Part shown: one piece after another, positions 1 to 64,000 of the stretch
How the letters are laid out: each line of letters opens with the position of its first letter
Numbering within the stretch: the stretch's first letter is position 1
Assembly: GCA_963834965.1 (NCBI GenBank)
Contig: CAWIEI010000002.1
Location: 27,359 to 91,358 of the forward strand
Length of the DNA stretch: 64,000 bases
Direction: 5' to 3'
Origin: an uncultured Actinomycetota bacterium
Lineage (GTDB): Bacteria; Actinomycetota; Actinomycetes; Actinomycetales; Dermatophilaceae
Translations under genes and position numbers: made by a program
Notes under the pieces: generated by a model
What the model was told of the DNA's origin: nothing
The model's input: the letters and a program-made list of their open reading frames with translations, nothing else
The model's database searches: none

Positions 1-200
1 GGGACGTCGGTGTTGTCGATCGTGGCGAGCGTCTCGCCGATGAGGTCGCCGGTCTGCCCCCACCCGGAGCCGAGCACCAGGGCCACGTCGTGGCGCTCCA
101 CGCCGGTGCGCTCGCGGATGACGGCGGCGGCGGCGTCGGCGACCGCGAACGGGTCGGTCGCGGGGTCGGAGAGGTCGTGGGCGGCAACGGTGTCGGTCAC
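1..200 (-). CDS. punA: Purine nucleoside phosphorylase, N-terminal part (runs off the window)
   Basis: Manual translation MTDTVAAHDL...RHDVALVLGSGWG carries the PNP signature; TACGCT -10 lies 7 nt upstream of the GTG; usual position near lpdA. Confidence 0.85.
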   Translation of the reverse strand, partial: MTDTVAAHDLSDPATDPFAVADAAAAVIRERTGVERHDVALVLGSGWGQTGDLIGETLATIDNTDV

Positions 201-274
201 GCACGGCAGCGTAGCGAGGCAGCCGGATGCCGGGCGACGCGTGGGTGCCCGACCCCGCCGGCCGCTGCACCCCG

Positions 275-343
275 ACTTCGTGCGACGTGGGTGCGGGTAT
301 TGCGGCGTGCAGAGCCAGAAACCGCACCCACGTCGCACGAAGT
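275..343. repeat. Palindromic element family I, copy 1
   Basis: Perfect 22-bp arms ACTTCGTGCGACGTGGGTGCGG / CCGCACCCACGTCGCACGAAGT; 69 nt long. Confidence 0.9.
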
Positions 344-443
344 GCGCGAGCTATCGGGGCGCGGTCGGGAGGTCCGAGCGGGAGGAGGCGTCCGGCATCC
401 GCGCCTGACGGAGGCAACTCGTCGAAACTTTGTCGAGGGAAGT

Positions 444-470
444 GCATCCAGCGAAGAGCCGGCGGCGGAA
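444..470 (+). promoter_or_regulatory. Possible SigK-type ECF promoter
   Basis: GCATCC-N16-CGGAA upstream of an MPT83/MPT70-like gene, resembling the SigK consensus CCATCC...CCGAA. Confidence 0.4.
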
Positions 471-516
471 GAAGGGGTGTCAGACCACCTCCGTACTTTC
501 GAAAGGACCTCCCGCC

Positions 517-1095
517 ATGCGACGCATCCTCCCCGTGGCCGCCGTCATCGCCCTCGCCATCACCACCGCCGCCTGTGGCAGCAGCGACGCCGACACCGCC
601 GCCAGCAGCGCGGCCCCGGCCACCACCTCCGCCGCACCCTCGCCCTCGCCGAGCGAGTCGATGGCCACCGCCGACATCGTCGACACCGCCGTCGCGGCCG
701 GCAACTTCACGACGCTGGCTGCCGCGCTCACCGCGGCCGGCCTGGTCGACACCCTCAAGGGCGCCGGGCCGTTCACCGTCTTCGCCCCGACGGACGACGC
801 CTTCGCCAAGCTGCCCGCGGGCACCGTCGACACCCTGCTGAAGGACCCCAAGGGCGACCTCACCCAGATCCTGACCTACCACGTCGTGCCCGGAAAGGTG
901 ATGGCCGCCGACGTGGCCAAGCTCGACGGCCAGAAGGTCAAGACCCTGCAAGGCGGTGAGCTCACCGTCGGCGTCAACGGCGACAAGGTCACCCTCACCG
1001 ACGCCGCCGGCAACACCGTGAACGTCACCACGGTCGACGTCCCGGCGAGCAACGGCGTCATCCACGTCATCGACGGGGTGCTGATGCCCAAGTGA
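517..1095 (+). CDS. Fasciclin (FAS1) domain lipoprotein, MPT83/MPB70-like
   Basis: Lipobox TAAC; motifs [29 protein letters not shown]; RBS GAAAGGA. Confidence 0.93.
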
Positions 1096-1156
1096 CCTGA
1101 GCACCCGAGCGGGGGTACGCCCCCCGCACCGCACCCATTGCTCGTCACGACGCCCG

Positions 1157-1225
1157 ACTTCGTGCGACTTGCACTCGGTTTCGCAGCCTCCGGGCCGTGA
1201 GAACCGTAGGCAAGTCGCACGAAGT
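1157..1225. repeat. Palindromic element family I, copy 2
   Basis: Arms ACTTCGTGCGACTTGC / GCAAGTCGCACGAAGT; same 69-nt length and same cccg/gcg flanks as copy 1. Confidence 0.9.
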
Positions 1226-1239
1226 GCGTCGTGGGCCCG

Positions 1240-2289
1240 TCAGGGGGCGACGGCGAGGGCGGCGTCGCCACGGGGGGACAGGCTGACCGGGTCGCCCGCC
1301 GCGAACCCCGTGACCTCGGTGTTGGGCACCTGCACGGTGACCAGGGTGCCGTCCGGGGTGCGCACGATGACCCGGCCGTGGCCGCCGAGGAAGCTGGCGC
1401 TGACCACGGATGCCGTGCCGTCGGCCGAGTGCTCGACGTGCACCCCCTCGGGCCGCACCAGCACCAGCGCCTCGGGCCCGGTCGCCGAGCCCGGCAGCAG
1501 CGGCACGCTGCCGCCCAGGAGAAAGGCCGTGGTGCCGTCGACGCGGGCCCGCACGCGGTTGGTCAGGCCCACGAAGTCGGCCACGAAGGGAGTCTGCGGG
1601 GCGCTGTAGAGCTCGGCCGGCGGCGCCAGCTGCTCGAGCCGGCCCACCGACATCACCCCGACCCGGTCGGCGACGGCGAGCGCCTCCTCCTGGTCGTGGG
1701 TGACGAACAACGTGGTGGTGCCGACCTCGAGCTGGATGCGGCGGATCTCGTCGCGCAGCTGGGTTCGCACCTTGGCGTCGAGCGCCGACAGGGGCTCGTC
1801 GAGCAACAGCACCTGCGGCTCGATGGCCAGTGCCCGCGCCAGGGCGACCCGTTGTTGCTGGCCGCCCGAGAGCTGGTGCGCGTACTTGTCGGCGTGCTCG
1901 TCGAGCCCGACGAGGTCGAGCATCTCGGCGGTGCGAGCCCGCCGGGTCGCCTTGTCGCGCCCACGCAGCTCGAGGCCGAACTCGACGTTCTGCCTGGCCG
2001 TCATGTGCGGGAAGAGGCTGTACGCCTGGAACACCATCCCCATGTCGCGCTTGTTCGCCGGCACCGAGGTCAGGTCGCGGCCGCCGACCTCGACGGTGCC
2101 CGAGTCGGGGTCCTCGAGCCCGGCCAGGCAGCGCAGCGCGGTGGTCTTGCCGCAGCCCGACGGGCCGAGCAGGGCGACGAACTCGCCGGGCTCGATGTGC
2201 AGGGTGAGCCCGTCGAGGGCCGCCACCCCGCCGTAGACGCGGTGCAGGTCGGTGAGGCGCACGGCGGTGCCGCGGCTGGTCTCGGTCAT
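1240..2289 (-). CDS. ABC transporter ATP-binding protein (PotA/FbpC-like, TOBE domain)
   Basis: GPSGCGKT, LSGGQQQRV, LLLDEP. Confidence 0.93.
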   Translation of the reverse strand: MTETSRGTAVRLTDLHRVYGGVAALDGLTLHIEPGEFVALLGPSGCGKTTALRCLAGLEDPDSGTVEVGGRDLTSVPANKRDMGMVFQAYSLFPHMTARQNVEFGLELRGRDKATRRARTAEMLDLVGLDEHADKYAHQLSGGQQQRVALARALAIEPQVLLLDEPLSALDAKVRTQLRDEIRRIQLEVGTTTLFVTHDQEEALAVADRVGVMSVGRLEQLAPPAELYSAPQTPFVADFVGLTNRVRARVDGTTAFLLGGSVPLLPGSATGPEALVLVRPEGVHVEHSADGTASVVSASFLGGHGRVIVRTPDGTLVTVQVPNTEVTGFAAGDPVSLSPRGDAALAVAP

Positions 2290-3149
2290 GCGGCGGCATC
2301 CTTGCGGTCGGCGCGAAAACGTCGGAGTCGGGCGACGGGGGAGCTGCCGGCGGTGCTGCTGCCCACGAACGACATCGCGAACAGCACCCCGAAGGCGAAG
2401 GCCAGGGCGAGCAGGCCCACCGCCACCGAGATCTTCGCGTCGGACTTGCCGAGCTCGTACATCGCCACCTGGAGGTTCTTCTTGCTGAACAGGCTCGCGA
2501 TGGTGAACTCGCCGAGCACCAGGGCCACGGACAGGAACGACGCCGAGAGCACCGACGAGCGCAGGTTGGGCAGCACGATGCGGCGCATCACGGTGAACCA
2601 CGACGCGCCCAGGGACCGGGCGGCCTCGGACAGGGTGCGCACGTCGATGGCGCGCAGCCCGGCATCGAGTGAGCGGTACGCGTACGGCAGCACGAGCACG
2701 ACGTAGACGAAGGACAGCAGCAGGGTCGAGGACCCGAAGAAGTAGTAGACCCACGCGTAGACCGGTGCCAGACCCACGACGAGCACGATCGCCGGCACGG
2801 TGAGCGGCAGCAGGCAGATGAACTCGACGGTGCGCGACAGGCCGGGCAGCCGCAGGCGCACCCACGTCATCGTCGGCACGAGGATGACGAGCATGACCAG
2901 CGGGGTGACGATCGCCAGGCCCACCGAGGCCAGGAACCCCTCGCGCAGCGCGGGGTAGTCGGTCGTGATCTTCCCGACGTCGACGAGGGTGGCCCAGGTG
3001 TCGGCGGTGTGGCCGTTGCCGCCGGGGCCCTGGGTGGTGAACTCGAGCGCGCCGAGCAGTGGCAGCAGGAAGAAGGTCACCGCGAGCGTGATCGCGCCCC
3101 AGCGGAAGGCGGTCTGCCGGCGCAGGTAGGCGGCGCGCTGCCCGCTCAT
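2286..3149 (-). CDS. ABC transporter permease
   Basis: Hydrophobic; EAARSLGA loop; 4-nt overlaps with both neighbours. Confidence 0.9.
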   Translation of the reverse strand: MSGQRAAYLRRQTAFRWGAITLAVTFFLLPLLGALEFTTQGPGGNGHTADTWATLVDVGKITTDYPALREGFLASVGLAIVTPLVMLVILVPTMTWVRLRLPGLSRTVEFICLLPLTVPAIVLVVGLAPVYAWVYYFFGSSTLLLSFVYVVLVLPYAYRSLDAGLRAIDVRTLSEAARSLGASWFTVMRRIVLPNLRSSVLSASFLSVALVLGEFTIASLFSKKNLQVAMYELGKSDAKISVAVGLLALAFAFGVLFAMSFVGSSTAGSSPVARLRRFRADRKDAAA

Positions 3150-4030
3150 CGCTGCATCCAGCGGCTGGCACGGCGGTCGAGGAACACGTAGGCCGTCATC
3201 ACCAGGGCGACGACGACGATCATCGCCAGGGCCATCGCCTTGCCGACGTTCTCCTGCCCCAGGATGACCTCCGAGCTCAGCGTTCCGGCGATCTGCAGTG
3301 GCAGCAGCGGGGTGCCCTGCGAGATGAGCGCCTTCGCGGTGGCGTAGGCGGAGAAGGCGTTGGTGAACAGCAGCAGCATCGCGCCGACGAACGACGGCAG
3401 CAGGATGGGGCCCGCGACCCGGCGCCAGAACGTCCAGGTCGTGCCCCCCAAGGTCTGGGTGGCCTCGCGCCACTGGGGGCGCAGCCCCTCGACCGCTGGC
3501 AGGAAGACGATGACCATGAGCGGGATCTGGAAGTAGAGGTAGACCAGCATCAGGCCCTTGTTCCAGCCGTAGAGCCAGAACCCGGTGCCGGTGTCGACGC
3601 CGACTCCGTTGAGCCAGGCGGTGATCAGGCCGGTCATGCCGAACGACGCCACGAACGCGAACGCCAGTGCCACACCGCCGAACTGGGCCAGCACGCCGCA
3701 CAGCGACGTGACGAACCGCTTGGTGACGCTGCTCGCCTTCGCCGTGCTCACGGCATACGCGAGGATGCCGCCGATCACGGCGCCGAAGAACGCGGTCACC
3801 GCCGAGAGCACCACGGAGTTGCGCAGCGCCCGGAGCACGGCGGGCGAGGTGAGCCCGTCGACGTTGGCCAGGGTGAAGCCGTTGTCGGTGCCGAGGAACG
3901 CGCCGACCAGCACCACGAGGGTCGGGATCAGCAGGAAGACCGTGGTGTACGCGAAGAAGGGGACGACGCCCAGGAGGGCACTCGACGGGCGACGCCGGCC
4001 GAGTGCCCTCCGTGCTGGGGCGTCAGCCAA
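3146..4030 (-). CDS. ABC transporter permease (start uncertain)
   Basis: TM segments and EATQTLGG loop; TTG start overlapping the binding-protein stop is assumed. Confidence 0.85.
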   Translation of the reverse strand: MADAPARRALGRRRPSSALLGVVPFFAYTTVFLLIPTLVVLVGAFLGTDNGFTLANVDGLTSPAVLRALRNSVVLSAVTAFFGAVIGGILAYAVSTAKASSVTKRFVTSLCGVLAQFGGVALAFAFVASFGMTGLITAWLNGVGVDTGTGFWLYGWNKGLMLVYLYFQIPLMVIVFLPAVEGLRPQWREATQTLGGTTWTFWRRVAGPILLPSFVGAMLLLFTNAFSAYATAKALISQGTPLLPLQIAGTLSSEVILGQENVGKAMALAMIVVVALVMTAYVFLDRRASRWMQR

Positions 4031-5171
4031 CGGCGTTGGCCCAGTTGGCGGCGAGGTAGGTCTTGCCGGACTCGGCATCGGCCTGCGTCGGCACGATCGG
4101 GGTGCCCTCCACCGGCGGCAGCGCGGCGGCCGCCGTGGCGTCGAGCGTGCCCGCGGTCTTCATGGCCTCGAAGCGGATCGGCCGGGCGCCACCCTTGAGC
4201 CAGAGGTTCTGGCCGGCGTCGGAGAAGAGGAACTCCTGCCACAGCCTGGCGGCCGCCGGGTGCGGGGCGTCGGCGTTCACCGCCTGGGAGTAGTAGCCGG
4301 CGATGACGGCCTCCTTGGGCACCATCACCTTCCAGGTCGGCAGCTTGGCCGTCTCGGCGGCGTTGAGGTAGTCCCAGTCGATGACCACCGGGGTCTGGCC
4401 GGACTCGATGGTCGCCGGGGTGGGGTCGACGGGCAGGAAGTTGCCGGCCTTGTTCAGCTGGCTGAAGAAGTCGACGCCCTTGGTGAGGTCACCGACCGTG
4501 CCGCCATTGGCGACCGACGCCATCTGCACGCCGGCGAAGGCCGCGCCCGCCTCGGTCGGGTTGCCGTTGAGGGCCACCTTGCCCTTGTACGCGGGCTTGA
4601 GCAGGTCGGCGACCGAGGTCGGTGCGGGCACCTTGGCCGAGTCGTAGCCGATGCCCATGTAGCCGCCGTAGTCGTTGACCCACAAGCCGGTCGGCTCCTT
4701 GAAGTCGGCGCCGATGTCCTTCCAGGTGGCGACCTGGTAGGGGGCGAACATGGCCGTGTTGGCCAGCGCGACGGCGGCGCCGAGGTCGAAGACGTCCGGC
4801 GCGCCCGACTGGCCCTTGAGCCGCTGGGCGGTGGAGATCTCGTCGGCGCTGCTGCCGTCGGGCTGGTCGCTGGTGATCTTGATCTCTGGGTACTTCGCCT
4901 GGAAGGCCTTGATGACCTCGCCGTAGTTGGCCCAGTTCGGCGGCAGGGCGATGACGTTCAGGGCGCCCTCCTTCTTCGCGGCCGCCTCGAGGGCGGCCAT
5001 CCCGCCGAAGGCCTCGGCGGACGTCGCGGTCTTGGCGTCGGCGGCGCCCGACGAGCCGGATGCCGCCGGCGTCGAGGCGTTGTCACTGGGCGGCGAGCAG
5101 GCGACCACGGTCGCCGCGGCGAAGCCGATCATCGCGAGGGCGCCTGCGCGCCGGGTGAAGGAGATGGTCAT
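4023..5171 (-). CDS. ABC transporter substrate-binding lipoprotein (polyamine/iron/thiamine class)
   Basis: Lipobox VVAC; EAAAKKEGAL and APHPAAARLWQEFL motifs; first gene of the operon. Confidence 0.88.
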   Translation of the reverse strand: MTISFTRRAGALAMIGFAAATVVACSPPSDNASTPAASGSSGAADAKTATSAEAFGGMAALEAAAKKEGALNVIALPPNWANYGEVIKAFQAKYPEIKITSDQPDGSSADEISTAQRLKGQSGAPDVFDLGAAVALANTAMFAPYQVATWKDIGADFKEPTGLWVNDYGGYMGIGYDSAKVPAPTSVADLLKPAYKGKVALNGNPTEAGAAFAGVQMASVANGGTVGDLTKGVDFFSQLNKAGNFLPVDPTPATIESGQTPVVIDWDYLNAAETAKLPTWKVMVPKEAVIAGYYSQAVNADAPHPAAARLWQEFLFSDAGQNLWLKGGARPIRFEAMKTAGTLDATAAAALPPVEGTPIVPTQADAESGKTYLAANWANAVG

Positions 5172-5431
5172 CGTGGACCTCCGAGTTCGGGGCGGCGAGT
5201 GCCGGGGCCTCGCAACGGGGGCCCTTTCGCACTCTAGGGAAACAGGTGAAGGTATGGAACCGCACCAATGTGTGTTCTGCGAGACGCAACTCAAACGTGA
5301 CCGCCGCTCCGGCAACCGTCCATCGCCGCACACCGTGCCGTTCACCCGGTGGTCGCTCCGGTCGACGCAGGGCGCCGGGCCACGCCGGAGCCGGCGTGGC
5401 CCGCCGGCCCGGCAGTGGTTGGATGGGCGTC

Positions 5432-6835
5432 GTGAGCGCGCGGTCGAGCAGAGTCGTCATCCTCGGTGGGGGGCCTGGTGGCTACGAGGCCGCCCTGGTG
5501 GCGGCGCACCTGGGCGCCGAGGTCACCGTCGTCGAGCGCGACGGGCTCGGCGGCGCCGCGGTGCTCACCGACTGCGTGCCCAGCAAGACGCTGATCTCGA
5601 CCGCCGACTACCTGAGCGACTTCGAGACCGCCCACGAGCTGGGCGTGCACCTCGAGGACGCCGAGGGCGACGAGGTCGCGGATGCCGTGGCCGACCTGCG
5701 CGAGGTCAACACCCGGGTGCTCGACCTCGCCGCCGCCCAGAGCGACGACATCGCGACCCGGCTCGCCGAGGTCGGCGTGCGGGTGCTCGCCGGGCGCGCG
5801 GTGCTCACCTCGCCCACCACGGTGCGCGCCGAGACCGCCGGCGGCGTGCTCGAGCTCGAGGCCGAGGTCGTTCTGGTCTCCACCGGCGCCACCCCGCGCG
5901 TCATGGACACGGCCCGCCCCGACGGCGAGCGCATCCTCACCTGGCAGCAGATCTACGACCTCGACACGCTGCCCGAGCGGCTCGTCGTCGTCGGCTCCGG
6001 CGTCACCGGCGCCGAGCTCGCCCAGGCCTACCTCGGCCTCGGTTCCGAGGTCGTGCTCGTCTCCTCGCGCGACCGGGTGCTGCCTGGCGAGGACCCCGAC
6101 GCCGCCCAGGTCATCGAGGACGTCTTCACCAAGCGCGGCATGGAGGTGCTCGGTCGCTCCCGGATGGCGGCCGTCGAGCGCACCGCCGACGGAGTCGTCG
6201 TGCGCCTCGAGGACGGCCGCGAGGTGCTCGGCTCCCACGCGCTGCTCGCCGTGGGGTCGGTGCCCCAGACGAGCGGCATCGGGCTCGAGGACGTCGGCGT
6301 CGAGGTCACGGCATCCGGGCACGTGGCGGTCGACCGCGTGTCGCGCACCTCGGTGCGCGGCGTCTACGCCGCCGGCGACTGCACCGGTGTGCTGCCGCTC
6401 GCGTCGGTCGCGGCGATGCAGGGCCGCATCGCGATGTCACACGCGTTGGGGGATGCCGTGGCGCCGCTGAACCTGCGCGTCGTGTCGGCCAACATCTTCA
6501 CCGACCCCGAGATCGCCACGGTCGGGGTGACCCAGAAGGACGTCGACGACGAGGTCGTCGACGCCGAGGTGCTCATGCTGCCGCTGTCGCGCAACCCGCG
6601 GGCGAAGATGCTCGGCATCGAGGACGGCTTCGTGAAGCTGTTCGCGCAGAAGGGTTCTGGCGCGGTCGTGGGTGGTGTGGTCGTCGCACCGCGCGCCTCC
6701 GAGCTGATCTTCCCGGTCACCCTGGCCGTGCAGCACCGGCTCAACGTCGACCAGGTTGCCTCGACCTTCACGGTCTACCCGTCGCTGTCCGGCTCGATCG
6801 CCGAGGCGGCGCGTCGCCTGCACGCAACGGACTGA
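5432..6835 (+). CDS. lpdA: NAD(P)H:quinone dehydrogenase (flavoprotein disulfide reductase family, Rv3303c-like)
   Basis: GGGPGG FAD motif; AVLTDCVPSK with a single Cys; YPSLSGS C-terminus; synteny with punA and bccA. Confidence 0.9.
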   Translation: MSARSSRVVILGGGPGGYEAALVAAHLGAEVTVVERDGLGGAAVLTDCVPSKTLISTADYLSDFETAHELGVHLEDAEGDEVADAVADLREVNTRVLDLAAAQSDDIATRLAEVGVRVLAGRAVLTSPTTVRAETAGGVLELEAEVVLVSTGATPRVMDTARPDGERILTWQQIYDLDTLPERLVVVGSGVTGAELAQAYLGLGSEVVLVSSRDRVLPGEDPDAAQVIEDVFTKRGMEVLGRSRMAAVERTADGVVVRLEDGREVLGSHALLAVGSVPQTSGIGLEDVGVEVTASGHVAVDRVSRTSVRGVYAAGDCTGVLPLASVAAMQGRIAMSHALGDAVAPLNLRVVSANIFTDPEIATVGVTQKDVDDEVVDAEVLMLPLSRNPRAKMLGIEDGFVKLFAQKGSGAVVGGVVVAPRASELIFPVTLAVQHRLNVDQVASTFTVYPSLSGSIAEAARRLHATD

Positions 6836-6911
6836 CCACCCCGGCCGATTCCGCACCCCGCTGGGTGACGATGTAACCCTTGTCCCACCGACCCGTACTG
6901 GAGTACACCCC

Positions 6912-7196
6912 ATGAAGATGATCCGGATGGCCGTCCTGGTCACCGCCGCCACGGTGGCCGTGACCAAGGCGAAGGAGTTCGCCCGCGACAACCCCGACCA
7001 GGCGTCGCGCACGCTCGACCAGGTGGAGTCGTTCGTGAGCAGCAAGGCCGGGCCGAAGTACGCGGACAAGGTGGGCAAGGGCGGGGCGGCGCTGCGCTCG
7101 AGCCTGGGCCTGCCGACGTCCTCGTCTGGCGGAACGGCTGGTCCGCCGCCGTCGTCGGCGCCCGGTGCGCCAACCGGCTTCGACCCCTCGATCTGA
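6912..7196 (+). CDS. Small protein, paralog 1 (MT0933/Rv0909 'antitoxin'-like)
   Basis: RBS GGAG; motif AKEFARDNPDQ...KAGPKYADKVGKG...LGLP. Confidence 0.75.
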   Translation: MKMIRMAVLVTAATVAVTKAKEFARDNPDQASRTLDQVESFVSSKAGPKYADKVGKGGAALRSSLGLPTSSSGGTAGPPPSSAPGAPTGFDPSI

Positions 7197-7301
7197 GCGG
7201 GCGCCCGGGCACCGGCGTGCCGATACCCCGAGTTCGGGGTGGGGCGCACGCCGGCGCGGCAGGATGGGTGGCCTGAGCACCCCTGTCCTGAGGAGCCTGC
7301 C

Positions 7302-7715
7302 ATGAAGAAGGTTCGAGCCGCTGCCCTCGTCGCCGTGGTCACCACCGTGGTGAGCCAGGCCCGCGACTACGCCCGCGACAACCCCGACCAGGCGGGCGCG
7401 GCCCTCGACCAGGTCGAGCGGTTCCTGCGCGGCAGGATGGCACCCAAGCACGGGGCGTACGTCGACAAGGTGGGCGCCGGGCTGCGGCAGGGGCTCGGGC
7501 TGCCGACCCGTGACGCCACTGCGCCGAAGGCACCTCGCGACGCCGGCGCACCACTCACCGACCCCGATCCGGAGACCGCCGAGCCGCGCGCGCCGCACGG
7601 GTTCCGCGACCCGGTCGCCCCGAACCCATCGCCGGGCACGAGTGACGACCCCCAGCCCCGCCGGTGGGACGACGACCCCGCGCCGCTGACGCCGGGGGAG
7701 CGACCCCGCCACTGA
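7302..7715 (+). CDS. Small protein, paralog 2, with Pro/Asp-rich tail
   Basis: RBS GAGGAG; motif ARDYARDNPDQ...YVDKVGAGLRQGLGLP. Confidence 0.75.
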   Translation: MKKVRAAALVAVVTTVVSQARDYARDNPDQAGAALDQVERFLRGRMAPKHGAYVDKVGAGLRQGLGLPTRDATAPKAPRDAGAPLTDPDPETAEPRAPHGFRDPVAPNPSPGTSDDPQPRRWDDDPAPLTPGERPRH

Positions 7716-7767
7716 CCGCCCGCCCGACCGGCCCGGGAAGTGCCAGCGGGGAGTGGACGGGTGCGCC

Positions 7768-7841
7768 TGGTGACATGCAGTCAGGCTTGCCTGCGTGATC
7801 GTCATGCCGGCGACGTGGCGGCCGGCGTTCGACTGCATGTC
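7768..7841. repeat. Palindromic element family IV, copy 1
   Basis: CTGGTGACATGCAGTC...GACTGCATGTC; a reversed copy lies at 44602-44676. Confidence 0.8.
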
Positions 7842-7949
7842 TGTGGACGCACCTCGAGCTGCAGCCGTCGACGCCCGAGCTGGGATCAGGAGCGGGTGGC
7901 GGCGTCCGTCGAGTGATGCAGGGTGCGCGATGGAGCCCGCTCTGTGCAT

Positions 7950-8051
7950 CACCTCCGGCCGGCAGGCCGGATCGAGGGGTCACAACATGCCCGGGATCCG
8001 CACCTCCGGCCGGCAGGCCGGATCGAGGGGTCACAACATGCCCGGGATCCG
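7950..8051 (+). repeat. Perfect 51-bp tandem duplication
   Basis: CACCTCCGGCCGGCAGGCCGGATCGAGGGGTCACAACATGCCCGGGATCCG occurs twice. Confidence 0.95.
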
Positions 8052-8086
8052 CACATCTCACGGGCATGTTGTGACCGGTCGACTGG
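8023..8086. repeat. Palindromic element family II, copy 1
   Basis: Hairpin GGTCACAACATGCCCG...CGGGCATGTTGTGACC followed by GGTCGACTGG; homologous to 48358-48420. Confidence 0.88.
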
Positions 8087-8214
8087 CTCGCCCCACCTCC
8101 GACATCCGGCGCCCGGCATCCGGCCGACCGGTGCGTCAGCGCGGAGCTCCGGCCACCACGTCGCGGGTTACGGTGACAGACCGGCACGACCGACCCCGAC
8201 GGAAGGACCGCCCG

Positions 8215-8433
8215 ATGGCCAAGCTCCCCTCGAAGGCGCTCATCGCCATGGCTGGGACCGCCGGGGTCAGGGCCCGCGACCACGCGAGGAGGAACCCGCA
8301 CACGGTCGAGCAGGCGCTCGCGACGGTGCAGGGCGGCGTCAGTCGCCGCACCAACGGCAGGTACGACACCCACCTGGCCACGGGGTCGACGGCGGTGCGC
8401 AAGGGACTGGGGATGCCGGAGGGTCCGCGATGA
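8215..8433 (+). CDS. Small protein, paralog 3
   Basis: RBS GAAGGA; motif ARDHARRNP...RTNGRYD...VRKGLGMP. Confidence 0.7.
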   Translation: MAKLPSKALIAMAGTAGVRARDHARRNPHTVEQALATVQGGVSRRTNGRYDTHLATGSTAVRKGLGMPEGPR

Positions 8434-8705
8434 CCGAGCAGCCAGTCCCCGGTGCGCCCTCCCAGCCGCCCGACCACGTGCCCACCACCCCTGACCCCAC
8501 CACCCCCGACCCCGCCACCCCTGACCCCGCCGGACCGGTGCCGCCCGCGCCGGTTCCCGACCCCGGGAGCCCGCCAGCGCCTGGCCCCGACGTGCCGGCC
8601 CCGAGCCCGCTGCCGTCGTCTCCCGACGACCCGCAGCCCGGGCGCGGGCCGGACGAGCCCGGTCCGATCATTCCGGGGGAGCCCACGCCCGCGCCCCCGC
8701 TCTGA
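8430..8705 (+). CDS. Pro-rich small protein resembling the tail of paralog 2
   Basis: ATGA overlap with the upstream stop; PDDPQPGRGPDEPGPIIPGEP versus SDDPQPRRWDDDPAPLTPGER. Confidence 0.6.
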   Translation: MTEQPVPGAPSQPPDHVPTTPDPTTPDPATPDPAGPVPPAPVPDPGSPPAPGPDVPAPSPLPSSPDDPQPGRGPDEPGPIIPGEPTPAPPL

Positions 8706-8810
8706 CCTCGCTGGCGGCACGCGGCGCCGCCGCTGCCCGCCGTCGGGGTCGGTGCGGTGCTCCGGCCCACCGCGTGGGACGATGGACCCATCGAAAGGCG
8801 GGTGCATCGC

Positions 8811-9293
8811 ATGGACTGTGCGGCCCTACTCCTGGAAAACCGGTCGAGCATCCTCGACGAGAGCTACACCGTTCTCGAGCGCTCGCACGTCCACCACTAC
8901 GAGGCCGCCGGTGAGGAGTTCACCCGGGGACGGCTCGAGGGCCTGTTCGACCTCGTGGTCACCGCCATCGGCAACCGCGACCTCTCCGGCGTCAGCGCGT
9001 ACGCCGTCAACGTCGCCGAGGAACGCTTCGCCTCCGGCTTCGACATCAGCGAGGTGCAGGCGGCGTTCAACGCCCTCGAGGAGGCGATGTGGCGCCAGAT
9101 CGTGGCGCACGCAGCTCCCGAGGACCTCGCCCAGGACACCGGCATGCTCAACACCGTCCTGGGCTTCGGCAAGGACGTCCTCGCCCGCACCTACGTCTCG
9201 CTCGCCTCGCGACGGCACGTGCGCTCGCTCGACCTGTCGGCGCTGTTTGCCGGCACCCAGGCCCGACCGCAGAACACCGAGAACATCGACTGA
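8811..9293 (+). CDS. Hypothetical helical protein, possibly RsbRD N-terminal/globin-like
   Basis: RBS GAAAGG; typical codon usage; AEERFASGFDISEVQAAF motif. Confidence 0.6.
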   Translation: MDCAALLLENRSSILDESYTVLERSHVHHYEAAGEEFTRGRLEGLFDLVVTAIGNRDLSGVSAYAVNVAEERFASGFDISEVQAAFNALEEAMWRQIVAHAAPEDLAQDTGMLNTVLGFGKDVLARTYVSLASRRHVRSLDLSALFAGTQARPQNTENID

Positions 9294-9320
9294 ACACCGG
9301 CTGGCTCGGAGCTGGCGGGC

Positions 9321-11102
9321 TCAGGCGTCCTTGATCTCGCAGAGCACTGCGCCGTTGGACACCGTGGCGCCGACCTCGGCGGCCAGCCCGGTGACCGTGC
9401 CCGCCTTGTGGGCGTTGATCGGCTGCTCCATCTTCATCGCCTCGAGCACGACGACGAGGTCACCCTCGGCGACGGTGGCGCCCTCCTCGACGGCGATCTT
9501 GACGATGGTGCCCTGCATCGGTGCGGTCAGCGAGTCGCCGGATGCCGCCGACCCCGCCTTCGCTGCGCCGGAGCGTCGGGGCGCCTTCTTCTTGCCACCG
9601 CCCGCGCCGCCGCCCGAGCCACCGCCGAGCGACAGACCACCGGGCAGCGAGACCTCGAGCCGCTTGCCACCGACCTCGACGACGACGGTCTGGCGCTCCT
9701 CGGCCTCGGCGGCGTCAGCGGAGCCACCGGCGTAGGCGGGGATGTCGTTGTCGAACTCGGTCTCGATCCAGCGGGTGTGGATGGTGAACTTCTCGTCGGG
9801 GTCGGCCGGGGCGAACGCCTGGTCGGAGACCACCTTGCGGTGGAACGGCGTGACCGTGGGCATGCCCTCGATGACGAGCTCGGCCAGGGCCCGGCGCGAG
9901 CGCTCGAGCGCCTGCTGGCGGGTGCGGCCGGTGACGATCAGCTTGGCGATCATCGAGTCGAACGCGCCGGCGACGGTGTCGCCCTCGAGCAGGCCCGAGT
10001 CCCAGCGCACGCCGGGGCCCTGCGGGACCCGCATGGTCGTGACGGTGCCGGGGGCGGGGAGGAAGCCGCGGCCGGCATCCTCGCCGTTGATGCGGAACTC
10101 GATGGAGTGCGCGTGCGGCTGCGGGTCGGGGTAGTCGAGCGACTCGCCGTCGGCGATGCGGAACTGCTCGCGCACGAGGTCGATGCCGGTGACCTCCTCG
10201 GAGACCGGGTGCTCGACCTGGAGGCGGGTGTTGACCTCGAGGAAGGAGATGTCGCCCTGCGGGCCGACGAGGAACTCGCAGGTGCCGGCACCGACGTAGC
10301 CGGCGGCGCGCAGGATCTCCTTGGACGCCCGGAGCAGCTCGGTGTGCTGCTCGTCGGTGATGAAGGGGGCCGGGGCCTCCTCGACGAGCTTCTGGTTGCG
10401 GCGCTGCAGCGAGCAGTCGCGGGTGGAAACCACGACGACGTTGCCGTGCTGGTCGGCGAGGCACTGGGTCTCGACGTGGCGCGGGTGGTCGAGGAAGCGC
10501 TCGACGAAGCACTCGCCCCGGCCGAAGGCCGTGACGGCCTCGCGCACCGCGGACTCGAACAGCTCGGGGATCTCCTCGAGGTTGCGGGCGACCTTCAGGC
10601 CACGACCGCCACCGCCGTAGGCCGCCTTGATGGCGACGGGGAGGCCGAACTCCTTGGCGAACGTGACGACCTCGTCGGGGCCCTGCACCGGGTCGGCGGT
10701 GCCGGGCACCAGCGGGGCCTTGGCGGCGAGGGCGATGTGCCGCGCCTTGACCTTGTCGCCGAGGCTGTCGATGGCCTCGGGGCCGGGGCCGATCCAGACC
10801 AGGCCGGAGTCGATGACCTTTTGGGCGAATCCGCCGTTCTCGGCGAGGAACCCGTAGCCGGGGTGCACCGCATCGGCGCCGGCCTCGTGGGCGATCTCGA
10901 TCAGCTTGTCCTGCAGCAGGTAGGAGTCGGCCGGCGTGAACCCGCCGAGCGCGTACGCCTCGTCTGCGACCTTGACGTGCAACGCGTCGCGGTCGGGCTC
11001 GGCGTAGACGGCGACGGACCCGATGCCGTGGTCCGCGCAGGCGCGGGCGATGCGTACCGCGATCTCACCACGGTTGGCGATGAGGACTTTGCTGATGGCC
11101 AT
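9321..11102 (-). CDS. bccA: Acyl-CoA carboxylase alpha subunit (biotin carboxylase plus BCCP)
   Basis: [27 protein letters not shown] and the EAMKM biotinylation site. Confidence 0.97.
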
Positions 11103-11192
11103 GGCTCGGACTCTATCGGTACGGTGCGGCCCCCACCCGGGCGGCCGGGCACCGCGCGGGCGCCGGTGTGACGCAGGCGACGGGCGGTCGGG

Positions 11193-11678
11193 TCAGACGC
11201 CGAGCGAGGTCGCCAACCGGCCCAGCAGGTCGGCCAGGGCCGCGCGTTCGTCAGGGTCGAGACCGGCCAGCAGTCGGGCCTCGTTGACCATGTGCTCGTC
11301 CATCGCGGCGTCGACCACCCCATGGCCCGCCGCCGTGAGCGCGACCGTTCGCGACCGACCGTCGAAGGGGTGGGCCCGACGCTCGACCAGGCCCCGCGAC
11401 TCGAGCCGGTCGACCCGCTTGGTCACCGCCCCGGACGACACCATGGTCCGCTCGCCGAGCTCCCCCGGGCTCAGCGCGTAGGGGGAGCCCTGGCGGCGCA
11501 GGGTGGCGAGCACGTCGAACTCACCCTCGCCGAGCCCGTGCCGGCCGTAGACCGCGACCAGCTCGGGGGTCAGCGCCGCCGCGATGCGGTGGATGCGCCC
11601 GATCACGAGGATGGGGGAGGTGTCGAGCTCGGGGCGCTCGGCCCGCCACTGCTCGACGACGGTCGCGGCGTGGTCCAT
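11193..11678 (-). CDS. pecS: MarR-family regulator, PecS-like
   Basis: QWRAERPELD and EFDVLATLRR (urate-responsive subfamily features); divergent from an EamA gene; TAAAGT 7 nt upstream of the ATG. Confidence 0.8.
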   Translation of the reverse strand: MDHAATVVEQWRAERPELDTSPILVIGRIHRIAAALTPELVAVYGRHGLGEGEFDVLATLRRQGSPYALSPGELGERTMVSSGAVTKRVDRLESRGLVERRAHPFDGRSRTVALTAAGHGVVDAAMDEHMVNEARLLAGLDPDERAALADLLGRLATSLGV

Positions 11679-11684
11679 GCCCTC

Positions 11685-11728
11685 GACTTTATCTTCCATG
11701 GAAGATAAAGTCTCTTCCATGGAAGAGA
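11685..11728. promoter_or_regulatory. Tandem palindromic MarR operators containing both divergent -10 elements
   Basis: Perfect 28-bp GACTTTATCTTCCATGGAAGATAAAGTC plus 18-bp TCTCTTCCATGGAAGAGA. Confidence 0.85.
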
Positions 11729-12660
11729 AATCACCCGGCGCCGCCACCATCGCCCTGACCGCCGTCCCGCCGGTGGTGTGGGGCTCCACGTATGCCGTCA
11801 CGCAGCTCTGGCTGCCACCGGACCGTCCGTTCTTCGCCGCTGCCGCCCGGGTGCTGCCCGCGGGGATGCTCCTGCTGCTCTGGGTGCGGCGCCTCCCGCG
11901 CGGCCGGTGGTGGGGGCGGTCGGTCGTGCTGGGCGGCCTGAACCACGGGCTGTTCTTCGGCCTGCTCTACCTCGCCGCCTTCCGCCTGCCCAGCGGGCTG
12001 GCCTCCACGCTCACCGCCCTGTCGCCACTGGTGGTCATGGGCGCCGCCTTCCTCGTCATCGGCGAGCGGCAGTCGCGGGTCACCCTGCTCGCGGCCCTGG
12101 TCGGGGTCGCGGGTGTCGTGACGCTGGTCTGGCAGAACGACCGGGCCGGCACCGTGGATGCCGTCGGCGTCGCCGCCGCGCTCGGGGCCGTCGCGTCGTC
12201 CGCGCTCGGCTTCGTCCTGGTCAAGCGCTGGTCGCCTCCGCACGACGTGCTGGTGACCACGTCGTGGCAGCTGGTCGCGGGTGGGCTGCTGCTGCTGCCG
12301 GTGGCCGCCGTGGTGGAGGGGGCGCCGCCGGCCCTCGACGGGTCGGCGCTCGCCGCGCTCCTCTACCTCGGGCTGGTCGGCTCGGCCCTGGGTTACCTGC
12401 TGTGGTTCCGCGGGCTCACCCGGATGGATGCCGGTGCCGTCGCCGTCGTGGGCCTGGTCAACCCCGTGGTCGGCACCGCGCTGGGGGTGCTGCTGCTGGC
12501 CGAGCCGTTCGGGCCCGTCCACCTGGCGGCGGTGGCGGTCACCCTCGGCGCCGTGCTGGTGGCGCAGGCGCCCGTGCGCCGGCGGCTGTCCGGCATCGGG
12601 GCTGTCGCTCGCCACCGTCGGTCGGCCGCACGCCCTACCGTTGGCTCATGCCCCACGTGA
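11719..12660 (+). CDS. pecM: EamA/DMT family transporter, PecM-like
   Basis: PVVWGSTYAVTQLWLPPDRP motif; about 10 TM helices. Confidence 0.85.
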   Translation: MEEKSPGAATIALTAVPPVVWGSTYAVTQLWLPPDRPFFAAAARVLPAGMLLLLWVRRLPRGRWWGRSVVLGGLNHGLFFGLLYLAAFRLPSGLASTLTALSPLVVMGAAFLVIGERQSRVTLLAALVGVAGVVTLVWQNDRAGTVDAVGVAAALGAVASSALGFVLVKRWSPPHDVLVTTSWQLVAGGLLLLPVAAVVEGAPPALDGSALAALLYLGLVGSALGYLLWFRGLTRMDAGAVAVVGLVNPVVGTALGVLLLAEPFGPVHLAAVAVTLGAVLVAQAPVRRRLSGIGAVARHRRSAARPTVGSCPT

Positions 12661-13484
12661 CCACCACCGCCCTGTCGTCCCCCTCCGGCCCGGTGCCGAT
12701 CCCGACCGTCGGCTTCGGCGTCTGGCAGGTGCCCGACGACGAGGTCGACGCGGCCGTGGTCGCGGCGCTGGATGCCGGCTACCGGCACGTCGACACGGCG
12801 CGGCTCTACGGCAACGAGGCCGGCGTGGGCCGGGCGCTGGCCGCGAGCGACGTGCCCCGCGACGACGTCTTCGTGACGACGAAGGTCTGGAACGACGACC
12901 ACGGGCGCGACGCCACCCTCACGGCATTCGACGCCTCGATGGGCCGGCTCGGGCTCGACCTGCTCGACCTGTTCCTGATCCACTGGCCGGCCCCCCGGCA
13001 GAACCGGTACGTCGAGACCTGGCAGGCGCTGCGCGAGCTGCGCGACGACGGGCGGGTGCGCGCCATCGGGGTCTGCAACTTCCACGCCCCGCACCTTCAG
13101 CGGCTGTTCGACGAGACGGGGGAGTGGCCGAGCATCAACCAGGTCGAGCTGCACCCCTACCTCCAGCAGGCGCCGCTGCGCGAGTTCCACGCCGAGCACG
13201 GCATCGTCACCGAGTCGTGGAGCCCGCTGGCCTCCGGCAAGAAGGTGCTCGACGACCCGGTCGTCGGTGCCATCGCGCAGCGGCACGGCGCGACCCCGGC
13301 GCAGGTCGTCATCGCGTGGCACCTGGCGCTCGGCCTGGTCGTGCTGCCCAAGTCGGTCACGCCGTCGCGGATCGTCGAGAACCTCGCCGCCGCCGACCTC
13401 ACCCTCACCGCCGACGACCTCGACGAGATCGCCGGCCTCGACCGCGGCTTCCGCACCGGCCCGAACCCCGACGAGTTCAGCTGA
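12648..13484 (+). CDS. Aldo/keto reductase (2,5-DKG reductase-like)
   Basis: GYRHVDTARLYGNE, FLIHWP, NQVELHP, LPKS. Confidence 0.93.
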   Translation: MPHVTTTALSSPSGPVPIPTVGFGVWQVPDDEVDAAVVAALDAGYRHVDTARLYGNEAGVGRALAASDVPRDDVFVTTKVWNDDHGRDATLTAFDASMGRLGLDLLDLFLIHWPAPRQNRYVETWQALRELRDDGRVRAIGVCNFHAPHLQRLFDETGEWPSINQVELHPYLQQAPLREFHAEHGIVTESWSPLASGKKVLDDPVVGAIAQRHGATPAQVVIAWHLALGLVVLPKSVTPSRIVENLAAADLTLTADDLDEIAGLDRGFRTGPNPDEFS

Positions 13485-13523
13485 CCCCGCGCCGCGCCGG
13501 CATCTCGCGGCAGGTGCCGCGGG

Positions 13524-14241
13524 GTGACCGCGCCGCAGCGGGAGACCGGGCGATGAGATCGTTCGGTGCCTGGAGGGCTTCCACCGCGACCGGCTGACCT
13601 GGTTGCTCTACGCGATGCTGGCGTGGTTCGCCTACCTCCAGGCCGTGCCCGGGCTGGTCGTGCCGCGCCTGCGGGACGAGCTGGGCTTCAGCTACTCGGT
13701 CGGCGGGCTGCACGTCGCGGCGTTCGCAGCGGGCAGCGCCGTGGGGGGTGTCGCGTCGGCTCGACTGGAGCGAGTCGTCGGCCGCGGCACCCTGCTGTGG
13801 TCGGCGGCTGCCGTGATGGCCACCGGGGCCGGGCTGCTCACCCTGGGCGGCGCCGTGCCGGCGACGATCGGTTCGATCGCCCTGATGCGCGTCGGCGCCG
13901 GCATCCTGCTGGCCACCGTGCAGGCCGGGTTGTCCGAGCACCACGCGAGCAACGGGGGGGTGGCCCTGACCGAGGCCAACGTCGCCGCCGCCGCGTCCTA
14001 CCTGCTGCTCGCGGGGGTGCTGCTCGCCCCCGGCCGGTCGGCCACGGCGAGCGGGCGGGTCGTCGTGGTGACCGCGGTCGCCATCCTGCTCGCCCCGCTG
14101 ACCGTCGGCACCCTCGCCGACGCCACCTCGCTCAAGGCCGCCCTCGTGGTGGTGCCCGTGCTGGTCTGCCTCGCCGCCGTCGCGGTGGGCGTCGCCGTGC
14201 GGGCGCGCCCGGCCGCCACCGTCGCGGCGTCCGCGCCGTGA
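13524..14241 (+). pseudogene. Degenerate MFS transporter (internal deletion, disrupted start)
   Basis: MFS-like N-terminal helices joined directly to the last two helices (about 212 aa); FHRDRLTW upstream of 13603 has no in-frame start. Confidence 0.6.
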
Positions 14242-14359
14242 CTCCCGGTCGGCCGACGCGCGGCGGTGAGTAGCCAGGCTCATGGTGGCGGCCTCCGGGC
14301 GGGAGCACCATGGGAGCGTCACCTCCCGGGGTGACCATCCCGAGACCGAGGAGCCCGCG

Positions 14360-15601
14360 ATGACCGCGCCGCCCGCCACCACCCCCACTGCCCCCGGTCA
14401 CCGGGACCCGCGCATCCGTCCCGTGACACCGGCCCAGCTGCACTGGCTCGAGGGGGAGCTCGGGCGCTGGCGGGCCGAGGGGCTGGTCACCGCTGAGGTC
14501 GCGGACGCCATCCGGGGCCGCTACGTCGCGAGCCGGCGCCTCACGCTCGCGCGCATCGTGCTCACCCTCGGCGCCTGCTTCGTCGGGCTGGGGCTGGTCT
14601 GGCTGGTCGCCGCCAACCTCGACGTGATGTCGCCGCTCACCCGCTTCCTGCTGATGGTGGCGATCTGGCTCGCACTGGTCGTCGCCGCAGAGGTGCTCGC
14701 CGCGCGCTTCGCGAGGCGCGGCGACACGGCATCCCCGGTGGTGGGGGCAGTGCGGCTGCTGGCGGCCGCGGCGTTCGGCGCGGTGGTGTTCCAGGCCGCG
14801 CAGAGCCTGCAGGTGCCGGCCTACGGGCCGGCGCTCGTCGGCGTGTGGGGCCTCGGCGCGCTGCTCTGGGCGTATGCCGTGCGCGGTGTCGCCCCGCTCG
14901 TGCTCGCGGTCGGCCTGCTCGCCCTCTGGTTCGGGTGGCAGGTGGCCGCTGCGGGTGGCGGTGTCTTCGTGGTCTCGACCGCCATCGCGACCGCAGCACT
15001 GGCCGCCGTCGCCGTGGGGGTCGGCCACCTGCACACCCGCTGGCGCGAGCTGGCCGCGCCGTGGCGTGAGATCGGGGCGCTGCTGGCGATGGTCGCCCTG
15101 TTCGTCGCGGCGCTGCCCTATGCGTGGGGCGACGCCGAGGCCGACGTCGCGCTGCTCGTCGGTCTCGGCGTCGCGGTGGTGCTGGCCGCCGTCGCCTTCG
15201 TGCGTGGAGACCGTCTCGACCGGCTCGAGGTCGGGCTCGCCGCACTCGCCCTGGCACTGACCGCGGGGCTGTCGCTGTGGCGGTTCGACGCGAACGTGGT
15301 CGACACCGCCGACCTGCCGGCGGGGGCGTGGCTGCGCGCCGCGCTGTCCGTCGTCGCCTACCTCGTCGTCGCGAGCGGGTATGCCGTGCTCGGCGGGATG
15401 CGCGACTCCGGCCGGCTGACCTGGCTGGCCACGGCCGCGCTGGTCGTGTTCGTGACGGTGCAGGCGTTCGCGGTGTTCGCCCCGATCGTCTCGGGCGCGG
15501 CGCTCTTCCTCATCGTGGGTGTCGTGCTGCTCGGCACCGGGGTGCTGGCCGACCGGGGCCGCCGACGACTCGTCACCGAGGCGAAGGAGGCCCTGGTATG
15601 A
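14360..15601 (+). CDS. DUF2157-type membrane protein
   Basis: WLEGELGRWRAEGLV followed by many TM helices; paired with a GDYXXLXY gene. Confidence 0.82.
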   Translation: MTAPPATTPTAPGHRDPRIRPVTPAQLHWLEGELGRWRAEGLVTAEVADAIRGRYVASRRLTLARIVLTLGACFVGLGLVWLVAANLDVMSPLTRFLLMVAIWLALVVAAEVLAARFARRGDTASPVVGAVRLLAAAAFGAVVFQAAQSLQVPAYGPALVGVWGLGALLWAYAVRGVAPLVLAVGLLALWFGWQVAAAGGGVFVVSTAIATAALAAVAVGVGHLHTRWRELAAPWREIGALLAMVALFVAALPYAWGDAEADVALLVGLGVAVVLAAVAFVRGDRLDRLEVGLAALALALTAGLSLWRFDANVVDTADLPAGAWLRAALSVVAYLVVASGYAVLGGMRDSGRLTWLATAALVVFVTVQAFAVFAPIVSGAALFLIVGVVLLGTGVLADRGRRRLVTEAKEALV

Positions 15602-16116
15602 GCGCCGGCGCGGGGCGGGTGGTGCGGGTCGGCGCCGTGGTGCTGGCGCAGCTGCTGCTGGTCGGGGTGGCCGTGTGGCCGTCGCTGTCCGCTCGGGTCA
15701 CCGGTGAGCACGTCACCCTGCGGGTGCAGCCGTTCGACCCCATCGACCCGTTCCGCGGGGCCTACGCCGATCTCTCGTACCCCGACCTGCCGAGTGCCGG
15801 CGGTCCGGCAGCCTCCAGCCGCACGCCCGATCAGCAGCAGGCGCTGGACGACGCCCGGGGCGCGGCCTACGTGCCGCTCACCCGAGCCGGCGCGGTGTGG
15901 CTCGGTGGCCCGCTCGTACGCACCCCGCCCGCGGACGGCCTGTACCTGGCCTGCGACGACTCGGACTACCGGCTCCGGTGCGGCATCGAGAGCTGGTTCC
16001 TGCCGCAGGACGCGGCGGCGGGGTTGCAGGAGGCCCTGCGCGGGGGCACCGCCCGCGCGACCGTCACGGTCGACGCCTCCGGGCACGCGGCCCTGGTGGC
16101 GGTCACTGCTCCCTGA
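15598..16116 (+). CDS. GDYXXLXY-domain membrane-anchored protein
   Basis: PFDPIDPFRGAYADLSY and CGIESWF motifs; ATGA overlap. Confidence 0.82.
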   Translation: MSAGAGRVVRVGAVVLAQLLLVGVAVWPSLSARVTGEHVTLRVQPFDPIDPFRGAYADLSYPDLPSAGGPAASSRTPDQQQALDDARGAAYVPLTRAGAVWLGGPLVRTPPADGLYLACDDSDYRLRCGIESWFLPQDAAAGLQEALRGGTARATVTVDASGHAALVAVTAP

Positions 16117-16191
16117 CCCCTCGGACATGGAAGCGGGGCCGCCGCGGCCCTGAGCGCACGGCGGCCCCGCGGTAAGGGGGGTGTTACGGGG

Positions 16192-17190
16192 TCAGCAGGT
16201 CGACTTGTAGGCCGCCTTGCCACCCTCGCCGTTGAGGTTGTCCTTGGTGATGATCGTGAAGCCGGTCTGGATCTTCGGGTTCACGGTCTTGCCGGTGAGC
16301 GCGGCGTCAGCCTGCTCGATGCCGTCGGAGCCGATGGTGGACGGCTGCTGGGCGACGAGCGCCTGCACGGTGCCGTCCTGCAGCGCCTTGATCTGGTTCG
16401 GGCCTGCGTCGAAGCCGACGATGGTCACGTCCTTGGCGCCGGCCTGGCGCACACCGGTGGCCGAGCCCTCCGCGGAGAACAGGTTGGTGGCGAAGATGCC
16501 CGCGATGTCGGGGTCCTTCTGCAGGGCGGCCGAGACGAGGTTGGCCGCGGTGGCCGGGTCGTTGTGGCTGTACTGCACGCCGAGGTCCTTGAAGGTCGGG
16601 TCCTTGGCGACGGCATCCGAGAAGCCCTTGACGCGGGCGTCGACGGTGGATACACCCGGGTCGGTCGAGATGACGAGCACCTTGCCGCCACCGGGCTTGG
16701 CCGCCTTGATGGCGTCGAAGGCCGCCGCGCCGCCGCCGACGTTGTCGGAGCTGATCTGGGAGACCGCGAACGACGGGTCGTTCACCGTGGTGTCGACCAG
16801 CACCACCTTGATGCCGGCCTTCGCGGCCTGCTCGAGCGGCGCCTGCATGGCGGTGACGTCGGTCGGGGCGATCAGCATCGCGGCCGGCTTCGACGCGGTG
16901 ACCGAGTCGACGATCGGCTTCTGCAGGGTGGGGTCGAACTTCTGCGGGCCCTGCGTGGTGACGGTGTACCCGAGCTCGGCGGCCTTGGCCTTGATACCGC
17001 ACTCCATGGTGATGTAGAACTCGTCACCCGCCACGCCCTGGACGAAGGCGATCTGCTTGTTGTTGCTCGCGGCGCTGCCGCCGGCGGACGCGCTGTCCGA
17101 GCTGGTGCCGGACGAGTTGCCGCTGCTGCAGGCGGCCAGTGCCAGGACGGCACCGGCGGTGATCGCCGTGAGCCTGATGGTGTTCCTCAT
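16192..17190 (-). CDS. Sugar ABC transporter substrate-binding lipoprotein (RbsB-like)
   Basis: Lipobox LAAC; SDNVGGG and VGFDA motifs. Confidence 0.92.
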   Translation of the reverse strand: MRNTIRLTAITAGAVLALAACSSGNSSGTSSDSASAGGSAASNNKQIAFVQGVAGDEFYITMECGIKAKAAELGYTVTTQGPQKFDPTLQKPIVDSVTASKPAAMLIAPTDVTAMQAPLEQAAKAGIKVVLVDTTVNDPSFAVSQISSDNVGGGAAAFDAIKAAKPGGGKVLVISTDPGVSTVDARVKGFSDAVAKDPTFKDLGVQYSHNDPATAANLVSAALQKDPDIAGIFATNLFSAEGSATGVRQAGAKDVTIVGFDAGPNQIKALQDGTVQALVAQQPSTIGSDGIEQADAALTGKTVNPKIQTGFTIITKDNLNGEGGKAAYKSTC

Positions 17191-17294
17191 GGTGGTACTG
17201 CCTTCCTTCGGTGGGAGTTGGTGGTGCGAGTTCGTTGTGGGAGAGGGGGTTCGGCCGGGGTGTCCGGCACGGTGGTGTGCGACGGGCGCCTGGT

Positions 17295-18326
17295 CTAGGC
17301 CCCCTTTCCTCGGCTGGCCGCGGCTCGGCGCTGCTGGTCGACGTAGACGGCGGTGATGAGGATCGCGCCGACCGCGACGGTCTGCCAGTAAGGGGAGACG
17401 CCGATGATGACGAAGCCCGACTGCAGGGTGGCCGGGATGAAGAGGCCGACCATCGAGCCGAACATCGAGCCCACGCCACCGAAGATCGAGGTGCCGCCGA
17501 TGACGACCGCCGCGATGACGTTGAGGTTGGTGAGTGACTGGCCGGCGATCGTCGTCGTGCCGTACTGGGCCAGCGACAGCAGACCGGCCAGCCCGGCGAG
17601 GAAGCCGGACAGGGCGTAGATCTGGATCAGCTTGCGGTCGACGCTGATGCCGACCCGGCGAGCGGAGACCTCGTTCGAGCCGATCGCGTAGGTGTAGCGA
17701 CCGAACTTGGTCTTGTGCAGGGCGATTCCGCCCAGGATGACGACGATCAGCGCGATGATGCTGATCGCCGGGATGCCGCCGACGCGGCCGTAACCGATGT
17801 TGTCGACGAGCACGGTGGGCGCGGAGCGCACGTCGAGGCCGCCGGTGATGATCTGCGCGATGCCGAGGGCAACCGAGAGGGTGCCCAGGGTGACGATCAG
17901 CGGCGGCACCTTGGCCTTGGCGACGAGGAACCCGTTGAGGGCGCCCCAGAACAACCCGGACAGCATGGCCACGGTGAGGCCCACGACGGCCACGCCCCAG
18001 CCCACGCCCCCCATCGCCTCCATGGTCTTGGCGGCGACGACCGAGGAGACCACGAGCACCGACCCGACGGACAGGTCGATGCCGGAGGTGATGATGACGA
18101 AGGTCATGCCCACGGCGAGGACGGCCCAGATGGAGACGTTCTGCATGATGTTGGTGAGGTTGCCGGCGCTCAGGAAGATCGTCGGCCGCATGATGCCGAA
18201 GGCCGCGACGATGACGATGAGAACGCCGAGGATCCAGACCGACTGCATGGCCTTGAGCCGCTCGAGGATGCTGCCCTCGCTCGACGACGTCTCGATGACC
18301 TGGTCCGGCTGGGTGATGGTGCTCAT
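17295..18326 (-). CDS. Sugar ABC transporter permease (RbsC-like)
   Basis: GIDLSVGS, YAIGSNE, IAAVVIGGTS. Confidence 0.93.
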   Translation of the reverse strand: MSTITQPDQVIETSSSEGSILERLKAMQSVWILGVLIVIVAAFGIMRPTIFLSAGNLTNIMQNVSIWAVLAVGMTFVIITSGIDLSVGSVLVVSSVVAAKTMEAMGGVGWGVAVVGLTVAMLSGLFWGALNGFLVAKAKVPPLIVTLGTLSVALGIAQIITGGLDVRSAPTVLVDNIGYGRVGGIPAISIIALIVVILGGIALHKTKFGRYTYAIGSNEVSARRVGISVDRKLIQIYALSGFLAGLAGLLSLAQYGTTTIAGQSLTNLNVIAAVVIGGTSIFGGVGSMFGSMVGLFIPATLQSGFVIIGVSPYWQTVAVGAILITAVYVDQQRRAAASRGKGA

Positions 18327-19087
18327 GCCGCTCCCTCCTTACGGTCCAGGGCGCCGGTCATGGCGCCCACCAACTGTTCGACCGAGGTGTCCGCCGCCTG
18401 GTACGTCGCGACCCGCCGACCCAGGCGAAGCACCTGCACCCGGTCGGCCACCTCGAGCACGTGCGGCATCGAGTGCGAGATGAGGACGACCGCGAGGCCG
18501 CTGTCGCGCACCTTCTTGATCGTCTCGAGCACGTTGTGGGTCTGCACCACACCGAGTGCGGCCGTGGGCTCGTCGAGGAAGAGCACCTTGTTCGCCCAGG
18601 ACACGGCGCGGGCGATGGCGACCGACTGCTTCTGGCCGCCGGACATCGTCCCGACCGGGACGACCACCGAGCGCACGGCCGAGCCGAGCTCGGTGAAGGC
18701 CGCCGCGGCCGTGCTGCGCATCGTCCGGTTGTCCATGAAGCCGAGCCGCCCGGCGACGCCGGCCCGCATCAGCTCGCGCCCGAGAAACATGTTCTGCGCG
18801 GCGTCGAGGTGCGGTGCCAGCGCGAGGTCCTGGTGCACGACCTCGATGCCGACCGCCGACGCCTCGTGCGGGGTGGCGAAGTGCACCCGCTCGCCGTCGA
18901 AGTAGATCTCGCCCTCGTCGATGTCGAGGTTTCCCGTGAGCGCCTTGACCAGGGTCGACTTGCCGGCACCGTTGTCGCCGATCAGGGCGACGACCTCGCC
19001 GGCGTTGACGTCGAAGTCGGCCTTGTCCAGGGCCTGCACCCGCCCGAAGCGGCGGCTCAGTCCGCGGGCCTCGAACAGGGCGCTCAT
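18323..19087 (-). CDS. Sugar ABC transporter ATP-binding protein (single NBD)
   Basis: GDNGAGKS, MSGGQKQ, LDEPTAALG. Confidence 0.93.
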   Translation of the reverse strand: MSALFEARGLSRRFGRVQALDKADFDVNAGEVVALIGDNGAGKSTLVKALTGNLDIDEGEIYFDGERVHFATPHEASAVGIEVVHQDLALAPHLDAAQNMFLGRELMRAGVAGRLGFMDNRTMRSTAAAAFTELGSAVRSVVVPVGTMSGGQKQSVAIARAVSWANKVLFLDEPTAALGVVQTHNVLETIKKVRDSGLAVVLISHSMPHVLEVADRVQVLRLGRRVATYQAADTSVEQLVGAMTGALDRKEGAA

Positions 19088-19986
19088 GCGACGGCCTCCT
19101 GGTAGGGGCGGGCACGTCCCTCGATGATCGAGACGTACTCGTCCATCCTCCGTCGGCCCGTCTCGGACAGGAACTTCACTCGTTCGTCGTGACCCATGGC
19201 CACCGCCTCCTTCCAGATGGCGCGCCCGGCGATGAAGCCGCTGGCCCCGCCCTCGTCGCAGCTGATCCGCAGCACCCTGGCGAACTCGTCGGAGGACACC
19301 CCGGCCGAGAGCACGGCCCACGGGACGGTCAGGCGCGAGGCGAGCCGCCGGCAGGCCTCCGGGCTGCCCGGATACTCGAGCTTGAGCAGGCTCGGTGTGA
19401 GGTCGTCGATGAGCACGGCGGCCTCGATGATCGCGTCGGCGCGGGCCTCGGGGGAGAGCGGGGCCTCGTCGCGCAGGGGGTAGATGAGGTTCTCGATGAT
19501 GGACGGGACGTTCTCGGCGGCGCAGTCGGCGACGAGGGCCCTCATGGCGGCGACGGCCTCGGCCGTGAGATCGCGGCCGTCGTCGCCGACCGGGCGGTCG
19601 GCCCGCACCTGGGCGAGGAACTTCATCCCGTCGGCGCCGCTGTCGCGCACCCATGCCGCGCCCTGGGCCGGGTCGAGCGTGACGGTCGGTTCACCGAGAT
19701 GCGTTCCGCGAGAGCCAGGTTCAGCAGCCAGGAGCAGGCCGTAGGGCGGGACGCCCTCGACCCGGTGCGCGGCCGGGAGGCCGAAGGTGGGGTCGACGAG
19801 GAACGCCGACGCGCTCCCCGCCAGTGAGGCGATCATGTCGCGCTTCATCGCGATGATCTCCTCGTCGGTGGTGTCGGGAAGGTCGACGGCGGCGAGCATC
19901 CGCTTCAGGGTTCCGCGCTGGTCCATCGCGAGGACGGCGAACGTGCCCGCTGACGTGGCGATCGCGTCGAGTCCGGTTGACGTCAT
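19084..19986 (-). CDS. Class I aldolase, LacD/YihT family
   Basis: FAVLAMDQRG, Schiff-base LKLEYP, WAVLSAG, GFIAGRAIW. Confidence 0.88.
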   Translation of the reverse strand: MTSTGLDAIATSAGTFAVLAMDQRGTLKRMLAAVDLPDTTDEEIIAMKRDMIASLAGSASAFLVDPTFGLPAAHRVEGVPPYGLLLAAEPGSRGTHLGEPTVTLDPAQGAAWVRDSGADGMKFLAQVRADRPVGDDGRDLTAEAVAAMRALVADCAAENVPSIIENLIYPLRDEAPLSPEARADAIIEAAVLIDDLTPSLLKLEYPGSPEACRRLASRLTVPWAVLSAGVSSDEFARVLRISCDEGGASGFIAGRAIWKEAVAMGHDERVKFLSETGRRRMDEYVSIIEGRARPYQEAVA

Positions 19987-19999
19987 GGGGGGTGGCCTC

Positions 20000-21439
20000 C
20001 TAAGCCGAGGGTGGTGCGTGGCCCGCGGAGACCGTCTCCGCGACCGAGGTGAAGTAGGCGGCTGGGGGCCGCACGTCGCTGCTGGTGGAGCCGCCCCTGG
20101 TGGCAGCCCATCGCCCGTAGAGCGCCGCGCCACGAGGGCCCGGCTGCGAGATGGCGGCGACCTCGACCCGGGGCGCCAGAGAACGGCGCGCGTCGAGGAC
20201 CGACGGCATCCGGCTCCAGCCACCCGCGAGGACGAGGCGCTCGATGGGCACCCCGGCGTCGCCGAGGTGCGAGAGCAGGTCGGCGGCGTGCGCCGTGCTG
20301 TGGTCCAGCGCCGCGCGCCAGACCTTCCCCGGGGTCGGCGAGTCGCCGCGCAGGTGCACGGTCACCTCTGAGTCCGACATCGAGAAGCCTGAGATGCCGA
20401 TGTCGCCGCTGCGCTCGCCCTGGTGGGCCAGCGACTCGCGGTCGACCCGGCTGCGGCCGTCCTCGTCGTCCGCGCCGAGCAGGCGCAGCACGCGCTTGAG
20501 GACCAGCCCGGTGCGCATCCCGGCCAGCAGGCCGGTGGTGCCGTGCACGACATGGGGGTACACCGAGACGCCGTTGCGGCACAGCCGGCGCACGGCCTCG
20601 GGTTCGGGCACGTGGTTGCTGGCGACGAGGAAGGCCTCGGCGGTGCCGAAGCTGTCCATGGCGGATGCCGTGGCGGACGCGCCGGCTGCCGCCGCGGCGA
20701 CGGCGTGGTCGTGCCCGGCCACGGTGAGCACCGCGCCGCGAGCGGCCGGCACCGGGTGGTCGGGCCGGACCCGACCGGCGGGGGTGCCGGCACCGACGAG
20801 CTCGGGGACGAGCTCGGCACCGACGCCGAGGTGGGCCAGCGCCGGCAGGTAGGGGGCGTTCGTGTGGATGTCGAGGAAGCCGGTGCGGCCCATCAGCGAC
20901 AGCTCGGCCACCCGACGGCCACCGAGGCTGGCGATGACGTACTCCGGGAGCGAGAGCCACTGCATGCCTGCCAGCGAGAAGCCGGCGTCGCGCAGCCAGG
21001 CGATCTTGAACAGCGAGGCGACGTGGCTGACCCGCAGCCCGGTGCGCGCCGGGAAGTCGTGGGCGAGCTCGGCCGGCAGGGCGGCGACCTGGTCGGTGCC
21101 GCGCGGGTCGAACCAGGCGATGACGGGGGAACGTGGCACCCCGTCGGCGTCGACGAGCACCCCGGACTCGGCCATCGAGGTGAACCCGATGGACCGGATG
21201 TCGAGGGGGCCGTGCCGGCCGTTGCTGCTGCCGACGGTCGTGGCCGCCCGCGCAAGGAGGTCCTCGACCGCGGCCACGACGGCCCTGGGGTCGCGCTCGG
21301 CGCGCCCGTCGCCGAGCTCGTCCCACGTCGTGGCGACGGACAGGTCGACGAGCTTGGTGCCGTCGTCGGCCAGCGCCGTCAGCTTGGTGACGGTGGTGCC
21401 GAGGTCCAGGCCGAGGTCGACGACGAGGGGGTGCATCAC
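20000..21439 (-). CDS. FGGY-family carbohydrate kinase
   Basis: GLDLGTT, IAWFDPR, AGHDH, SFGTAE, AGGWSR. Confidence 0.9.
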   Translation of the reverse strand: MMHPLVVDLGLDLGTTVTKLTALADDGTKLVDLSVATTWDELGDGRAERDPRAVVAAVEDLLARAATTVGSSNGRHGPLDIRSIGFTSMAESGVLVDADGVPRSPVIAWFDPRGTDQVAALPAELAHDFPARTGLRVSHVASLFKIAWLRDAGFSLAGMQWLSLPEYVIASLGGRRVAELSLMGRTGFLDIHTNAPYLPALAHLGVGAELVPELVGAGTPAGRVRPDHPVPAARGAVLTVAGHDHAVAAAAAGASATASAMDSFGTAEAFLVASNHVPEPEAVRRLCRNGVSVYPHVVHGTTGLLAGMRTGLVLKRVLRLLGADDEDGRSRVDRESLAHQGERSGDIGISGFSMSDSEVTVHLRGDSPTPGKVWRAALDHSTAHAADLLSHLGDAGVPIERLVLAGGWSRMPSVLDARRSLAPRVEVAAISQPGPRGAALYGRWAATRGGSTSSDVRPPAAYFTSVAETVSAGHAPPSA

Positions 21440-22446
21440 GACGAGACCCTCCGTGGTGGCAGCTCACCGGAGCCGCGCTGGATCAGCCGGGTGGGCAGCA
21501 CGGTCTCGACCACCGGTGAGTGGGGGTTGTCGAGCCGCCGGGCGAGGTGGTCGAACGCCGCGTGGGCGAGGGCGGTGGGGCGCTGGTCGACGACGGTGGT
21601 GGGGGGCGTCATCAGCTCGGCGAGGGGGAAGTCGCCGAAGACGACCACGGCGATGTCCTGTCGGTCGAGGCGCTTCAGTGCGCGCAGCACGCCGAGGCCC
21701 ACGAGGGGGGTCGACGCGAAGACGGCGGTCGGCCCGTCGGCGGGAGCGAGCATCGCCATGGCGAGGGGGTAGGCCACCTCGCTGTTCCAGCAGCGGGTCT
21801 CCACCAGCTGGGGCTCCACCGTGAGGCCGGCTCCCACCAGTGCGTCGGTGTAGCCGGCGAGGCGGTCCTGCACGGTGGTGAACTCCTCGGTCTCGCCGAG
21901 GAAGGCGATGTGGGTGTGGCCGTGGGCGATGAGGTGGCGCACCGCCTCGACGGCACCCTCGTGGTCGGTCACCCGGACGACGTCCTTGTCGTCGATGCCG
22001 CACCGGCGGTCGATGACGACGACGGGGATGTTGTCGGGCAGGGCGGCCCGTGCGGTCTCCTCGTCGCCGAAGGGAGCGACCAGCAGGGCGGCCACCCCGC
22101 GCCGCACGAGCCGCTCGACCTGGGTGCGGGCGCGGGTGTCGTCCATGCCGGTCGAGGCGACGAGCACGTCCATCCCCATCTCCTGGGCACGGCGCTCGGT
22201 GACCGCGATGACCTCGCCGAAGAAGGGGTCGTTGAGCGAGTCGACGACCACGCCGATGGTGGGTAGCCGCCCGCCGCCGAGCCGCTGTGCCGCCGGGTTG
22301 GGGTGGTAGTCGAGCGCCTTGATGGTGGCCTGCACCTTGGCCACGGTCTCGGCGCGCACCCCGTTCGCCCCGTTGATGACGCGCGACACGGTCTTGATCG
22401 AGAAGCCCGACTCGCGGGCCACGTCGTAGATGGTGGGCTCGCTCAC
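21436..22446 (-). CDS. LacI-family transcriptional regulator
   Basis: TIYDVARESGFSIKTVSRVIN HTH; YHPN hinge. Confidence 0.93.
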   Translation of the reverse strand: MSEPTIYDVARESGFSIKTVSRVINGANGVRAETVAKVQATIKALDYHPNPAAQRLGGGRLPTIGVVVDSLNDPFFGEVIAVTERRAQEMGMDVLVASTGMDDTRARTQVERLVRRGVAALLVAPFGDEETARAALPDNIPVVVIDRRCGIDDKDVVRVTDHEGAVEAVRHLIAHGHTHIAFLGETEEFTTVQDRLAGYTDALVGAGLTVEPQLVETRCWNSEVAYPLAMAMLAPADGPTAVFASTPLVGLGVLRALKRLDRQDIAVVVFGDFPLAELMTPPTTVVDQRPTALAHAAFDHLARRLDNPHSPVVETVLPTRLIQRGSGELPPRRVSS

Positions 22447-23399
22447 GCCGGCACCCCCTGGGCCAGGCGCTGCAGCAGGCCGTCGACCAGCGTGGCGTCG
22501 AGCATGCCGCCGCGCTCGTGCTGCACCGCGGCGGCTGCGACCGCCATCCCGTGTCGCACGGCGTCGACGTCGCGCGCGCCGCCGGCCAGCGCGTGGGCGG
22601 TGCCGGCCAGGAAGGAGTCGCCGGCCCCGATCGGGTTGGCCACCGGCACGCGTACCGCGTCGATCCACCAGGTGCCCTCGGCGGTGCTGAGGGCGGCGCC
22701 GTGCGAGCCGGCGGTGACGACCGCGCGGCGGGCGCCTCGGGCGTGCAGCTCGCGGGCCGCCGTCGTGCACCGGTCGGCGAGGTCGTCGCCCTCTTCCTCG
22801 ACGTGCTCGTCGGCCCGGCCGAGGAGCAGCGCCTCCACCTCCCCGACGTTGGGGCTGACCAGGTCCGGGCCGCTGGGCAGGGTGGCGGCGAGCACGGCGG
22901 GCGCGGCGTCGACGTAGGCCGGCACCCCTCGGGCGTGGGCCGCCCGGACCACGTCGGCGTACAGGGTGGGCGGGACGTCGGGAGGCAGGGAGCCGGAGCA
23001 GAGCACCGCGGCGGGTGCCGTGCGGTGCACCTGCTGGGTGATGGTCGCGAGCAGCTCGTCGCGGTCCCACTCGTCGGGCTCGGGGCCACGCCCGTTCACG
23101 ACGGTGACCCGGCCGGCATCCTCGAGGAGGATCAACGCCAGGCGGCTCTGGCCTCGGTGGTGCACGGGGACGAAGTCGCAGCCCTCCGCAGCGAGCAGGT
23201 CCGCCAGACGGGGGTCGGAGGCCGGGGTGAGGCCGATGAGGCGGGGACGGTCACCGAGGGCGCGCAGCGTGCGGCAGACGTTGACGCCCTTGCCGCCGGC
23301 AGTGACCTCGGTGCGGGTCGCGCGGCTGACCGAGCCGGGTAGGAGGGTGGCGAGCCACGTGGTCACGTCGATGCAGGTGTTGGGGGTGACGACGAGCAT
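22443..23399 (-). CDS. 1-phosphofructokinase/LacC-family kinase (PfkB)
   Basis: AGGKGVNV, CSGSLPP, NPIGAGDSF. Confidence 0.9.
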   Translation of the reverse strand: MLVVTPNTCIDVTTWLATLLPGSVSRATRTEVTAGGKGVNVCRTLRALGDRPRLIGLTPASDPRLADLLAAEGCDFVPVHHRGQSRLALILLEDAGRVTVVNGRGPEPDEWDRDELLATITQQVHRTAPAAVLCSGSLPPDVPPTLYADVVRAAHARGVPAYVDAAPAVLAATLPSGPDLVSPNVGEVEALLLGRADEHVEEEGDDLADRCTTAARELHARGARRAVVTAGSHGAALSTAEGTWWIDAVRVPVANPIGAGDSFLAGTAHALAGGARDVDAVRHGMAVAAAAVQHERGGMLDATLVDGLLQRLAQGVPA

Positions 23400-23420
23400 C
23401 GCGGGCCTCCTCGCCCAATA

Positions 23421-23500
23421 GACAGCGCTGTCAAGAGCAGATGCACTCTTGCTCGGATGCCTTTCTCCGACTAACGTAAGACCCCATGACAGCGCTGTCA
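23421..23500. promoter_or_regulatory. Two LacI-type operators in the divergent promoter region
   Basis: GACAGCGCTGTC at 23421-23432 and TGACAGCGCTGTCA at 23487-23500; CG-centred palindromes. Confidence 0.85.
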
Positions 23501-24523
23501 ATACCCCAGGTCCCCACCGCCGCCACCGTCGGGCTGCACCGCCGGATGTCGCGCATCACCGACGACGCGGGCCGAATCCGCACGATCGCCATCGACCACC
23601 CCGACAACTACCTGCTGCTCTTCGACGACGACCTCAGCAAGGTCTCGTTCGAGGAGGTCGTCGAGTCCAAGCTGGAGATGATCGCCGAGCTCTCGAAGCA
23701 CGCCACGTCGGTGCTGGCCGACCCGGTCTACTGCTTCGGCCAGAGCATCGTCACCCGTGCCCTGCCCGGGGACGTCGGAGTCATCTCGGGCCTGGAGGAC
23801 CTCTACTACACGCCGGCCACGAGCCCGGTGGGGTTCGACACCGCGCTTCGGCTCAAGGAGGGCTGGGGGCCGGCCAAGCTGTCGGCGCTCGGCGCCGACG
23901 CCGCCAAGCTCGTCGTCTTCCACCGTGCCGACGGCGACGCCGCGGAGGTCGCGCACCAGCACGAGGTCGTGGCGCAGGCGGCGGCCGACTGTCACGCCGT
24001 CGGTCTGCCGCTCATCGTCGAGCCGCTGTGGTTCCCGGTGGCCGGTGAGTCGATGGACGACCCGGTGGTGCGAGAACGCCGCCGCCGCAGCGTGATCGCC
24101 TCGGCCCGCAGCTTCCACGACGTGGGCACCGACATCATGAAGGTCGAGTTCCCGCTGCTCGACCTCACCGACCTCGACGCGTGCCACCAGGCGTGTGCCG
24201 ACCTCGACGGGGCCATCGACGGGCCGTGGGTGCTGCTCAGTGCCGGCGTGACCTTCGAGGGCTTCCGCACCCAGGTCGACGTCGCCGCCGACCACGGCTG
24301 TAGCGGGTTCATGGCCGGTAGAGCCATCTGGGGTGACGCCGTGGGTCGGCTGGATGCCGGGCAGCGTTCTGCGGGAGCCGCACTGGCGGCCCGCCGGCTC
24401 GACGAGCTCGCCGAGGTGCTGCACGGGCGCGGCGCCCCCGCCTGGACCCCGGTGCCGATGGCCGACGCCGCGTCGGTGGTCGGCCCGACCTGGTACCGCT
24501 CGTACGGCGTCACCGGCGAGTGA
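23486..24523 (+). CDS. Second LacD-family class I aldolase (divergent)
   Basis: IAIDH, IMKVEFP, WVLLSAG, GFMAGRAIW. Confidence 0.85.
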   Translation: MTALSIPQVPTAATVGLHRRMSRITDDAGRIRTIAIDHPDNYLLLFDDDLSKVSFEEVVESKLEMIAELSKHATSVLADPVYCFGQSIVTRALPGDVGVISGLEDLYYTPATSPVGFDTALRLKEGWGPAKLSALGADAAKLVVFHRADGDAAEVAHQHEVVAQAAADCHAVGLPLIVEPLWFPVAGESMDDPVVRERRRRSVIASARSFHDVGTDIMKVEFPLLDLTDLDACHQACADLDGAIDGPWVLLSAGVTFEGFRTQVDVAADHGCSGFMAGRAIWGDAVGRLDAGQRSAGAALAARRLDELAEVLHGRGAPAWTPVPMADAASVVGPTWYRSYGVTGE

Positions 24524-24524
24524 C

Positions 24525-25085
24525 GTGGGGGGCACGCTCGTCTGCGTCGGCGGGGCCCCGGGTTCCGGCAAGACGACCGTCGGCAGGCTCGTCGCTGCCG
24601 CCGGGGAGCTCTGCCTGGTCGACCTCGACAGCGTGACGACCGCGCTGGTCGAGGCGTTCGCCGTCTCGCTCGGCACCGTGGCCGACCTGGACTCCCCTCG
24701 CTTCGCCGCGCTGCGCGGCGCGCGCTACGCGTGCCTGGGTGCGGTCGTCAGCGACAACCTCCGGGCCGGTCGCGACGTGCTCGCCGTCGCGCCCTTCACG
24801 AGCGAGGCGGCGGATGCCGTCGCCTGGCGCGCGCTCGGGCGCACCTGGGGTGCCACCCGGGTGGTGCTGTGCTGGCTCGACCTCGACCCGTCGGTCGCAG
24901 CCGCCCGCGCAGCCTCCCGGGGGCTGCCACGCGACCTGGCGAAGGCGCGGCGGGCCAGCGGTTGGCCGGCCGGCTCGGGCGAGCAGCCGGCATCCGCGCT
25001 CGTCGACCGGGAGGGCGTCGACCTGGTGCTCGAGGGGTCGAGGGGGTCCGAGGCGGCCGCCGCTGCCGTCCTGGCGGTGGCGTGA
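24525..25085 (+). CDS. P-loop (AAA_33-like) small kinase
   Basis: GAPGSGKTT; RAASRGLPRDLAK lid-like motif. Confidence 0.75.
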   Translation: MGGTLVCVGGAPGSGKTTVGRLVAAAGELCLVDLDSVTTALVEAFAVSLGTVADLDSPRFAALRGARYACLGAVVSDNLRAGRDVLAVAPFTSEAADAVAWRALGRTWGATRVVLCWLDLDPSVAAARAASRGLPRDLAKARRASGWPAGSGEQPASALVDREGVDLVLEGSRGSEAAAAAVLAVA

Positions 25086-25101
25086 AGGGCACAATGCCCC
25101 C

Positions 25102-25968
25102 ATGAGCGAGGATGCCGCCGCCGTCGACCGGGCCCAGCGCGTGCTGGAGGAGGGGATCTCGACCGACTTCGCGCAGGCGATGTCGTACGGCGCCTACCTC
25201 GACCTCGACACCCTGCTGTCGGCGCAGCACCCGCGCAGCCAGCCGGTGCAGCACGACGAGCTGCTCTTCATCGTGCAGCACCAGGTGGCCGAGCTGTGGC
25301 TGAAGCTGCTGCTGCACGAGCTGCACTCGGCCCGTGCGCTGGTCGCCGCCGACGAGCTCTCGCCGGCGCTGAAGCGGCTGGCCCGGGTGAAGCACGTGCA
25401 GAAGCAGCTCGTCGAGCAGTGGGACGTGCTGGCCACGCTCACTCCGAGCGAGTACGCGCTGATCCGGCCGTTCCTCGCGACGAGCTCGGGCTTCCAGAGC
25501 CACCAGTACCGCGCGGTCGAGTTCCTGCTCGGCAACAAGAACGCCGACATGGTGCGGGTGTTCGAGCACTCACCGGCCGAGCACGACTCGCTGCAGCGGC
25601 TGCTCGGGGAGCCCACGCTCTACGACGAGTTCCTGCGCTACCTGGCCCGTCGGGGGTACGCCGTGCCGGCGGCGGTGCTCGAGCGCGACGTGACCAAGCC
25701 CTACCGGCTCGACGACGACCTGGTGGAGGTGTTCGCGTCGGTCTACGCCGCCCCGGCCGAGCACTGGGGCGTCTACGAGACCTGCGAAGAGCTCGTCGAC
25801 ATCGAGGACCTGTTCCAGCAGTGGCGTTTTCGCCACCTGCAGGTGGTGTCGCGCACCATCGGCCACAAGCAGGGGACGGGAGGCTCGAGCGGGGTCGACT
25901 TCCTGCGCCGAGCCCTCGACCTCACCTTCTTCCCCGAGCTCTACGCGGTGCGCGTCCACGTGGAGTGA
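25102..25968 (+). CDS. kynA: Tryptophan 2,3-dioxygenase
   Basis: HDELLFIVQHQVAELW, SSGFQS, GTGGSSG. Confidence 0.95.
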   Translation: MSEDAAAVDRAQRVLEEGISTDFAQAMSYGAYLDLDTLLSAQHPRSQPVQHDELLFIVQHQVAELWLKLLLHELHSARALVAADELSPALKRLARVKHVQKQLVEQWDVLATLTPSEYALIRPFLATSSGFQSHQYRAVEFLLGNKNADMVRVFEHSPAEHDSLQRLLGEPTLYDEFLRYLARRGYAVPAAVLERDVTKPYRLDDDLVEVFASVYAAPAEHWGVYETCEELVDIEDLFQQWRFRHLQVVSRTIGHKQGTGGSSGVDFLRRALDLTFFPELYAVRVHVE

Positions 25969-25996
25969 CTGCGAACCGAGCACACGACTCCGCCGA

Positions 25997-26194
25997 TCAG
26001 CCGTGGGCCCAGGTCATGACCCCGCTGTGGTCCGGCGGCGGGCTCGTGGCGATGCTGTTGACGCTGCTGGCAGGCACGACCGTCTCCCACGTGCGCGCCC
26101 GCACGCCCCAGCACACGAAGTTGTCGTCGATCGGGCCGCCGTGGTACCGCCACCACAGGGAGGAAGCTTGGCTCCCGCTGATGGTGTCGATCAC
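25997..26194 (-). CDS. Possible small ORF or gene remnant
   Basis: High-GC3 frame VIDTISGSQ...WAHG in an otherwise empty gap; no family recognised. Confidence 0.3.
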   Translation of the reverse strand: MIDTISGSQASSLWWRYHGGPIDDNFVCWGVRARTWETVVPASSVNSIATSPPPDHSGVMTWAHG

Positions 26195-26294
26195 GCCGGG
26201 TGGCTGATCGTCACGAGGGGGGCGGAGGTGCATTCGTCTGACGTCCGGTACGGTCGACCCTCAGCCCGAGCCGTGCCACCACCGAGAGACAGAG

Positions 26295-27242
26295 ATGCCC
26301 CACGCGCCGTCCTCACCGACCATCGCCGCGATCGTGCCGTGCTACAACGAGGAGGTCGCGGTCGGCAAGGTCGTGGCCGGCCTCAAGGCCTCGGTACCCA
26401 CGGCCACGGTCTACGTCTACGACAACGCCAGCACCGACGGAACCTGCCGGGAGGCGCTCGCGGCCGGAGCCATCGTTCGCTCCGAGCCGTTGAAGGGCAA
26501 GGGAAACGTCATCCGTCGCGCCCTCGCCGATGTGGAGGCGGACGTCTACCTCATGGTCGACGGTGACGACACGTATGACGCCGGCGCGGCCCCTGCGATG
26601 ATCCGGCTGCTCACGGACGGACCGTTGGACATGGTGACCGGTGTGCGCGTACCCAGTCACGACGGCGCCTACCGTTCTGGGCACGAGATGGGAAACCGGT
26701 TCTTCAACAGGGTCGTCTCGGCCATCTTCGGTTACCCGGTGAACGACATGTTGAGTGGCTACCGCGTGCTCTCCCGGCGGTTCGTCAAGTCGTTCCCGGC
26801 GACGTCGCGTGCGTTCGAGATCGAGACCGAGCTGACCGTCCACGCGGTGAACAACCGGGTGCCGCAAGCCGAGCTGGCCGTCGGGTTCCAGGACCGCGGC
26901 GAGGGGTCGGAGAGCAAGCTGCGTACGTACCACGATGGGTTCCGCATCCTGGCCATGATCGCTCGACTGCTTCACCATGAGCGGCCCCTTGCCCTGTACT
27001 TCTTCCTCGGGGGGCTCCTCGCGTTGATCGCGACGGGCCTGGGTGTGCCCGTGATCCTGGAGTACTTCGACACCGGACTCGTGCTGCGCTTCCCCACCGC
27101 GATCCTGGCGGCGTCGATGGTCCTCCTGGCAACCGTGGTCGGCCTGATCGGCATCCTGCTGGATGGGCTGCGAAAGGTCCGCGCGGACAGCACGCGAATC
27201 GCCTACATGAGCATCCCGGCCGTCAGGTCCGTCGCCGACTGA
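26295..27242 (+). CDS. GT2 glycosyltransferase (polyprenol-phosphate sugar synthase/GtrB-like)
   Basis: PCYNEE, DNASTD, DGDDTY, DMLSGYR; two C-terminal TM helices. Confidence 0.9.
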   Translation: MPHAPSSPTIAAIVPCYNEEVAVGKVVAGLKASVPTATVYVYDNASTDGTCREALAAGAIVRSEPLKGKGNVIRRALADVEADVYLMVDGDDTYDAGAAPAMIRLLTDGPLDMVTGVRVPSHDGAYRSGHEMGNRFFNRVVSAIFGYPVNDMLSGYRVLSRRFVKSFPATSRAFEIETELTVHAVNNRVPQAELAVGFQDRGEGSESKLRTYHDGFRILAMIARLLHHERPLALYFFLGGLLALIATGLGVPVILEYFDTGLVLRFPTAILAASMVLLATVVGLIGILLDGLRKVRADSTRIAYMSIPAVRSVAD

Positions 27243-27394
27243 GGATCCTGCGCGTCGTGGGCGAAGCGTCCTGAGCCTCCCGCAGGGCGGGTCGTCACCT
27301 GACCTGTGGAATGGGGGTCACGGTGTGAGCCCGTCGGTGGGTCCAGGGCTGAAGACAGCTGACGACCTCGCCCTCCCGGGCGCCCGAGGCTGGA

Positions 27395-29092
27395 TCACGT
27401 GCCCGCGCCCACCCAGGTTGCCGGGCAGAGCTTGCGTAGCTGCACGATCGTGCGCACCGGCACACAGTCCGCCACGTTCAGCTGCAGCCCCAGGTGCTGG
27501 CGCACGCGCTCCACCCCCGCGGGCGTGACGCCGCTGTAGCCCTCGATGAGGTAGATGTGCGGGGCCACTGCCAGTTCCTCCCGCTTGAGGCGGTCCAGGA
27601 GGGGCGTGTCGTAGAACCACGGATGTATGACGTGGCGCCGAACGCCGTCCGGCAGGTAGGTGAGCAGGAAGCTGCTCGGCGCGCTGCCGGCGTCCGAGAT
27701 GACGACGGAGCCCTTCGGCACCGCCTGCAGGGGGGCTGCCTGCACCTCGAAGCGCGTGGGAGCGAACGGGCGGTGCAGGTACGGCCCCACATTGATGAGG
27801 GGGACCATGCCGACCGCGAGCAACGTCCCGGCGAGGACCACGGCAACCGGCCGGCGCAGCAGCCACAGCAGGCACAGCACGAGCACTGGTCCGACCAGCA
27901 GCTCGCTCGTGACCGCGTAGCGGGCGATGCCGAACTGCACGAGCCACGCCACGCTGGACGTGACGAAGAAGAGCGCCAGGATGCCAACGGCGGTGCGATG
28001 GGTCGCGTCGACGCTGCGGTTGTCAGCGAGCGCCGGCTGGGGCTGCTGGGCCCGCCGGCGAACCGTGGCGCGTGCCACGCCGGCGACCAGGGCCAGTGCC
28101 AGCAGCCCGCAGAGAAGCAGCCAACGAGGGTCCTTGAGCGGGACGTCGAGGAGCCGCCGGGTGCCTTGAGCCATGTAGAGGGGGTACTGCAGCGCGTCAA
28201 GGATGCCATGCGGACCGAACCGCGCGTCGCGCAGGTTGTTGGTCCCCCAGTACTGCGAGTGGAAGATGCCGTTGTAGTAGGGGAAGACCGGGTTGCCCGT
28301 GGCTCGCCACACCTCCCAGAACCACCACCCGGCCGAGGCCGCGACGCCGACGACGACACCGACGGCGTGCGTGAGGACGAGGACGGCATTCCGCTGACGG
28401 ACGGCCAGGTAGACCACGCTCAACCCCAGGGCGAGCGTGTAGGTCGCCATCGTGAGCTTCGCCCCGACGGCCACGCCGGAGAGCACGCCGGCCAGGGCAC
28501 AGGTCAGGGCCGGCCGCTGAGCGGCGACGGCCCGAAGGACGAGGAGCAGGGCACCCAGCATGGGGATGCTGACGATGACGTCGGCAAGGCTCATGCCCAG
28601 CTCGGTCCGGAACACCACGCCCGTTCCGGCCAGCACCATCGAGACGCAGGACAGCACCACGGCCCACCAGCCGGAGACGCTGGCCGGCAACAGCCGCAGC
28701 GTGATGCGCCGGACCAGCACGAGATTCAGCCCGGCGACCATGGCGATCGCGAAGGTCGCCGGCAGCGGCGCCAGGAAGCGCTCTAGGGCATACCACGGCA
28801 GCTGGGCCAGCGGGTTGACATAGCGGTTCGTGAACGGCTCGGGGTCGACCTGACCTATGCCGCCGTGCCAGATCAGCCAAGGGTAGAAGTAGTGGTAGTT
28901 GAGCAGGTCGAACGAGACGTCCTCGCCCCGGCTCAGTGGGAGGACGCCGCACGCGAGCACAGCGATCACCTCGAGGACCACGCCGACGAGGGCCTGCGCC
29001 GGACGCCGACGAGGCACGACCTCCTCGGCCGGCGCCTGGGGCGCCTGCGCCACGGCGGTGGCTCTCTCGGTCCGCCCCAGAACCTCGCGCAT
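27395..29092 (-). CDS. Multi-TM membrane protein, probable GT-C glycosyltransferase
   Basis: DLLNYH in the first loop; GAKLT and GNPVFPYYN motifs; many TM helices. Confidence 0.65.
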   Translation of the reverse strand: MREVLGRTERATAVAQAPQAPAEEVVPRRRPAQALVGVVLEVIAVLACGVLPLSRGEDVSFDLLNYHYFYPWLIWHGGIGQVDPEPFTNRYVNPLAQLPWYALERFLAPLPATFAIAMVAGLNLVLVRRITLRLLPASVSGWWAVVLSCVSMVLAGTGVVFRTELGMSLADVIVSIPMLGALLLVLRAVAAQRPALTCALAGVLSGVAVGAKLTMATYTLALGLSVVYLAVRQRNAVLVLTHAVGVVVGVAASAGWWFWEVWRATGNPVFPYYNGIFHSQYWGTNNLRDARFGPHGILDALQYPLYMAQGTRRLLDVPLKDPRWLLLCGLLALALVAGVARATVRRRAQQPQPALADNRSVDATHRTAVGILALFFVTSSVAWLVQFGIARYAVTSELLVGPVLVLCLLWLLRRPVAVVLAGTLLAVGMVPLINVGPYLHRPFAPTRFEVQAAPLQAVPKGSVVISDAGSAPSSFLLTYLPDGVRRHVIHPWFYDTPLLDRLKREELAVAPHIYLIEGYSGVTPAGVERVRQHLGLQLNVADCVPVRTIVQLRKLCPATWVGAGT

Positions 29093-29222
29093 GCAGGGAC
29101 TCTAGTGCGCGCAGATGACGGCGCTGCGCATCGGCGTGCCTCACGCAGCCGCGCACGTCGGCGGCGCGCAGCGCGCGAGGCGTTACCGTCGGACGTCACG
29201 CGCCTTTCGGCATACTCGGCGC

Positions 29223-30170
29223 ATGCCCCGCGTCATCCACACCGCCCAGGCGCTCGTCGACGCCGTGCTCGAGGTACCGGCCCTGCCCACCCGCGGCGGG
29301 AACGTGATGGCCACCTCCTACCAGCGCTACGCGGGGGGTGCCGTCACGATCCTGCTCGCGGCCGCCCGATCGGGAGCGTCGTGCGTGCATGCCGGCGCGG
29401 TCGGCGCCGGGCCCAACGGAGACCTGATCCGGGCCGCGCTGGCCGCCGAGGGGGTGCAGGTGTCCTCGCCGCCGGTGCCCGGCATCGACACCGGCGTCTG
29501 CGTGGTGCTCGTCGAGACCAGCGCCGAGCGCTCCTTCGTCACGACCCAGGGGGCCGAGCGCCACATCACCGTCGAGTCGCTCGCGAGCTGTGCTCCAGAA
29601 CCCGGTGACCTGGTCTGCGTCAGCGGCTACTCCCTCGTCGGGCGCACCCGCGACCCGCTAATGGCGTGGCTCGGCACCCTCGACCCGGGCGTCGTCGTGG
29701 TGCTCGACCCCGGTGCCGTCTTCAGCGACCTCGACGCCGCGCTGCGCGAGCGGGTGCTGGCGCGCACCACGGTGTGGACGGGCAACACCGACGAGGCCGC
29801 CGGGCTCACCGGGGTGCACGGGATGCACGAGGCCACCGAGGTGGTCGCCACCCTCCTGCCCCCGGATGCCGTCACGATCGTCCGCGACGGGCCGCGCGGC
29901 TGCGCGGTGCGCGAGGGCGGCCGCACCGACTTCCTGCCCGGTCACCCGCAGCGGCCGGTCGACACCAACGGTGCCGGTGACACCCACACCGGGGTGCTGC
30001 TCGCCGAGCGGGCCGCGGGGGCTTCCTGGACCCACGCCGCCGCGCGGGCCAACGCCGCCGGCGCCATCAAGGTGACCCGGCGCGGGCCGGACACCGCACC
30101 GACCCGGGCCGAGATCGACGACTTCCTCGCCGGTCAGGCGCCCGGCGGCCGGATGCCGACCGGCGGCTAG
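29223..30170 (+). CDS. PfkB-family carbohydrate kinase
   Basis: DTNGAGDTH; CATACT -10 just upstream of the ATG. Confidence 0.88.
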   Translation: MPRVIHTAQALVDAVLEVPALPTRGGNVMATSYQRYAGGAVTILLAAARSGASCVHAGAVGAGPNGDLIRAALAAEGVQVSSPPVPGIDTGVCVVLVETSAERSFVTTQGAERHITVESLASCAPEPGDLVCVSGYSLVGRTRDPLMAWLGTLDPGVVVVLDPGAVFSDLDAALRERVLARTTVWTGNTDEAAGLTGVHGMHEATEVVATLLPPDAVTIVRDGPRGCAVREGGRTDFLPGHPQRPVDTNGAGDTHTGVLLAERAAGASWTHAAARANAAGAIKVTRRGPDTAPTRAEIDDFLAGQAPGGRMPTGG

Positions 30171-30176
30171 GTTCAG

Positions 30177-30578
30177 CTAGCGGCTCTCGCGGGTCGCGCG
30201 GTCGTTGGCCTTCTGCAACGCCGTGACGAGCTCGTCCTTGGTCATCGTCGACCGCCCGGGCACGTCGAGCTTCCGCGCCAGCTCCATGAGGTGCTTCTTG
30301 CTGGCGTTCGCGTCGACGCCGCCGGCGGTCTCGCCGCCGCGACGAGCCGCGTCGCCCTCCTTCGCGGCCTGTGCGTCGGACGGACCCTTGCTGTCCTTGG
30401 CCTCCCAGTGGTCACCCACCTTCTCGAACGAGTGCTTCACCGCGGCGAACGCCGTGCGGTGGGCGCGCTCGCCCTCGCCGTACTCCTCCACCGCGGAGTC
30501 GTGGGTCTCGACCCAGGTGTGCTGGGCCTTCTCGGGTGAGCGAGCAAGCGTCGAGGGCAGCTCCTTCTTGCCGGGCAT
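30177..30578 (-). CDS. ChaB-family protein with C-terminal Rho-N-like domain
   Basis: ELPSTLARSP...AHRTAFAAVKHSFEKVGDHW; GRSTMTKDEL. Confidence 0.85.
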   Translation of the reverse strand: MPGKKELPSTLARSPEKAQHTWVETHDSAVEEYGEGERAHRTAFAAVKHSFEKVGDHWEAKDSKGPSDAQAAKEGDAARRGGETAGGVDANASKKHLMELARKLDVPGRSTMTKDELVTALQKANDRATRESR

Positions 30579-30677
30579 GGCTCCTCCTTCGTCGGGGACT
30601 GACACCGATGCCGTACCCGGTTGCCCGAGCGGCCATGCGCCCCACGGCTGCGGCGAGACAGGCTGCCTGACCTTCGT

Positions 30678-31370
30678 CTATCGCAGCCCGGCGTCGACGA
30701 GGTCGAGGAGGCGGCCGACGGCATCCCGCTGCTCCTCGGGCCCGAGCTCGGCGAGCGGGCCGTCGAGCAGCAGGACCGCGAGGCCGTGCACGGCGGCCCA
30801 GGCCGACACGTCGGTGAAGGCGCGGCGCTCGGGTGCCAGCACGCCGGTCGCGACGAGCTCGTCGACGCACGACACGAGGAGGTCGTACGGCCCGAGGCGA
30901 CCCCGACCCGGACCTGCATCCGGACCCGCATCCGGACCGGTCGCGTCCGGAGCCGGGTTCTTCGGGTCCGGGTGGGCTCCGGGGTGCATCGCCACGGCGA
31001 ACAGGCCCGGTTCGGACAGGGCGAAGGCGATGTAGGCGCTCCCGGTGGCGCGGAACCGTGCCCGGGCCCGGCGTCGCGCGGACTCGGCGGAGTCGTCATC
31101 CGGCTGCGACGTGGCGGCGCGTGCCTCGGCCGAGGCCATCTGCCGCTCCATCTCCTCCGCCATCTCACCGGCTGCGTACTGCGAGATCGCGACGAGCAGG
31201 GCGTCGCGGTGGGCGTAGTGGCGGTACGCGGCCGTGTTGCTCACCCCGGCCCGCCGCTGCACGTCGCGCAACGACACGGCATCCGGCCCGCCCTCGCGGG
31301 CCAGGGCGATGCCGTGCTCGAGCAGGGTCGCCTTGAGGTCGCGCCCGCGGCGGGAGCCGGTCTCCGGCAT
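30678..31370 (-). CDS. TetR-family regulator (WHG-type C-terminus)
   Basis: SLRDVQRRAGVSNTAAYRHY; WAAVHG. Confidence 0.9.
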   Translation of the reverse strand: MPETGSRRGRDLKATLLEHGIALAREGGPDAVSLRDVQRRAGVSNTAAYRHYAHRDALLVAISQYAAGEMAEEMERQMASAEARAATSQPDDDSAESARRRARARFRATGSAYIAFALSEPGLFAVAMHPGAHPDPKNPAPDATGPDAGPDAGPGRGRLGPYDLLVSCVDELVATGVLAPERRAFTDVSAWAAVHGLAVLLLDGPLAELGPEEQRDAVGRLLDLVDAGLR

Positions 31371-31389
31371 GGGGACATCCTCTCAGTCG

Positions 31390-31461
31390 GTAAACACTGT
31401 CAACTTACCCGTTGACACTGTCAACTTCTCGTGTGACCCTACTCATGTTTACACCGCTAAC
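31390..31461. promoter_or_regulatory. Three putative TetR operators
   Basis: GTAAACACTGTCAAC (31390), GTTGACACTGTCAAC (31411), GTTTACACCGCTAAC (31447). Confidence 0.75.
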
Positions 31462-31479
31462 ACGCAAAGGTGCCCTCCC

Positions 31480-33051
31480 ATGAACCTGTCCTTCCCTCGC
31501 CGCCAGGCGTCACCATCGGTGGTCCTCGGCGTCGTGCTGCTCGCCGTCCTCGCGATCACGGTCGAGACCACCGTCATCAACGTCGCCCTGCCCACGCTCA
31601 ACACCGACCTGGATGCGTCGACGACGCAGCTGCAGTGGATCGTCGACGCCTACAACCTCGCGTTCGCCGCCCTCGTGCTGGCCGGCGGCGGCCTGGGGGA
31701 CCGGTTCGGCCGCCGCGGCACGCTGGTGGTGGGCCTCGTCCTCTTCGCGGCCACCAACGTGTGGGCCGCACTCTCCACCGACGCCACCGGGCTGATCGTC
31801 TCCCGGGTCGCGATGGGTGGGGCGGCCGCGCTCGTCTACCCGACGACCCTCGCCATCATCACCGCCACCTTCCGCGACCGCCGGGCCCGCGCGGGCGCGA
31901 TCGGCGTGTGGGGTGCGGTGGGCGGCCTGGGCGTCGCCATCGGCCCGGTGCTCGGCGGCTACCTGCTCGAGCACTTCGCCTGGGGCAGCATCTTCTGGGC
32001 GCTCATCCCCGCCGCTGCGCTGGCCGCCGGGCTGGCCTGGTTCCTCGTGCCCGACTCGCGCGAGGCCCACCAGCCGGCGCTCGACCTGCCCGGGCTCGCG
32101 CTGTCCGTGCTGATGCTCGGCAGCCTCGTCTACACGATCATCGAGGCCCCGTCGCGCGGCTGGCTCTCGGCGGCGACCATCGGCGGGTTCACCGTCGCAG
32201 CGCTCGCCACGGCCGCCTTCATCGCCGTCGAGCTGCGCCGCCCCGACCCGCTCATCGACGTCTCGCTCTTCGCGAACCTGCGCTTCAGCGCAGCCAGTGG
32301 CGCGGTGACGGTCGCGTTCTTCGCGCTCTTCGGTTTCATCTTCCTGATCACCCTGTTCTTCCAGCTGGTGCAGGCCCAGACCCCGCTGACCACGGGCGTG
32401 CGGGTGGTCCCCGTCGCCGTGTCGATCGCCGTCGGGTCGATCCTCGGAACCCGCCTCGGGGTCACCTGGCTGGGCACCAAGGTCGTCGTCACGGCGGGCC
32501 TGCTGATGCTGGCCGCCGCCTTCGCCTGGGTGGCCACGATCGGTGCCGACGTCGCCTACGGCCAGGTGGCCGCCCAGATGGTGCTGCTCGGCACCGGGCT
32601 GGGTCTCACCACCGCGCCGGCCACGGAGTCGATCATGGGCGTCGTGCGACCCGAGCAGGCCGGCGCCGGCTCGGCGCTCAACGACGCCACCCGGCAGGTG
32701 GGCGGCACCCTCGGCGTCGCCGTCCTGGGCAGCATCTACTCCACGTTGTACCTGCGCAGCCTGGACTCCTCCGCGGCGATGTCCGGCCTGCCGGCGGGGG
32801 TGCGCCGGCTGGCGGGGGAGGGCGTCGCCCAGGGGCTCGCGGTCGCCCAGGCCGCCCCGGCCGGCGCTGCTCCCGCCGTTCGGACCGCCGTCGTCGACGC
32901 CTTCCTCGACGGGCTGCACGCCGGCTGCCTCACCGCGGCGGGCGTCTGCCTCCTCGGAGCCGTGGCCGTCGCCATCCTCCTGCCGGCCCGCCCTCTTCCC
33001 GGCACCGCGGAGACCGGCGCGGCGCTCGAGCCGGCGCCGGCGCTGGCCTGA
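31480..33051 (+). CDS. MFS efflux transporter, DHA2 (14-TM) family
   Basis: LQWIVDAYNL, GDRFGRR, GPVLGG motifs. Confidence 0.92.
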   Translation: MNLSFPRRQASPSVVLGVVLLAVLAITVETTVINVALPTLNTDLDASTTQLQWIVDAYNLAFAALVLAGGGLGDRFGRRGTLVVGLVLFAATNVWAALSTDATGLIVSRVAMGGAAALVYPTTLAIITATFRDRRARAGAIGVWGAVGGLGVAIGPVLGGYLLEHFAWGSIFWALIPAAALAAGLAWFLVPDSREAHQPALDLPGLALSVLMLGSLVYTIIEAPSRGWLSAATIGGFTVAALATAAFIAVELRRPDPLIDVSLFANLRFSAASGAVTVAFFALFGFIFLITLFFQLVQAQTPLTTGVRVVPVAVSIAVGSILGTRLGVTWLGTKVVVTAGLLMLAAAFAWVATIGADVAYGQVAAQMVLLGTGLGLTTAPATESIMGVVRPEQAGAGSALNDATRQVGGTLGVAVLGSIYSTLYLRSLDSSAAMSGLPAGVRRLAGEGVAQGLAVAQAAPAGAAPAVRTAVVDAFLDGLHAGCLTAAGVCLLGAVAVAILLPARPLPGTAETGAALEPAPALA

Positions 33052-33062
33052 TCGGGTCGCGA

Positions 33063-33088
33063 AGGCCCCCCAGGCGTCTGGGGGGCCT
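33063..33088. terminator. Hairpin between convergent genes
   Basis: AGGCCCCCCAG-gcgt-CTGGGGGGCCT. Confidence 0.65.
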
Positions 33089-33110
33089 CCGCGTTCCCCA
33101 GAGCTGCTGC

Positions 33111-33545
33111 TCAGGCCAGCCGGTCGAGGTCGGAGCGGCAGCGGCGCTCGAACTCGCTGAGCTCGGACAGTGCGGCGTCGATGTCGCGCCGGCGCTGCTC
33201 GAGGTCGGCGCGGCGGTCGTCGATCTGCCCGAGCACGTACTCGAGCTGCGACCGTCGCCCGCGCGGCACGTCGTACAGGTCGATGATCGTGCGGATCTCC
33301 TCGAGCGGGAAGCCGAGCCGCTTGCCACGCAGGATCAGGGCGAGCCGGGTGCGATCGCGCCGGTGGTAGAGCCGGGCGGTGCCCCGGCGCTCGGGTGAGA
33401 TCAGGCCCAGCTCCTCGTAGTGCCGCACCGTGCGGTGGGTGACCCCGAACTCGTCGGCGACCTGCGCGATCGACCAGGTGCGCTCGCGCTCGCCGGGCTC
33501 GGGAGCGGTGGGGGAGCGCACGGCATCCGTCACGGGGGTTGGCAT
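33111..33545 (-). CDS. MerR-family regulator, LiuR-like
   Basis: GVTHRTVRHYEELGLISP; LILRGKRLGFPLEEI; divergent from acyl-CoA catabolic genes. Confidence 0.88.
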   Translation of the reverse strand: MPTPVTDAVRSPTAPEPGERERTWSIAQVADEFGVTHRTVRHYEELGLISPERRGTARLYHRRDRTRLALILRGKRLGFPLEEIRTIIDLYDVPRGRRSQLEYVLGQIDDRRADLEQRRRDIDAALSELSEFERRCRSDLDRLA

Positions 33546-33560
33546 ACCGGCGAGTATTGC

Positions 33561-33582
33561 TTTACGTTGACGTCAACGTCAA
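33561..33582. promoter_or_regulatory. LiuR-type operator
   Basis: TTTACGTTGACGTCAACGTCAA containing the perfect palindrome ACGTTGACGTCAACGT. Confidence 0.75.
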
Positions 33583-33643
33583 GAACCCGACGACCTGCCA
33601 CCCCCGGCGACCGGGGGTGCACCACCTGCGCGAAGGAGCGCCG

Positions 33644-34831
33644 ATGTACGAGCTGAGCAAGGACCACGAGGACTTCCGCAAGGTGGTCCGCGAGTTCGCC
33701 ACCGAGGCCGTCGAGCCGCACGTCGCCCAGTGGGACCGCGACCACCACTTCCCGGCCGACCTGGTGCCGCAGCTGGGTGACCTCGGCCTGTTCGGCCTGG
33801 TGGTGCCCGACGAGTTCGGTGGCTCGCTCGAGGACTCCGACGGTGGCGCCTTCACCAACCTCTGCATCGCGATCGAGGAGCTGGGCCGGGTCGACCAGTC
33901 GATCGGCATCACCCTGTCGGCCGGGGTCGGGCTGGGCATCAACCCGATCCTCACCTACGGCAGCCAGGAGCAGAAGGAGCGCTTCCTGCCCGACCTCGTG
34001 TCGGGCCGCGCGCTCGCCGGGTTCGGCCTCACCGAGCCGGATGCCGGCAGCGACGCGGGTGCCACCCGCACCAAGGCGGTGCTCGACAACGGTGAATGGG
34101 TCGTCGACGGCGCCAAGGCATTCATCACGAACTCCGGCACGCCCATCACCTCGGTCGTCACGGTCACGGCGCGCACGGGCACCGACGAGAAGGGGCGCCC
34201 GGAGATCTCGGCGATCATGATCCCCTCCGGCACAGCCGGTTTCACCGTCGAGGCCCCCTACGACAAGCTCGGCTGGAACATCTCCGACACCCACGGCCTG
34301 TCCTTCAGCGGATGCCGCGTGCCCGAGGACCACCTGCTCGGCCAGCGCGGTCAGGGCTTCCGCCAGTTCCTCAAGACCCTCGACGACGGCCGCATCGCGA
34401 TCAGCGCGCTGGCGCTGGGGCTGATCACCCGGATGCGCGAGGAGGCCACGGCCTACGCCAAGAGCCGCACGGCGTTCGGCAGACCGATCGGGGTCAACCA
34501 GGGGGTCGCGTTCCCGATCGCCGACCTCGCCGTCATGGAGGAGACCTCGCGCCTGCTCACCTACCGGGCCGCCTGGCTCAAGGACGAGCACGAGAGCGGC
34601 CGCCGCTCGGTGGCCGAGGTCAAGCAGGCCGCGGCGGTGGCGAAGCTCTACACCTCCGAGGCTGCGGTGTCCGCCACCCGGATCGCCACCCAGGTCTTCG
34701 GCGGCAACGGCTTCATGGAGGAGTACCCCGTGGCCCGCTTCTACCGCGACGCCAAGATCCTCGAGATCGGCGAGGGCACCTCCGAGGTGCAGCGCATGGT
34801 CATCGCCAAGGGCCTCGGCCTCCCGGCATGA
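33644..34831 (+). CDS. Acyl-CoA dehydrogenase
   Basis: GLTEPDAGSD, GAKAFITN, QVFGGNG, IGEGTSEVQ. Confidence 0.95.
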   Translation: MYELSKDHEDFRKVVREFATEAVEPHVAQWDRDHHFPADLVPQLGDLGLFGLVVPDEFGGSLEDSDGGAFTNLCIAIEELGRVDQSIGITLSAGVGLGINPILTYGSQEQKERFLPDLVSGRALAGFGLTEPDAGSDAGATRTKAVLDNGEWVVDGAKAFITNSGTPITSVVTVTARTGTDEKGRPEISAIMIPSGTAGFTVEAPYDKLGWNISDTHGLSFSGCRVPEDHLLGQRGQGFRQFLKTLDDGRIAISALALGLITRMREEATAYAKSRTAFGRPIGVNQGVAFPIADLAVMEETSRLLTYRAAWLKDEHESGRRSVAEVKQAAAVAKLYTSEAAVSATRIATQVFGGNGFMEEYPVARFYRDAKILEIGEGTSEVQRMVIAKGLGLPA

Positions 34832-36381
34832 CCGACGACCCACGGGTCGCGGACGTGCGGGCGCGGCTGGAAGCCGCACACACGGCATCCGAACGACCGA
34901 CCGAGAAGGCCGCGGCCAAGCTCGCGAGCCAGAACAAGCTCTACGTGCGCGACCGCATCGCCCTGCTGGTCGACGACGGCAGCTTCGTCGAGGACGGCCG
35001 CTACGCCAACTCGCGCGCCGCCGGGCTGCCGGCCGACGGCGTGGTCACGGGCCGGGGCACGGTCGACGGGCGGCCGGTCGTGGTCATCGCCAACGACCCG
35101 ACCGTGAAGGCCGGCTCGTGGGGTGCGCGCACCGTCGAGAAGATCGTGCGGGCCACCGAAACGGCTCTGCGCGAGGAGCTTCCGGTGTTCTGGCTGGTCG
35201 ACAGCGCCGGCGCCCGCATCACCGACCAGGTCGAGATGTTCCCCGGTCGTCGCGGCGCGGGGCGGATCTTCCACAACCAGGTGGCGCTGTCGGGGAAGGT
35301 GCCGCAGGTCTGCTGCCTGTTCGGTCCGTCGGCGGCGGGTGGGGCCTACATCCCGAGCTTCTGCGACATCATCATCATGGTCGAGGGCAACGCCTCGATG
35401 TACCTCGGCAGCCCGCGGATGGCCGAGATGGTCGTCGGCGAGAAGGTGTCGCTCGAGGAGATGGGTGGCGCGCGGATGCACTGCACCGTCTCGGGCGTCG
35501 GCGACCTCCTGGCGCACGACGACACCGAGGCGATCGAGCTGGCCCGGCTGTACTTCTCCTACCTGCCGGGCAGCTGGCGGCAGCCCCTCCCGACCTACCA
35601 CCCGGAGGAGCCGGCGGAGCCGCTCACCCGGGCGTCGGTGCCCGAGCGCGAGAGCCAGCCGTTCGACGTGCACGACTTCATCGACGGGCTGGTCGACGAC
35701 GGCAGCTTCTTCGAGGTCAAGCCGTTGTTCGCGGCCGAGCTGGTGGTCGGGTTCGCACGGATGGGCGGTGAGACCGTCGGCATCGTCGCCAACAACTCGG
35801 CCGTCAAGGGTGGGGTGCTGTTCACCGACTCGGCCGACAAGGCGTCGCGGTTCATCTGGCTGTGCGACGCCTTCTCGGTGCCGCTGGTCTACCTCGCCGA
35901 CGTGCCCGGCTTCATGATCGGCTCCGAGGTCGAGCGCGGCGGCATCATCCGGCACGGAGCGAAGATGGTGTCGGCGGTGGCGTCGGCCACGGTGCCGCAG
36001 CTCTGCGTCGTCGTGCGCAAGGCCTACGGCGCCGGGCTGTACGCGATGGGCGGCCCCGGGTTCGGGCCCGATGCCACGATCGCGCTGCCCACCGCGCGGA
36101 TCGCGGTCATGGGCCCGGAGGCCGCCGTGAACGCGGTGTACGCCAACAAGATCGCCGAGGTGGAGGCGGCCGAGGGGGCTGCGGCTCGCGACGCGTTCGT
36201 CGCGGATCGGCGGGCCGAGTACGAGGCCGACGTCGACCTCGAGCGGCTTGCTGCCGACCTCGTCATCGACCAGGTCGTGGAGGCCGACGCGCTCCGCGGC
36301 GAGCTGCTGCACCGGCTGCGCTACGCCGCCCGCCGCGACCGGCACTTCGCCGACAAGCGCCGCGACGTCCCCCCGGTCTGA
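34828..36381 (+). CDS. Acyl-CoA carboxylase carboxyltransferase (beta) subunit, MCC-like
   Basis: DSAGAR, AGGAY, DVPGFMIG, RKAYGAG; ATGA overlap. Confidence 0.92.
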   Translation: MTDDPRVADVRARLEAAHTASERPTEKAAAKLASQNKLYVRDRIALLVDDGSFVEDGRYANSRAAGLPADGVVTGRGTVDGRPVVVIANDPTVKAGSWGARTVEKIVRATETALREELPVFWLVDSAGARITDQVEMFPGRRGAGRIFHNQVALSGKVPQVCCLFGPSAAGGAYIPSFCDIIIMVEGNASMYLGSPRMAEMVVGEKVSLEEMGGARMHCTVSGVGDLLAHDDTEAIELARLYFSYLPGSWRQPLPTYHPEEPAEPLTRASVPERESQPFDVHDFIDGLVDDGSFFEVKPLFAAELVVGFARMGGETVGIVANNSAVKGGVLFTDSADKASRFIWLCDAFSVPLVYLADVPGFMIGSEVERGGIIRHGAKMVSAVASATVPQLCVVVRKAYGAGLYAMGGPGFGPDATIALPTARIAVMGPEAAVNAVYANKIAEVEAAEGAAARDAFVADRRAEYEADVDLERLAADLVIDQVVEADALRGELLHRLRYAARRDRHFADKRRDVPPV

Positions 36382-36388
36382 CCGGTCG

Positions 36389-36475
36389 GAGGCAGGATCG
36401 ACCAACAGGTCAAACATGTCCCAAGGACACCCGGGCCGGCCGGGGCAGGATCGACCAAGAGGTCAATGTTGTCCC
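36389..36475 (+). repeat. Repeat family III, two tandem copies 53 bp apart
   Basis: GAGGCAGGATCGACCAACAGGTCAAACATGTCCC and GGGGCAGGATCGACCAAGAGGTCAATGTTGTCCC. Confidence 0.85.
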
Positions 36476-36482
36476 AGCGTGC

Positions 36483-36800
36483 TCAGCCGCCGGCGATCTC
36501 GCGCAGCGCCGCCAGGTGGCCGGTGTAGGCGGTGCGGCCGGCCCGGGTCAGCGAGAGCCAGGTGCGCGGCCGCTTGCCGACGTAGCCCTTGCGCACCTTC
36601 ACGTACCCGGCCTGCTCGAGGGTCGAGACCTGCTTCGACAGCACCGAGTCACTGACCTCGACCTCGTCGCGCACGAGCGCGAACTCGGCCTCGTCGACCG
36701 CCGCCAGGGTGGCGACGATGCTGAACCGCACCGGCGCGTGGATGACGTCGTCGAGCCGGTGCCGCGCGTGCGGCGGCCGTATGGTGCCCTCGGCGGTCAC
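36483..36800 (-). CDS. Winged-helix transcriptional regulator (HTH_34-like)
   Basis: LDDVIHAPVRFSI; SDSVLSKQVSTLEQAGYV; GTGA overlap. Confidence 0.85.
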   Translation of the reverse strand: MTAEGTIRPPHARHRLDDVIHAPVRFSIVATLAAVDEAEFALVRDEVEVSDSVLSKQVSTLEQAGYVKVRKGYVGKRPRTWLSLTRAGRTAYTGHLAALREIAGG

Positions 36801-37261
36801 TTCTGTCCCCTGCGCGCGATGACCAGTGCCGCGACGAGCATCGGCACGGCGACCACGCCACCGGCGAGGAGCAGCAGCAGGACGTCCTCGCTCGGCGTGC
36901 TGCCGTCGAGCTCCTGCTGGGCCTCGCGGTAGTTCAGCGTCATCACCACCGCGAGGAACAAGACCATGGTGGCGGTGAACCCGGTCCAGCTGACGCGCCT
37001 GGCGTGCCGCGGCCAGCTGCGGCTGGACCGGGTCTGCCACAGGCTGAGCGCGACCAGCATCAGGACGTAGGACGACAGGACGACGACCTGCCACCCGGAG
37101 CCCTCGGCCAGCCGGTACAAGGCCACGTAGGCGCCGATGAGGAGCCCGAACCCGGCGGTGGCCAGGGCGTGGACACGTCGGTCGTCAGCCCTGCGGTTGG
37201 TGGCGGCCTCGGCCTCGGCGAGCTGCTCGCGGGCCTGCTGGGGCGTGATGTCGTGCTGCAT
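36797..37261 (-). CDS. Four-TM hypothetical membrane protein
   Basis: RBS GGAGGG; hydrophobic segments; coupled to the wHTH gene. Confidence 0.75.
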   Translation of the reverse strand: MQHDITPQQAREQLAEAEAATNRRADDRRVHALATAGFGLLIGAYVALYRLAEGSGWQVVVLSSYVLMLVALSLWQTRSSRSWPRHARRVSWTGFTATMVLFLAVVMTLNYREAQQELDGSTPSEDVLLLLLAGGVVAVPMLVAALVIARRGQK

Positions 37262-37312
37262 GGTGGGTCCCTCCCGTGGTGTCCCTGTCCGGTCGATGCA
37301 CCCACCGTAAGA

Positions 37313-37339
37313 AACTACTTTCCACTCTGTCAAGTAGTT
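37313..37339. promoter_or_regulatory. Inverted-repeat operator upstream of the membrane protein/wHTH operon
   Basis: AACTACTT-N11-AAGTAGTT. Confidence 0.6.
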
Positions 37340-37371
37340 GCCGTCATGCATGGGCTTGGGACAAGATCGAC

Positions 37372-38106
<735 letters not shown>

Positions 38107-38233
38107 ACGGCACAACCTAATGCGCAGGTGACGATGCACACGCCCCCGCGGTGCGAGAACAGTCAACTACACGCCGTAGTATTCAAGGCGGACGTCCGGT
38201 GCCGAACGCCTCCGGACGAGAAGGAGACCACCC

Positions 38234-39865
38234 GTGTCCGGAGCCGACCGCGACCTCACCCCGCTCGCACCCATCGGCATGGGCAGGACCCGGTCGGGGC
38301 CGGTGCGCGAACAGCGCCCGGTCTACGTCGACCTGCTGCCGCCCTGCAACGCCGGCTGCCCCGCCGGCGAGAACATCCAGTCGTGGCTCGCGCTGGTCAA
38401 GGCCGGAAACTCGGAGGCCGCCTGGCGTGCCCTCACCGCCGACAACCCCTTCCCGGCCGTCCACGGCCGGGTCTGCTACCACCCGTGCGAGGTCGCTTGC
38501 AACCGGGTCGAGCTCGACGGCGCGGTCTCGATCCACGGGGTCGAGCGCTTCCTCGGCGACCTCGCCATCGAGCACGGCTGGACCTTCGACCCGCCGCCGC
38601 CCCCCACCGGCCGCCGCGTGCTCGTCATCGGCTCGGGCCCGAGCGGGCTCTCCGCCGCCTACCACCTGACCCGGATGGGGCACGCGGTCACAGTGCGCGA
38701 CAGCGGGTCCGAGCCGGGCGGGATGATGCGTTACGGCATCCCGAGCTACCGCCTGCCACGCCCCGTGCTCGATGCGGAGATCGACCGGCTGCGGGTGCTC
38801 GGCGTGACCTTCGAGCAGGACCACCGGGTGGTCGACCTGCCGGCCGAGATGCGCGACGGCGGCTTCGACGCCGCCTTCGTCGCCGTCGGGGCGCACCTGT
38901 CGACCCGGGTCGACATCCCCAACCAGGACGCCTCGCGGGTCGTCGACGCCGTCGAGTTCCTGCGCGGTGCCTCGTCGGGCACCCAGGCGCCGATCAGCGG
39001 CCGCGTGGCGGTCTACGGCGGCGGCAACACGGCAATGGATGCCGCGCGCGTCGCCCGCCGCCTCGGTGCCGACGACACCGTCATCGTCTACCGGCGCACC
39101 CGCGAGCAGATGCCGGCCCACGAGTCCGAGGCGCAGGACGCCGAGGCCGAGGGGATCCGGATCAACTGGCTGCGCACCATCAGCTCGATGGGCGACGACG
39201 ACCTCACCGTCGAGATCCAGGAGCTCGACGAGCACGGAAAGCCGCACGGCACCGGCCGGTTCGAGACGCTCGAGGCCGACACGGTCATCCTGGCGCTGGG
39301 CCAGGCAAGTGACACCGGCTTCCTGCAGGGCGTTTCCGGCATCGAGTTCCAGCGCGACACGGTGCAGGTCGACAAGACCACGCTGATGACCGGTGCGCCC
39401 GGCATCTTCGCCGGTGGCGACGCCGTGCCGAGCCAGCGCACCGTGACCGTCGGCACGGGGCACGGCAAGCGCGCGGCCCGCTCGATCGACGCCTGGCTGC
39501 GCGCCCAGCCGCACGAGGACGCCCCCAAGCACCCGGTCGCCGAGTTCGACAAGCTCAACCTCTGGTACTTCGGGGTGCACGGCCGCAGCGAGCAGGTCGG
39601 CCTCGACCCGGCCACCCGGGTGCAGACCTTCGACGAGGTGCTGACCGGGCTGTCGCCCGACGAGGCGGCGTTCGAGGCCGGGCGCTGCCTGTCCTGCGGC
39701 AACTGCTTCGAGTGCGACGGCTGCCTGGGCTCCTGCCCCGAGGATGCCGTCATCAAGCTGGGGGTCGGGTTGCGGTACCGGTTCGACCTGGACAAGTGCA
39801 CCGGCTGCGGCACGTGCTACCGGCAGTGCCCGGTGCACGCCATCGACATGATCGCGGAGGTCTGA
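38234..39865 (+). CDS. GltD-like FAD/NAD(P)-binding Fe-S oxidoreductase with C-terminal 2[4Fe-4S] domain
   Basis: PCNAGCP, GRVCYHPCE, GSGPSG, GGGNTAMD, CFECDGCLGSCP, CTGCGTCYRQCP. Confidence 0.92.
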   Translation: MSGADRDLTPLAPIGMGRTRSGPVREQRPVYVDLLPPCNAGCPAGENIQSWLALVKAGNSEAAWRALTADNPFPAVHGRVCYHPCEVACNRVELDGAVSIHGVERFLGDLAIEHGWTFDPPPPPTGRRVLVIGSGPSGLSAAYHLTRMGHAVTVRDSGSEPGGMMRYGIPSYRLPRPVLDAEIDRLRVLGVTFEQDHRVVDLPAEMRDGGFDAAFVAVGAHLSTRVDIPNQDASRVVDAVEFLRGASSGTQAPISGRVAVYGGGNTAMDAARVARRLGADDTVIVYRRTREQMPAHESEAQDAEAEGIRINWLRTISSMGDDDLTVEIQELDEHGKPHGTGRFETLEADTVILALGQASDTGFLQGVSGIEFQRDTVQVDKTTLMTGAPGIFAGGDAVPSQRTVTVGTGHGKRAARSIDAWLRAQPHEDAPKHPVAEFDKLNLWYFGVHGRSEQVGLDPATRVQTFDEVLTGLSPDEAAFEAGRCLSCGNCFECDGCLGSCPEDAVIKLGVGLRYRFDLDKCTGCGTCYRQCPVHAIDMIAEV

Positions 39866-39868
39866 GCC

Positions 39869-42800
39869 GTGCGCGTCACGATCGACGGGAACCAGGCGGC
39901 GGTCGACGTCGCCTACCGGCTCAACGAGCTGTGCGCCATCTACCCGATCACCCCGAGCTCGACGATGGCCGAGCTCGCCGACGAGTGGGCCAGCCACGGG
40001 CGAACGAACGTGTGGGGGAGCGTGCCCACCGTCGTCGAGATGCAGAGCGAGGGCGGCGCGGCCGGCGCCATGCACGGCGCCCTGCAGGGCGGGGCGCTGA
40101 GTGCCACGTTCACGGCATCCCAGGGCCTGCTGCTGATGATCCCCAACATGTACAAGATCGCCGGAGAGCTGACGTCCACGGTGTTCCACGTGGCCGCCCG
40201 CTCGCTGGCGGCGCAGGGGCTGTCGATCTTCGGTGACCACTCCGACGTGATGGCGGTGCGGCAGACCGGTTTTGCGCTGCTCTCATCGGCATCGGTGCAG
40301 GAGGCGCACGACCTTGCGCTCGTTGCGCAGGCGGCGACGCTGCGCACCCGGGTGCCGTTCGTGCACTTCTTCGACGGCTTCCGCACCTCCCACGAGCTCA
40401 ACACCGTCGAGCTCATCGACGACGACGTGCTGCGCGCCGTCGTGCCGGAGCACCTGGTGCGCGAGCACCGCTTCCGGGGGCTGACCCCGGAGCGGCCGTT
40501 CGTGCGCGGCACCGCCCAGAACCCCGACGTCTACTTCCAGGCGCGCGAGACCGTGAACCCCTTCTACGCCGTGGTGCCCACGGTGGTGCAGGAGGTCATG
40601 GACGAGGTCGCCGCGCACACCGGGCGGCACTACCGCATCGCCGAGTACACCGGTCACCCCGAGGCCGACCGCGTCGTCGTCATCATGGGGTCCGGCGGGG
40701 AGACGGTGCGCGAGACCGTGACCCACCTCGTCGGTGGGGGAGATCGGGTCGGGGTGCTCCAGCTGCGCCTGTACCGGCCCTTCCCCGCGGCCGAGCTGCT
40801 CGCCGCACTGCCGGCATCCGTGACCCAGGTGGCCGTGCTCGACCGCACCAAGGAGCCCGGCTCCAACGGTGAGCCGCTCTACCTCGACGTCGTCGCCACC
40901 CTCGCCGAGGCCCACGAGCGCGGTGACCGGGCCACCATCCCGCGCGTCATCGGCGGCCGCTACGGCCTGTCGTCCAAGGAGCTCACCCCGGCGATGGTCG
41001 CCGGCATCTACACCGAGCTCGCGCGCCCAGAACCCAAGCGCCGCTTCACGATCGGCATCACCGACGACGTCGGCGGCACCAGCCTGACGTACGACGACAG
41101 CCTCGACATCGAGGAGCCGGACACGCTGCGAGCCGTGTTCTACGGGCTGGGCTCCGACGGCACGGTCGGTGCGAACAAGAACACCATCAAGATCCTCGGC
41201 GCCGACCCCGACGTCTACGCCCAGGCCTACTTCGTCTACGACTCCAAGAAGTCGGGCGGGCTCACGGTGTCGCACCTGCGCTTCGGTCCGCACCCGATCC
41301 ATGCGCCCTACCTGGTCAACCGCGCCGGGTTCGTCGGGTGCCACCACCTCGGCCTCCTCGAGACCGTCGACGTGCTGGCCTGCGCCGAGGACGGCGCCAC
41401 CCTGCTGCTCAACGCGCCCCAACCGCCCGACGAGGTGTGGGACGCGCTGCCCGGCCCGGTGCAGCAGCAGGTGATCGACAAGCGTCTGCGCCTCTATGCC
41501 GTCGACGCCGCCTCCGTGGCGCGCGAGGCCGGCCTGCCCGGTCGCACCAACACCGTGCTGCAGACGTGCTTCTTCGCGATCTCGGGCGTGCTGCCCGCCG
41601 ACGAGGCCGTGCTGCGGGTCAAGGAGGCCATCCGCAAGACCTACAGCCGGCGCGGGTCGGAAGTGGTGCGCCGCAACGAGGCCGCCGTCGACGCCACGCT
41701 CGCTGCACTGAACGAGGTGCCGGTGCCGGTCGCCCGCACATCAGCACGCGAGATGCCCGACATCGTGCCCAGCGACGCCCCCGAGTTCGTGCGCACCGTG
41801 ACCGCCGCGATGATGGCCGGGCGCGGCGACGACCTCCCGGTCAGCGCGATGCCGGTCGACGGCACGTTCCCCAGCGGCACCACCGCCTACGAGAAGCGGC
41901 GGATCTCGGACGTGGTCGCCGCCTGGGACCCTGACGCCTGCATCCAGTGCGGCACCTGCAGCTTCGTGTGCCCGCACAGCGTCATCCGGTCGAAGTTCTA
42001 CGCCGGCGATGCGCTCGACGACGCCCCCGAGGGTTTCCGGTCGGCGCCGCTCAACGCCGCCGGCCTGCCCGGCTCGCGCTACACCCTGCAGGTCTACGTC
42101 GAGGACTGCACCGGCTGCGGCCTGTGCGTCGAGGCGTGCCCGGTCAGCCCGATCGGGGAGCCCACCCGCAAGGCGATCAACCTCGAGCCGCTCGAACCGG
42201 TGCTCGTGCCGGAGCGCGAGAACATCGGCTACTTCGAGGGGCTCCCGGTCAACGACCGTTCCCGCGTCGACTTCGGCACGGTGCGTGGAACCCAGTTCCT
42301 GCAGCCGCTGTTCGAGTTCTCGGGGGCGTGCGCCGGGTGCGGTGAGACCCCCTACCTCAAGGTGCTCACCCAGCTCTTCGGCGAGCGGCTCACGGTGGCC
42401 AACGCGACGGGGTGCTCGTCGATCTACGGCGGCAACCTCCCCACGACACCGTGGACCAAGAACGCCGCGGGGCGCGGGCCGGCCTGGTCGAACTCCCTCT
42501 TCGAGGACAACGCCGAGTTCGGCCTGGGCCTGCGCCTCGCCGCCGACCTGCACACCTCCCTGGCCCGCACCCGCCTCGCCCAGCTGCGCGAGGAGGTCGG
42601 CACCGAGCTGACGGACGGCATCCTCGAGGCAGGGCAGGTGCGCGAGTTCGAGCTCACCGCCCAGCGCGAGCGGGTCGCCGAGCTGCTCACCCGCCTCGAC
42701 GGCCTCGAGGGCCCGGTGGTGGAGGACCTGCGCAGCGTCGCGGACCACCTGCTGCGGCGCACCGTGTGGATCGTGGGCGGTGACGGCTGGGCCTACGACA

Positions 42801-43438
42801 TCGGCTCCGGCGGCCTCGACCACGTGCTCGCGAGCGGACGCAACGTCAACGTGCTGGTGCTCGACACCGAGGTGTACTCCAACACCGGTGGCCAGTCGTC
42901 GAAGTCGACCCCTGTGGGTGCCGTGGCCAAGTTCGCGGCGGCCGGCAAGGCATCGGCCAAGAAGGACCTGGCCCTGATGGCGATCGCCTACGGCGACGTC
43001 TACGTGGCCCGGGTGGCGATGGGCGCCGACCCGCACCAGACGCTCACCGCGTTCCGCGAGGCCGAGGCGTTCGACGGACCCTCGCTGGTGATCGCCTACA
43101 GCCACTGCATCGCCCACGGCATCGAGATGAGCAAGGGGCTCGACCAGCAGTACCGCGCGGTCGCCTCCGGGCACTGGCCGCTGGTGCGCTACGACCCGGC
43201 GGTGCGCAGCAGCGGTGGCAACCCGTTCCAGCTCGACTCGCCACGCCCGCGCATCCCGCTCGAGGACTACATCTACAACGAGCTGCGCTACCGGATGCTG
43301 CGCAACGCCGACCCCGCCGAGGCCGAGCGGCTGCTCGGGCTCGCCCAGGAGGCCGTCGACCAGCGCTGGCGCACGTACGAGGAGATGGCGACCCGCGGCG
43401 CCGACCGGTTCGCCGCCGACCCGAGGAGGACCCGGTGA
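39869..43438 (+). CDS. nifJ: Pyruvate:ferredoxin (flavodoxin) oxidoreductase, fused type
   Basis: YPITPS, EMQSEGGA, GSDGTVGANK, two CxxCxxC motifs, GACAGCGE, GGDGWAYDIG; 1189 aa. Confidence 0.97.
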   Translation: MRVTIDGNQAAVDVAYRLNELCAIYPITPSSTMAELADEWASHGRTNVWGSVPTVVEMQSEGGAAGAMHGALQGGALSATFTASQGLLLMIPNMYKIAGELTSTVFHVAARSLAAQGLSIFGDHSDVMAVRQTGFALLSSASVQEAHDLALVAQAATLRTRVPFVHFFDGFRTSHELNTVELIDDDVLRAVVPEHLVREHRFRGLTPERPFVRGTAQNPDVYFQARETVNPFYAVVPTVVQEVMDEVAAHTGRHYRIAEYTGHPEADRVVVIMGSGGETVRETVTHLVGGGDRVGVLQLRLYRPFPAAELLAALPASVTQVAVLDRTKEPGSNGEPLYLDVVATLAEAHERGDRATIPRVIGGRYGLSSKELTPAMVAGIYTELARPEPKRRFTIGITDDVGGTSLTYDDSLDIEEPDTLRAVFYGLGSDGTVGANKNTIKILGADPDVYAQAYFVYDSKKSGGLTVSHLRFGPHPIHAPYLVNRAGFVGCHHLGLLETVDVLACAEDGATLLLNAPQPPDEVWDALPGPVQQQVIDKRLRLYAVDAASVAREAGLPGRTNTVLQTCFFAISGVLPADEAVLRVKEAIRKTYSRRGSEVVRRNEAAVDATLAALNEVPVPVARTSAREMPDIVPSDAPEFVRTVTAAMMAGRGDDLPVSAMPVDGTFPSGTTAYEKRRISDVVAAWDPDACIQCGTCSFVCPHSVIRSKFYAGDALDDAPEGFRSAPLNAAGLPGSRYTLQVYVEDCTGCGLCVEACPVSPIGEPTRKAINLEPLEPVLVPERENIGYFEGLPVNDRSRVDFGTVRGTQFLQPLFEFSGACAGCGETPYLKVLTQLFGERLTVANATGCSSIYGGNLPTTPWTKNAAGRGPAWSNSLFEDNAEFGLGLRLAADLHTSLARTRLAQLREEVGTELTDGILEAGQVREFELTAQRERVAELLTRLDGLEGPVVEDLRSVADHLLRRTVWIVGGDGWAYDIGSGGLDHVLASGRNVNVLVLDTEVYSNTGGQSSKSTPVGAVAKFAAAGKASAKKDLALMAIAYGDVYVARVAMGADPHQTLTAFREAEAFDGPSLVIAYSHCIAHGIEMSKGLDQQYRAVASGHWPLVRYDPAVRSSGGNPFQLDSPRPRIPLEDYIYNELRYRMLRNADPAEAERLLGLAQEAVDQRWRTYEEMATRGADRFAADPRRTR

Positions 43439-44460
43439 CCGACCTGACGACGAGCTATCTCGGTCTGGCACTGCGCAACCCGCTCGTGGCGAGCGCCTCG
43501 CCGCTCTCGCAGGGGGTCGACCGGGTGCGAGCGCTGGCCGGGTCTGGGGTGGGGGCCGTGGTGCTCTACTCGCTGTTCGAGGAGCAGGTGCACCGCGAGC
43601 AGCTGCGCGACCTGATGATCACCGAGTCGCACGAGGACGCCTTCGGCGAGGCGCAGACCTGGTTCCCGACGGTGCCCACCACCCAGCCGGTCGGGTCGGC
43701 CCACTACCTGCACCTGCTCGAGCAGGCGTCGGCCGCGGTCGACGTGCCGGTGATCGGCAGCCTGAACGGCAGCAGCCCCGGCGGCTGGGCCAGCTTCGCG
43801 CGGTCGATGCAGGATGCCGGCGCCGCGGCCATCGAGCTCAACATCTACCTGGTGCCCGGCAACCCGCACACCAGCGGGCGCGAGGTCGAGGACCGGCACG
43901 TCGAGATCCTGCGCCAGGTCAAGGATGCCGTGACCGTGCCGGTCGCCGTGAAGCTGAGCCCGCACTTCAGCTCGATGGGCGAGATGGCGCTGCGGCTCGA
44001 CGTCGCCGGCGCCGACGGGCTGGTGCTCTTCAACCGCTTCCTGCAGCCCGACGTCGACCCGGAGACGATGACCGTCACCACCGGGGTGGGCCTGTCCTCC
44101 CCGGCCGAGGCGCGCCTGCCGCGCACCTGGATCGCGATCCTGCGCGGCCACGTCACGGCATCCCTGGCTGCCACGACCGGCGTCGAGGATGCCGGCGACG
44201 TCGCGGCCTACCTGCTCGCCGGTGCCGACGTGGTGATGACCGCGTCGGCCCTGCTGCGGCACGGGCTGGGTCATGCCGGGGTGCTGCTCACCGGGCTGGA
44301 GGGCTGGATGGCGCGGCACGGGTTCGCGGGGGTCGACGAGTTCCGCGGACGCCTCGCGGTGCCGGTCGGCGTCGACCAGACGGCGTACGAGAGGGCCGGT
44401 TACGTCGCGGCACTGGAGCAGGCCCGGCACACCTACGGCGACCTGGTCGTCGGCGGCTGA
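43435..44460 (+). CDS. Dihydroorotate dehydrogenase-like FMN protein
   Basis: YLGLALRNP, VAVKLSP, LFNRF; GTGA overlap with nifJ. Confidence 0.88.
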   Translation: MTDLTTSYLGLALRNPLVASASPLSQGVDRVRALAGSGVGAVVLYSLFEEQVHREQLRDLMITESHEDAFGEAQTWFPTVPTTQPVGSAHYLHLLEQASAAVDVPVIGSLNGSSPGGWASFARSMQDAGAAAIELNIYLVPGNPHTSGREVEDRHVEILRQVKDAVTVPVAVKLSPHFSSMGEMALRLDVAGADGLVLFNRFLQPDVDPETMTVTTGVGLSSPAEARLPRTWIAILRGHVTASLAATTGVEDAGDVAAYLLAGADVVMTASALLRHGLGHAGVLLTGLEGWMARHGFAGVDEFRGRLAVPVGVDQTAYERAGYVAALEQARHTYGDLVVGG

Positions 44461-44475
44461 GCCGGGCGGCATCCG

Positions 44476-44584
44476 CCGTCCCGGAATCGACCAATTGGTC
44501 ACACGAGGGCCGCCCGTCCCGGAATCGACCAATGGTCAAGGGGCGCCCGTCCCGGAATCGACCAATTGGTCACACGAGGGCCGC
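44476..44584 (+). repeat. Three tandem repeats (38/33/38 bp) sharing the family III core
   Basis: CCGTCCCGGAATCGACCAAT(T)GGTCA occurs three times. Confidence 0.9.
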
Positions 44585-44601
44585 ACGGAGGTGCTCCTGG
44601 G

Positions 44602-44676
44602 GACATGCAGTAGAGCCGGTAGCCCGTGGCGCCGAGCATGGCGCATACCGCCGCGGTCGCCCACTGCATGTCACCA
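44602..44676. repeat. Palindromic element family IV, copy 2 (reversed)
   Basis: GACATGCAGT...ACTGCATGTCACCAG. Confidence 0.8.
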
Positions 44677-44740
44677 GACGCACTCATCCGCGCTTGTCGA
44701 CACGGCCATCGCGTCGGTGGTGCTGGGCAGACTCGCTGAC

Positions 44741-45091
44741 ATGGTGGTCGTGGCGGACGTCCGCAAGGTGGCGATGGGCCTGCCTCGCACGACGGAGCAC
44801 CTCGTGCGGGACCGGGTGAAGTTCCGGGTCCGGCAGCTGGTCTACGTGGCGTTCTCCAGGGACGAGACGCTCATGGGGTTCGCCTTCCCCAAGGAGGAGC
44901 GCCTGGCTCTCGTCGAGAGCGAACCCGACAAGTTCCTGCTCCCTCAGCCCGGCGACCTGCGGTTCAACTGGGTCGAGGTGCGCACTGGGTCGCTCGACCT
45001 GGAGGAGATGACCGAGCTGGTCACCGATGCCTGGACGATGGTGGTGCCGAAGGGGGTCGCCCGCGCGTACTTCGACCGGTCCGTCGGATGA
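44741..45091 (+). CDS. MmcQ/YjbR-family protein
   Basis: VRKVAMGLP...KFRVRQLVY...ELVTDAWTMVVPK. Confidence 0.82.
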   Translation: MVVVADVRKVAMGLPRTTEHLVRDRVKFRVRQLVYVAFSRDETLMGFAFPKEERLALVESEPDKFLLPQPGDLRFNWVEVRTGSLDLEEMTELVTDAWTMVVPKGVARAYFDRSVG

Positions 45092-45140
45092 CCGAGCTGC
45101 CCGGAGCCGCGGGGGGCCGTAACCGACCGCGGGCCGCCGG

Positions 45141-47045
45141 TCAGCCGAGGACCTCGTCGACGTAGCACCAGCGCCAGGCCTCGCCCGGCTCGATGCTGCG
45201 CATCACCGGGTGGCCGGTCTCGGCGTAGTGCGCGTCGGCGTGCTTGCCGACCGAGGAGTCGCAGCAGCCCACGTTGCCGCACATGGCGCAGGCGCGCAGG
45301 TGCACCCAGGTGAGGCCCTCCGCCAGGCACCGCGGACAGCCCTCGGCGCTCGTGGGCGGTGTGGGGACCTCGGTGGCGGCCAGGTGCTCGCACGCACCCG
45401 CGATGCGGTCGGGCGGGAGCAGGGGTGACTCGCGCACCTCACCGGAACGGGTCGCGTTCCAGATCAGGGCGGACTCCTCGGCGTCGAGCTGGCCGAGCAC
45501 CGAGGTGAGCACCTCGTGGTCGACCCCGCCCAGGTCGCGGATGCGCAGCAGCTCGGCCCGCTCCTCGCGGATCATCTCGGTACGCACCCGGGCGCGCGCC
45601 TCGCTCGGGGTCTCGTCGTCGCCCTGGCCCAGGGTGCCCAGGCGCTCCCAGCTGCGGTTGACCCGGTTGCTGGCCTGCTCGCGGATGGCGGCCACGGTCG
45701 CCTCGTCGGCCGACGCATCCGCCTCGATGAGCCGCAGGCCCGCGCCGGTGGTGGCGCCCAGCACCGTGGCCTCCTGCAGGGCGTCCTCGCGCGGGTCGGG
45801 GCCGCGCACGCCGAGCAGGCGGGCCAGCCAGGGCAGGGTGGAGCCTTGCAGCAGCAGCGTGCCGATGGTGACCACCAGCGCGATGAGGACCAGCTCGGCG
45901 CGCAGCGGCGTGCCCTCCGGCAGGGTGAGGGCGGCCGCCAGGGTGACCACGCCACGCATCCCCGCCCACGAGCCGACGACACCACCCCGGAGCCGGTCGG
46001 CCCGGTCGACGCTGGCGGTGCGCCGGTTGGTCAGCAGGGTGTACGGGATCATCCACAGCGGCCGCAGCACCAGGCAGGTGAGCAGCACGACCAGGCCCAC
46101 GAGGAGGGTGCGTCCGGTCGACAGCTTGTCGTCGCTGACCACGCCGTCGAGCAGCCCGGCGATCTGCAACCCGATGAGGAGGAACACCGAGTTCTCCAGC
46201 ACGAACGTGATGCTCGACCAGTTGATCCGTTCCGACAGTCGTGACGGTGCCGTCTGCAGCACCGGTGCCTTGTGGGCCAGGAGCAGCCCGGCGGTCACCA
46301 CCGCGAGCACACCGGAGGCGCCGAGCCGCTCGGCCGGCACGTAGGCCAGGTAGGGCGCGACGAACGACAGGGCAGTGTCGGCCGGCACCTCGGTGATGTG
46401 CTTGCGGATCAGGCCGATGACGAAGAACGCGAGCACGCCGACGGCGACGCCCCCGACCGACGCGACCAACAGCTCGAGGCTCACCGACGCCAGGGTCACC
46501 TCGGGGGCCGCCTCGGCTCCGCCGGCACCGTGCGCGAGGGCGAGCCCCGCAGCGGCCAGCGCGGTGCGCAGGGTGACCAGGGCGGTGGCGTCGTTGAGCA
46601 GCGACTCACCCTCGAGGATGGTGGTGATCCGTCTCGGGAGGCCGATCCGGCGGGCGACGGCGGTGGCGGCCACGGCATCCGGCGGGGCGACGATGGCACC
46701 CAGTGCGAGGGCCAGCGCGAACGGGATGGGCAGCATCAGCCAGGCGACCAGCCCCACGCCGGCCGCGGTGAAGAGCACGAGCCCGACCGACAGGCTGAGG
46801 ATGGCACCCCGGTGCGCCCGCACGTCGAGCAGCGAGGTCGACAGGGCGGCGGCGTAGAGCAGGGGGGGCAGCAGGCCGTAGAGCACCAGCTCGCTCGACA
46901 GCCGCACCTCGGGGATGCCGGGGACGAACGACAGCACGGCACCGACGACGAGCAGGGCGATGGGCGTCGGGATGCCGGACGGCGTCACCCGGCTGACCAG
47001 GATGACGACGAGAACGATGGCGACGACGAGTGCGGCGAGCTCCAC
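45141..47045 (-). CDS. CPA1 Na+/H+ antiporter with C-terminal UBP-type zinc finger
   Basis: PPDAVA, GESLLND, GMRGVVTLA; CEH...CPRC...CAMCGNVGCCDS...HADAH. Confidence 0.92.
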   Translation of the reverse strand: MELAALVVAIVLVVILVSRVTPSGIPTPIALLVVGAVLSFVPGIPEVRLSSELVLYGLLPPLLYAAALSTSLLDVRAHRGAILSLSVGLVLFTAAGVGLVAWLMLPIPFALALALGAIVAPPDAVAATAVARRIGLPRRITTILEGESLLNDATALVTLRTALAAAGLALAHGAGGAEAAPEVTLASVSLELLVASVGGVAVGVLAFFVIGLIRKHITEVPADTALSFVAPYLAYVPAERLGASGVLAVVTAGLLLAHKAPVLQTAPSRLSERINWSSITFVLENSVFLLIGLQIAGLLDGVVSDDKLSTGRTLLVGLVVLLTCLVLRPLWMIPYTLLTNRRTASVDRADRLRGGVVGSWAGMRGVVTLAAALTLPEGTPLRAELVLIALVVTIGTLLLQGSTLPWLARLLGVRGPDPREDALQEATVLGATTGAGLRLIEADASADEATVAAIREQASNRVNRSWERLGTLGQGDDETPSEARARVRTEMIREERAELLRIRDLGGVDHEVLTSVLGQLDAEESALIWNATRSGEVRESPLLPPDRIAGACEHLAATEVPTPPTSAEGCPRCLAEGLTWVHLRACAMCGNVGCCDSSVGKHADAHYAETGHPVMRSIEPGEAWRWCYVDEVLG

Positions 47046-47061
47046 GGGGAGATTGTCGCTG

Positions 47062-47664
47062 TTACGGGGCCTGCGGGGTGATGTCGCCCGTCAGGTAGTG
47101 CTCGAGAACGGGCCCGATGGCCGCGACGAGCTCCTCCTGGGAGGCGTCGACCAGGCGCGGCACCCCGACCACGTGCCGGGCGAACGCCAGCCCGGCGATC
47201 TGCGCGGCAGTGAGCGCGGCCCGCAGCTCGGGCTGCTCGCCGCCGAGGTGGTGGGCGAGCGGGCCGAGCAGGCGCTCCATGAGCAGGTCGCGCACCCGCT
47301 CGGCCGCCGCCTCCTCCGAGGCTGCGGCCCGCAGCAGGCCGGTCATCGTGCGGCGCGCCTCGGGGGTGTCCAGCATCCCGACGGCGAAGGCCGCGAGCCG
47401 GACACCGACTCCCTCGTGCCCGGGGGCCAGCAGGGCGGGCATCACCTGGCCCGGGTCGAAGGGCAGCTCGACGACGGCGATGAAGAGGTCCTGCTTGCTA
47501 CCGAAGTAGTGCGTGACCAACCGGGTGTCGACGCCGGCGTCGCTGGCGATGCCGCGCAGCGTGGTGCGCGGGTAGCCCAGCTCGGCGAAGGCCCGCGACG
47601 CGGCGGCGAGGATCGCCTCGCGGGTGCCACTGCCTGCGGGCCGGCGACCTCTCGGAGCTGCCAC
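47062..47664 (-). CDS. TetR-family regulator
   Basis: TTLRGIASDAGVDTRLVTHYFGSK. Confidence 0.9.
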   Translation of the reverse strand: MAAPRGRRPAGSGTREAILAAASRAFAELGYPRTTLRGIASDAGVDTRLVTHYFGSKQDLFIAVVELPFDPGQVMPALLAPGHEGVGVRLAAFAVGMLDTPEARRTMTGLLRAAASEEAAAERVRDLLMERLLGPLAHHLGGEQPELRAALTAAQIAGLAFARHVVGVPRLVDASQEELVAAIGPVLEHYLTGDITPQAP

Positions 47665-47833
47665 CAGATCTCCTCGTCCACGCGTTCATTCCTCAGTTGG
47701 GGAAAGTATGCCGTGCCGCCGCGGCTCGGTGGTCCGTCGGGCACCTGGTCCCCGCCACGATGGCCGGATGGCGCCTGGAGATCCGCACTCTCGCCGGGTA
47801 GGTCGCGTGGCCGGAACGGCGTCTGACCATGTG

Positions 47834-47872
47834 TGCACACTCACCGCACCAACCGTTTCGGTGAGTTGTGCA
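47834..47872. repeat. Intergenic hairpin
   Basis: TGCACACTCACCG-N12-CGGTGAGTTGTGCA. Confidence 0.6.
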
Positions 47873-47919
47873 GTCGGGCAACGCGATCCAGTCCGGATGC
47901 CGCGGAGCAGATGAGCCCC

Positions 47920-48288
47920 TCAGGACCTGTTGTCGTCGACGTACTGCACGAGGCAGAACTCGTTGCCCTCGACGTCCTTGACGACCACCACCACACCTTC
48001 GTCATAGTCATGGCGTTCACCGGTCGGGGACCCGCCGAGCGCGACGACCTGGGCGATGCCGTTGTCGATGTCGTCGACCTCGATGTCGAGATGGAGCCGG
48101 TTCTTCGTCACCTTCGACTCGGGGACGGGCTGGAATACCAGGCGCGGCTGTGCGTCGCCCCGCGTGCCCAGGTAGGCCCATCCGTCCTCGGTGGGCCCGG
48201 GCGGTCGATCGAGCAGGGAGCTCCAGAAGGTGGCCACGCGCTGCACATCGAGGCAGTCGACGGTGACAGCGGACCAGCGATTTCCCAC
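47920..48288 (-). CDS. VOC/glyoxalase family protein
   Basis: VTVDC, KNRLHLD, DVEGNEFC; TAGGGT -10 upstream of the GTG. Confidence 0.88.
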   Translation of the reverse strand: MGNRWSAVTVDCLDVQRVATFWSSLLDRPPGPTEDGWAYLGTRGDAQPRLVFQPVPESKVTKNRLHLDIEVDDIDNGIAQVVALGGSPTGERHDYDEGVVVVVKDVEGNEFCLVQYVDDNRS

Positions 48289-48357
48289 GACGGTCACCCT
48301 AACCGTGCTCACTCCACGGCGGCCGGACGCAGGCCGCACCTCCGGCCATCGGTTGGC

Positions 48358-48420
48358 TCGAGGGGTCGAGACATGCCCGGGATCGCGAATCCCACGGGCA
48401 TGTCTCGACCGGTCGACTGG
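48358..48420. repeat. Palindromic element family II, copy 2
   Basis: GGTCGAGACATGCCCG...CGGGCATGTCTCGACC followed by GGTCGACTGG. Confidence 0.88.
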
Positions 48421-48438
48421 CGACACCACCCCAACGGA

Positions 48439-50118
48439 TCAGGCCAGGATCGCCTCGCGCATGACATCGAGGCCGACCGACCCGAGGTCGAGCGAGCGGC
48501 GGTGGAAGTCCTTGAGCGAGAACGTGTCTCCCTCACGGGCGGCCACCTCCTCGCGCAGCTGCAGCCAGAGCCGCTCGCCGATCTTGTAGCTCGGGGCCTG
48601 CCCGGGCCAGCCGAGGTAGCGGCTCAGCTCGAAGCGGAGCATCTCCTCGCCCTGGTTGGCGTGGGCGTCGAGGAAGGCCCAGGCCTTGTCGTAGGTCCAG
48701 TCCCCGCCACCGACCTCGGCGGGAGCCTCGAAGCCGCAGTGCACGCCGATGTCGAGCACCACGCGGGCGGCCCGCAGCGACTGCCCGTCGAGCAGGCCGA
48801 GGTAGTTGCCCGGGTCGTCCATGTAGCCCAGCTCGGCCATCAGCCGCTCGGCATACAGCGCCCAGCCCTCGCCGTGCCCGCTGACCCAGCACATCATCCG
48901 TCGCCACTTGTTCAGCAGCTCGCGGCGGTAGACGGTCTGGGCGACCTGCAGGTGGTGGCCCGGCACGCCCTCGTGGTAGACGGTGGTCAGCTCGCGCCAG
49001 GTGCCGAACTCGGTCACGCCCCTGGGCACCGACCACCACATCCGGCCCGGCCGGCTGAAGTCGTCGCTGGGCCCGGTGTAGTAGATGCCGCCGGTCTGGG
49101 TGGGGGCGATCCGGCCCTCGATGGTGCGCACCGGCCCGGGGATGTCGAAGTGCGTGCCGGCCAGGTCGGCGATCACCTCATCGGCGCGGGCCTGCATCCA
49201 GTCGCGCAGTGCGTCGGTGCCGTGCAGCAGGTAGCGGGGGTCGCGGTCGAGGTGCTCGATGGCCTCCTTCACCGAGGCCCCGGGCACGATGCGGTCGGCG
49301 GTGGCGTGCATGTCGGCCTCGATCCGGGCGAGCTCCTCCTGCCCCCACGCGTAGGTCTCCTCGAGGTCGACGGTGGCGCCGAGGAACTGGCGCGAGGCGA
49401 GCTGGTAGCGCTCGCGGCCCGCGGCATCCGACTCGGGAGCGCGGTCGAGCAGGTGGGTGCGCAGGTCGTCGCCGAGCCGCTGGTACGCCGCGGCCGCCGC
49501 CTCGACGCCACGCGCGAGGTCGGCCCGCACGGAGTCGTCGAGGGGGGCACCGTTGGCGCTGGCCCGGGCGAGGAAGGTGGCGAAGTAGCCGTCGGGCGTG
49601 GTGAGGTCGGCGCACTGGGCGATGCACTCGGTGACCTGCCGGCGTGGCGTCACGAGCCCGCGGTCGGCCGACTCGCGCAGCGTCGAGGTCCACTGCTCCA
49701 AGGCCGTGGGCACCTTCGTGAGGCGGGTGGCGATGGTGGCCCAGTCGTGCTGGGTGGCGGTCGGCATCAGGTCGAAGACGTCGCGGCAGCCCTGCAGCGG
49801 TGACGCGATGACGTTGAGCTCCATCCGGTCATAGCCCGCCTCGTGCGCCTCGACGGTCAGCCCGAGCCGCTCGCGCATGGCCGCCACGGTGACCCGGTCG
49901 ACGTCGTCCACCGGCTCCACGGTGTCGAGGCGGGTGAGGGTGTCACGGGCGATCTGCACGTGGTGGGCGTAGCCGTCGGGCGACAGGTCGTCGAGCTCGG
50001 TCTCGCCGCCGGGCACCCCGAGGAACGTGGCCTCGATCGGGCTGGCGGCCACGACAGCGTCGAAGTGGGCCTCGGCGACGGCGTCGACGGGCGTGGGCTG
50101 GCGGGTGCTGTCGGTCAT
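48439..50118 (-). CDS. DUF885 family protein (putative metallopeptidase)
   Basis: YHEGVPGHH, EGWALYAE, PGQAPSYKIG. Confidence 0.9.
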   Translation of the reverse strand: MTDSTRQPTPVDAVAEAHFDAVVAASPIEATFLGVPGGETELDDLSPDGYAHHVQIARDTLTRLDTVEPVDDVDRVTVAAMRERLGLTVEAHEAGYDRMELNVIASPLQGCRDVFDLMPTATQHDWATIATRLTKVPTALEQWTSTLRESADRGLVTPRRQVTECIAQCADLTTPDGYFATFLARASANGAPLDDSVRADLARGVEAAAAAYQRLGDDLRTHLLDRAPESDAAGRERYQLASRQFLGATVDLEETYAWGQEELARIEADMHATADRIVPGASVKEAIEHLDRDPRYLLHGTDALRDWMQARADEVIADLAGTHFDIPGPVRTIEGRIAPTQTGGIYYTGPSDDFSRPGRMWWSVPRGVTEFGTWRELTTVYHEGVPGHHLQVAQTVYRRELLNKWRRMMCWVSGHGEGWALYAERLMAELGYMDDPGNYLGLLDGQSLRAARVVLDIGVHCGFEAPAEVGGGDWTYDKAWAFLDAHANQGEEMLRFELSRYLGWPGQAPSYKIGERLWLQLREEVAAREGDTFSLKDFHRRSLDLGSVGLDVMREAILA

Positions 50119-50231
50119 TCGACGGACGGTACCGGAGGGGTGGGCACGTCAGGCCACCACATTTCCCACGACTTCGGCGGGCTGCGGATCGCGTTCGCGT
50201 GGGTGGGCCGACCCGGCATACCCTCGGCGTC

Positions 50232-50906
50232 ATGCAGCCACGGGTGAGGTCGGTCAACGTCGGGGGCGCTCGCGGCGGCATCCTGCCCCGTGGGCGTGAC
50301 ACGGCGATCGACAAGCGCCCGGTGGCGTCGGTCGAGGTGCGTGACCCGGGCCCGAAGCGGGGCGGCCTGGGCAGCGGGGTCGTCGGCGACGACGTGGTGA
50401 GCCGCAAGCACCACGGTGGCTCGCGGCAGGCGGTGTATGCCGTGGCCCGCGAAGAGCTCGACTGGTGGGGCGCCGCACTCGAACGCGACCTCGTGGACGG
50501 GATGTTCGGCGAGAACCTCACCACGCAGGGGCTCGACGTCGACGGCGCGGTGGTGGGGGAGCGCTGGCGGGTCGGGTCGGCGCTGCTCGAGGTGACCGGG
50601 CCGCGCATCCCGTGTGCGACGTTCACGGCGTGGATGGGGGAGCCCGGCTGGGTGCGCCGCTTCACCGAGCGCGGCCGCACCGGCGCCTACCTGGCGGTGG
50701 TCGAGCCGGGCATGGTGAGCACGGGGGATGCCGTCGAGGTGCTCGGGCGGCCCGCGCACGGCATCACCGTGCCGGAGATGTTCCGGGCCTTCACCGGGGA
50801 TGACGGGATGGCGGCCGCGGTGCTGGAGGCGGGCATCCTCGACACCGAGGACCAGCGCTGGCTCGAGCGCCGCCTGGCCCGCCGCCGGGGCAAGATCGAC
50901 CAATAG
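50232..50906 (+). CDS. MOSC domain protein (YiiM-like)
   Basis: TAIDKRP, HHGG, FGENLT, PRIPC. Confidence 0.9.
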   Translation: MQPRVRSVNVGGARGGILPRGRDTAIDKRPVASVEVRDPGPKRGGLGSGVVGDDVVSRKHHGGSRQAVYAVAREELDWWGAALERDLVDGMFGENLTTQGLDVDGAVVGERWRVGSALLEVTGPRIPCATFTAWMGEPGWVRRFTERGRTGAYLAVVEPGMVSTGDAVEVLGRPAHGITVPEMFRAFTGDDGMAAAVLEAGILDTEDQRWLERRLARRRGKIDQ

Positions 50907-50920
50907 GTCAAAGTTGCCCC
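50887..50920 (+). repeat. Repeat family III copy overlapping the MOSC stop codon
   Basis: GGGGCAAGATCGACCAATAGGTCAAAGTTGCCCC. Confidence 0.9.
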
Positions 50921-50944
50921 AGCCAGGGGCTCACTGCGCCGTGC

Positions 50945-51733
50945 TCAGGCGGCAACCGATGCCATGCGGAAGTGGCGACGCCCGTCATCGGACAGTGCCG
51001 CAGGCACCTGGATGCCGTGGGCCCGTAGCTCCGAAACCAGTCGTTGGAGAAGCGTTTCCGGCTCTTCGTACAGTTCATGCGCCCGGACCACCACGAAGGT
51101 CCACCCTTCCTCGGTGCTCAGCACGGTGCGCCGCCATGCGTCGTGTTCCCGCTGCTCCACCGTGTCGTGCCAGCGGCCGTCGTACTCGATGGCGAGCCTG
51201 ACCCCTTCGAAACCGAGGTCGATGCGGAAGCGAACGTTGCCCTCGGCAGCCAGGATCGGAATGTTGGTCTGCGGTTCCGGCAACCCGGCCAGAACCATGA
51301 GCAGACGCGGGGCGGTCCCAGGCACGGAGTCGACCCGCTCACGAACAAGGAGGGCGGCTCGCAGCGCATCCCCACGACACTGACCCGGCCACCCGTCGGC
51401 GTAGTGGATGAGATCGCACGGGCTGCATCGGCCCTTCTTGACCAGCCGGTCGCCGAGGGCCACGAGGTCGACCAAGCCCAGGGGCCGGGCGAGGTGGCAG
51501 AAGGTCTGGCCCGGTGAGGTCACGGGAACCCCTTGCCATCGCCGGATGTCGAGGCGGTGTCGGAAGCGGTGATGCTTCACGCCCCGGATGCGAAAGCGCA
51601 CATCCCGCATGAACGAGATGTGGGTCCGGTCGTTGTCGGGGACGGCCCCGCCCCAGATGCGGGCGGCCGTCCAGTGGCTCACGACAGCACCCTCGGGAGC
51701 GAGCCGGCGCCGGGTTTTCCACAGGTGGGGCAA
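50945..51733 (-). CDS. DUF559/Vsr-like PD-(D/E)XK endonuclease-domain protein, possibly 5'-truncated or decaying
   Basis: SHWTAARIWG, PVTSPGQT, GLPEPQTN, RIDLGF, AIEYDGRWH, EGW; more A/T-ending codons than neighbouring genes. Confidence 0.75.
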   Translation of the reverse strand: MPHLWKTRRRLAPEGAVVSHWTAARIWGGAVPDNDRTHISFMRDVRFRIRGVKHHRFRHRLDIRRWQGVPVTSPGQTFCHLARPLGLVDLVALGDRLVKKGRCSPCDLIHYADGWPGQCRGDALRAALLVRERVDSVPGTAPRLLMVLAGLPEPQTNIPILAAEGNVRFRIDLGFEGVRLAIEYDGRWHDTVEQREHDAWRRTVLSTEEGWTFVVVRAHELYEEPETLLQRLVSELRAHGIQVPAALSDDGRRHFRMASVAA

Positions 51734-51760
51734 CGTTGACCTATTGGTCGATGTTGCCCC
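51727..51760 (-). repeat. Repeat family III copy, inverted relative to 50887-50920
   Basis: Minus strand reads GGGGCAACATCGACCAATAGGTCAACGTTGCCCC. Confidence 0.9.
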
Positions 51761-51765
51761 CGGGG

Positions 51766-52020
51766 TCAGGAGCGCAGCGAGGCGCGCCAGGCGCCGGGGC
51801 CGTGGCTGAGCGGCTGCCGCAGGGCCACCGAGTGCGCCGCCCAGGTCGAGCCCGACCGCTCGGATGCCGGTTCGTCGCCACCCGACGCGGCCGACAGCAC
51901 CGCGACCAGGGCCGCCAGCTGCTCGGGGGTCGCCTCGCCGCGCACGACGATGGCCGGTGGGGCCGCGGTCACCGCAGCCTCGGCCCCACCGGAGTCGGTC
52001 GCCTCGTCGCCGGCCATCAC
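51766..52020 (-). CDS. accE: Acyl-CoA carboxylase epsilon subunit
   Basis: VVRGEATPEQLAALVAVL...GAWRASLR; downstream of the beta subunit. Confidence 0.85.
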   Translation of the reverse strand: MMAGDEATDSGGAEAAVTAAPPAIVVRGEATPEQLAALVAVLSAASGGDEPASERSGSTWAAHSVALRQPLSHGPGAWRASLRS

Positions 52021-52102
52021 CGGGCCGGGTCCCACGAGCGCTGAGCCTGGCGAGTGCTCACAGCGCCGGGCCCCCTGAGCTCTGAGCCTGTGAAGAGGTC
52101 AT
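52017..52102 (-). repeat. Two imperfect 41-bp tandem units, each encoding a 14-aa mini-ORF (MIRU-like)
   Basis: [14 protein letters not shown] (52102-52058) and VSTRQAQRSWDPAR* (52061-52017), with ATGA/GTGA overlaps at all three junctions. Confidence 0.75.
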
Positions 52103-53727
52103 AGGGGAATGTTGCCGTGCTTCTTGGGCGGCAGGGTCGCGCGCTTGGTGCGCAGCGCCCGCAGTGCCTTGGAGACGTTCATCCGGGTGTTCGAGGGCGT
52201 GATGACGGTGTCGATGTAGCCGCGCTCGGCCGCGACGTAGGGGTTGGCCAGGGCGTCCTCGTACTGCTTGATGAACGCCGCGCGGGCCTCCTCGACCGAG
52301 TCGCCGTGCTCGGCGGTCTTGGCGAGCTCCTTGCGGTAGAGGATGTTCACCGCGCCCTGGGCACCCATCACCGCGATCTGCGCCGTGGGCCAGGCCAGGT
52401 TGATGTCGGCCCCGAGGTGCTTGGACCCCATGACGTCGTAGGCGCCGCCGTAGGCCTTGCGGGTGATCACGGTGACCAGGGGCACGGTGGCCTCGGAGTA
52501 GGCGTAGATGAGCTTCGCGCCACGACGGATGATGCCGTCCCACTCCTGGTCGGTGCCCGGGAGGAAGCCCGGCACGTCGACCAGGGTCAGGATCGGCACG
52601 TTGAACGCGTCGCAGGTGCGCACGAACCGGGCGGCCTTCTCGGACGCGTCGATGTCGAGCGTGCCCGCGAACTGCATCGGGTTGTTGGCCACGACACCGA
52701 CCGAGCGGCCCTCGACGCGTCCGAACCCGGTGATGATGTTCGGCGCGAAGAGCGGCGCGACCTCGAGGAACTCCTCGTCATCGACGATCCGCTCGATGAC
52801 CTGGTGCATGTCGTAGGGGACGTTGGGGCTGTCGGGGACGATCGTGTCGAGGAACCGGTCGTCGTCGGTGACCTCGAGGTCGTTCTCGTCGCCGTAGACC
52901 GGCGGGTCCTCCATGTTGTTCGACGGCAGGTACGACAGCAGCGCCTTGACGTACTCGACGGCGTCGTCCTCGTCGGTGCCCATGTAGTGCGCCACACCGG
53001 ACTTGGTGTTGTGGGTGCGCGCCCCGCCGAGCTCCTCGAACCCGACGTCCTCACCGGTGACGGTCTTGATGACGTCGGGGCCGGTGATGAACATGTGCGA
53101 GGTCTTGTCGACCATCACGGTGAAGTCGGTGACCGCGGGGGAGTACACGGCGCCGCCGGCGCACGGCCCCATGATCAGCGAGATCTGCGGGATGACGCCC
53201 GAGGCGTGCACGTTGCGCCGGAAGATCTCGCCGTACAGGCCGAGAGAGACCACACCCTCCTGGATGCGGGCCCCACCCGAGTCGTTCAGCCCGACGACCG
53301 GGCAGCCGACCTTCATGGCGAAGTCCATGATCTTGACGATCTTCTCGCCGAACACCTCGCCCAGCGAGCCACCGAACACGGTGAAGTCCTGGGCGAACAC
53401 CGCGACCGTGCGGCCGTCGACGGTGCCGTAGCCGGTGACCACGCCGTCGCCGTAGGGGCGGTTCTTGTCGCCGCCGAACGCCACGGAACGGTGCCTGGCG
53501 TACTTGTCCATCTCGACGAAGGTGCCCTCGTCGAGCAGCATCTTGAGGCGCTCGCGGGCGGTCTTCTTGCCGCGGGCGTGCTGCTTCTCGATGGCCCGTT
53601 CGGTGCCGGAGTGGGCCACCTCGTCGACGCGCCGCTTGAGGTCCGCGAGCTTGCCTGCCGTCGTGGAGGTGTCGATGTCCTTCGGGACGTCGGTGCCGCC
53701 GATGGACTGGGTGTCGCTCTTGGACAT
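52099..53727 (-). CDS. pccB: Propionyl/acyl-CoA carboxylase beta subunit (AccD5-like)
   Basis: [35 protein letters not shown]. Confidence 0.95.
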
Positions 53728-53750
53728 GGCCCGAGCCTAGCCTTGCCCTC

Positions 53751-54518
53751 GTGGGCGAGCTGCACCGATCCCGACCGCTCGGCGAGCGATCTGTCACACC
53801 CGGCGATCCGTGGGGTCCCGTGGAGGTCTTCGACCGCCTCGGCTCGACGAACGACGAGGTCCGGGAGCGTCCGTCGCCCTGGCGCGTGGTCGTCGCCGAG
53901 CAGCAGGATGCCGGTCGCGGCCGGCTCGGTCGGGCCTGGACGACCACCCCCGGCACGTCCCTGGCGGTGTCGGTGCTCGTGCCGCCCCCGGCATCCGGCG
54001 CGTCGTGGGTGCCGCTGCTCGCCGGCCTGGCCGTGCGGCGGGCCGTCGACGAGGTGGCCGGCGTCGAGACGGCCCTGAAGTGGCCCAACGACGTGCTCGT
54101 GCCCGGCGACGGTGACCGCAAGCTGGCCGGCATCCTCTGCGAGTGGACCGCGGCCGGGGTCGTCGTGGGGCTGGGGCTCAACGTGGATGCCGCCCGCGTC
54201 GACCTGCCGCTCGACACCGCCACCTCGCTGCGCGCCGCCGGCGCGCCGGGGGTCGACCGCGCGAGCCTGCTCACCGCCTACCTCGTGCACCTGGCCCGGG
54301 TGCTGGGCGAGGACACCGGGCCCGGCGGTGCCGCCCAGCGCGCTTACCTGGCGGCCTGTGCGACGGTGGGCCGGCAGGTGGAGGTGCACGAGCCGGGCGG
54401 GGTGGTGCGTCGCGGTGTCGCGACAGGCGTCGACGATGCGGGCAGACTGACCGTGCGCTCCGCCGAGGGCGTGTGGGCCGCGTCCGCGGGTGACGTGGTC
54501 CACGTCCGCGCACCCTGA
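53751..54518 (+). CDS. birA: Biotin-[acetyl-CoA carboxylase] ligase
   Basis: GSTN, GRGRLGRAW, LKWPND, KLAGILCE, AGDVVH. Confidence 0.93.
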   Translation: MGELHRSRPLGERSVTPGDPWGPVEVFDRLGSTNDEVRERPSPWRVVVAEQQDAGRGRLGRAWTTTPGTSLAVSVLVPPPASGASWVPLLAGLAVRRAVDEVAGVETALKWPNDVLVPGDGDRKLAGILCEWTAAGVVVGLGLNVDAARVDLPLDTATSLRAAGAPGVDRASLLTAYLVHLARVLGEDTGPGGAAQRAYLAACATVGRQVEVHEPGGVVRRGVATGVDDAGRLTVRSAEGVWAASAGDVVHVRAP

Positions 54519-54536
54519 CCCGTCGAGAGGAGCCTG

Positions 54537-55676
54537 ATGTCCGCCGAGCAGGTCGGTCGGTCCGCCGGCGACGCCGCCGCCGGCGAGGCTCCCGCGCTGC
54601 TCGATGTCTCCGGGCCCGACCTCGTGACGCCCGACGACGTGGCCGAGCGGGTCGAACGCATGCTGCTCGGCCGGCCCGCCTCGATGGGGCGGCGCGAGGT
54701 GACCGAGGGTGCCGGCGTCGAGGCCCTCACGGCCCGGCGGTTCTGGCACGCGATGGGCTTCCAGAACGTCACCGACGACGAGGCGATGTTCACCGAGGCA
54801 GACACCCAGGCGCTGCGCCGGGTGGCCCGGATCATCGACGACGGCCGGCTCAGCGAGGAGCTGGCCCTCGGCATGACCCGCGCGTTCGCCCGCACCGCCG
54901 ACCGGCTCGCCGTCTGGCAGACCCAGCTCGTCGCCGAGTCGCTGGCCGCCCCGCTCGCCGAGGAGCTCGAGGGGCGCGACAGCCGGTCGGTGCCCGAGCC
55001 GCTGGTCGCCGCCGAGGCCGCCGAGCTGCTCGCGGGCATCTCCACCGAGATCGAGCCGCTGCTGGTCTACGTCTGGCGCCGCCACCTGACCAACGCGATC
55101 GCCCGAATGCTCGCTGATGCCGACCCGGCCGTGCACTCCGACCCCTCCGCCCCGATCCGCGTCGTGGGCTTCGCCGACCTGGTGTCGTTCACCTCGTTCG
55201 TGCGGCGGATGAGCGAGCGGCAGCTCGCGCGCCTCGTGCAGCGCTTCGAGCTGCTCGCCAGCGACGTGATCACCGAGCACGGCGGCCGGGTGATCAAGAC
55301 CGTGGGCGACGAGGTGCTGTTCGTGCACTCGGAGGCGGCCGCGGCATCCGCCATCGCCCTGGACCTGGTCGACGCGATGGCCGAGGACGAGCTGTTGCCG
55401 CCGGTGCGGGTCGGCCTGGCCCACGGGCGGGTCGTCTCGCGCCTCGGCGACGTCTTCGGGATGACGGTGAACAAGGCCAGCCGGATCACCGCGGTGACCC
55501 CGTCGGGGCACGTCTACGTCGACGACGACATGGCCCGGGTGCTGGGCGAGGTGTCCGGCTTCACGGCCATCGAGCGTCGCCGGCGGGTGCTGCGCGGCAT
55601 CGGCGTGGTGGCCCTGCACGAGCTGCAACGCGCACCCGGTGGGCGCCGCCCTCCGGCGGATGGGGGGACGTCGTGA
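54537..55676 (+). CDS. Class III adenylate cyclase with N-terminal regulatory domain
   Basis: GFADLVSFT, IKTVGDE, GDVFGMTVNKASRI. Confidence 0.9.
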   Translation: MSAEQVGRSAGDAAAGEAPALLDVSGPDLVTPDDVAERVERMLLGRPASMGRREVTEGAGVEALTARRFWHAMGFQNVTDDEAMFTEADTQALRRVARIIDDGRLSEELALGMTRAFARTADRLAVWQTQLVAESLAAPLAEELEGRDSRSVPEPLVAAEAAELLAGISTEIEPLLVYVWRRHLTNAIARMLADADPAVHSDPSAPIRVVGFADLVSFTSFVRRMSERQLARLVQRFELLASDVITEHGGRVIKTVGDEVLFVHSEAAAASAIALDLVDAMAEDELLPPVRVGLAHGRVVSRLGDVFGMTVNKASRITAVTPSGHVYVDDDMARVLGEVSGFTAIERRRRVLRGIGVVALHELQRAPGGRRPPADGGTS

Positions 55677-55690
55677 CTACGATCGAACAC

Positions 55691-56365
55691 ATGACCAAGG
55701 TGCTGCTCGCGGAGGACGACCCCGCGATCTCCGACCCGTTGGCCCGTGCCCTGCGGCGCGAGGGCTACGACGTCGACGTGTGCACCGACGGGGTGTCCGC
55801 CCTCGAGGAGGCCCTGCAGTCCCCTGACCTGCTGGTTCTCGACCTCGGCCTGCCGAAGATGGACGGCCTCGAGGTCTGCCGCCGGCTGCGGCAGGAGGGC
55901 AGCACGGTGCCCGTGCTGGTGCTCACCGCCCGTGCCGACGAGGTCGACACCGTCGTCGGCCTCGATGCCGGCGCCGACGACTACGTCACCAAGCCGTTCC
56001 GGCTCGCCGAGCTGCTGGCCCGGGCCCGGGCCCTCCTACGGCGCGGCGTGGTGGAGCCGCCCCCGCCCGAGGCCCTGGTCAGGATCGACCCCGAGGGGCG
56101 CCGCGTCTTCCTGCACGGCCAGGAGGTGCAGCTCACCGGTAAGGAGTTCGAGCTGCTCAAGGTGCTCGTGGCCAACGAGGGCAAGGTCGTCTCCCGCGAG
56201 AAGCTGATGCGCGACGTGTGGGACAGCGCCTGGTACGGCTCCACCAAGACGCTCGACATGCACATCTCGGTGCTGCGCCGGAAGCTCGGCGACGACGCCG
56301 CGCACCCGAGCTACATCACCACCATCCGAGGGGTCGGTTTCCGCTTCGACGCCCCGGAGGACTGA
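55691..56365 (+). CDS. OmpR-family response regulator (alternative start at 55673)
   Basis: AEDD, LDLGLP, DDYVTKPF, RGVGFRF. Confidence 0.93.
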   Translation: MTKVLLAEDDPAISDPLARALRREGYDVDVCTDGVSALEEALQSPDLLVLDLGLPKMDGLEVCRRLRQEGSTVPVLVLTARADEVDTVVGLDAGADDYVTKPFRLAELLARARALLRRGVVEPPPPEALVRIDPEGRRVFLHGQEVQLTGKEFELLKVLVANEGKVVSREKLMRDVWDSAWYGSTKTLDMHISVLRRKLGDDAAHPSYITTIRGVGFRFDAPED

Positions 56366-56372
56366 GGGCGGG

Positions 56373-57404
56373 GTGCGCCGACTGCTGGTCGTCACGGTCG
56401 CCCAGGCCGTGGCGATCACCGCGGTGCTGGTCGGGGTGGCCGTCGCGGCGCTGCTGCTGTGGCCGGGTGACCCGCTGAAGTCGCTGGCGCCCAAGGCCGA
56501 CCGGGTCTTCGCCGGCACCCCACCGGTGCCGATCGTGCTGGCGGCGCTCGGTGTCGCCATCGTCGCGGCCGGCGGCATCGCCCTCGGGGTCGCCGCCCTG
56601 ATGGCGGACCGCCGGGCGTCGCGCGTCGCGCACTTCCTCGCCACCCTCGGTGAGCGCGCCGAGCGGCTCGGCCCCGGCGACCCGCGCCCGGTGCCGCTGC
56701 GCTCCGGCATCATGGAGATCGACCGGCTGGACGCCGCGCTCGCCCGCGGCGCGCAGCAGGGCGCCAAGCGGCTGGCGAGCGAGCGCGACTTCGCCGCCGA
56801 CGCCTCGCACCAGCTGCGCACCCCGCTGACCGCCCTGCTCATGCGGCTCGAGGAGATCGCCAGCACCGACGACCTCATCGTCGTCGAGGAGGAGGCGACC
56901 ATCGCGATCGCCCAGGTCGAGCGGCTCAGCCGGGTGGTCGACGACCTGATGAGCCGCACCCGCAGCGGCACCGAGACCAACCCGGCGGTGTCGCTCGACT
57001 CGGTGCTGGCGTCGCTGCAGCGGGAGTGGCAGCCGGCGTTCGCGGCGGCCCGGCGCAGCATCCACGTCAGCGGTGAGCGCGGCCTCGGCATCCGGGCGAC
57101 GCCCACCGCGCTGGCCCAGATCCTCACGACCCTGCTCGAGAACTCGCTGATGTACGGGCGAGGCACCGTCGAGATCCGGGCCCGCCGGGCCGGCCCGTCG
57201 GTGGTGATCGAGGTCGCCGACGAGGGCGACGGCGTGCCGGCCGCCATCGCGCCGCACATCTTCGAGCGGTCGGTGTCGTCGTCGGGCAGCGGGCTGGGGC
57301 TCTCGCTGGCCCGCGACCTGGCCGAGGCCGCTGGGGGCCGGCTCGAGCTGGTGCGGGCCAAGCCGCCGCTGTTCGCGGTATTCCTCTCCGCCAGCGGTAC
57401 CTGA
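56373..57404 (+). CDS. Sensor histidine kinase
   Basis: Two TM helices; ASHQLRTPL H-box; LLENS, DEGDG and GSGLGL boxes. Confidence 0.9.
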   Translation: MRRLLVVTVAQAVAITAVLVGVAVAALLLWPGDPLKSLAPKADRVFAGTPPVPIVLAALGVAIVAAGGIALGVAALMADRRASRVAHFLATLGERAERLGPGDPRPVPLRSGIMEIDRLDAALARGAQQGAKRLASERDFAADASHQLRTPLTALLMRLEEIASTDDLIVVEEEATIAIAQVERLSRVVDDLMSRTRSGTETNPAVSLDSVLASLQREWQPAFAAARRSIHVSGERGLGIRATPTALAQILTTLLENSLMYGRGTVEIRARRAGPSVVIEVADEGDGVPAAIAPHIFERSVSSSGSGLGLSLARDLAEAAGGRLELVRAKPPLFAVFLSASGT

Positions 57405-57421
57405 CCCGCGTCGGCGGCGGC

Positions 57422-58534
57422 TCAGGCCCGGGCATCGTCGATGTCGAGCTCGAGCAGGCCTGCCAGGGAACGGATCTCGCGCTCGACGGCCGCGCGCGCG
57501 GATGCCGACAGGGGCTCGTCCTCGTGCAGGGCGTCGACCCGCAGCAGCCCGGCCACGGGGTCGGCCGTGGCGTCGAGCTTGCCGACCAACCGGTCGCCAT
57601 GGAGCACCGGCATCGCCCAGTAGCCCCAGCGCCGGGCGGCCGCCGGTTTGTACATCTCGAGCTGGTACTCGAACTCGAAGAGGTCCGTCATCCGCTTGCG
57701 GTCGAACACCAGCCGGTCGAGCGGCGACAGCAGCGCGGTACGGCCACGGAACGGCTCGTCCAGCGCCTCGAGCTGCGCCGGGTCGACCCGCCACGTTCCC
57801 CGCACGCCCTCGATGACCGCCGGCTCACCGGCATCCGCCACGTGGTTGGGCTCACCCATGGTCGAGGTCGCCCGGGCGCGGGCGATGCCGAGCGAGGCCA
57901 GCCGGCGACGGTCGCGCTCGGCCGCCGCCTCGTGCCACGGCACGGCGGGGTCGTCGGGCAGCACCCGCTCGGCGAGGTCCCAGAGCCGCTCGCGGCCCTC
58001 GCGGGAGGAGACCGAGACCTCGCCGCGGCGCTCGAGGCAGTGCAGCAGCATCAGCACGTTCTTGCCGCTGTTCCAGCCGCTGGAGCGCCAGGGCAGCACG
58101 CAGGTGTCGGGCAGCTCGCGAGCGGGGAGCGGACCCTCGGCGCGCAGCAGCTGCAGGATGTCGTCGCGGCAGGCCGAGTTGGCGTCGACCCAGTCGGCGG
58201 TGTCCTCCTGCCACTCGCGCAGCGGGGGGCGGCCCGGCCAGTCGTGCATGTCGGCGCGGAACAGGGCCATGTCGCCGGCGGCGTGCACCATGCCGTCGTA
58301 CTCGACGACGGCCCGGTCGACGATCAGGGCGTCGAGGTCACCGCGGCCGTAGGCGGCGCCGAGCCGGCTCCACAGCACGAGGTCGGCACTGGGGGCGACG
58401 GCGGCCGTGAGGTCGACCTGCACCACCCACAGGCGGCGCACGACCTCCATCCGGTCGGTGGGGCGCGGGGCGTCGAGCAGCTGGGCCCGCACCGCGGTGC
58501 GGCGGGCCTGCTGGCGGGTGAGCCGGTGCACCAT
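57422..58534 (-). CDS. YcaQ/AlkZ-like (HTH_42) DNA glycosylase
   Basis: QVD catalytic-type motif; LLSPLDRL, YKPAAARRWGY, LVGKLD. Confidence 0.85.
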   Translation of the reverse strand: MVHRLTRQQARRTAVRAQLLDAPRPTDRMEVVRRLWVVQVDLTAAVAPSADLVLWSRLGAAYGRGDLDALIVDRAVVEYDGMVHAAGDMALFRADMHDWPGRPPLREWQEDTADWVDANSACRDDILQLLRAEGPLPARELPDTCVLPWRSSGWNSGKNVLMLLHCLERRGEVSVSSREGRERLWDLAERVLPDDPAVPWHEAAAERDRRRLASLGIARARATSTMGEPNHVADAGEPAVIEGVRGTWRVDPAQLEALDEPFRGRTALLSPLDRLVFDRKRMTDLFEFEYQLEMYKPAAARRWGYWAMPVLHGDRLVGKLDATADPVAGLLRVDALHEDEPLSASARAAVEREIRSLAGLLELDIDDARA

Positions 58535-58572
58535 GACGCGACGCTAGGGCACGGCGCCGACAGGGCAGGCCC

Positions 58573-59049
58573 TCAGAGCGGCTCGCCGGCGAAGACGAAC
58601 TTGCGGTAGGCCCAGAACCGGAACAGCGTGCCGAGGCCGATGCCGATGATCGTCGCGATGTTGTCGGCCAGGATCGTGGTGAAGCCCAGGGCATAGTGCG
58701 AGATGGTCAGGGTGATGGCCGAGATGACCAGGGCGATGCCGTTCACGCCGAAGAACAGGATGACCTCGTGGCTGGCAGGCCGGCTGCGGCGGTGGCGGAA
58801 GGTCCACTGCCGGTTGCCGACCCACGAGAAGAGGGTCGCGACGGCGCCGGAGATGATCTTGGCGGTGGTGACCTTGTCGGAGAGCACCGTGTGCCACAGC
58901 AGGTTCGCCAAGCCGATGTCGATGATGAAGGCGAGGATGCCGACGACCCCGAACTTGATCATCTCGCGGTAGATGACGTCGACGGCTCCGCGCGCCCGGT
59001 CGAGGCTGCGGGAGGGCCCGCCGGTGGGGGGCGGAGCGGTCGTGGGCAC
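58573..59049 (-). CDS. GtrA-family flippase-like protein
   Basis: KFGVVG, NRQWTF, RFWAYRKFVF; four TM helices. Confidence 0.88.
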   Translation of the reverse strand: MPTTAPPPTGGPSRSLDRARGAVDVIYREMIKFGVVGILAFIIDIGLANLLWHTVLSDKVTTAKIISGAVATLFSWVGNRQWTFRHRRSRPASHEVILFFGVNGIALVISAITLTISHYALGFTTILADNIATIIGIGLGTLFRFWAYRKFVFAGEPL

Positions 59050-59088
59050 CGAAGCAGCCTACCGACCTGCGGTCGCTATCCTCGCCGG

Positions 59089-60273
59089 GTGACCACCCCA
59101 CGGCGCGCACCCGGAGGTTTTCCCGTCGTCGGCATCATCGGTGGGGGCCAGCTGGCACGAATGTGCGCCGGCCCCGCTGCCGAGCTGGGGGTGACCCTGA
59201 GCGTGTTCGCCGAGGCCGACGACGCCAGCGCCGCCCTCGTCGTGCCGAGCTCTCCGGTCGGCGACCACACCGAGGCCGATGCCGTGCACGCCTTCGCACA
59301 GCACTGCGACGTCGTCACCTTCGACCACGAGCACGTGCCCGCGCACGTGCTCGACCTGCTTGTGGCCGAGGGCGTCGAGCTGCACCCCCGGCCGCAGGCG
59401 CTGCGGTTCGCCCAGGACAAGCTCGCCATGCGCGAACGGCTCACCGAGCTGGGGGTGCCCTGCCCGCGGTGGGCGCGCGCCGACAGCGCCGCGGACGTGA
59501 CGGCGTTCGGGGATGCCGTGGGCTGGCCGGTCGTGGCCAAGACCCCGCGCGGGGGCTACAACGGCATGGGGGTCATGGTCGTGCGGGATGCCGGTGAGCT
59601 CACCGGCTGGCTGGAGCGCGCGGCATCCGAGGGCACGGGCCTGCTGCTCGAGGAGCGGGTGCCGTTCGTTCGCGAGCTCGCGGTGCTCCTGGCCCGGAGC
59701 CCGTCCGGGCAGGCTGCCGCGTGGCCGGTGGTGGAGACGGTGCAGACCGACGGCATCTGCACCGAGGTGCTCGCGCCGGCGCCCGGGCTGGATGCCGGGC
59801 TGGCCGCGGCCGTGGTGCACGCCGGGCTGACGGTGGCGGGGGCGCTCGACGTCACCGGGGTGCTGGCCGTGGAGCTGTTCGAGGTGCTGGGGGAGGACCG
59901 GGCGCCCTCCTTCGTGGTGAACGAGCTGGCGATGCGCCCGCACAACTCCGGGCACTGGTCGATGGACGGCGCCGTCACCGGGCAGTTCGAGCAGCACCTG
60001 CGGGCCGTGCTCGACCTGCCGCTGGGGTCGCCGCGACCGCACGGGCCGTGGACCGTGATGGCCAACGTGCTGGGCGGCGACTACGCCGAGCTGTACCCGG
60101 CATACCGTCACGTCATGGCGCGCGACCCGGAGGCCAAGGTGCACATGTACGGCAAGGGCGTGCGGCCCGGCCGCAAGATCGGGCACGTCAACATCTGCGG
60201 CGACGACCTCGCCGACCTGCGTGAGCGGGCCCGGCACGCGGCCGACTACATCCAGGGAGCAGTGATCGAGTGA
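59089..60273 (+). CDS. purK: N5-carboxyaminoimidazole ribonucleotide synthase
   Basis: [32 protein letters not shown]. Confidence 0.95.
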
Positions 60274-60809
60274 GCACGCACGCGGACGGGAGCACCCCGC
60301 TGGTCGGTGTCGTCATGGGGTCCGACTCCGACTGGCCGGTCATGGAGGGAGCGGTCGTCGCGCTCGAGGAGCTCGGGGTGGCGTGCGAGGTCGACGTCGT
60401 CTCGGCGCACAGGATGCCGGAGGAGATGGTCGAGTACGGTCGCTCGGCCGAGTCGCGCGGGCTGCGCGTGATCATCGCCGGTGCCGGGGGCGCTGCCCAC
60501 CTGCCGGGGATGCTCGCGTCGGTCACCTCGCTGCCGGTCATCGGGGTGCCGGTGCCGCTGAAGTATCTCGACGGGATGGACTCGCTGCTGTCGATCGTGC
60601 AGATGCCGTCGGGCGTGCCGGTGGCGACCGTGTCGGTGGGTGGGGCGCTCAACGCCGGCCTGCTCGCCGCCCGCATCCTCGGCGCAGGGGAGGGGGCGGA
60701 GGCGGAGCGGCTGCGGGGGGCGCTGGCGCAGTTCCGCGAGAACCTGCGCGACCAGGCACAGGCCAAGGGAGCGGCGCTGCGGGAGCGTCGGGCGACCGAC
60801 CGCGGGTAG
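60270..60809 (+). CDS. purE: N5-CAIR mutase
   Basis: [27 protein letters not shown]. Confidence 0.96.
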
Positions 60810-60898
60810 TCCCGGCGTCGGCTTCGATCTGGTCGAGGGCTCACCGCGTCGAGGGTAGTTTCTGCTGAGGGCGAACTGGGCCTGTGGATGCTTGATAC

Positions 60899-60921
60899 TC
60901 GAACAGGCGTTCGGTTATGAT
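60899..60921 (+). promoter_or_regulatory. LexA (SOS) box adjacent to a -10 element
   Basis: TCGAAC-AGGC-GTTCGG matches the actinobacterial CGAAC-N4-GTTCG consensus; TATGAT at 60916-60921. Confidence 0.8.
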
Positions 60922-60926
60922 TGGGC

Positions 60927-62528
60927 ATGGCATCTCGGGGGTTGGGTCTGGCGGAGCGTCGCTCCGTGATGCTGCTGCTGCTGACGCGCTGGTCGGGTTC
61001 GGTGGGGCGGTGCACGAGGCGTCGGATGAGCAGCTGGCTGAGCTGATGGGTGAGGCGGATGCGCTTGGCGGCTCAGGCTGCGTGCGGCGCGTGCAGAGGT
61101 GGCGGTGGAGGCGGTCCGGCGGGGTGTGGTGGCCGGGTCGGGGATGAACGCGCAGGCGTGGGTGCGGGAGTGTGCGCCGTCGTTGCGGCAGGGCGGTGCT
61201 GGGCAGGTCGCGAAGCTCGCGGTCGAGGTCGCGGGGTGTCCCGGGCGGCGGGGTCGTTGGCGCCGGATGCCGCGGCGGAGCCGGACCCTGCGTCGCCGTT
61301 GGGGTTGGTGTGGGCGGGGGTGGTCGCGGCGGAGGTGTCGCCGAGTTTGGCGTTGTCGGCTCTGGGTGAGGTGGCCCGGTTGGAGCCGCGTCTGGAGCCG
61401 GAGGCGGTGCCGACGGTGACCCGGGCGTTGCTGGGGTTGGGCACGGTGTGGGGTGCGGGTCTGATGCGGAAGCTGCGTCCGGCGATGATCGCGAAGTATG
61501 GGCATCAGGGGGAGCTGGACGACGTGCAGGAGCGGTTGGCTCCGGTGGCGCGGTTGTCGCAGCCGTGGGTGGCGTCGGGGGATGTGACGGAGTATCAGCT
61601 GGTGGTGACTCCGGAGCAGGCGGCGGTGTTGGAGGCGGCGATCGGGCCGCTCAGTGCGCCTGCTCCGAACGATGAGACCGGGCAGCGGGACCTGCGCCCG
61701 GCGGGGCAGCGGCGGGTGGAGGCGTTGGCCGAGGTCTGCCGCAGGTCGTCGGGGTTGGACGCCGACGGGGCCGGTGGTGACGGGCCGGCGGGGTCGGCGG
61801 CGGCGTTGCACGTGACGATCAGCCTGGCCGACTTGCAGGAGATGACGGGGGCGGGGGAGGTGCTCGGGTCGACCGCGACGGGGGTGTTGTTGTCGCCGCA
61901 GGTGCTGCGGCGGGTGGCGTGTGACGCGGCGTTGGTCCCGCACGTGCTGGGCACGGCGGGGGAGGACCTGGACCTGGGGCGGGTGGTGCGCCTGTTCACC
62001 CGGGCCCAGCGTCGCCGGTTGTGGCGCCGGGACCGGACCTGCACCTTCCCGGGGTGTTCGGCGCCGGCGAGCTGGGCGAAGGCGCATCACGTGCTGCACT
62101 GGGCCGATGGTGGCCGGTCCGATGTCGACAACGCGGCGTTGTTGTGTCAGCGCCACCACACGTTCGTGCACCAGCGACGGCTGTGGGCCGACGTGCGCAC
62201 GACCCCTGACGAGCTGGGCCGGTCCGTCATCTGGGACCTGCACCCCGGCTCGTATGACCGGCAGCTGGAATGGCTGGCCCGGCAACGCGCCGAGCACGAC
62301 CCGCCACCGCTGACCCGGCAGCGGCTGCTGCAGCTGGTGGCTGCGGTCACCCACCGTGACGAGGCCGACCGGCGCCTGGCCCAGCACGACCTCGACCAGC
62401 TCAGCGACGCCTGGCACGACTGGGACCACCACGCCCAGACCGCCATCGACCCCGACGACCCCGACTACCGCGCCTGGCACGAGACCCACCTGACCGCCGT
62501 CGCAGCCGCGACCCACCATGCCGCGTGA
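60927..62528 (+). pseudogene. DUF222-HNH endonuclease (13E12-like) gene with several 5' frameshifts
   Basis: RDRTCTFPGC, AHHVLHWADGG, NAALLCQRHH; the N-terminus is spread over different frames (ORFs at 60917, 61099, 61050). Confidence 0.82.
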
Positions 62529-62574
62529 GGCGTGCACCCGACGTGCCGGCGGATGCGATGACTCTGCGGACCCT

Positions 62575-62644
62575 GTCGTCTGTGCCCCTTCCCCTGGCAG
62601 CCCTTCAACGTCGTCTGTGCCCCTTCCCCTGGCAGCCCTTCAAC
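62575..62644 (+). repeat. Perfect 35-bp tandem duplication
   Basis: GTCGTCTGTGCCCCTTCCCCTGGCAGCCCTTCAAC occurs twice. Confidence 0.95.
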
Positions 62645-62706
62645 CGCGGCCGTTCGCCCGCGAAACCAGGTTGACCGGCCAGCCCAGCCCTGCGCCCAAT
62701 GGGACG

Positions 62707-63381
62707 GTGAACCAGCCCCGCTGCGTCGTGCTCGTCGAGGGCCACAGCGACCGGGTGGCACTGCGCACGCTGGCGCAGTGCCTGGGGCGCGATCTCGACG
62801 CGGAGGGAGTCGAGGTGGTGGCCATGGGTGGCATCACCAACACCCGGGCCTTCGCGAAGAGGTACGGACCGCTGGGGCTGGGCCTGCCCCTCGCGGGGCT
62901 CTACGACATCGGGGAGCGGGCCGTGCTCCGGCGCGGGCTTCGCGCGGCGGGTCTGGCGGACCCGCTCGAGCCGTACGCGTTCGAGCCGGACGTAGTCGAG
63001 CCGGAGGCAATCGGGCCGGAGGCAATCGAGCCGCCCGCATTCGAGCGGCTCGGCTTCTACGCGTGCGACCGCGACCTCGAGGACGAGCTGCTGCGCGCGC
63101 TGGGTACCGACGCGGCCGAGGCGGTCATCGCCGAGGCCGGGGAGGCGCAGTCCCTGCGGCTGCTCGCAGGCATGCCAGCACAGCGCGGCTGGACCCGGCT
63201 CGCGGTGCTCCGCCGGTTCCTCGGCTCACAGTCGGGGCGCAAGGCGCGGTATGCCGACCTGTTCGTCCGAGCTCTCGACCCAGACCGGGTGCCCGAGCCG
63301 CTGACCGCGCTGCTCGCCCACGTCCGGCGCGAACCGACCGCCCAGAGTGACGGCGACGTGCCAGGCATCCCACGGCGCTGA
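62707..63381 (+). CDS. Stand-alone OLD-type TOPRIM domain protein
   Basis: VVLVEGHSD, VAMGG, GLYDIGE, DLEDEL. Confidence 0.78.
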   Translation: MNQPRCVVLVEGHSDRVALRTLAQCLGRDLDAEGVEVVAMGGITNTRAFAKRYGPLGLGLPLAGLYDIGERAVLRRGLRAAGLADPLEPYAFEPDVVEPEAIGPEAIEPPAFERLGFYACDRDLEDELLRALGTDAAEAVIAEAGEAQSLRLLAGMPAQRGWTRLAVLRRFLGSQSGRKARYADLFVRALDPDRVPEPLTALLAHVRREPTAQSDGDVPGIPRR

Positions 63382-63432
63382 ACGGCGCTCGGCATCCTGC
63401 GTGGGTGAGGGGCCCACGGCATCCGAGTGTGG

Positions 63433-63885
63433 CTAGCGCTGCATCCCGTCGCGCAGCAACCGTGGCCACTCGATCTTGGGGCAGGTGTCCATCACGACGT
63501 CGAGCCCGGCCGCCCGGGCCCGGCCGGCCGCGGCCTGGTCGACGACGCCCAGCTGCATCCAGATGGCGTCGATCTGCAGGCGGTCCTTGTTGCGGATGGC
63601 GTCGTCGACCACTGCACCCACCAGGGCGCTGTTGACGAAGCAGTCGACGACCTTGATGTGCTGGTCGGGGATGTCGTCCAGCGACGCGTACCCGGGCCCG
63701 CCGTGCACCGCCTCGGCCTTGGGGTGCACCGCGATGATGGGCGTGCCGAGCTCGACGTGCATCCATCGTGAGACGCGGTAGGCCGTGCGCTGCTTGTTAC
63801 CAGACAGGCCCACCACCACCCACACGCCGGGGTCCATGAGGAGCTCGCGGATCAGCTGGGGGTCGTTCTGGTGCTGCATGCCCAT
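63433..63885 (-). CDS. CoA-binding protein (YccU-like)
   Basis: VVGLS, YASLDDIP, AIWMQLGV, VVMDTCPKIE. Confidence 0.88.
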   Translation of the reverse strand: MGMQHQNDPQLIRELLMDPGVWVVVGLSGNKQRTAYRVSRWMHVELGTPIIAVHPKAEAVHGGPGYASLDDIPDQHIKVVDCFVNSALVGAVVDDAIRNKDRLQIDAIWMQLGVVDQAAAGRARAAGLDVVMDTCPKIEWPRLLRDGMQR

Positions 63886-63931
63886 GGCCTCATTCTGCCC
63901 GTGGAGGGCACCGGCAAACCGGAGGCCGAGG

Positions 63932-64000
63932 TCAGTCGTTGCCGAACAGGTCGCGGGTGTAGACCTTGTCGGCCACGTCGCGCAGCTCGTCGACGAGGCG
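63932..64000 (-). CDS. ugd: UDP-glucose 6-dehydrogenase, C-terminal end (partial)
   Basis: ...ELRDVADKVYTRDLFGND* is the typical Ugd C-terminus. Confidence 0.8.
   Translation of the reverse strand, partial: RLVDELRDVADKVYTRDLFGND

Follow-up and report, generated by a model that had tools for sequence, protein, structure and literature searches.

To our knowledge, ‘self’ words in hyperabundance have been described for just three groups of bacteria: the Neisseriaceae, the Pasteurellaceae and the cyanobacteria. The DUS of the Neisseriaceae, for which dialects are documented, are non-palindromic words of 10–12 nt, present in thousands of copies (about one per kb) on both strands, largely as intergenic inverted pairs; they have the minor type IV pilin ComP as their reader, are conserved within species, and vary by one to a few bases in dialects that follow the genera of a single family and are absent from neighbouring families (PMC3630211, Frye et al. 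2013). The USS of the Pasteurellaceae (PMC1939737), a 9-nt core with AT-rich flanks, occurs as single dispersed copies, mostly coding, in all frames and equally on the two strands, such that it is imposed upon protein-coding sequence. HIP1 (GCGATCGC), the palindromic octamer of cyanobacteria, is 15–300-fold over-represented, uses non-preferred codons, is conserved beyond codon effects, has lineage variants and overlaps the sites of two conserved orphan methylases (PMC5861425, PMC4390886, PMC13756078); it has recently been tied to transformation (10.1101/2024.09.10.611283, PMC13756078). KOPS and architecture-imparting sequences are octamer-sized, genome-wide signals whose strong strand polarity reverses at origin and terminus. 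Chi, an asymmetric word of 5–8 nt, is read in one direction by RecBCD/AddAB on DNA with an end, and marks that DNA as self; all Chi sites known to us are co-oriented with replication.

The host of the DNA described here is an Ornithinibacter-like actinobacterium, which carries a hyperabundant octamer about once per kb on both strands. A sequence-only reading of the window (the whole 64,000-nucleotide stretch that was analysed) had put the number of GGATGCC/GGCATCC copies at about 80 where roughly 15 were predicted, and this proved accurate: there are 81 (45 on the + and 36 on the − strand), as against 15.1 ± 3.7, and at most 25, in 100 dinucleotide-preserving shuffles, with GC at 0.70–0.75. 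Whilst that over-representation is real, the heptamer is not the true unit; G is the eighth base in 76 of the 81 copies, and in 92% of copies genome-wide. What is over-represented is in fact the octamer GGATGCCG, alongside which GTATGCCG is also accepted (together GKATGCCG). The set in the window, and examples from it, are these:

225–63424, both strands: the GKATGCCG set, 76 GGATGCCG and 12 GTATGCCG (88 observed in the window against 7.5 ± 2.7 expected), plus 5 GGATGCC without the eighth G
3751–3770: GTATGCCG (−) and GGATGCCG (+) in opposite orientation, 4 bases apart, so that both accepted words adjoin
5680–5687, + strand: illustrates the frame seen most often in genes, xxG-GAT-GCC-G, which encodes Asp-Ala and uses the rare codon GAT
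34039–34046, 43923–43930 and 59790–59797: further examples of xxG-GAT-GCC-G
6309–6316, − strand: illustrates the antisense frame xCG-GCA-TCC, which encodes Ala-Ser and uses the rare codon GCA
40812–40819, 55342–55349 and 59621–59628: further examples of xCG-GCA-TCC
44467–44474, − strand: non-coding copy
63364–63424, − strand: three same-orientation copies with 27-bp spacing, which TRF does not report as a tandem repeat; the eighth G is missing from the first, which overlaps the end of ORF 62518–63381, and convergent ORFs flank the other two

Genome-wide, 4.28 Mb hold 4,971 GGATGCC heptamers and 4,571 copies of GGATGCCG (1.07 per kb), the latter split equally between strands (2,267 forward, 2,304 reverse) and exceeding expectation 11-fold under an order-1 and 7.5-fold under an order-3 Markov model. 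Specificity is sharp, in that GGATGCCG (5.2-fold) and GTATGCCG (7.1-fold) are the only octamers strongly raised over motif-free relatives, with GGACGCCG depleted to 0.4 times the relatives’ level. The word is not its own reverse complement, as had been noted from the letters, and in this it departs from HIP1; nor has it the informative flanks of USS (at most 0.16 bit here). It shares with DUS and USS a density of about one per kb, far over expectation, on both strands and in genic as well as intergenic DNA, and with Chi an asymmetric, over-represented form, although Chi is both rarer and less over-represented. Unlike DUS it is 8 nt long, occurs mostly as single genic copies and belongs to a Gram-positive family.

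The claim that the word overrides codon bias is borne out. When codons were shuffled synonymously within genes, preserving the protein sequence and each gene’s codon usage, observed/expected ratios were 8.65 for sense and 3.46 for antisense copies, far from the value near 1 that would have spoken for composition. In the context G|GAx|GCCG, Asp is written GAT in 81.8% of cases, as against 8.1% overall and 5.7% outside the _GCC context, so that GAT use is anything but equal between contexts; likewise, GCA makes up 73.8% of Ala codons in the word context (6.0% overall), and CAT is chosen at 66%. The copies singled out earlier as using avoided codons all sit in the frames assigned to them, be it for GAT (5680, 34039, 43923, 59790, and 12770 within ORF 11778–13484) or for GCA (6310, 40813, 55343, 59622). 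By our own gene calls the 81 window copies divide into 29 xxG-GAT-GCC, 16 xCG-GCA-TCC, 17 GGC-ATC-C, 11 non-coding and 8 others. Among the copies taken to be intergenic, those at 394, 44468, 63391 and 63418 are indeed non-coding, whereas those at 225 and 63364 are covered by weak ORF calls. Across the genome, GGATGCCG occupies each of the six frames and is equally dense in coding and non-coding DNA (1.02 versus 1.16 per kb), with about three quarters of copies in genes. Synonymous choice is shifted to the motif base at 8 of 8 positions (odds ratios 2.4–51), and runs toward A/T bases, transversions included; this conditional wobble test is confounded except at positions 3 and 4, and is therefore taken as supportive only. 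Hyperabundance, non-preferred codons and conservation beyond codon effects are all traits of HIP1.

A survey of related genera, as the sequence-only reading had proposed, establishes that GGATGCCG is one dialect of a family-wide word system and not a peculiarity of one genome. Hyperabundance of GGATGCCG marks 4 genera and that of GTATGCCG about half of the 67 Dermatophilaceae genera; GTACGCCG and other words are the dialect of further genera, and 142 genomes of 20 other (sister) families are at baseline. Such a system, shared by a clade, split into dialects and absent from neighbouring clades, is what is seen for DUS; our literature search found no publication describing the word. Orthologous sites are conserved at 0.73–0.77, against 0.49–0.50 for control octamers, between congeners at 88% identity, and at 0.48–0.50 against 0.26–0.32 at 81–83% identity. 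In a genome of another dialect (G208), GTATGCCG stands opposite only 2 of 55 aligned GGATGCCG sites, and within the genus neither word converts into the other; sites have therefore turned over and did not co-shift. Taken together, density, strand symmetry, use of all frames and intergenic DNA, codon override, conservation, depletion from islands and clade dialects uphold, at the level of sequence criteria, the suggested likeness to HIP1 and DNA-uptake sequences.

Replichore bias, also raised by the sequence-only reading, is absent, as judged from a substitute reference: assignment of replichores by GC skew failed, with third-position skew (−0.147) tracking the transcribed strand and masking the replication signal, and the KOPS-like polar word CGGGGGAG, 90–100% polar per contig, was therefore taken as the reference for replication orientation. 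Our word is co-oriented with it in 49% of cases and is balanced on every contig (orientation chi2/df 0.74, rank 2180 of 2211). That Chi sites are replication-co-oriented, and this word is not, counts against the explanation that we favour below. Orientation does matter to spacing. Pairs of copies that share an orientation are under-represented at every distance to about 1.5 kb (fraction same 0.39–0.46), neighbouring copies point in opposite directions 55.1% of the time (z 6.9), and the same-orientation fraction is the lowest among the 44 abundant 8-mers compared, the word itself included; when orientation is ignored, spacing is near exponential, without USS-like evenness. This orientation-specific spacing points to a directional reader and fits one of the Chi kind, acting on DNA with an end; no such spacing has been described for DUS or USS, which again counts against our preferred explanation. 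A dispersed repeat of REP/MITE type was rejected, given uninformative flanks, the genic position of about three quarters of copies and the few inverted pairs among them.

Synthesising these findings, we tentatively favour, at a little less than an even chance, a model in which GGATGCCG and GTATGCCG act as a lineage-specific self-DNA signal, read in one direction, for DNA exchange or recombination (uptake-like or Chi-like). The putative reader would be a machine that handles linear DNA and reads the word directionally; candidates are the Flp/Tad-ComEA-ComEC uptake route or an AdnAB-type end-resecting helicase-nuclease. Word-bearing DNA would be more likely to be kept and recombined, and this biased transmission might then constitute a molecular drive, possibly aided by weak selection, that would write the word into every protein-tolerated frame, overriding codon bias, and preserve existing copies, with recently acquired islands staying bare; one-base shifts in reader specificity could generate the dialects of other genera. 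We infer preferential uptake or recombination as the cause, and a directional reader; within this model, uptake-type and Chi-type reading appear about equally probable.

The genome encodes ComEA, DprA, Flp/Tad loci and an AdnAB-like pair, and ComEC is found in 199 of 201 family genomes. Genera that lack words of this kind nevertheless carry ComEC, DprA, T2SSF/Tad and the AdnAB-like nuclease, so that none of these candidate machines correlates with the trait; the uptake genes, ComEA among them, are equally present there. Five gene families examined across the genera (PilM, RecC, DUF559, T2SSF/Tad and ComEC) showed no correlation with it. We know of no uptake specificity in Gram-positives and of no Chi for AdnAB, two further points against the self-DNA signal. 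Full-length matches to PilM-type pili occur in only 3 of the 201 genomes; this near absence from the family, and the lack of any correlating machine, count against the self-DNA signal. Micrococcus luteus, of the same order, transforms by Flp/Tad and ComEA/ComEC machinery (PMC6370729); for the Dermatophilaceae themselves, our literature search found no paper on natural transformation or competence, which likewise counts against the signal.

The alternatives fare worse. That the word merely results from codon, dipeptide or oligonucleotide composition, or from a context-dependent single-site mutation hotspot (such as C to T in GGACGCCG), is barely credible. GGC-ATC-C does consist of preferred codons, position 4 is the commonest difference at orthologous sites of other genera (0.65–0.78), and the GGNNGCCG total, used to ask whether positions 3 and 4 alone are driven, is only 1.12-fold that of motif-free relatives (a low-power comparison, within between-genome noise). 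Against this, synonymous shuffles leave 5–9-fold fewer copies, the rarest codons stand in the commonest frames, coding and non-coding densities match, the drive acts at position 3 as well as position 4, whichever other base it starts from, and relatives of like GC content and codon usage have 5-fold fewer copies. Just as improbable is a classical polar signal, either RecBCD Chi or a KOPS/FtsK-orienting sequence, for all that the word is 8 nt long, non-palindromic and over-represented, with an orientation that affects spacing. RecC was found in none of the 6 genomes of the genus (the host and five congeners), nor in the motif-rich genera g27 and g31, yet it is present in many word-free genera; the AdnAB-like pair, for its part, also occurs in motif-free genomes. 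That RecC was not found in these genomes, together with balanced orientation, refutes the RecBCD Chi and KOPS readings; a Chi-like signal without polarity, read by AdnAB, belongs instead with the model favoured above.

A ratchet of the HIP1 type, whereby an orphan methyltransferase marks the word and methyl-directed or very-short-patch-like repair turns near-matches into matches, follows the closest octamer precedent, its mechanism having been proposed by Elhai (PMC4390886, as relayed in PMC5861425), and would suit both the depletion of GGACGCCG and the GGATG/GCATC within the word, type IIS sites elsewhere. We nevertheless think it improbable, and neither a role for these embedded sites nor any methylation link finds support. 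Unlike HIP1, the word is asymmetric, and no conserved methylase was found among the families tested. The host genome has no match to PF00145, PF01555, PF02384, PF02086 or PF07669, nor to Vsr; among 26 genomes of the genus, just 3, 2 and 3 have a match to the three main methylase families, hence not most congeners, and these families are missing from the near-complete, motif-rich G002, G007, G010 and G012 (95–100% complete, 2,600–5,200 copies); the Vsr-like DUF559 does not correlate with the trait and is missing from motif-rich G065 and G110; and transversions are driven as well as transitions. VSP-repair bias (Dcm/Vsr), which favours only T:G to C:G changes, was rejected for want of methylase or Vsr support and on the drive toward A/T, transversions included. 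Less improbable, if still unlikely, is direct weak selection on a binding-site array, in which GKATGCCG is the target of an abundant chromosomal protein (a nucleoid-associated or condensin-loading one, for instance), and selection about as strong as that on codons maintains roughly one site per kb in each orientation. This would give most of the same patterns, which itself counts against the self-DNA signal: sites are conserved beyond controls, same-orientation copies are spaced out, the octamer is sharply specific, and the odds shifts, at perhaps a few units of Ne*s, should be reachable in large populations. However, no candidate protein is known; described architecture-imparting words are polar, a role that here fits CGGGGGAG and not GKATGCCG; close genera lack the word, which is odd for a core architectural function; and the known words with observed/expected ratios of 10–100 are uptake sequences or HIP1 (PMC5861425, PMC3630211).

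Returning to the self-DNA signal, we speculate, more tentatively still, that the Dermatophilaceae may offer the first sequence-specific self-DNA recognition known in Gram-positive Actinobacteria, through an 8-nt word read in one direction as a Flp/Tad-ComEA-ComEC uptake signal or as the missing Chi-equivalent of AdnAB, whose genus dialects (GTATGCCG, GGATGCCG, GTACGCCG, and possibly GAAGGGGG and others) might form barriers to gene flow between genera, the main wastewater polyphosphate-accumulating bacteria included. Each earlier self-word case gave insight into the way bacteria confine sex to their kin; a fourth would be valuable for coming from a Gram-positive, high-GC family without known competence, with clear dialects and a spacing suggestive of a directional reader. 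The question of an uptake or Chi-type signal in Actinobacteria would become directly testable in culturable Knoellia, Phycicoccus elongatus and Janibacter, and donor DNA with the matching dialect might open these wastewater and soil organisms, so far genetically intractable, to transformation. For binning, and for the recognition of foreign DNA in Dermatophilaceae genomes, the word serves as a strong marker; its sites are depleted in low-GC islands, windows with at most 3 copies per 10 kb having a GC of 0.688 versus 0.724 and a GC3 of 0.864 versus 0.923.

The sequence-only reading had claimed that GGATGCC/GGCATCC is over-represented in the window, at a GC content it put at about 72%, and both points hold: 81 copies are seen (45 on the + strand, 36 on the −) against 15.1 ± 3.7 expected from 100 dinucleotide-preserving shuffles, the highest of which contained 25, and the computed GC is 0.70-0.75. 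Across the source assembly (4.28 Mb, 35 contigs, completeness 86%) the 7-mer occurs 4,971 times (2,478 forward, 2,493 reverse) and is followed by G in 92% of copies. The resulting octamer, GGATGCCG, has 4,571 copies (1.07/kb), where order-1 and order-3 Markov models predict 407 and 611; it ranks first among the non-homopolymer 8-mers of the genome, and its flanking sequence carries at most 0.16 bit of information. A second word, GTATGCCG, is also elevated (405 copies). Compared with 560 kb of motif-free relatives of equal GC content, just two words stand out, GGATGCCG at 5.2x and GTATGCCG at 7.1x, the remaining one-base variants falling at 0.4-3.2x and GGACGCCG being depleted (0.4x). GKATGCCG, which covers both words, is found 88 times in the window against 7.5 ± 2.7 expected.

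A codon-likelihood caller of our own predicts 3,057 genes, which cover 77% of the DNA at a GC3 of 0.92; the density of GGATGCCG is 1.02/kb within these genes versus 1.16/kb elsewhere.

Copies of GGATGCCG by coding class
xxG-GAT-GCC-G: 1,291 copies
xxC-GGC-ATC-C: 1,033 copies
xCG-GCA-TCC: 573 copies
xGG-ATG-CCG: 325 copies
CGG-CAT-CC: 113 copies
GGA-TGC-CG: 66 copies
Uncalled (non-coding) DNA: 1,122 copies

The proposed override of codon bias is borne out when synonymous codons are shuffled per gene, keeping proteins, dipeptides and per-gene codon usage: 1,683 sense copies are observed against 194.5 ± 11, and 1,720 antisense copies against 498 ± 16. The otherwise rare GAT makes up 81.8% of Asp codons in G|GAx|GCCG (8.1% overall), rare GCA 73.8% of Ala codons in CG|GCx|TCC (6.0% overall), and CAT 66.5% of His codons in CGG|CAx|CC (7.9% overall). 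When the other seven bases match, synonymous choice leans to the motif base at all 8 of 8 positions, with odds ratios of 2.4-51 (a test partly confounded at positions other than 3 and 4), and the shift includes transversions such as GCC to GCA.

In 131 kb aligned to a congener (G002) at 88% identity, 73-77% of GGATGCCG sites are conserved versus 49-50% for all octamers or for composition-matched ones. Alignments at 81-83% identity give 48-50% for the word and 26-32% for control octamers. GTATGCCG sites are kept as GTATGCCG, with no interconversion with GGATGCCG. Word-poor 10-kb windows (three copies or fewer; 29 of 412) look like acquired islands, since both GC (0.688 versus 0.724) and GC3 (0.864 versus 0.923) are lower.

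Throughout the genome the coding strand favours C at the third position of codons (GC3 skew −0.147); this skew tracks transcription, so local GC skew shows gene orientation rather than replication direction, and replichores cannot be assigned by it. A further word, CGGGGGAG, is 90-100% polar per contig (24:2, 25:0, 1:36, 3:42). Relatives sampled within a single replichore show this polarity too (46:1, 31:0), and the word can therefore serve as a KOPS-like control.

CGGGGGAG in the window
2336, 7693, 8674, 13117, 19449, 32813, 53136, 61852 and 61957, + strand
11460, − strand

This 9:1 ratio places the whole window on a single replichore. CGGGGGAG, comparably polar in six other genera, may act as an FtsK-orienting (KOPS-like) word across the family. 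GGATGCCG has no replication polarity, being balanced on every contig and co-oriented with CGGGGGAG in 49% of cases; its orientation heterogeneity in 50-kb blocks (chi2/df 0.74) ranks 2,180 of 2,211 words. Neighbouring copies face opposite ways 55.1% of the time (z 6.9). Same-orientation pairs are depleted at all distances to about 1.5 kb, where their share is 0.39-0.46, and return to 0.50 past 2 kb. The word's same-orientation fraction, 0.453, is the lowest of 44 abundant 8-mers, itself included (median 0.524); spacing is near-exponential when orientation is ignored, and inverted pairs are few. Contrary to this general avoidance, three GGATGCC copies share one orientation at exact 27-bp spacing at 63364-63424 of the window, in and beside the interval that separates convergent ORFs, and do not form a tandem repeat.

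Specific tests contradict an artefact of composition, a hotspot at a single site, a VSP-type bias and a polar role as Chi or KOPS. They leave a word that is recognised as a complete octamer, kept at orthologous sites, lacking in foreign DNA, varying in clade-specific dialects, and counted separately per orientation across about 1.5 kb. Patterns of this kind are known to arise from uptake sequences (PMC3630211, PMC1939737) and from HIP1, now linked to transformation too (10.1101/2024.09.10.611283, PMC13756078); our literature searches found no publication describing the present word. We tentatively read it as a self-DNA signal read directionally, a possibility we put a little short of an even chance, in uptake-type or Chi-type form with neither preferred. 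The orientation-specific spacing suggests a reader travelling along DNA from an end, which might be a resection enzyme of the AdnAB type or an uptake motor. To act on incoming fragments or on breaks with two ends, it would need both orientations everywhere, and a second same-direction copy nearby would add little. That the conserved sites instead form a binding-site array kept by direct selection we consider unlikely. A methylation ratchet is more doubtful still: its methylase-linked form is contradicted by specific tests, and neither Vsr nor the methylases PF00145, PF01555, PF02384, PF02086 and PF07669 have a match in this genome. Among 26 genomes of the genus, 3, 2 and 3 carry the respective members of the three main methylase families, and the near-complete, motif-rich ones carry none of them; DUF559 does not correlate with the word.

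RecC (RecBCD) was not found in the six genomes of genus g1 searched; with the three main methylase families missing from most congeners, the genus seems to be a methylation-poor lineage relying on AdnAB only. In the family RecC is patchy, and a rough genus count uncorrected for phylogeny finds it, if anything, more often where GKATGCCG is lacking. Pili of the PilM type hardly occur in the family. ComEC and Tad loci are each present in 199 of 201 family genomes, and DprA and an AdnAB-like pair in 5 of 5 checked; none of these separates word-bearing genera from the others.

By pccB, the genome adjoins Ornithinibacter MAGs (Dermatophilaceae/Intrasporangiaceae) at 96-97% identity. GGATGCCG is enriched in 18 of 18 congeners searched (0.5-1.3/kb, ~7-20x the reversed-word control), some also carrying GTATGCCG, and only four genera match that level among 200 family genomes of 67 genera. 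About half of the genera have 600-5,400 copies of GTATGCCG and the rest a background of 10-80; in 142 genomes from 20 other families of the order it is at background too. Samples of 60-200 kb yielded further non-polar words in some genera of the family and no such hyperabundant word in several others.

Further non-polar words
GTACGCCG: G138, G062
GTATGCG, 7-mer: G054 (loci L162-L164)
GATGCGG, 7-mer: G038 (loci L151-L153)
GAAGGGGG, G-rich 8-mer: four genera, Janibacter by name (loci L165-L167, L185-L187, L188-L193)
GACGCGTC, palindromic HIP-like 8-mer: G069 (loci L182-L184)

GAAGGGGG, GACGCGTC, GTATGCG and GATGCGG are quite unlike GKATGCCG, at densities of 0.3-2/kb. GTATGCCG is present in Knoellia and Phycicoccus elongatus loci; neither word occurs in 3.6 kb each of Phycicoccus jejuensis, P. 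sonneratiae, P. avicenniae and Oryzobacter (L007, L009, L023, L024), whose pccB is 90-94% identical to that of this genome. If that absence extends to their whole genomes, the word is present in some close relatives and missing from others.

An AT-richer dispersed element with core ATCGACCAATAGGTCAC (82 copies genome-wide) is REP/MITE-like and has no relation to the octamer; it often occurs in inverted pairs, one of which flanks a DUF559 gene at ~50.9-51.7 kb.

ATCGACCAATAGGTCAC in the window
37370, − strand
50899, + strand
51739, − strand

Contig C5 of genome G000, outside the window, has poly-A tracts of 63, 15 and 131 bases at 14466-15320; in a genome of 72% GC these are probably an assembly artefact or contaminant.
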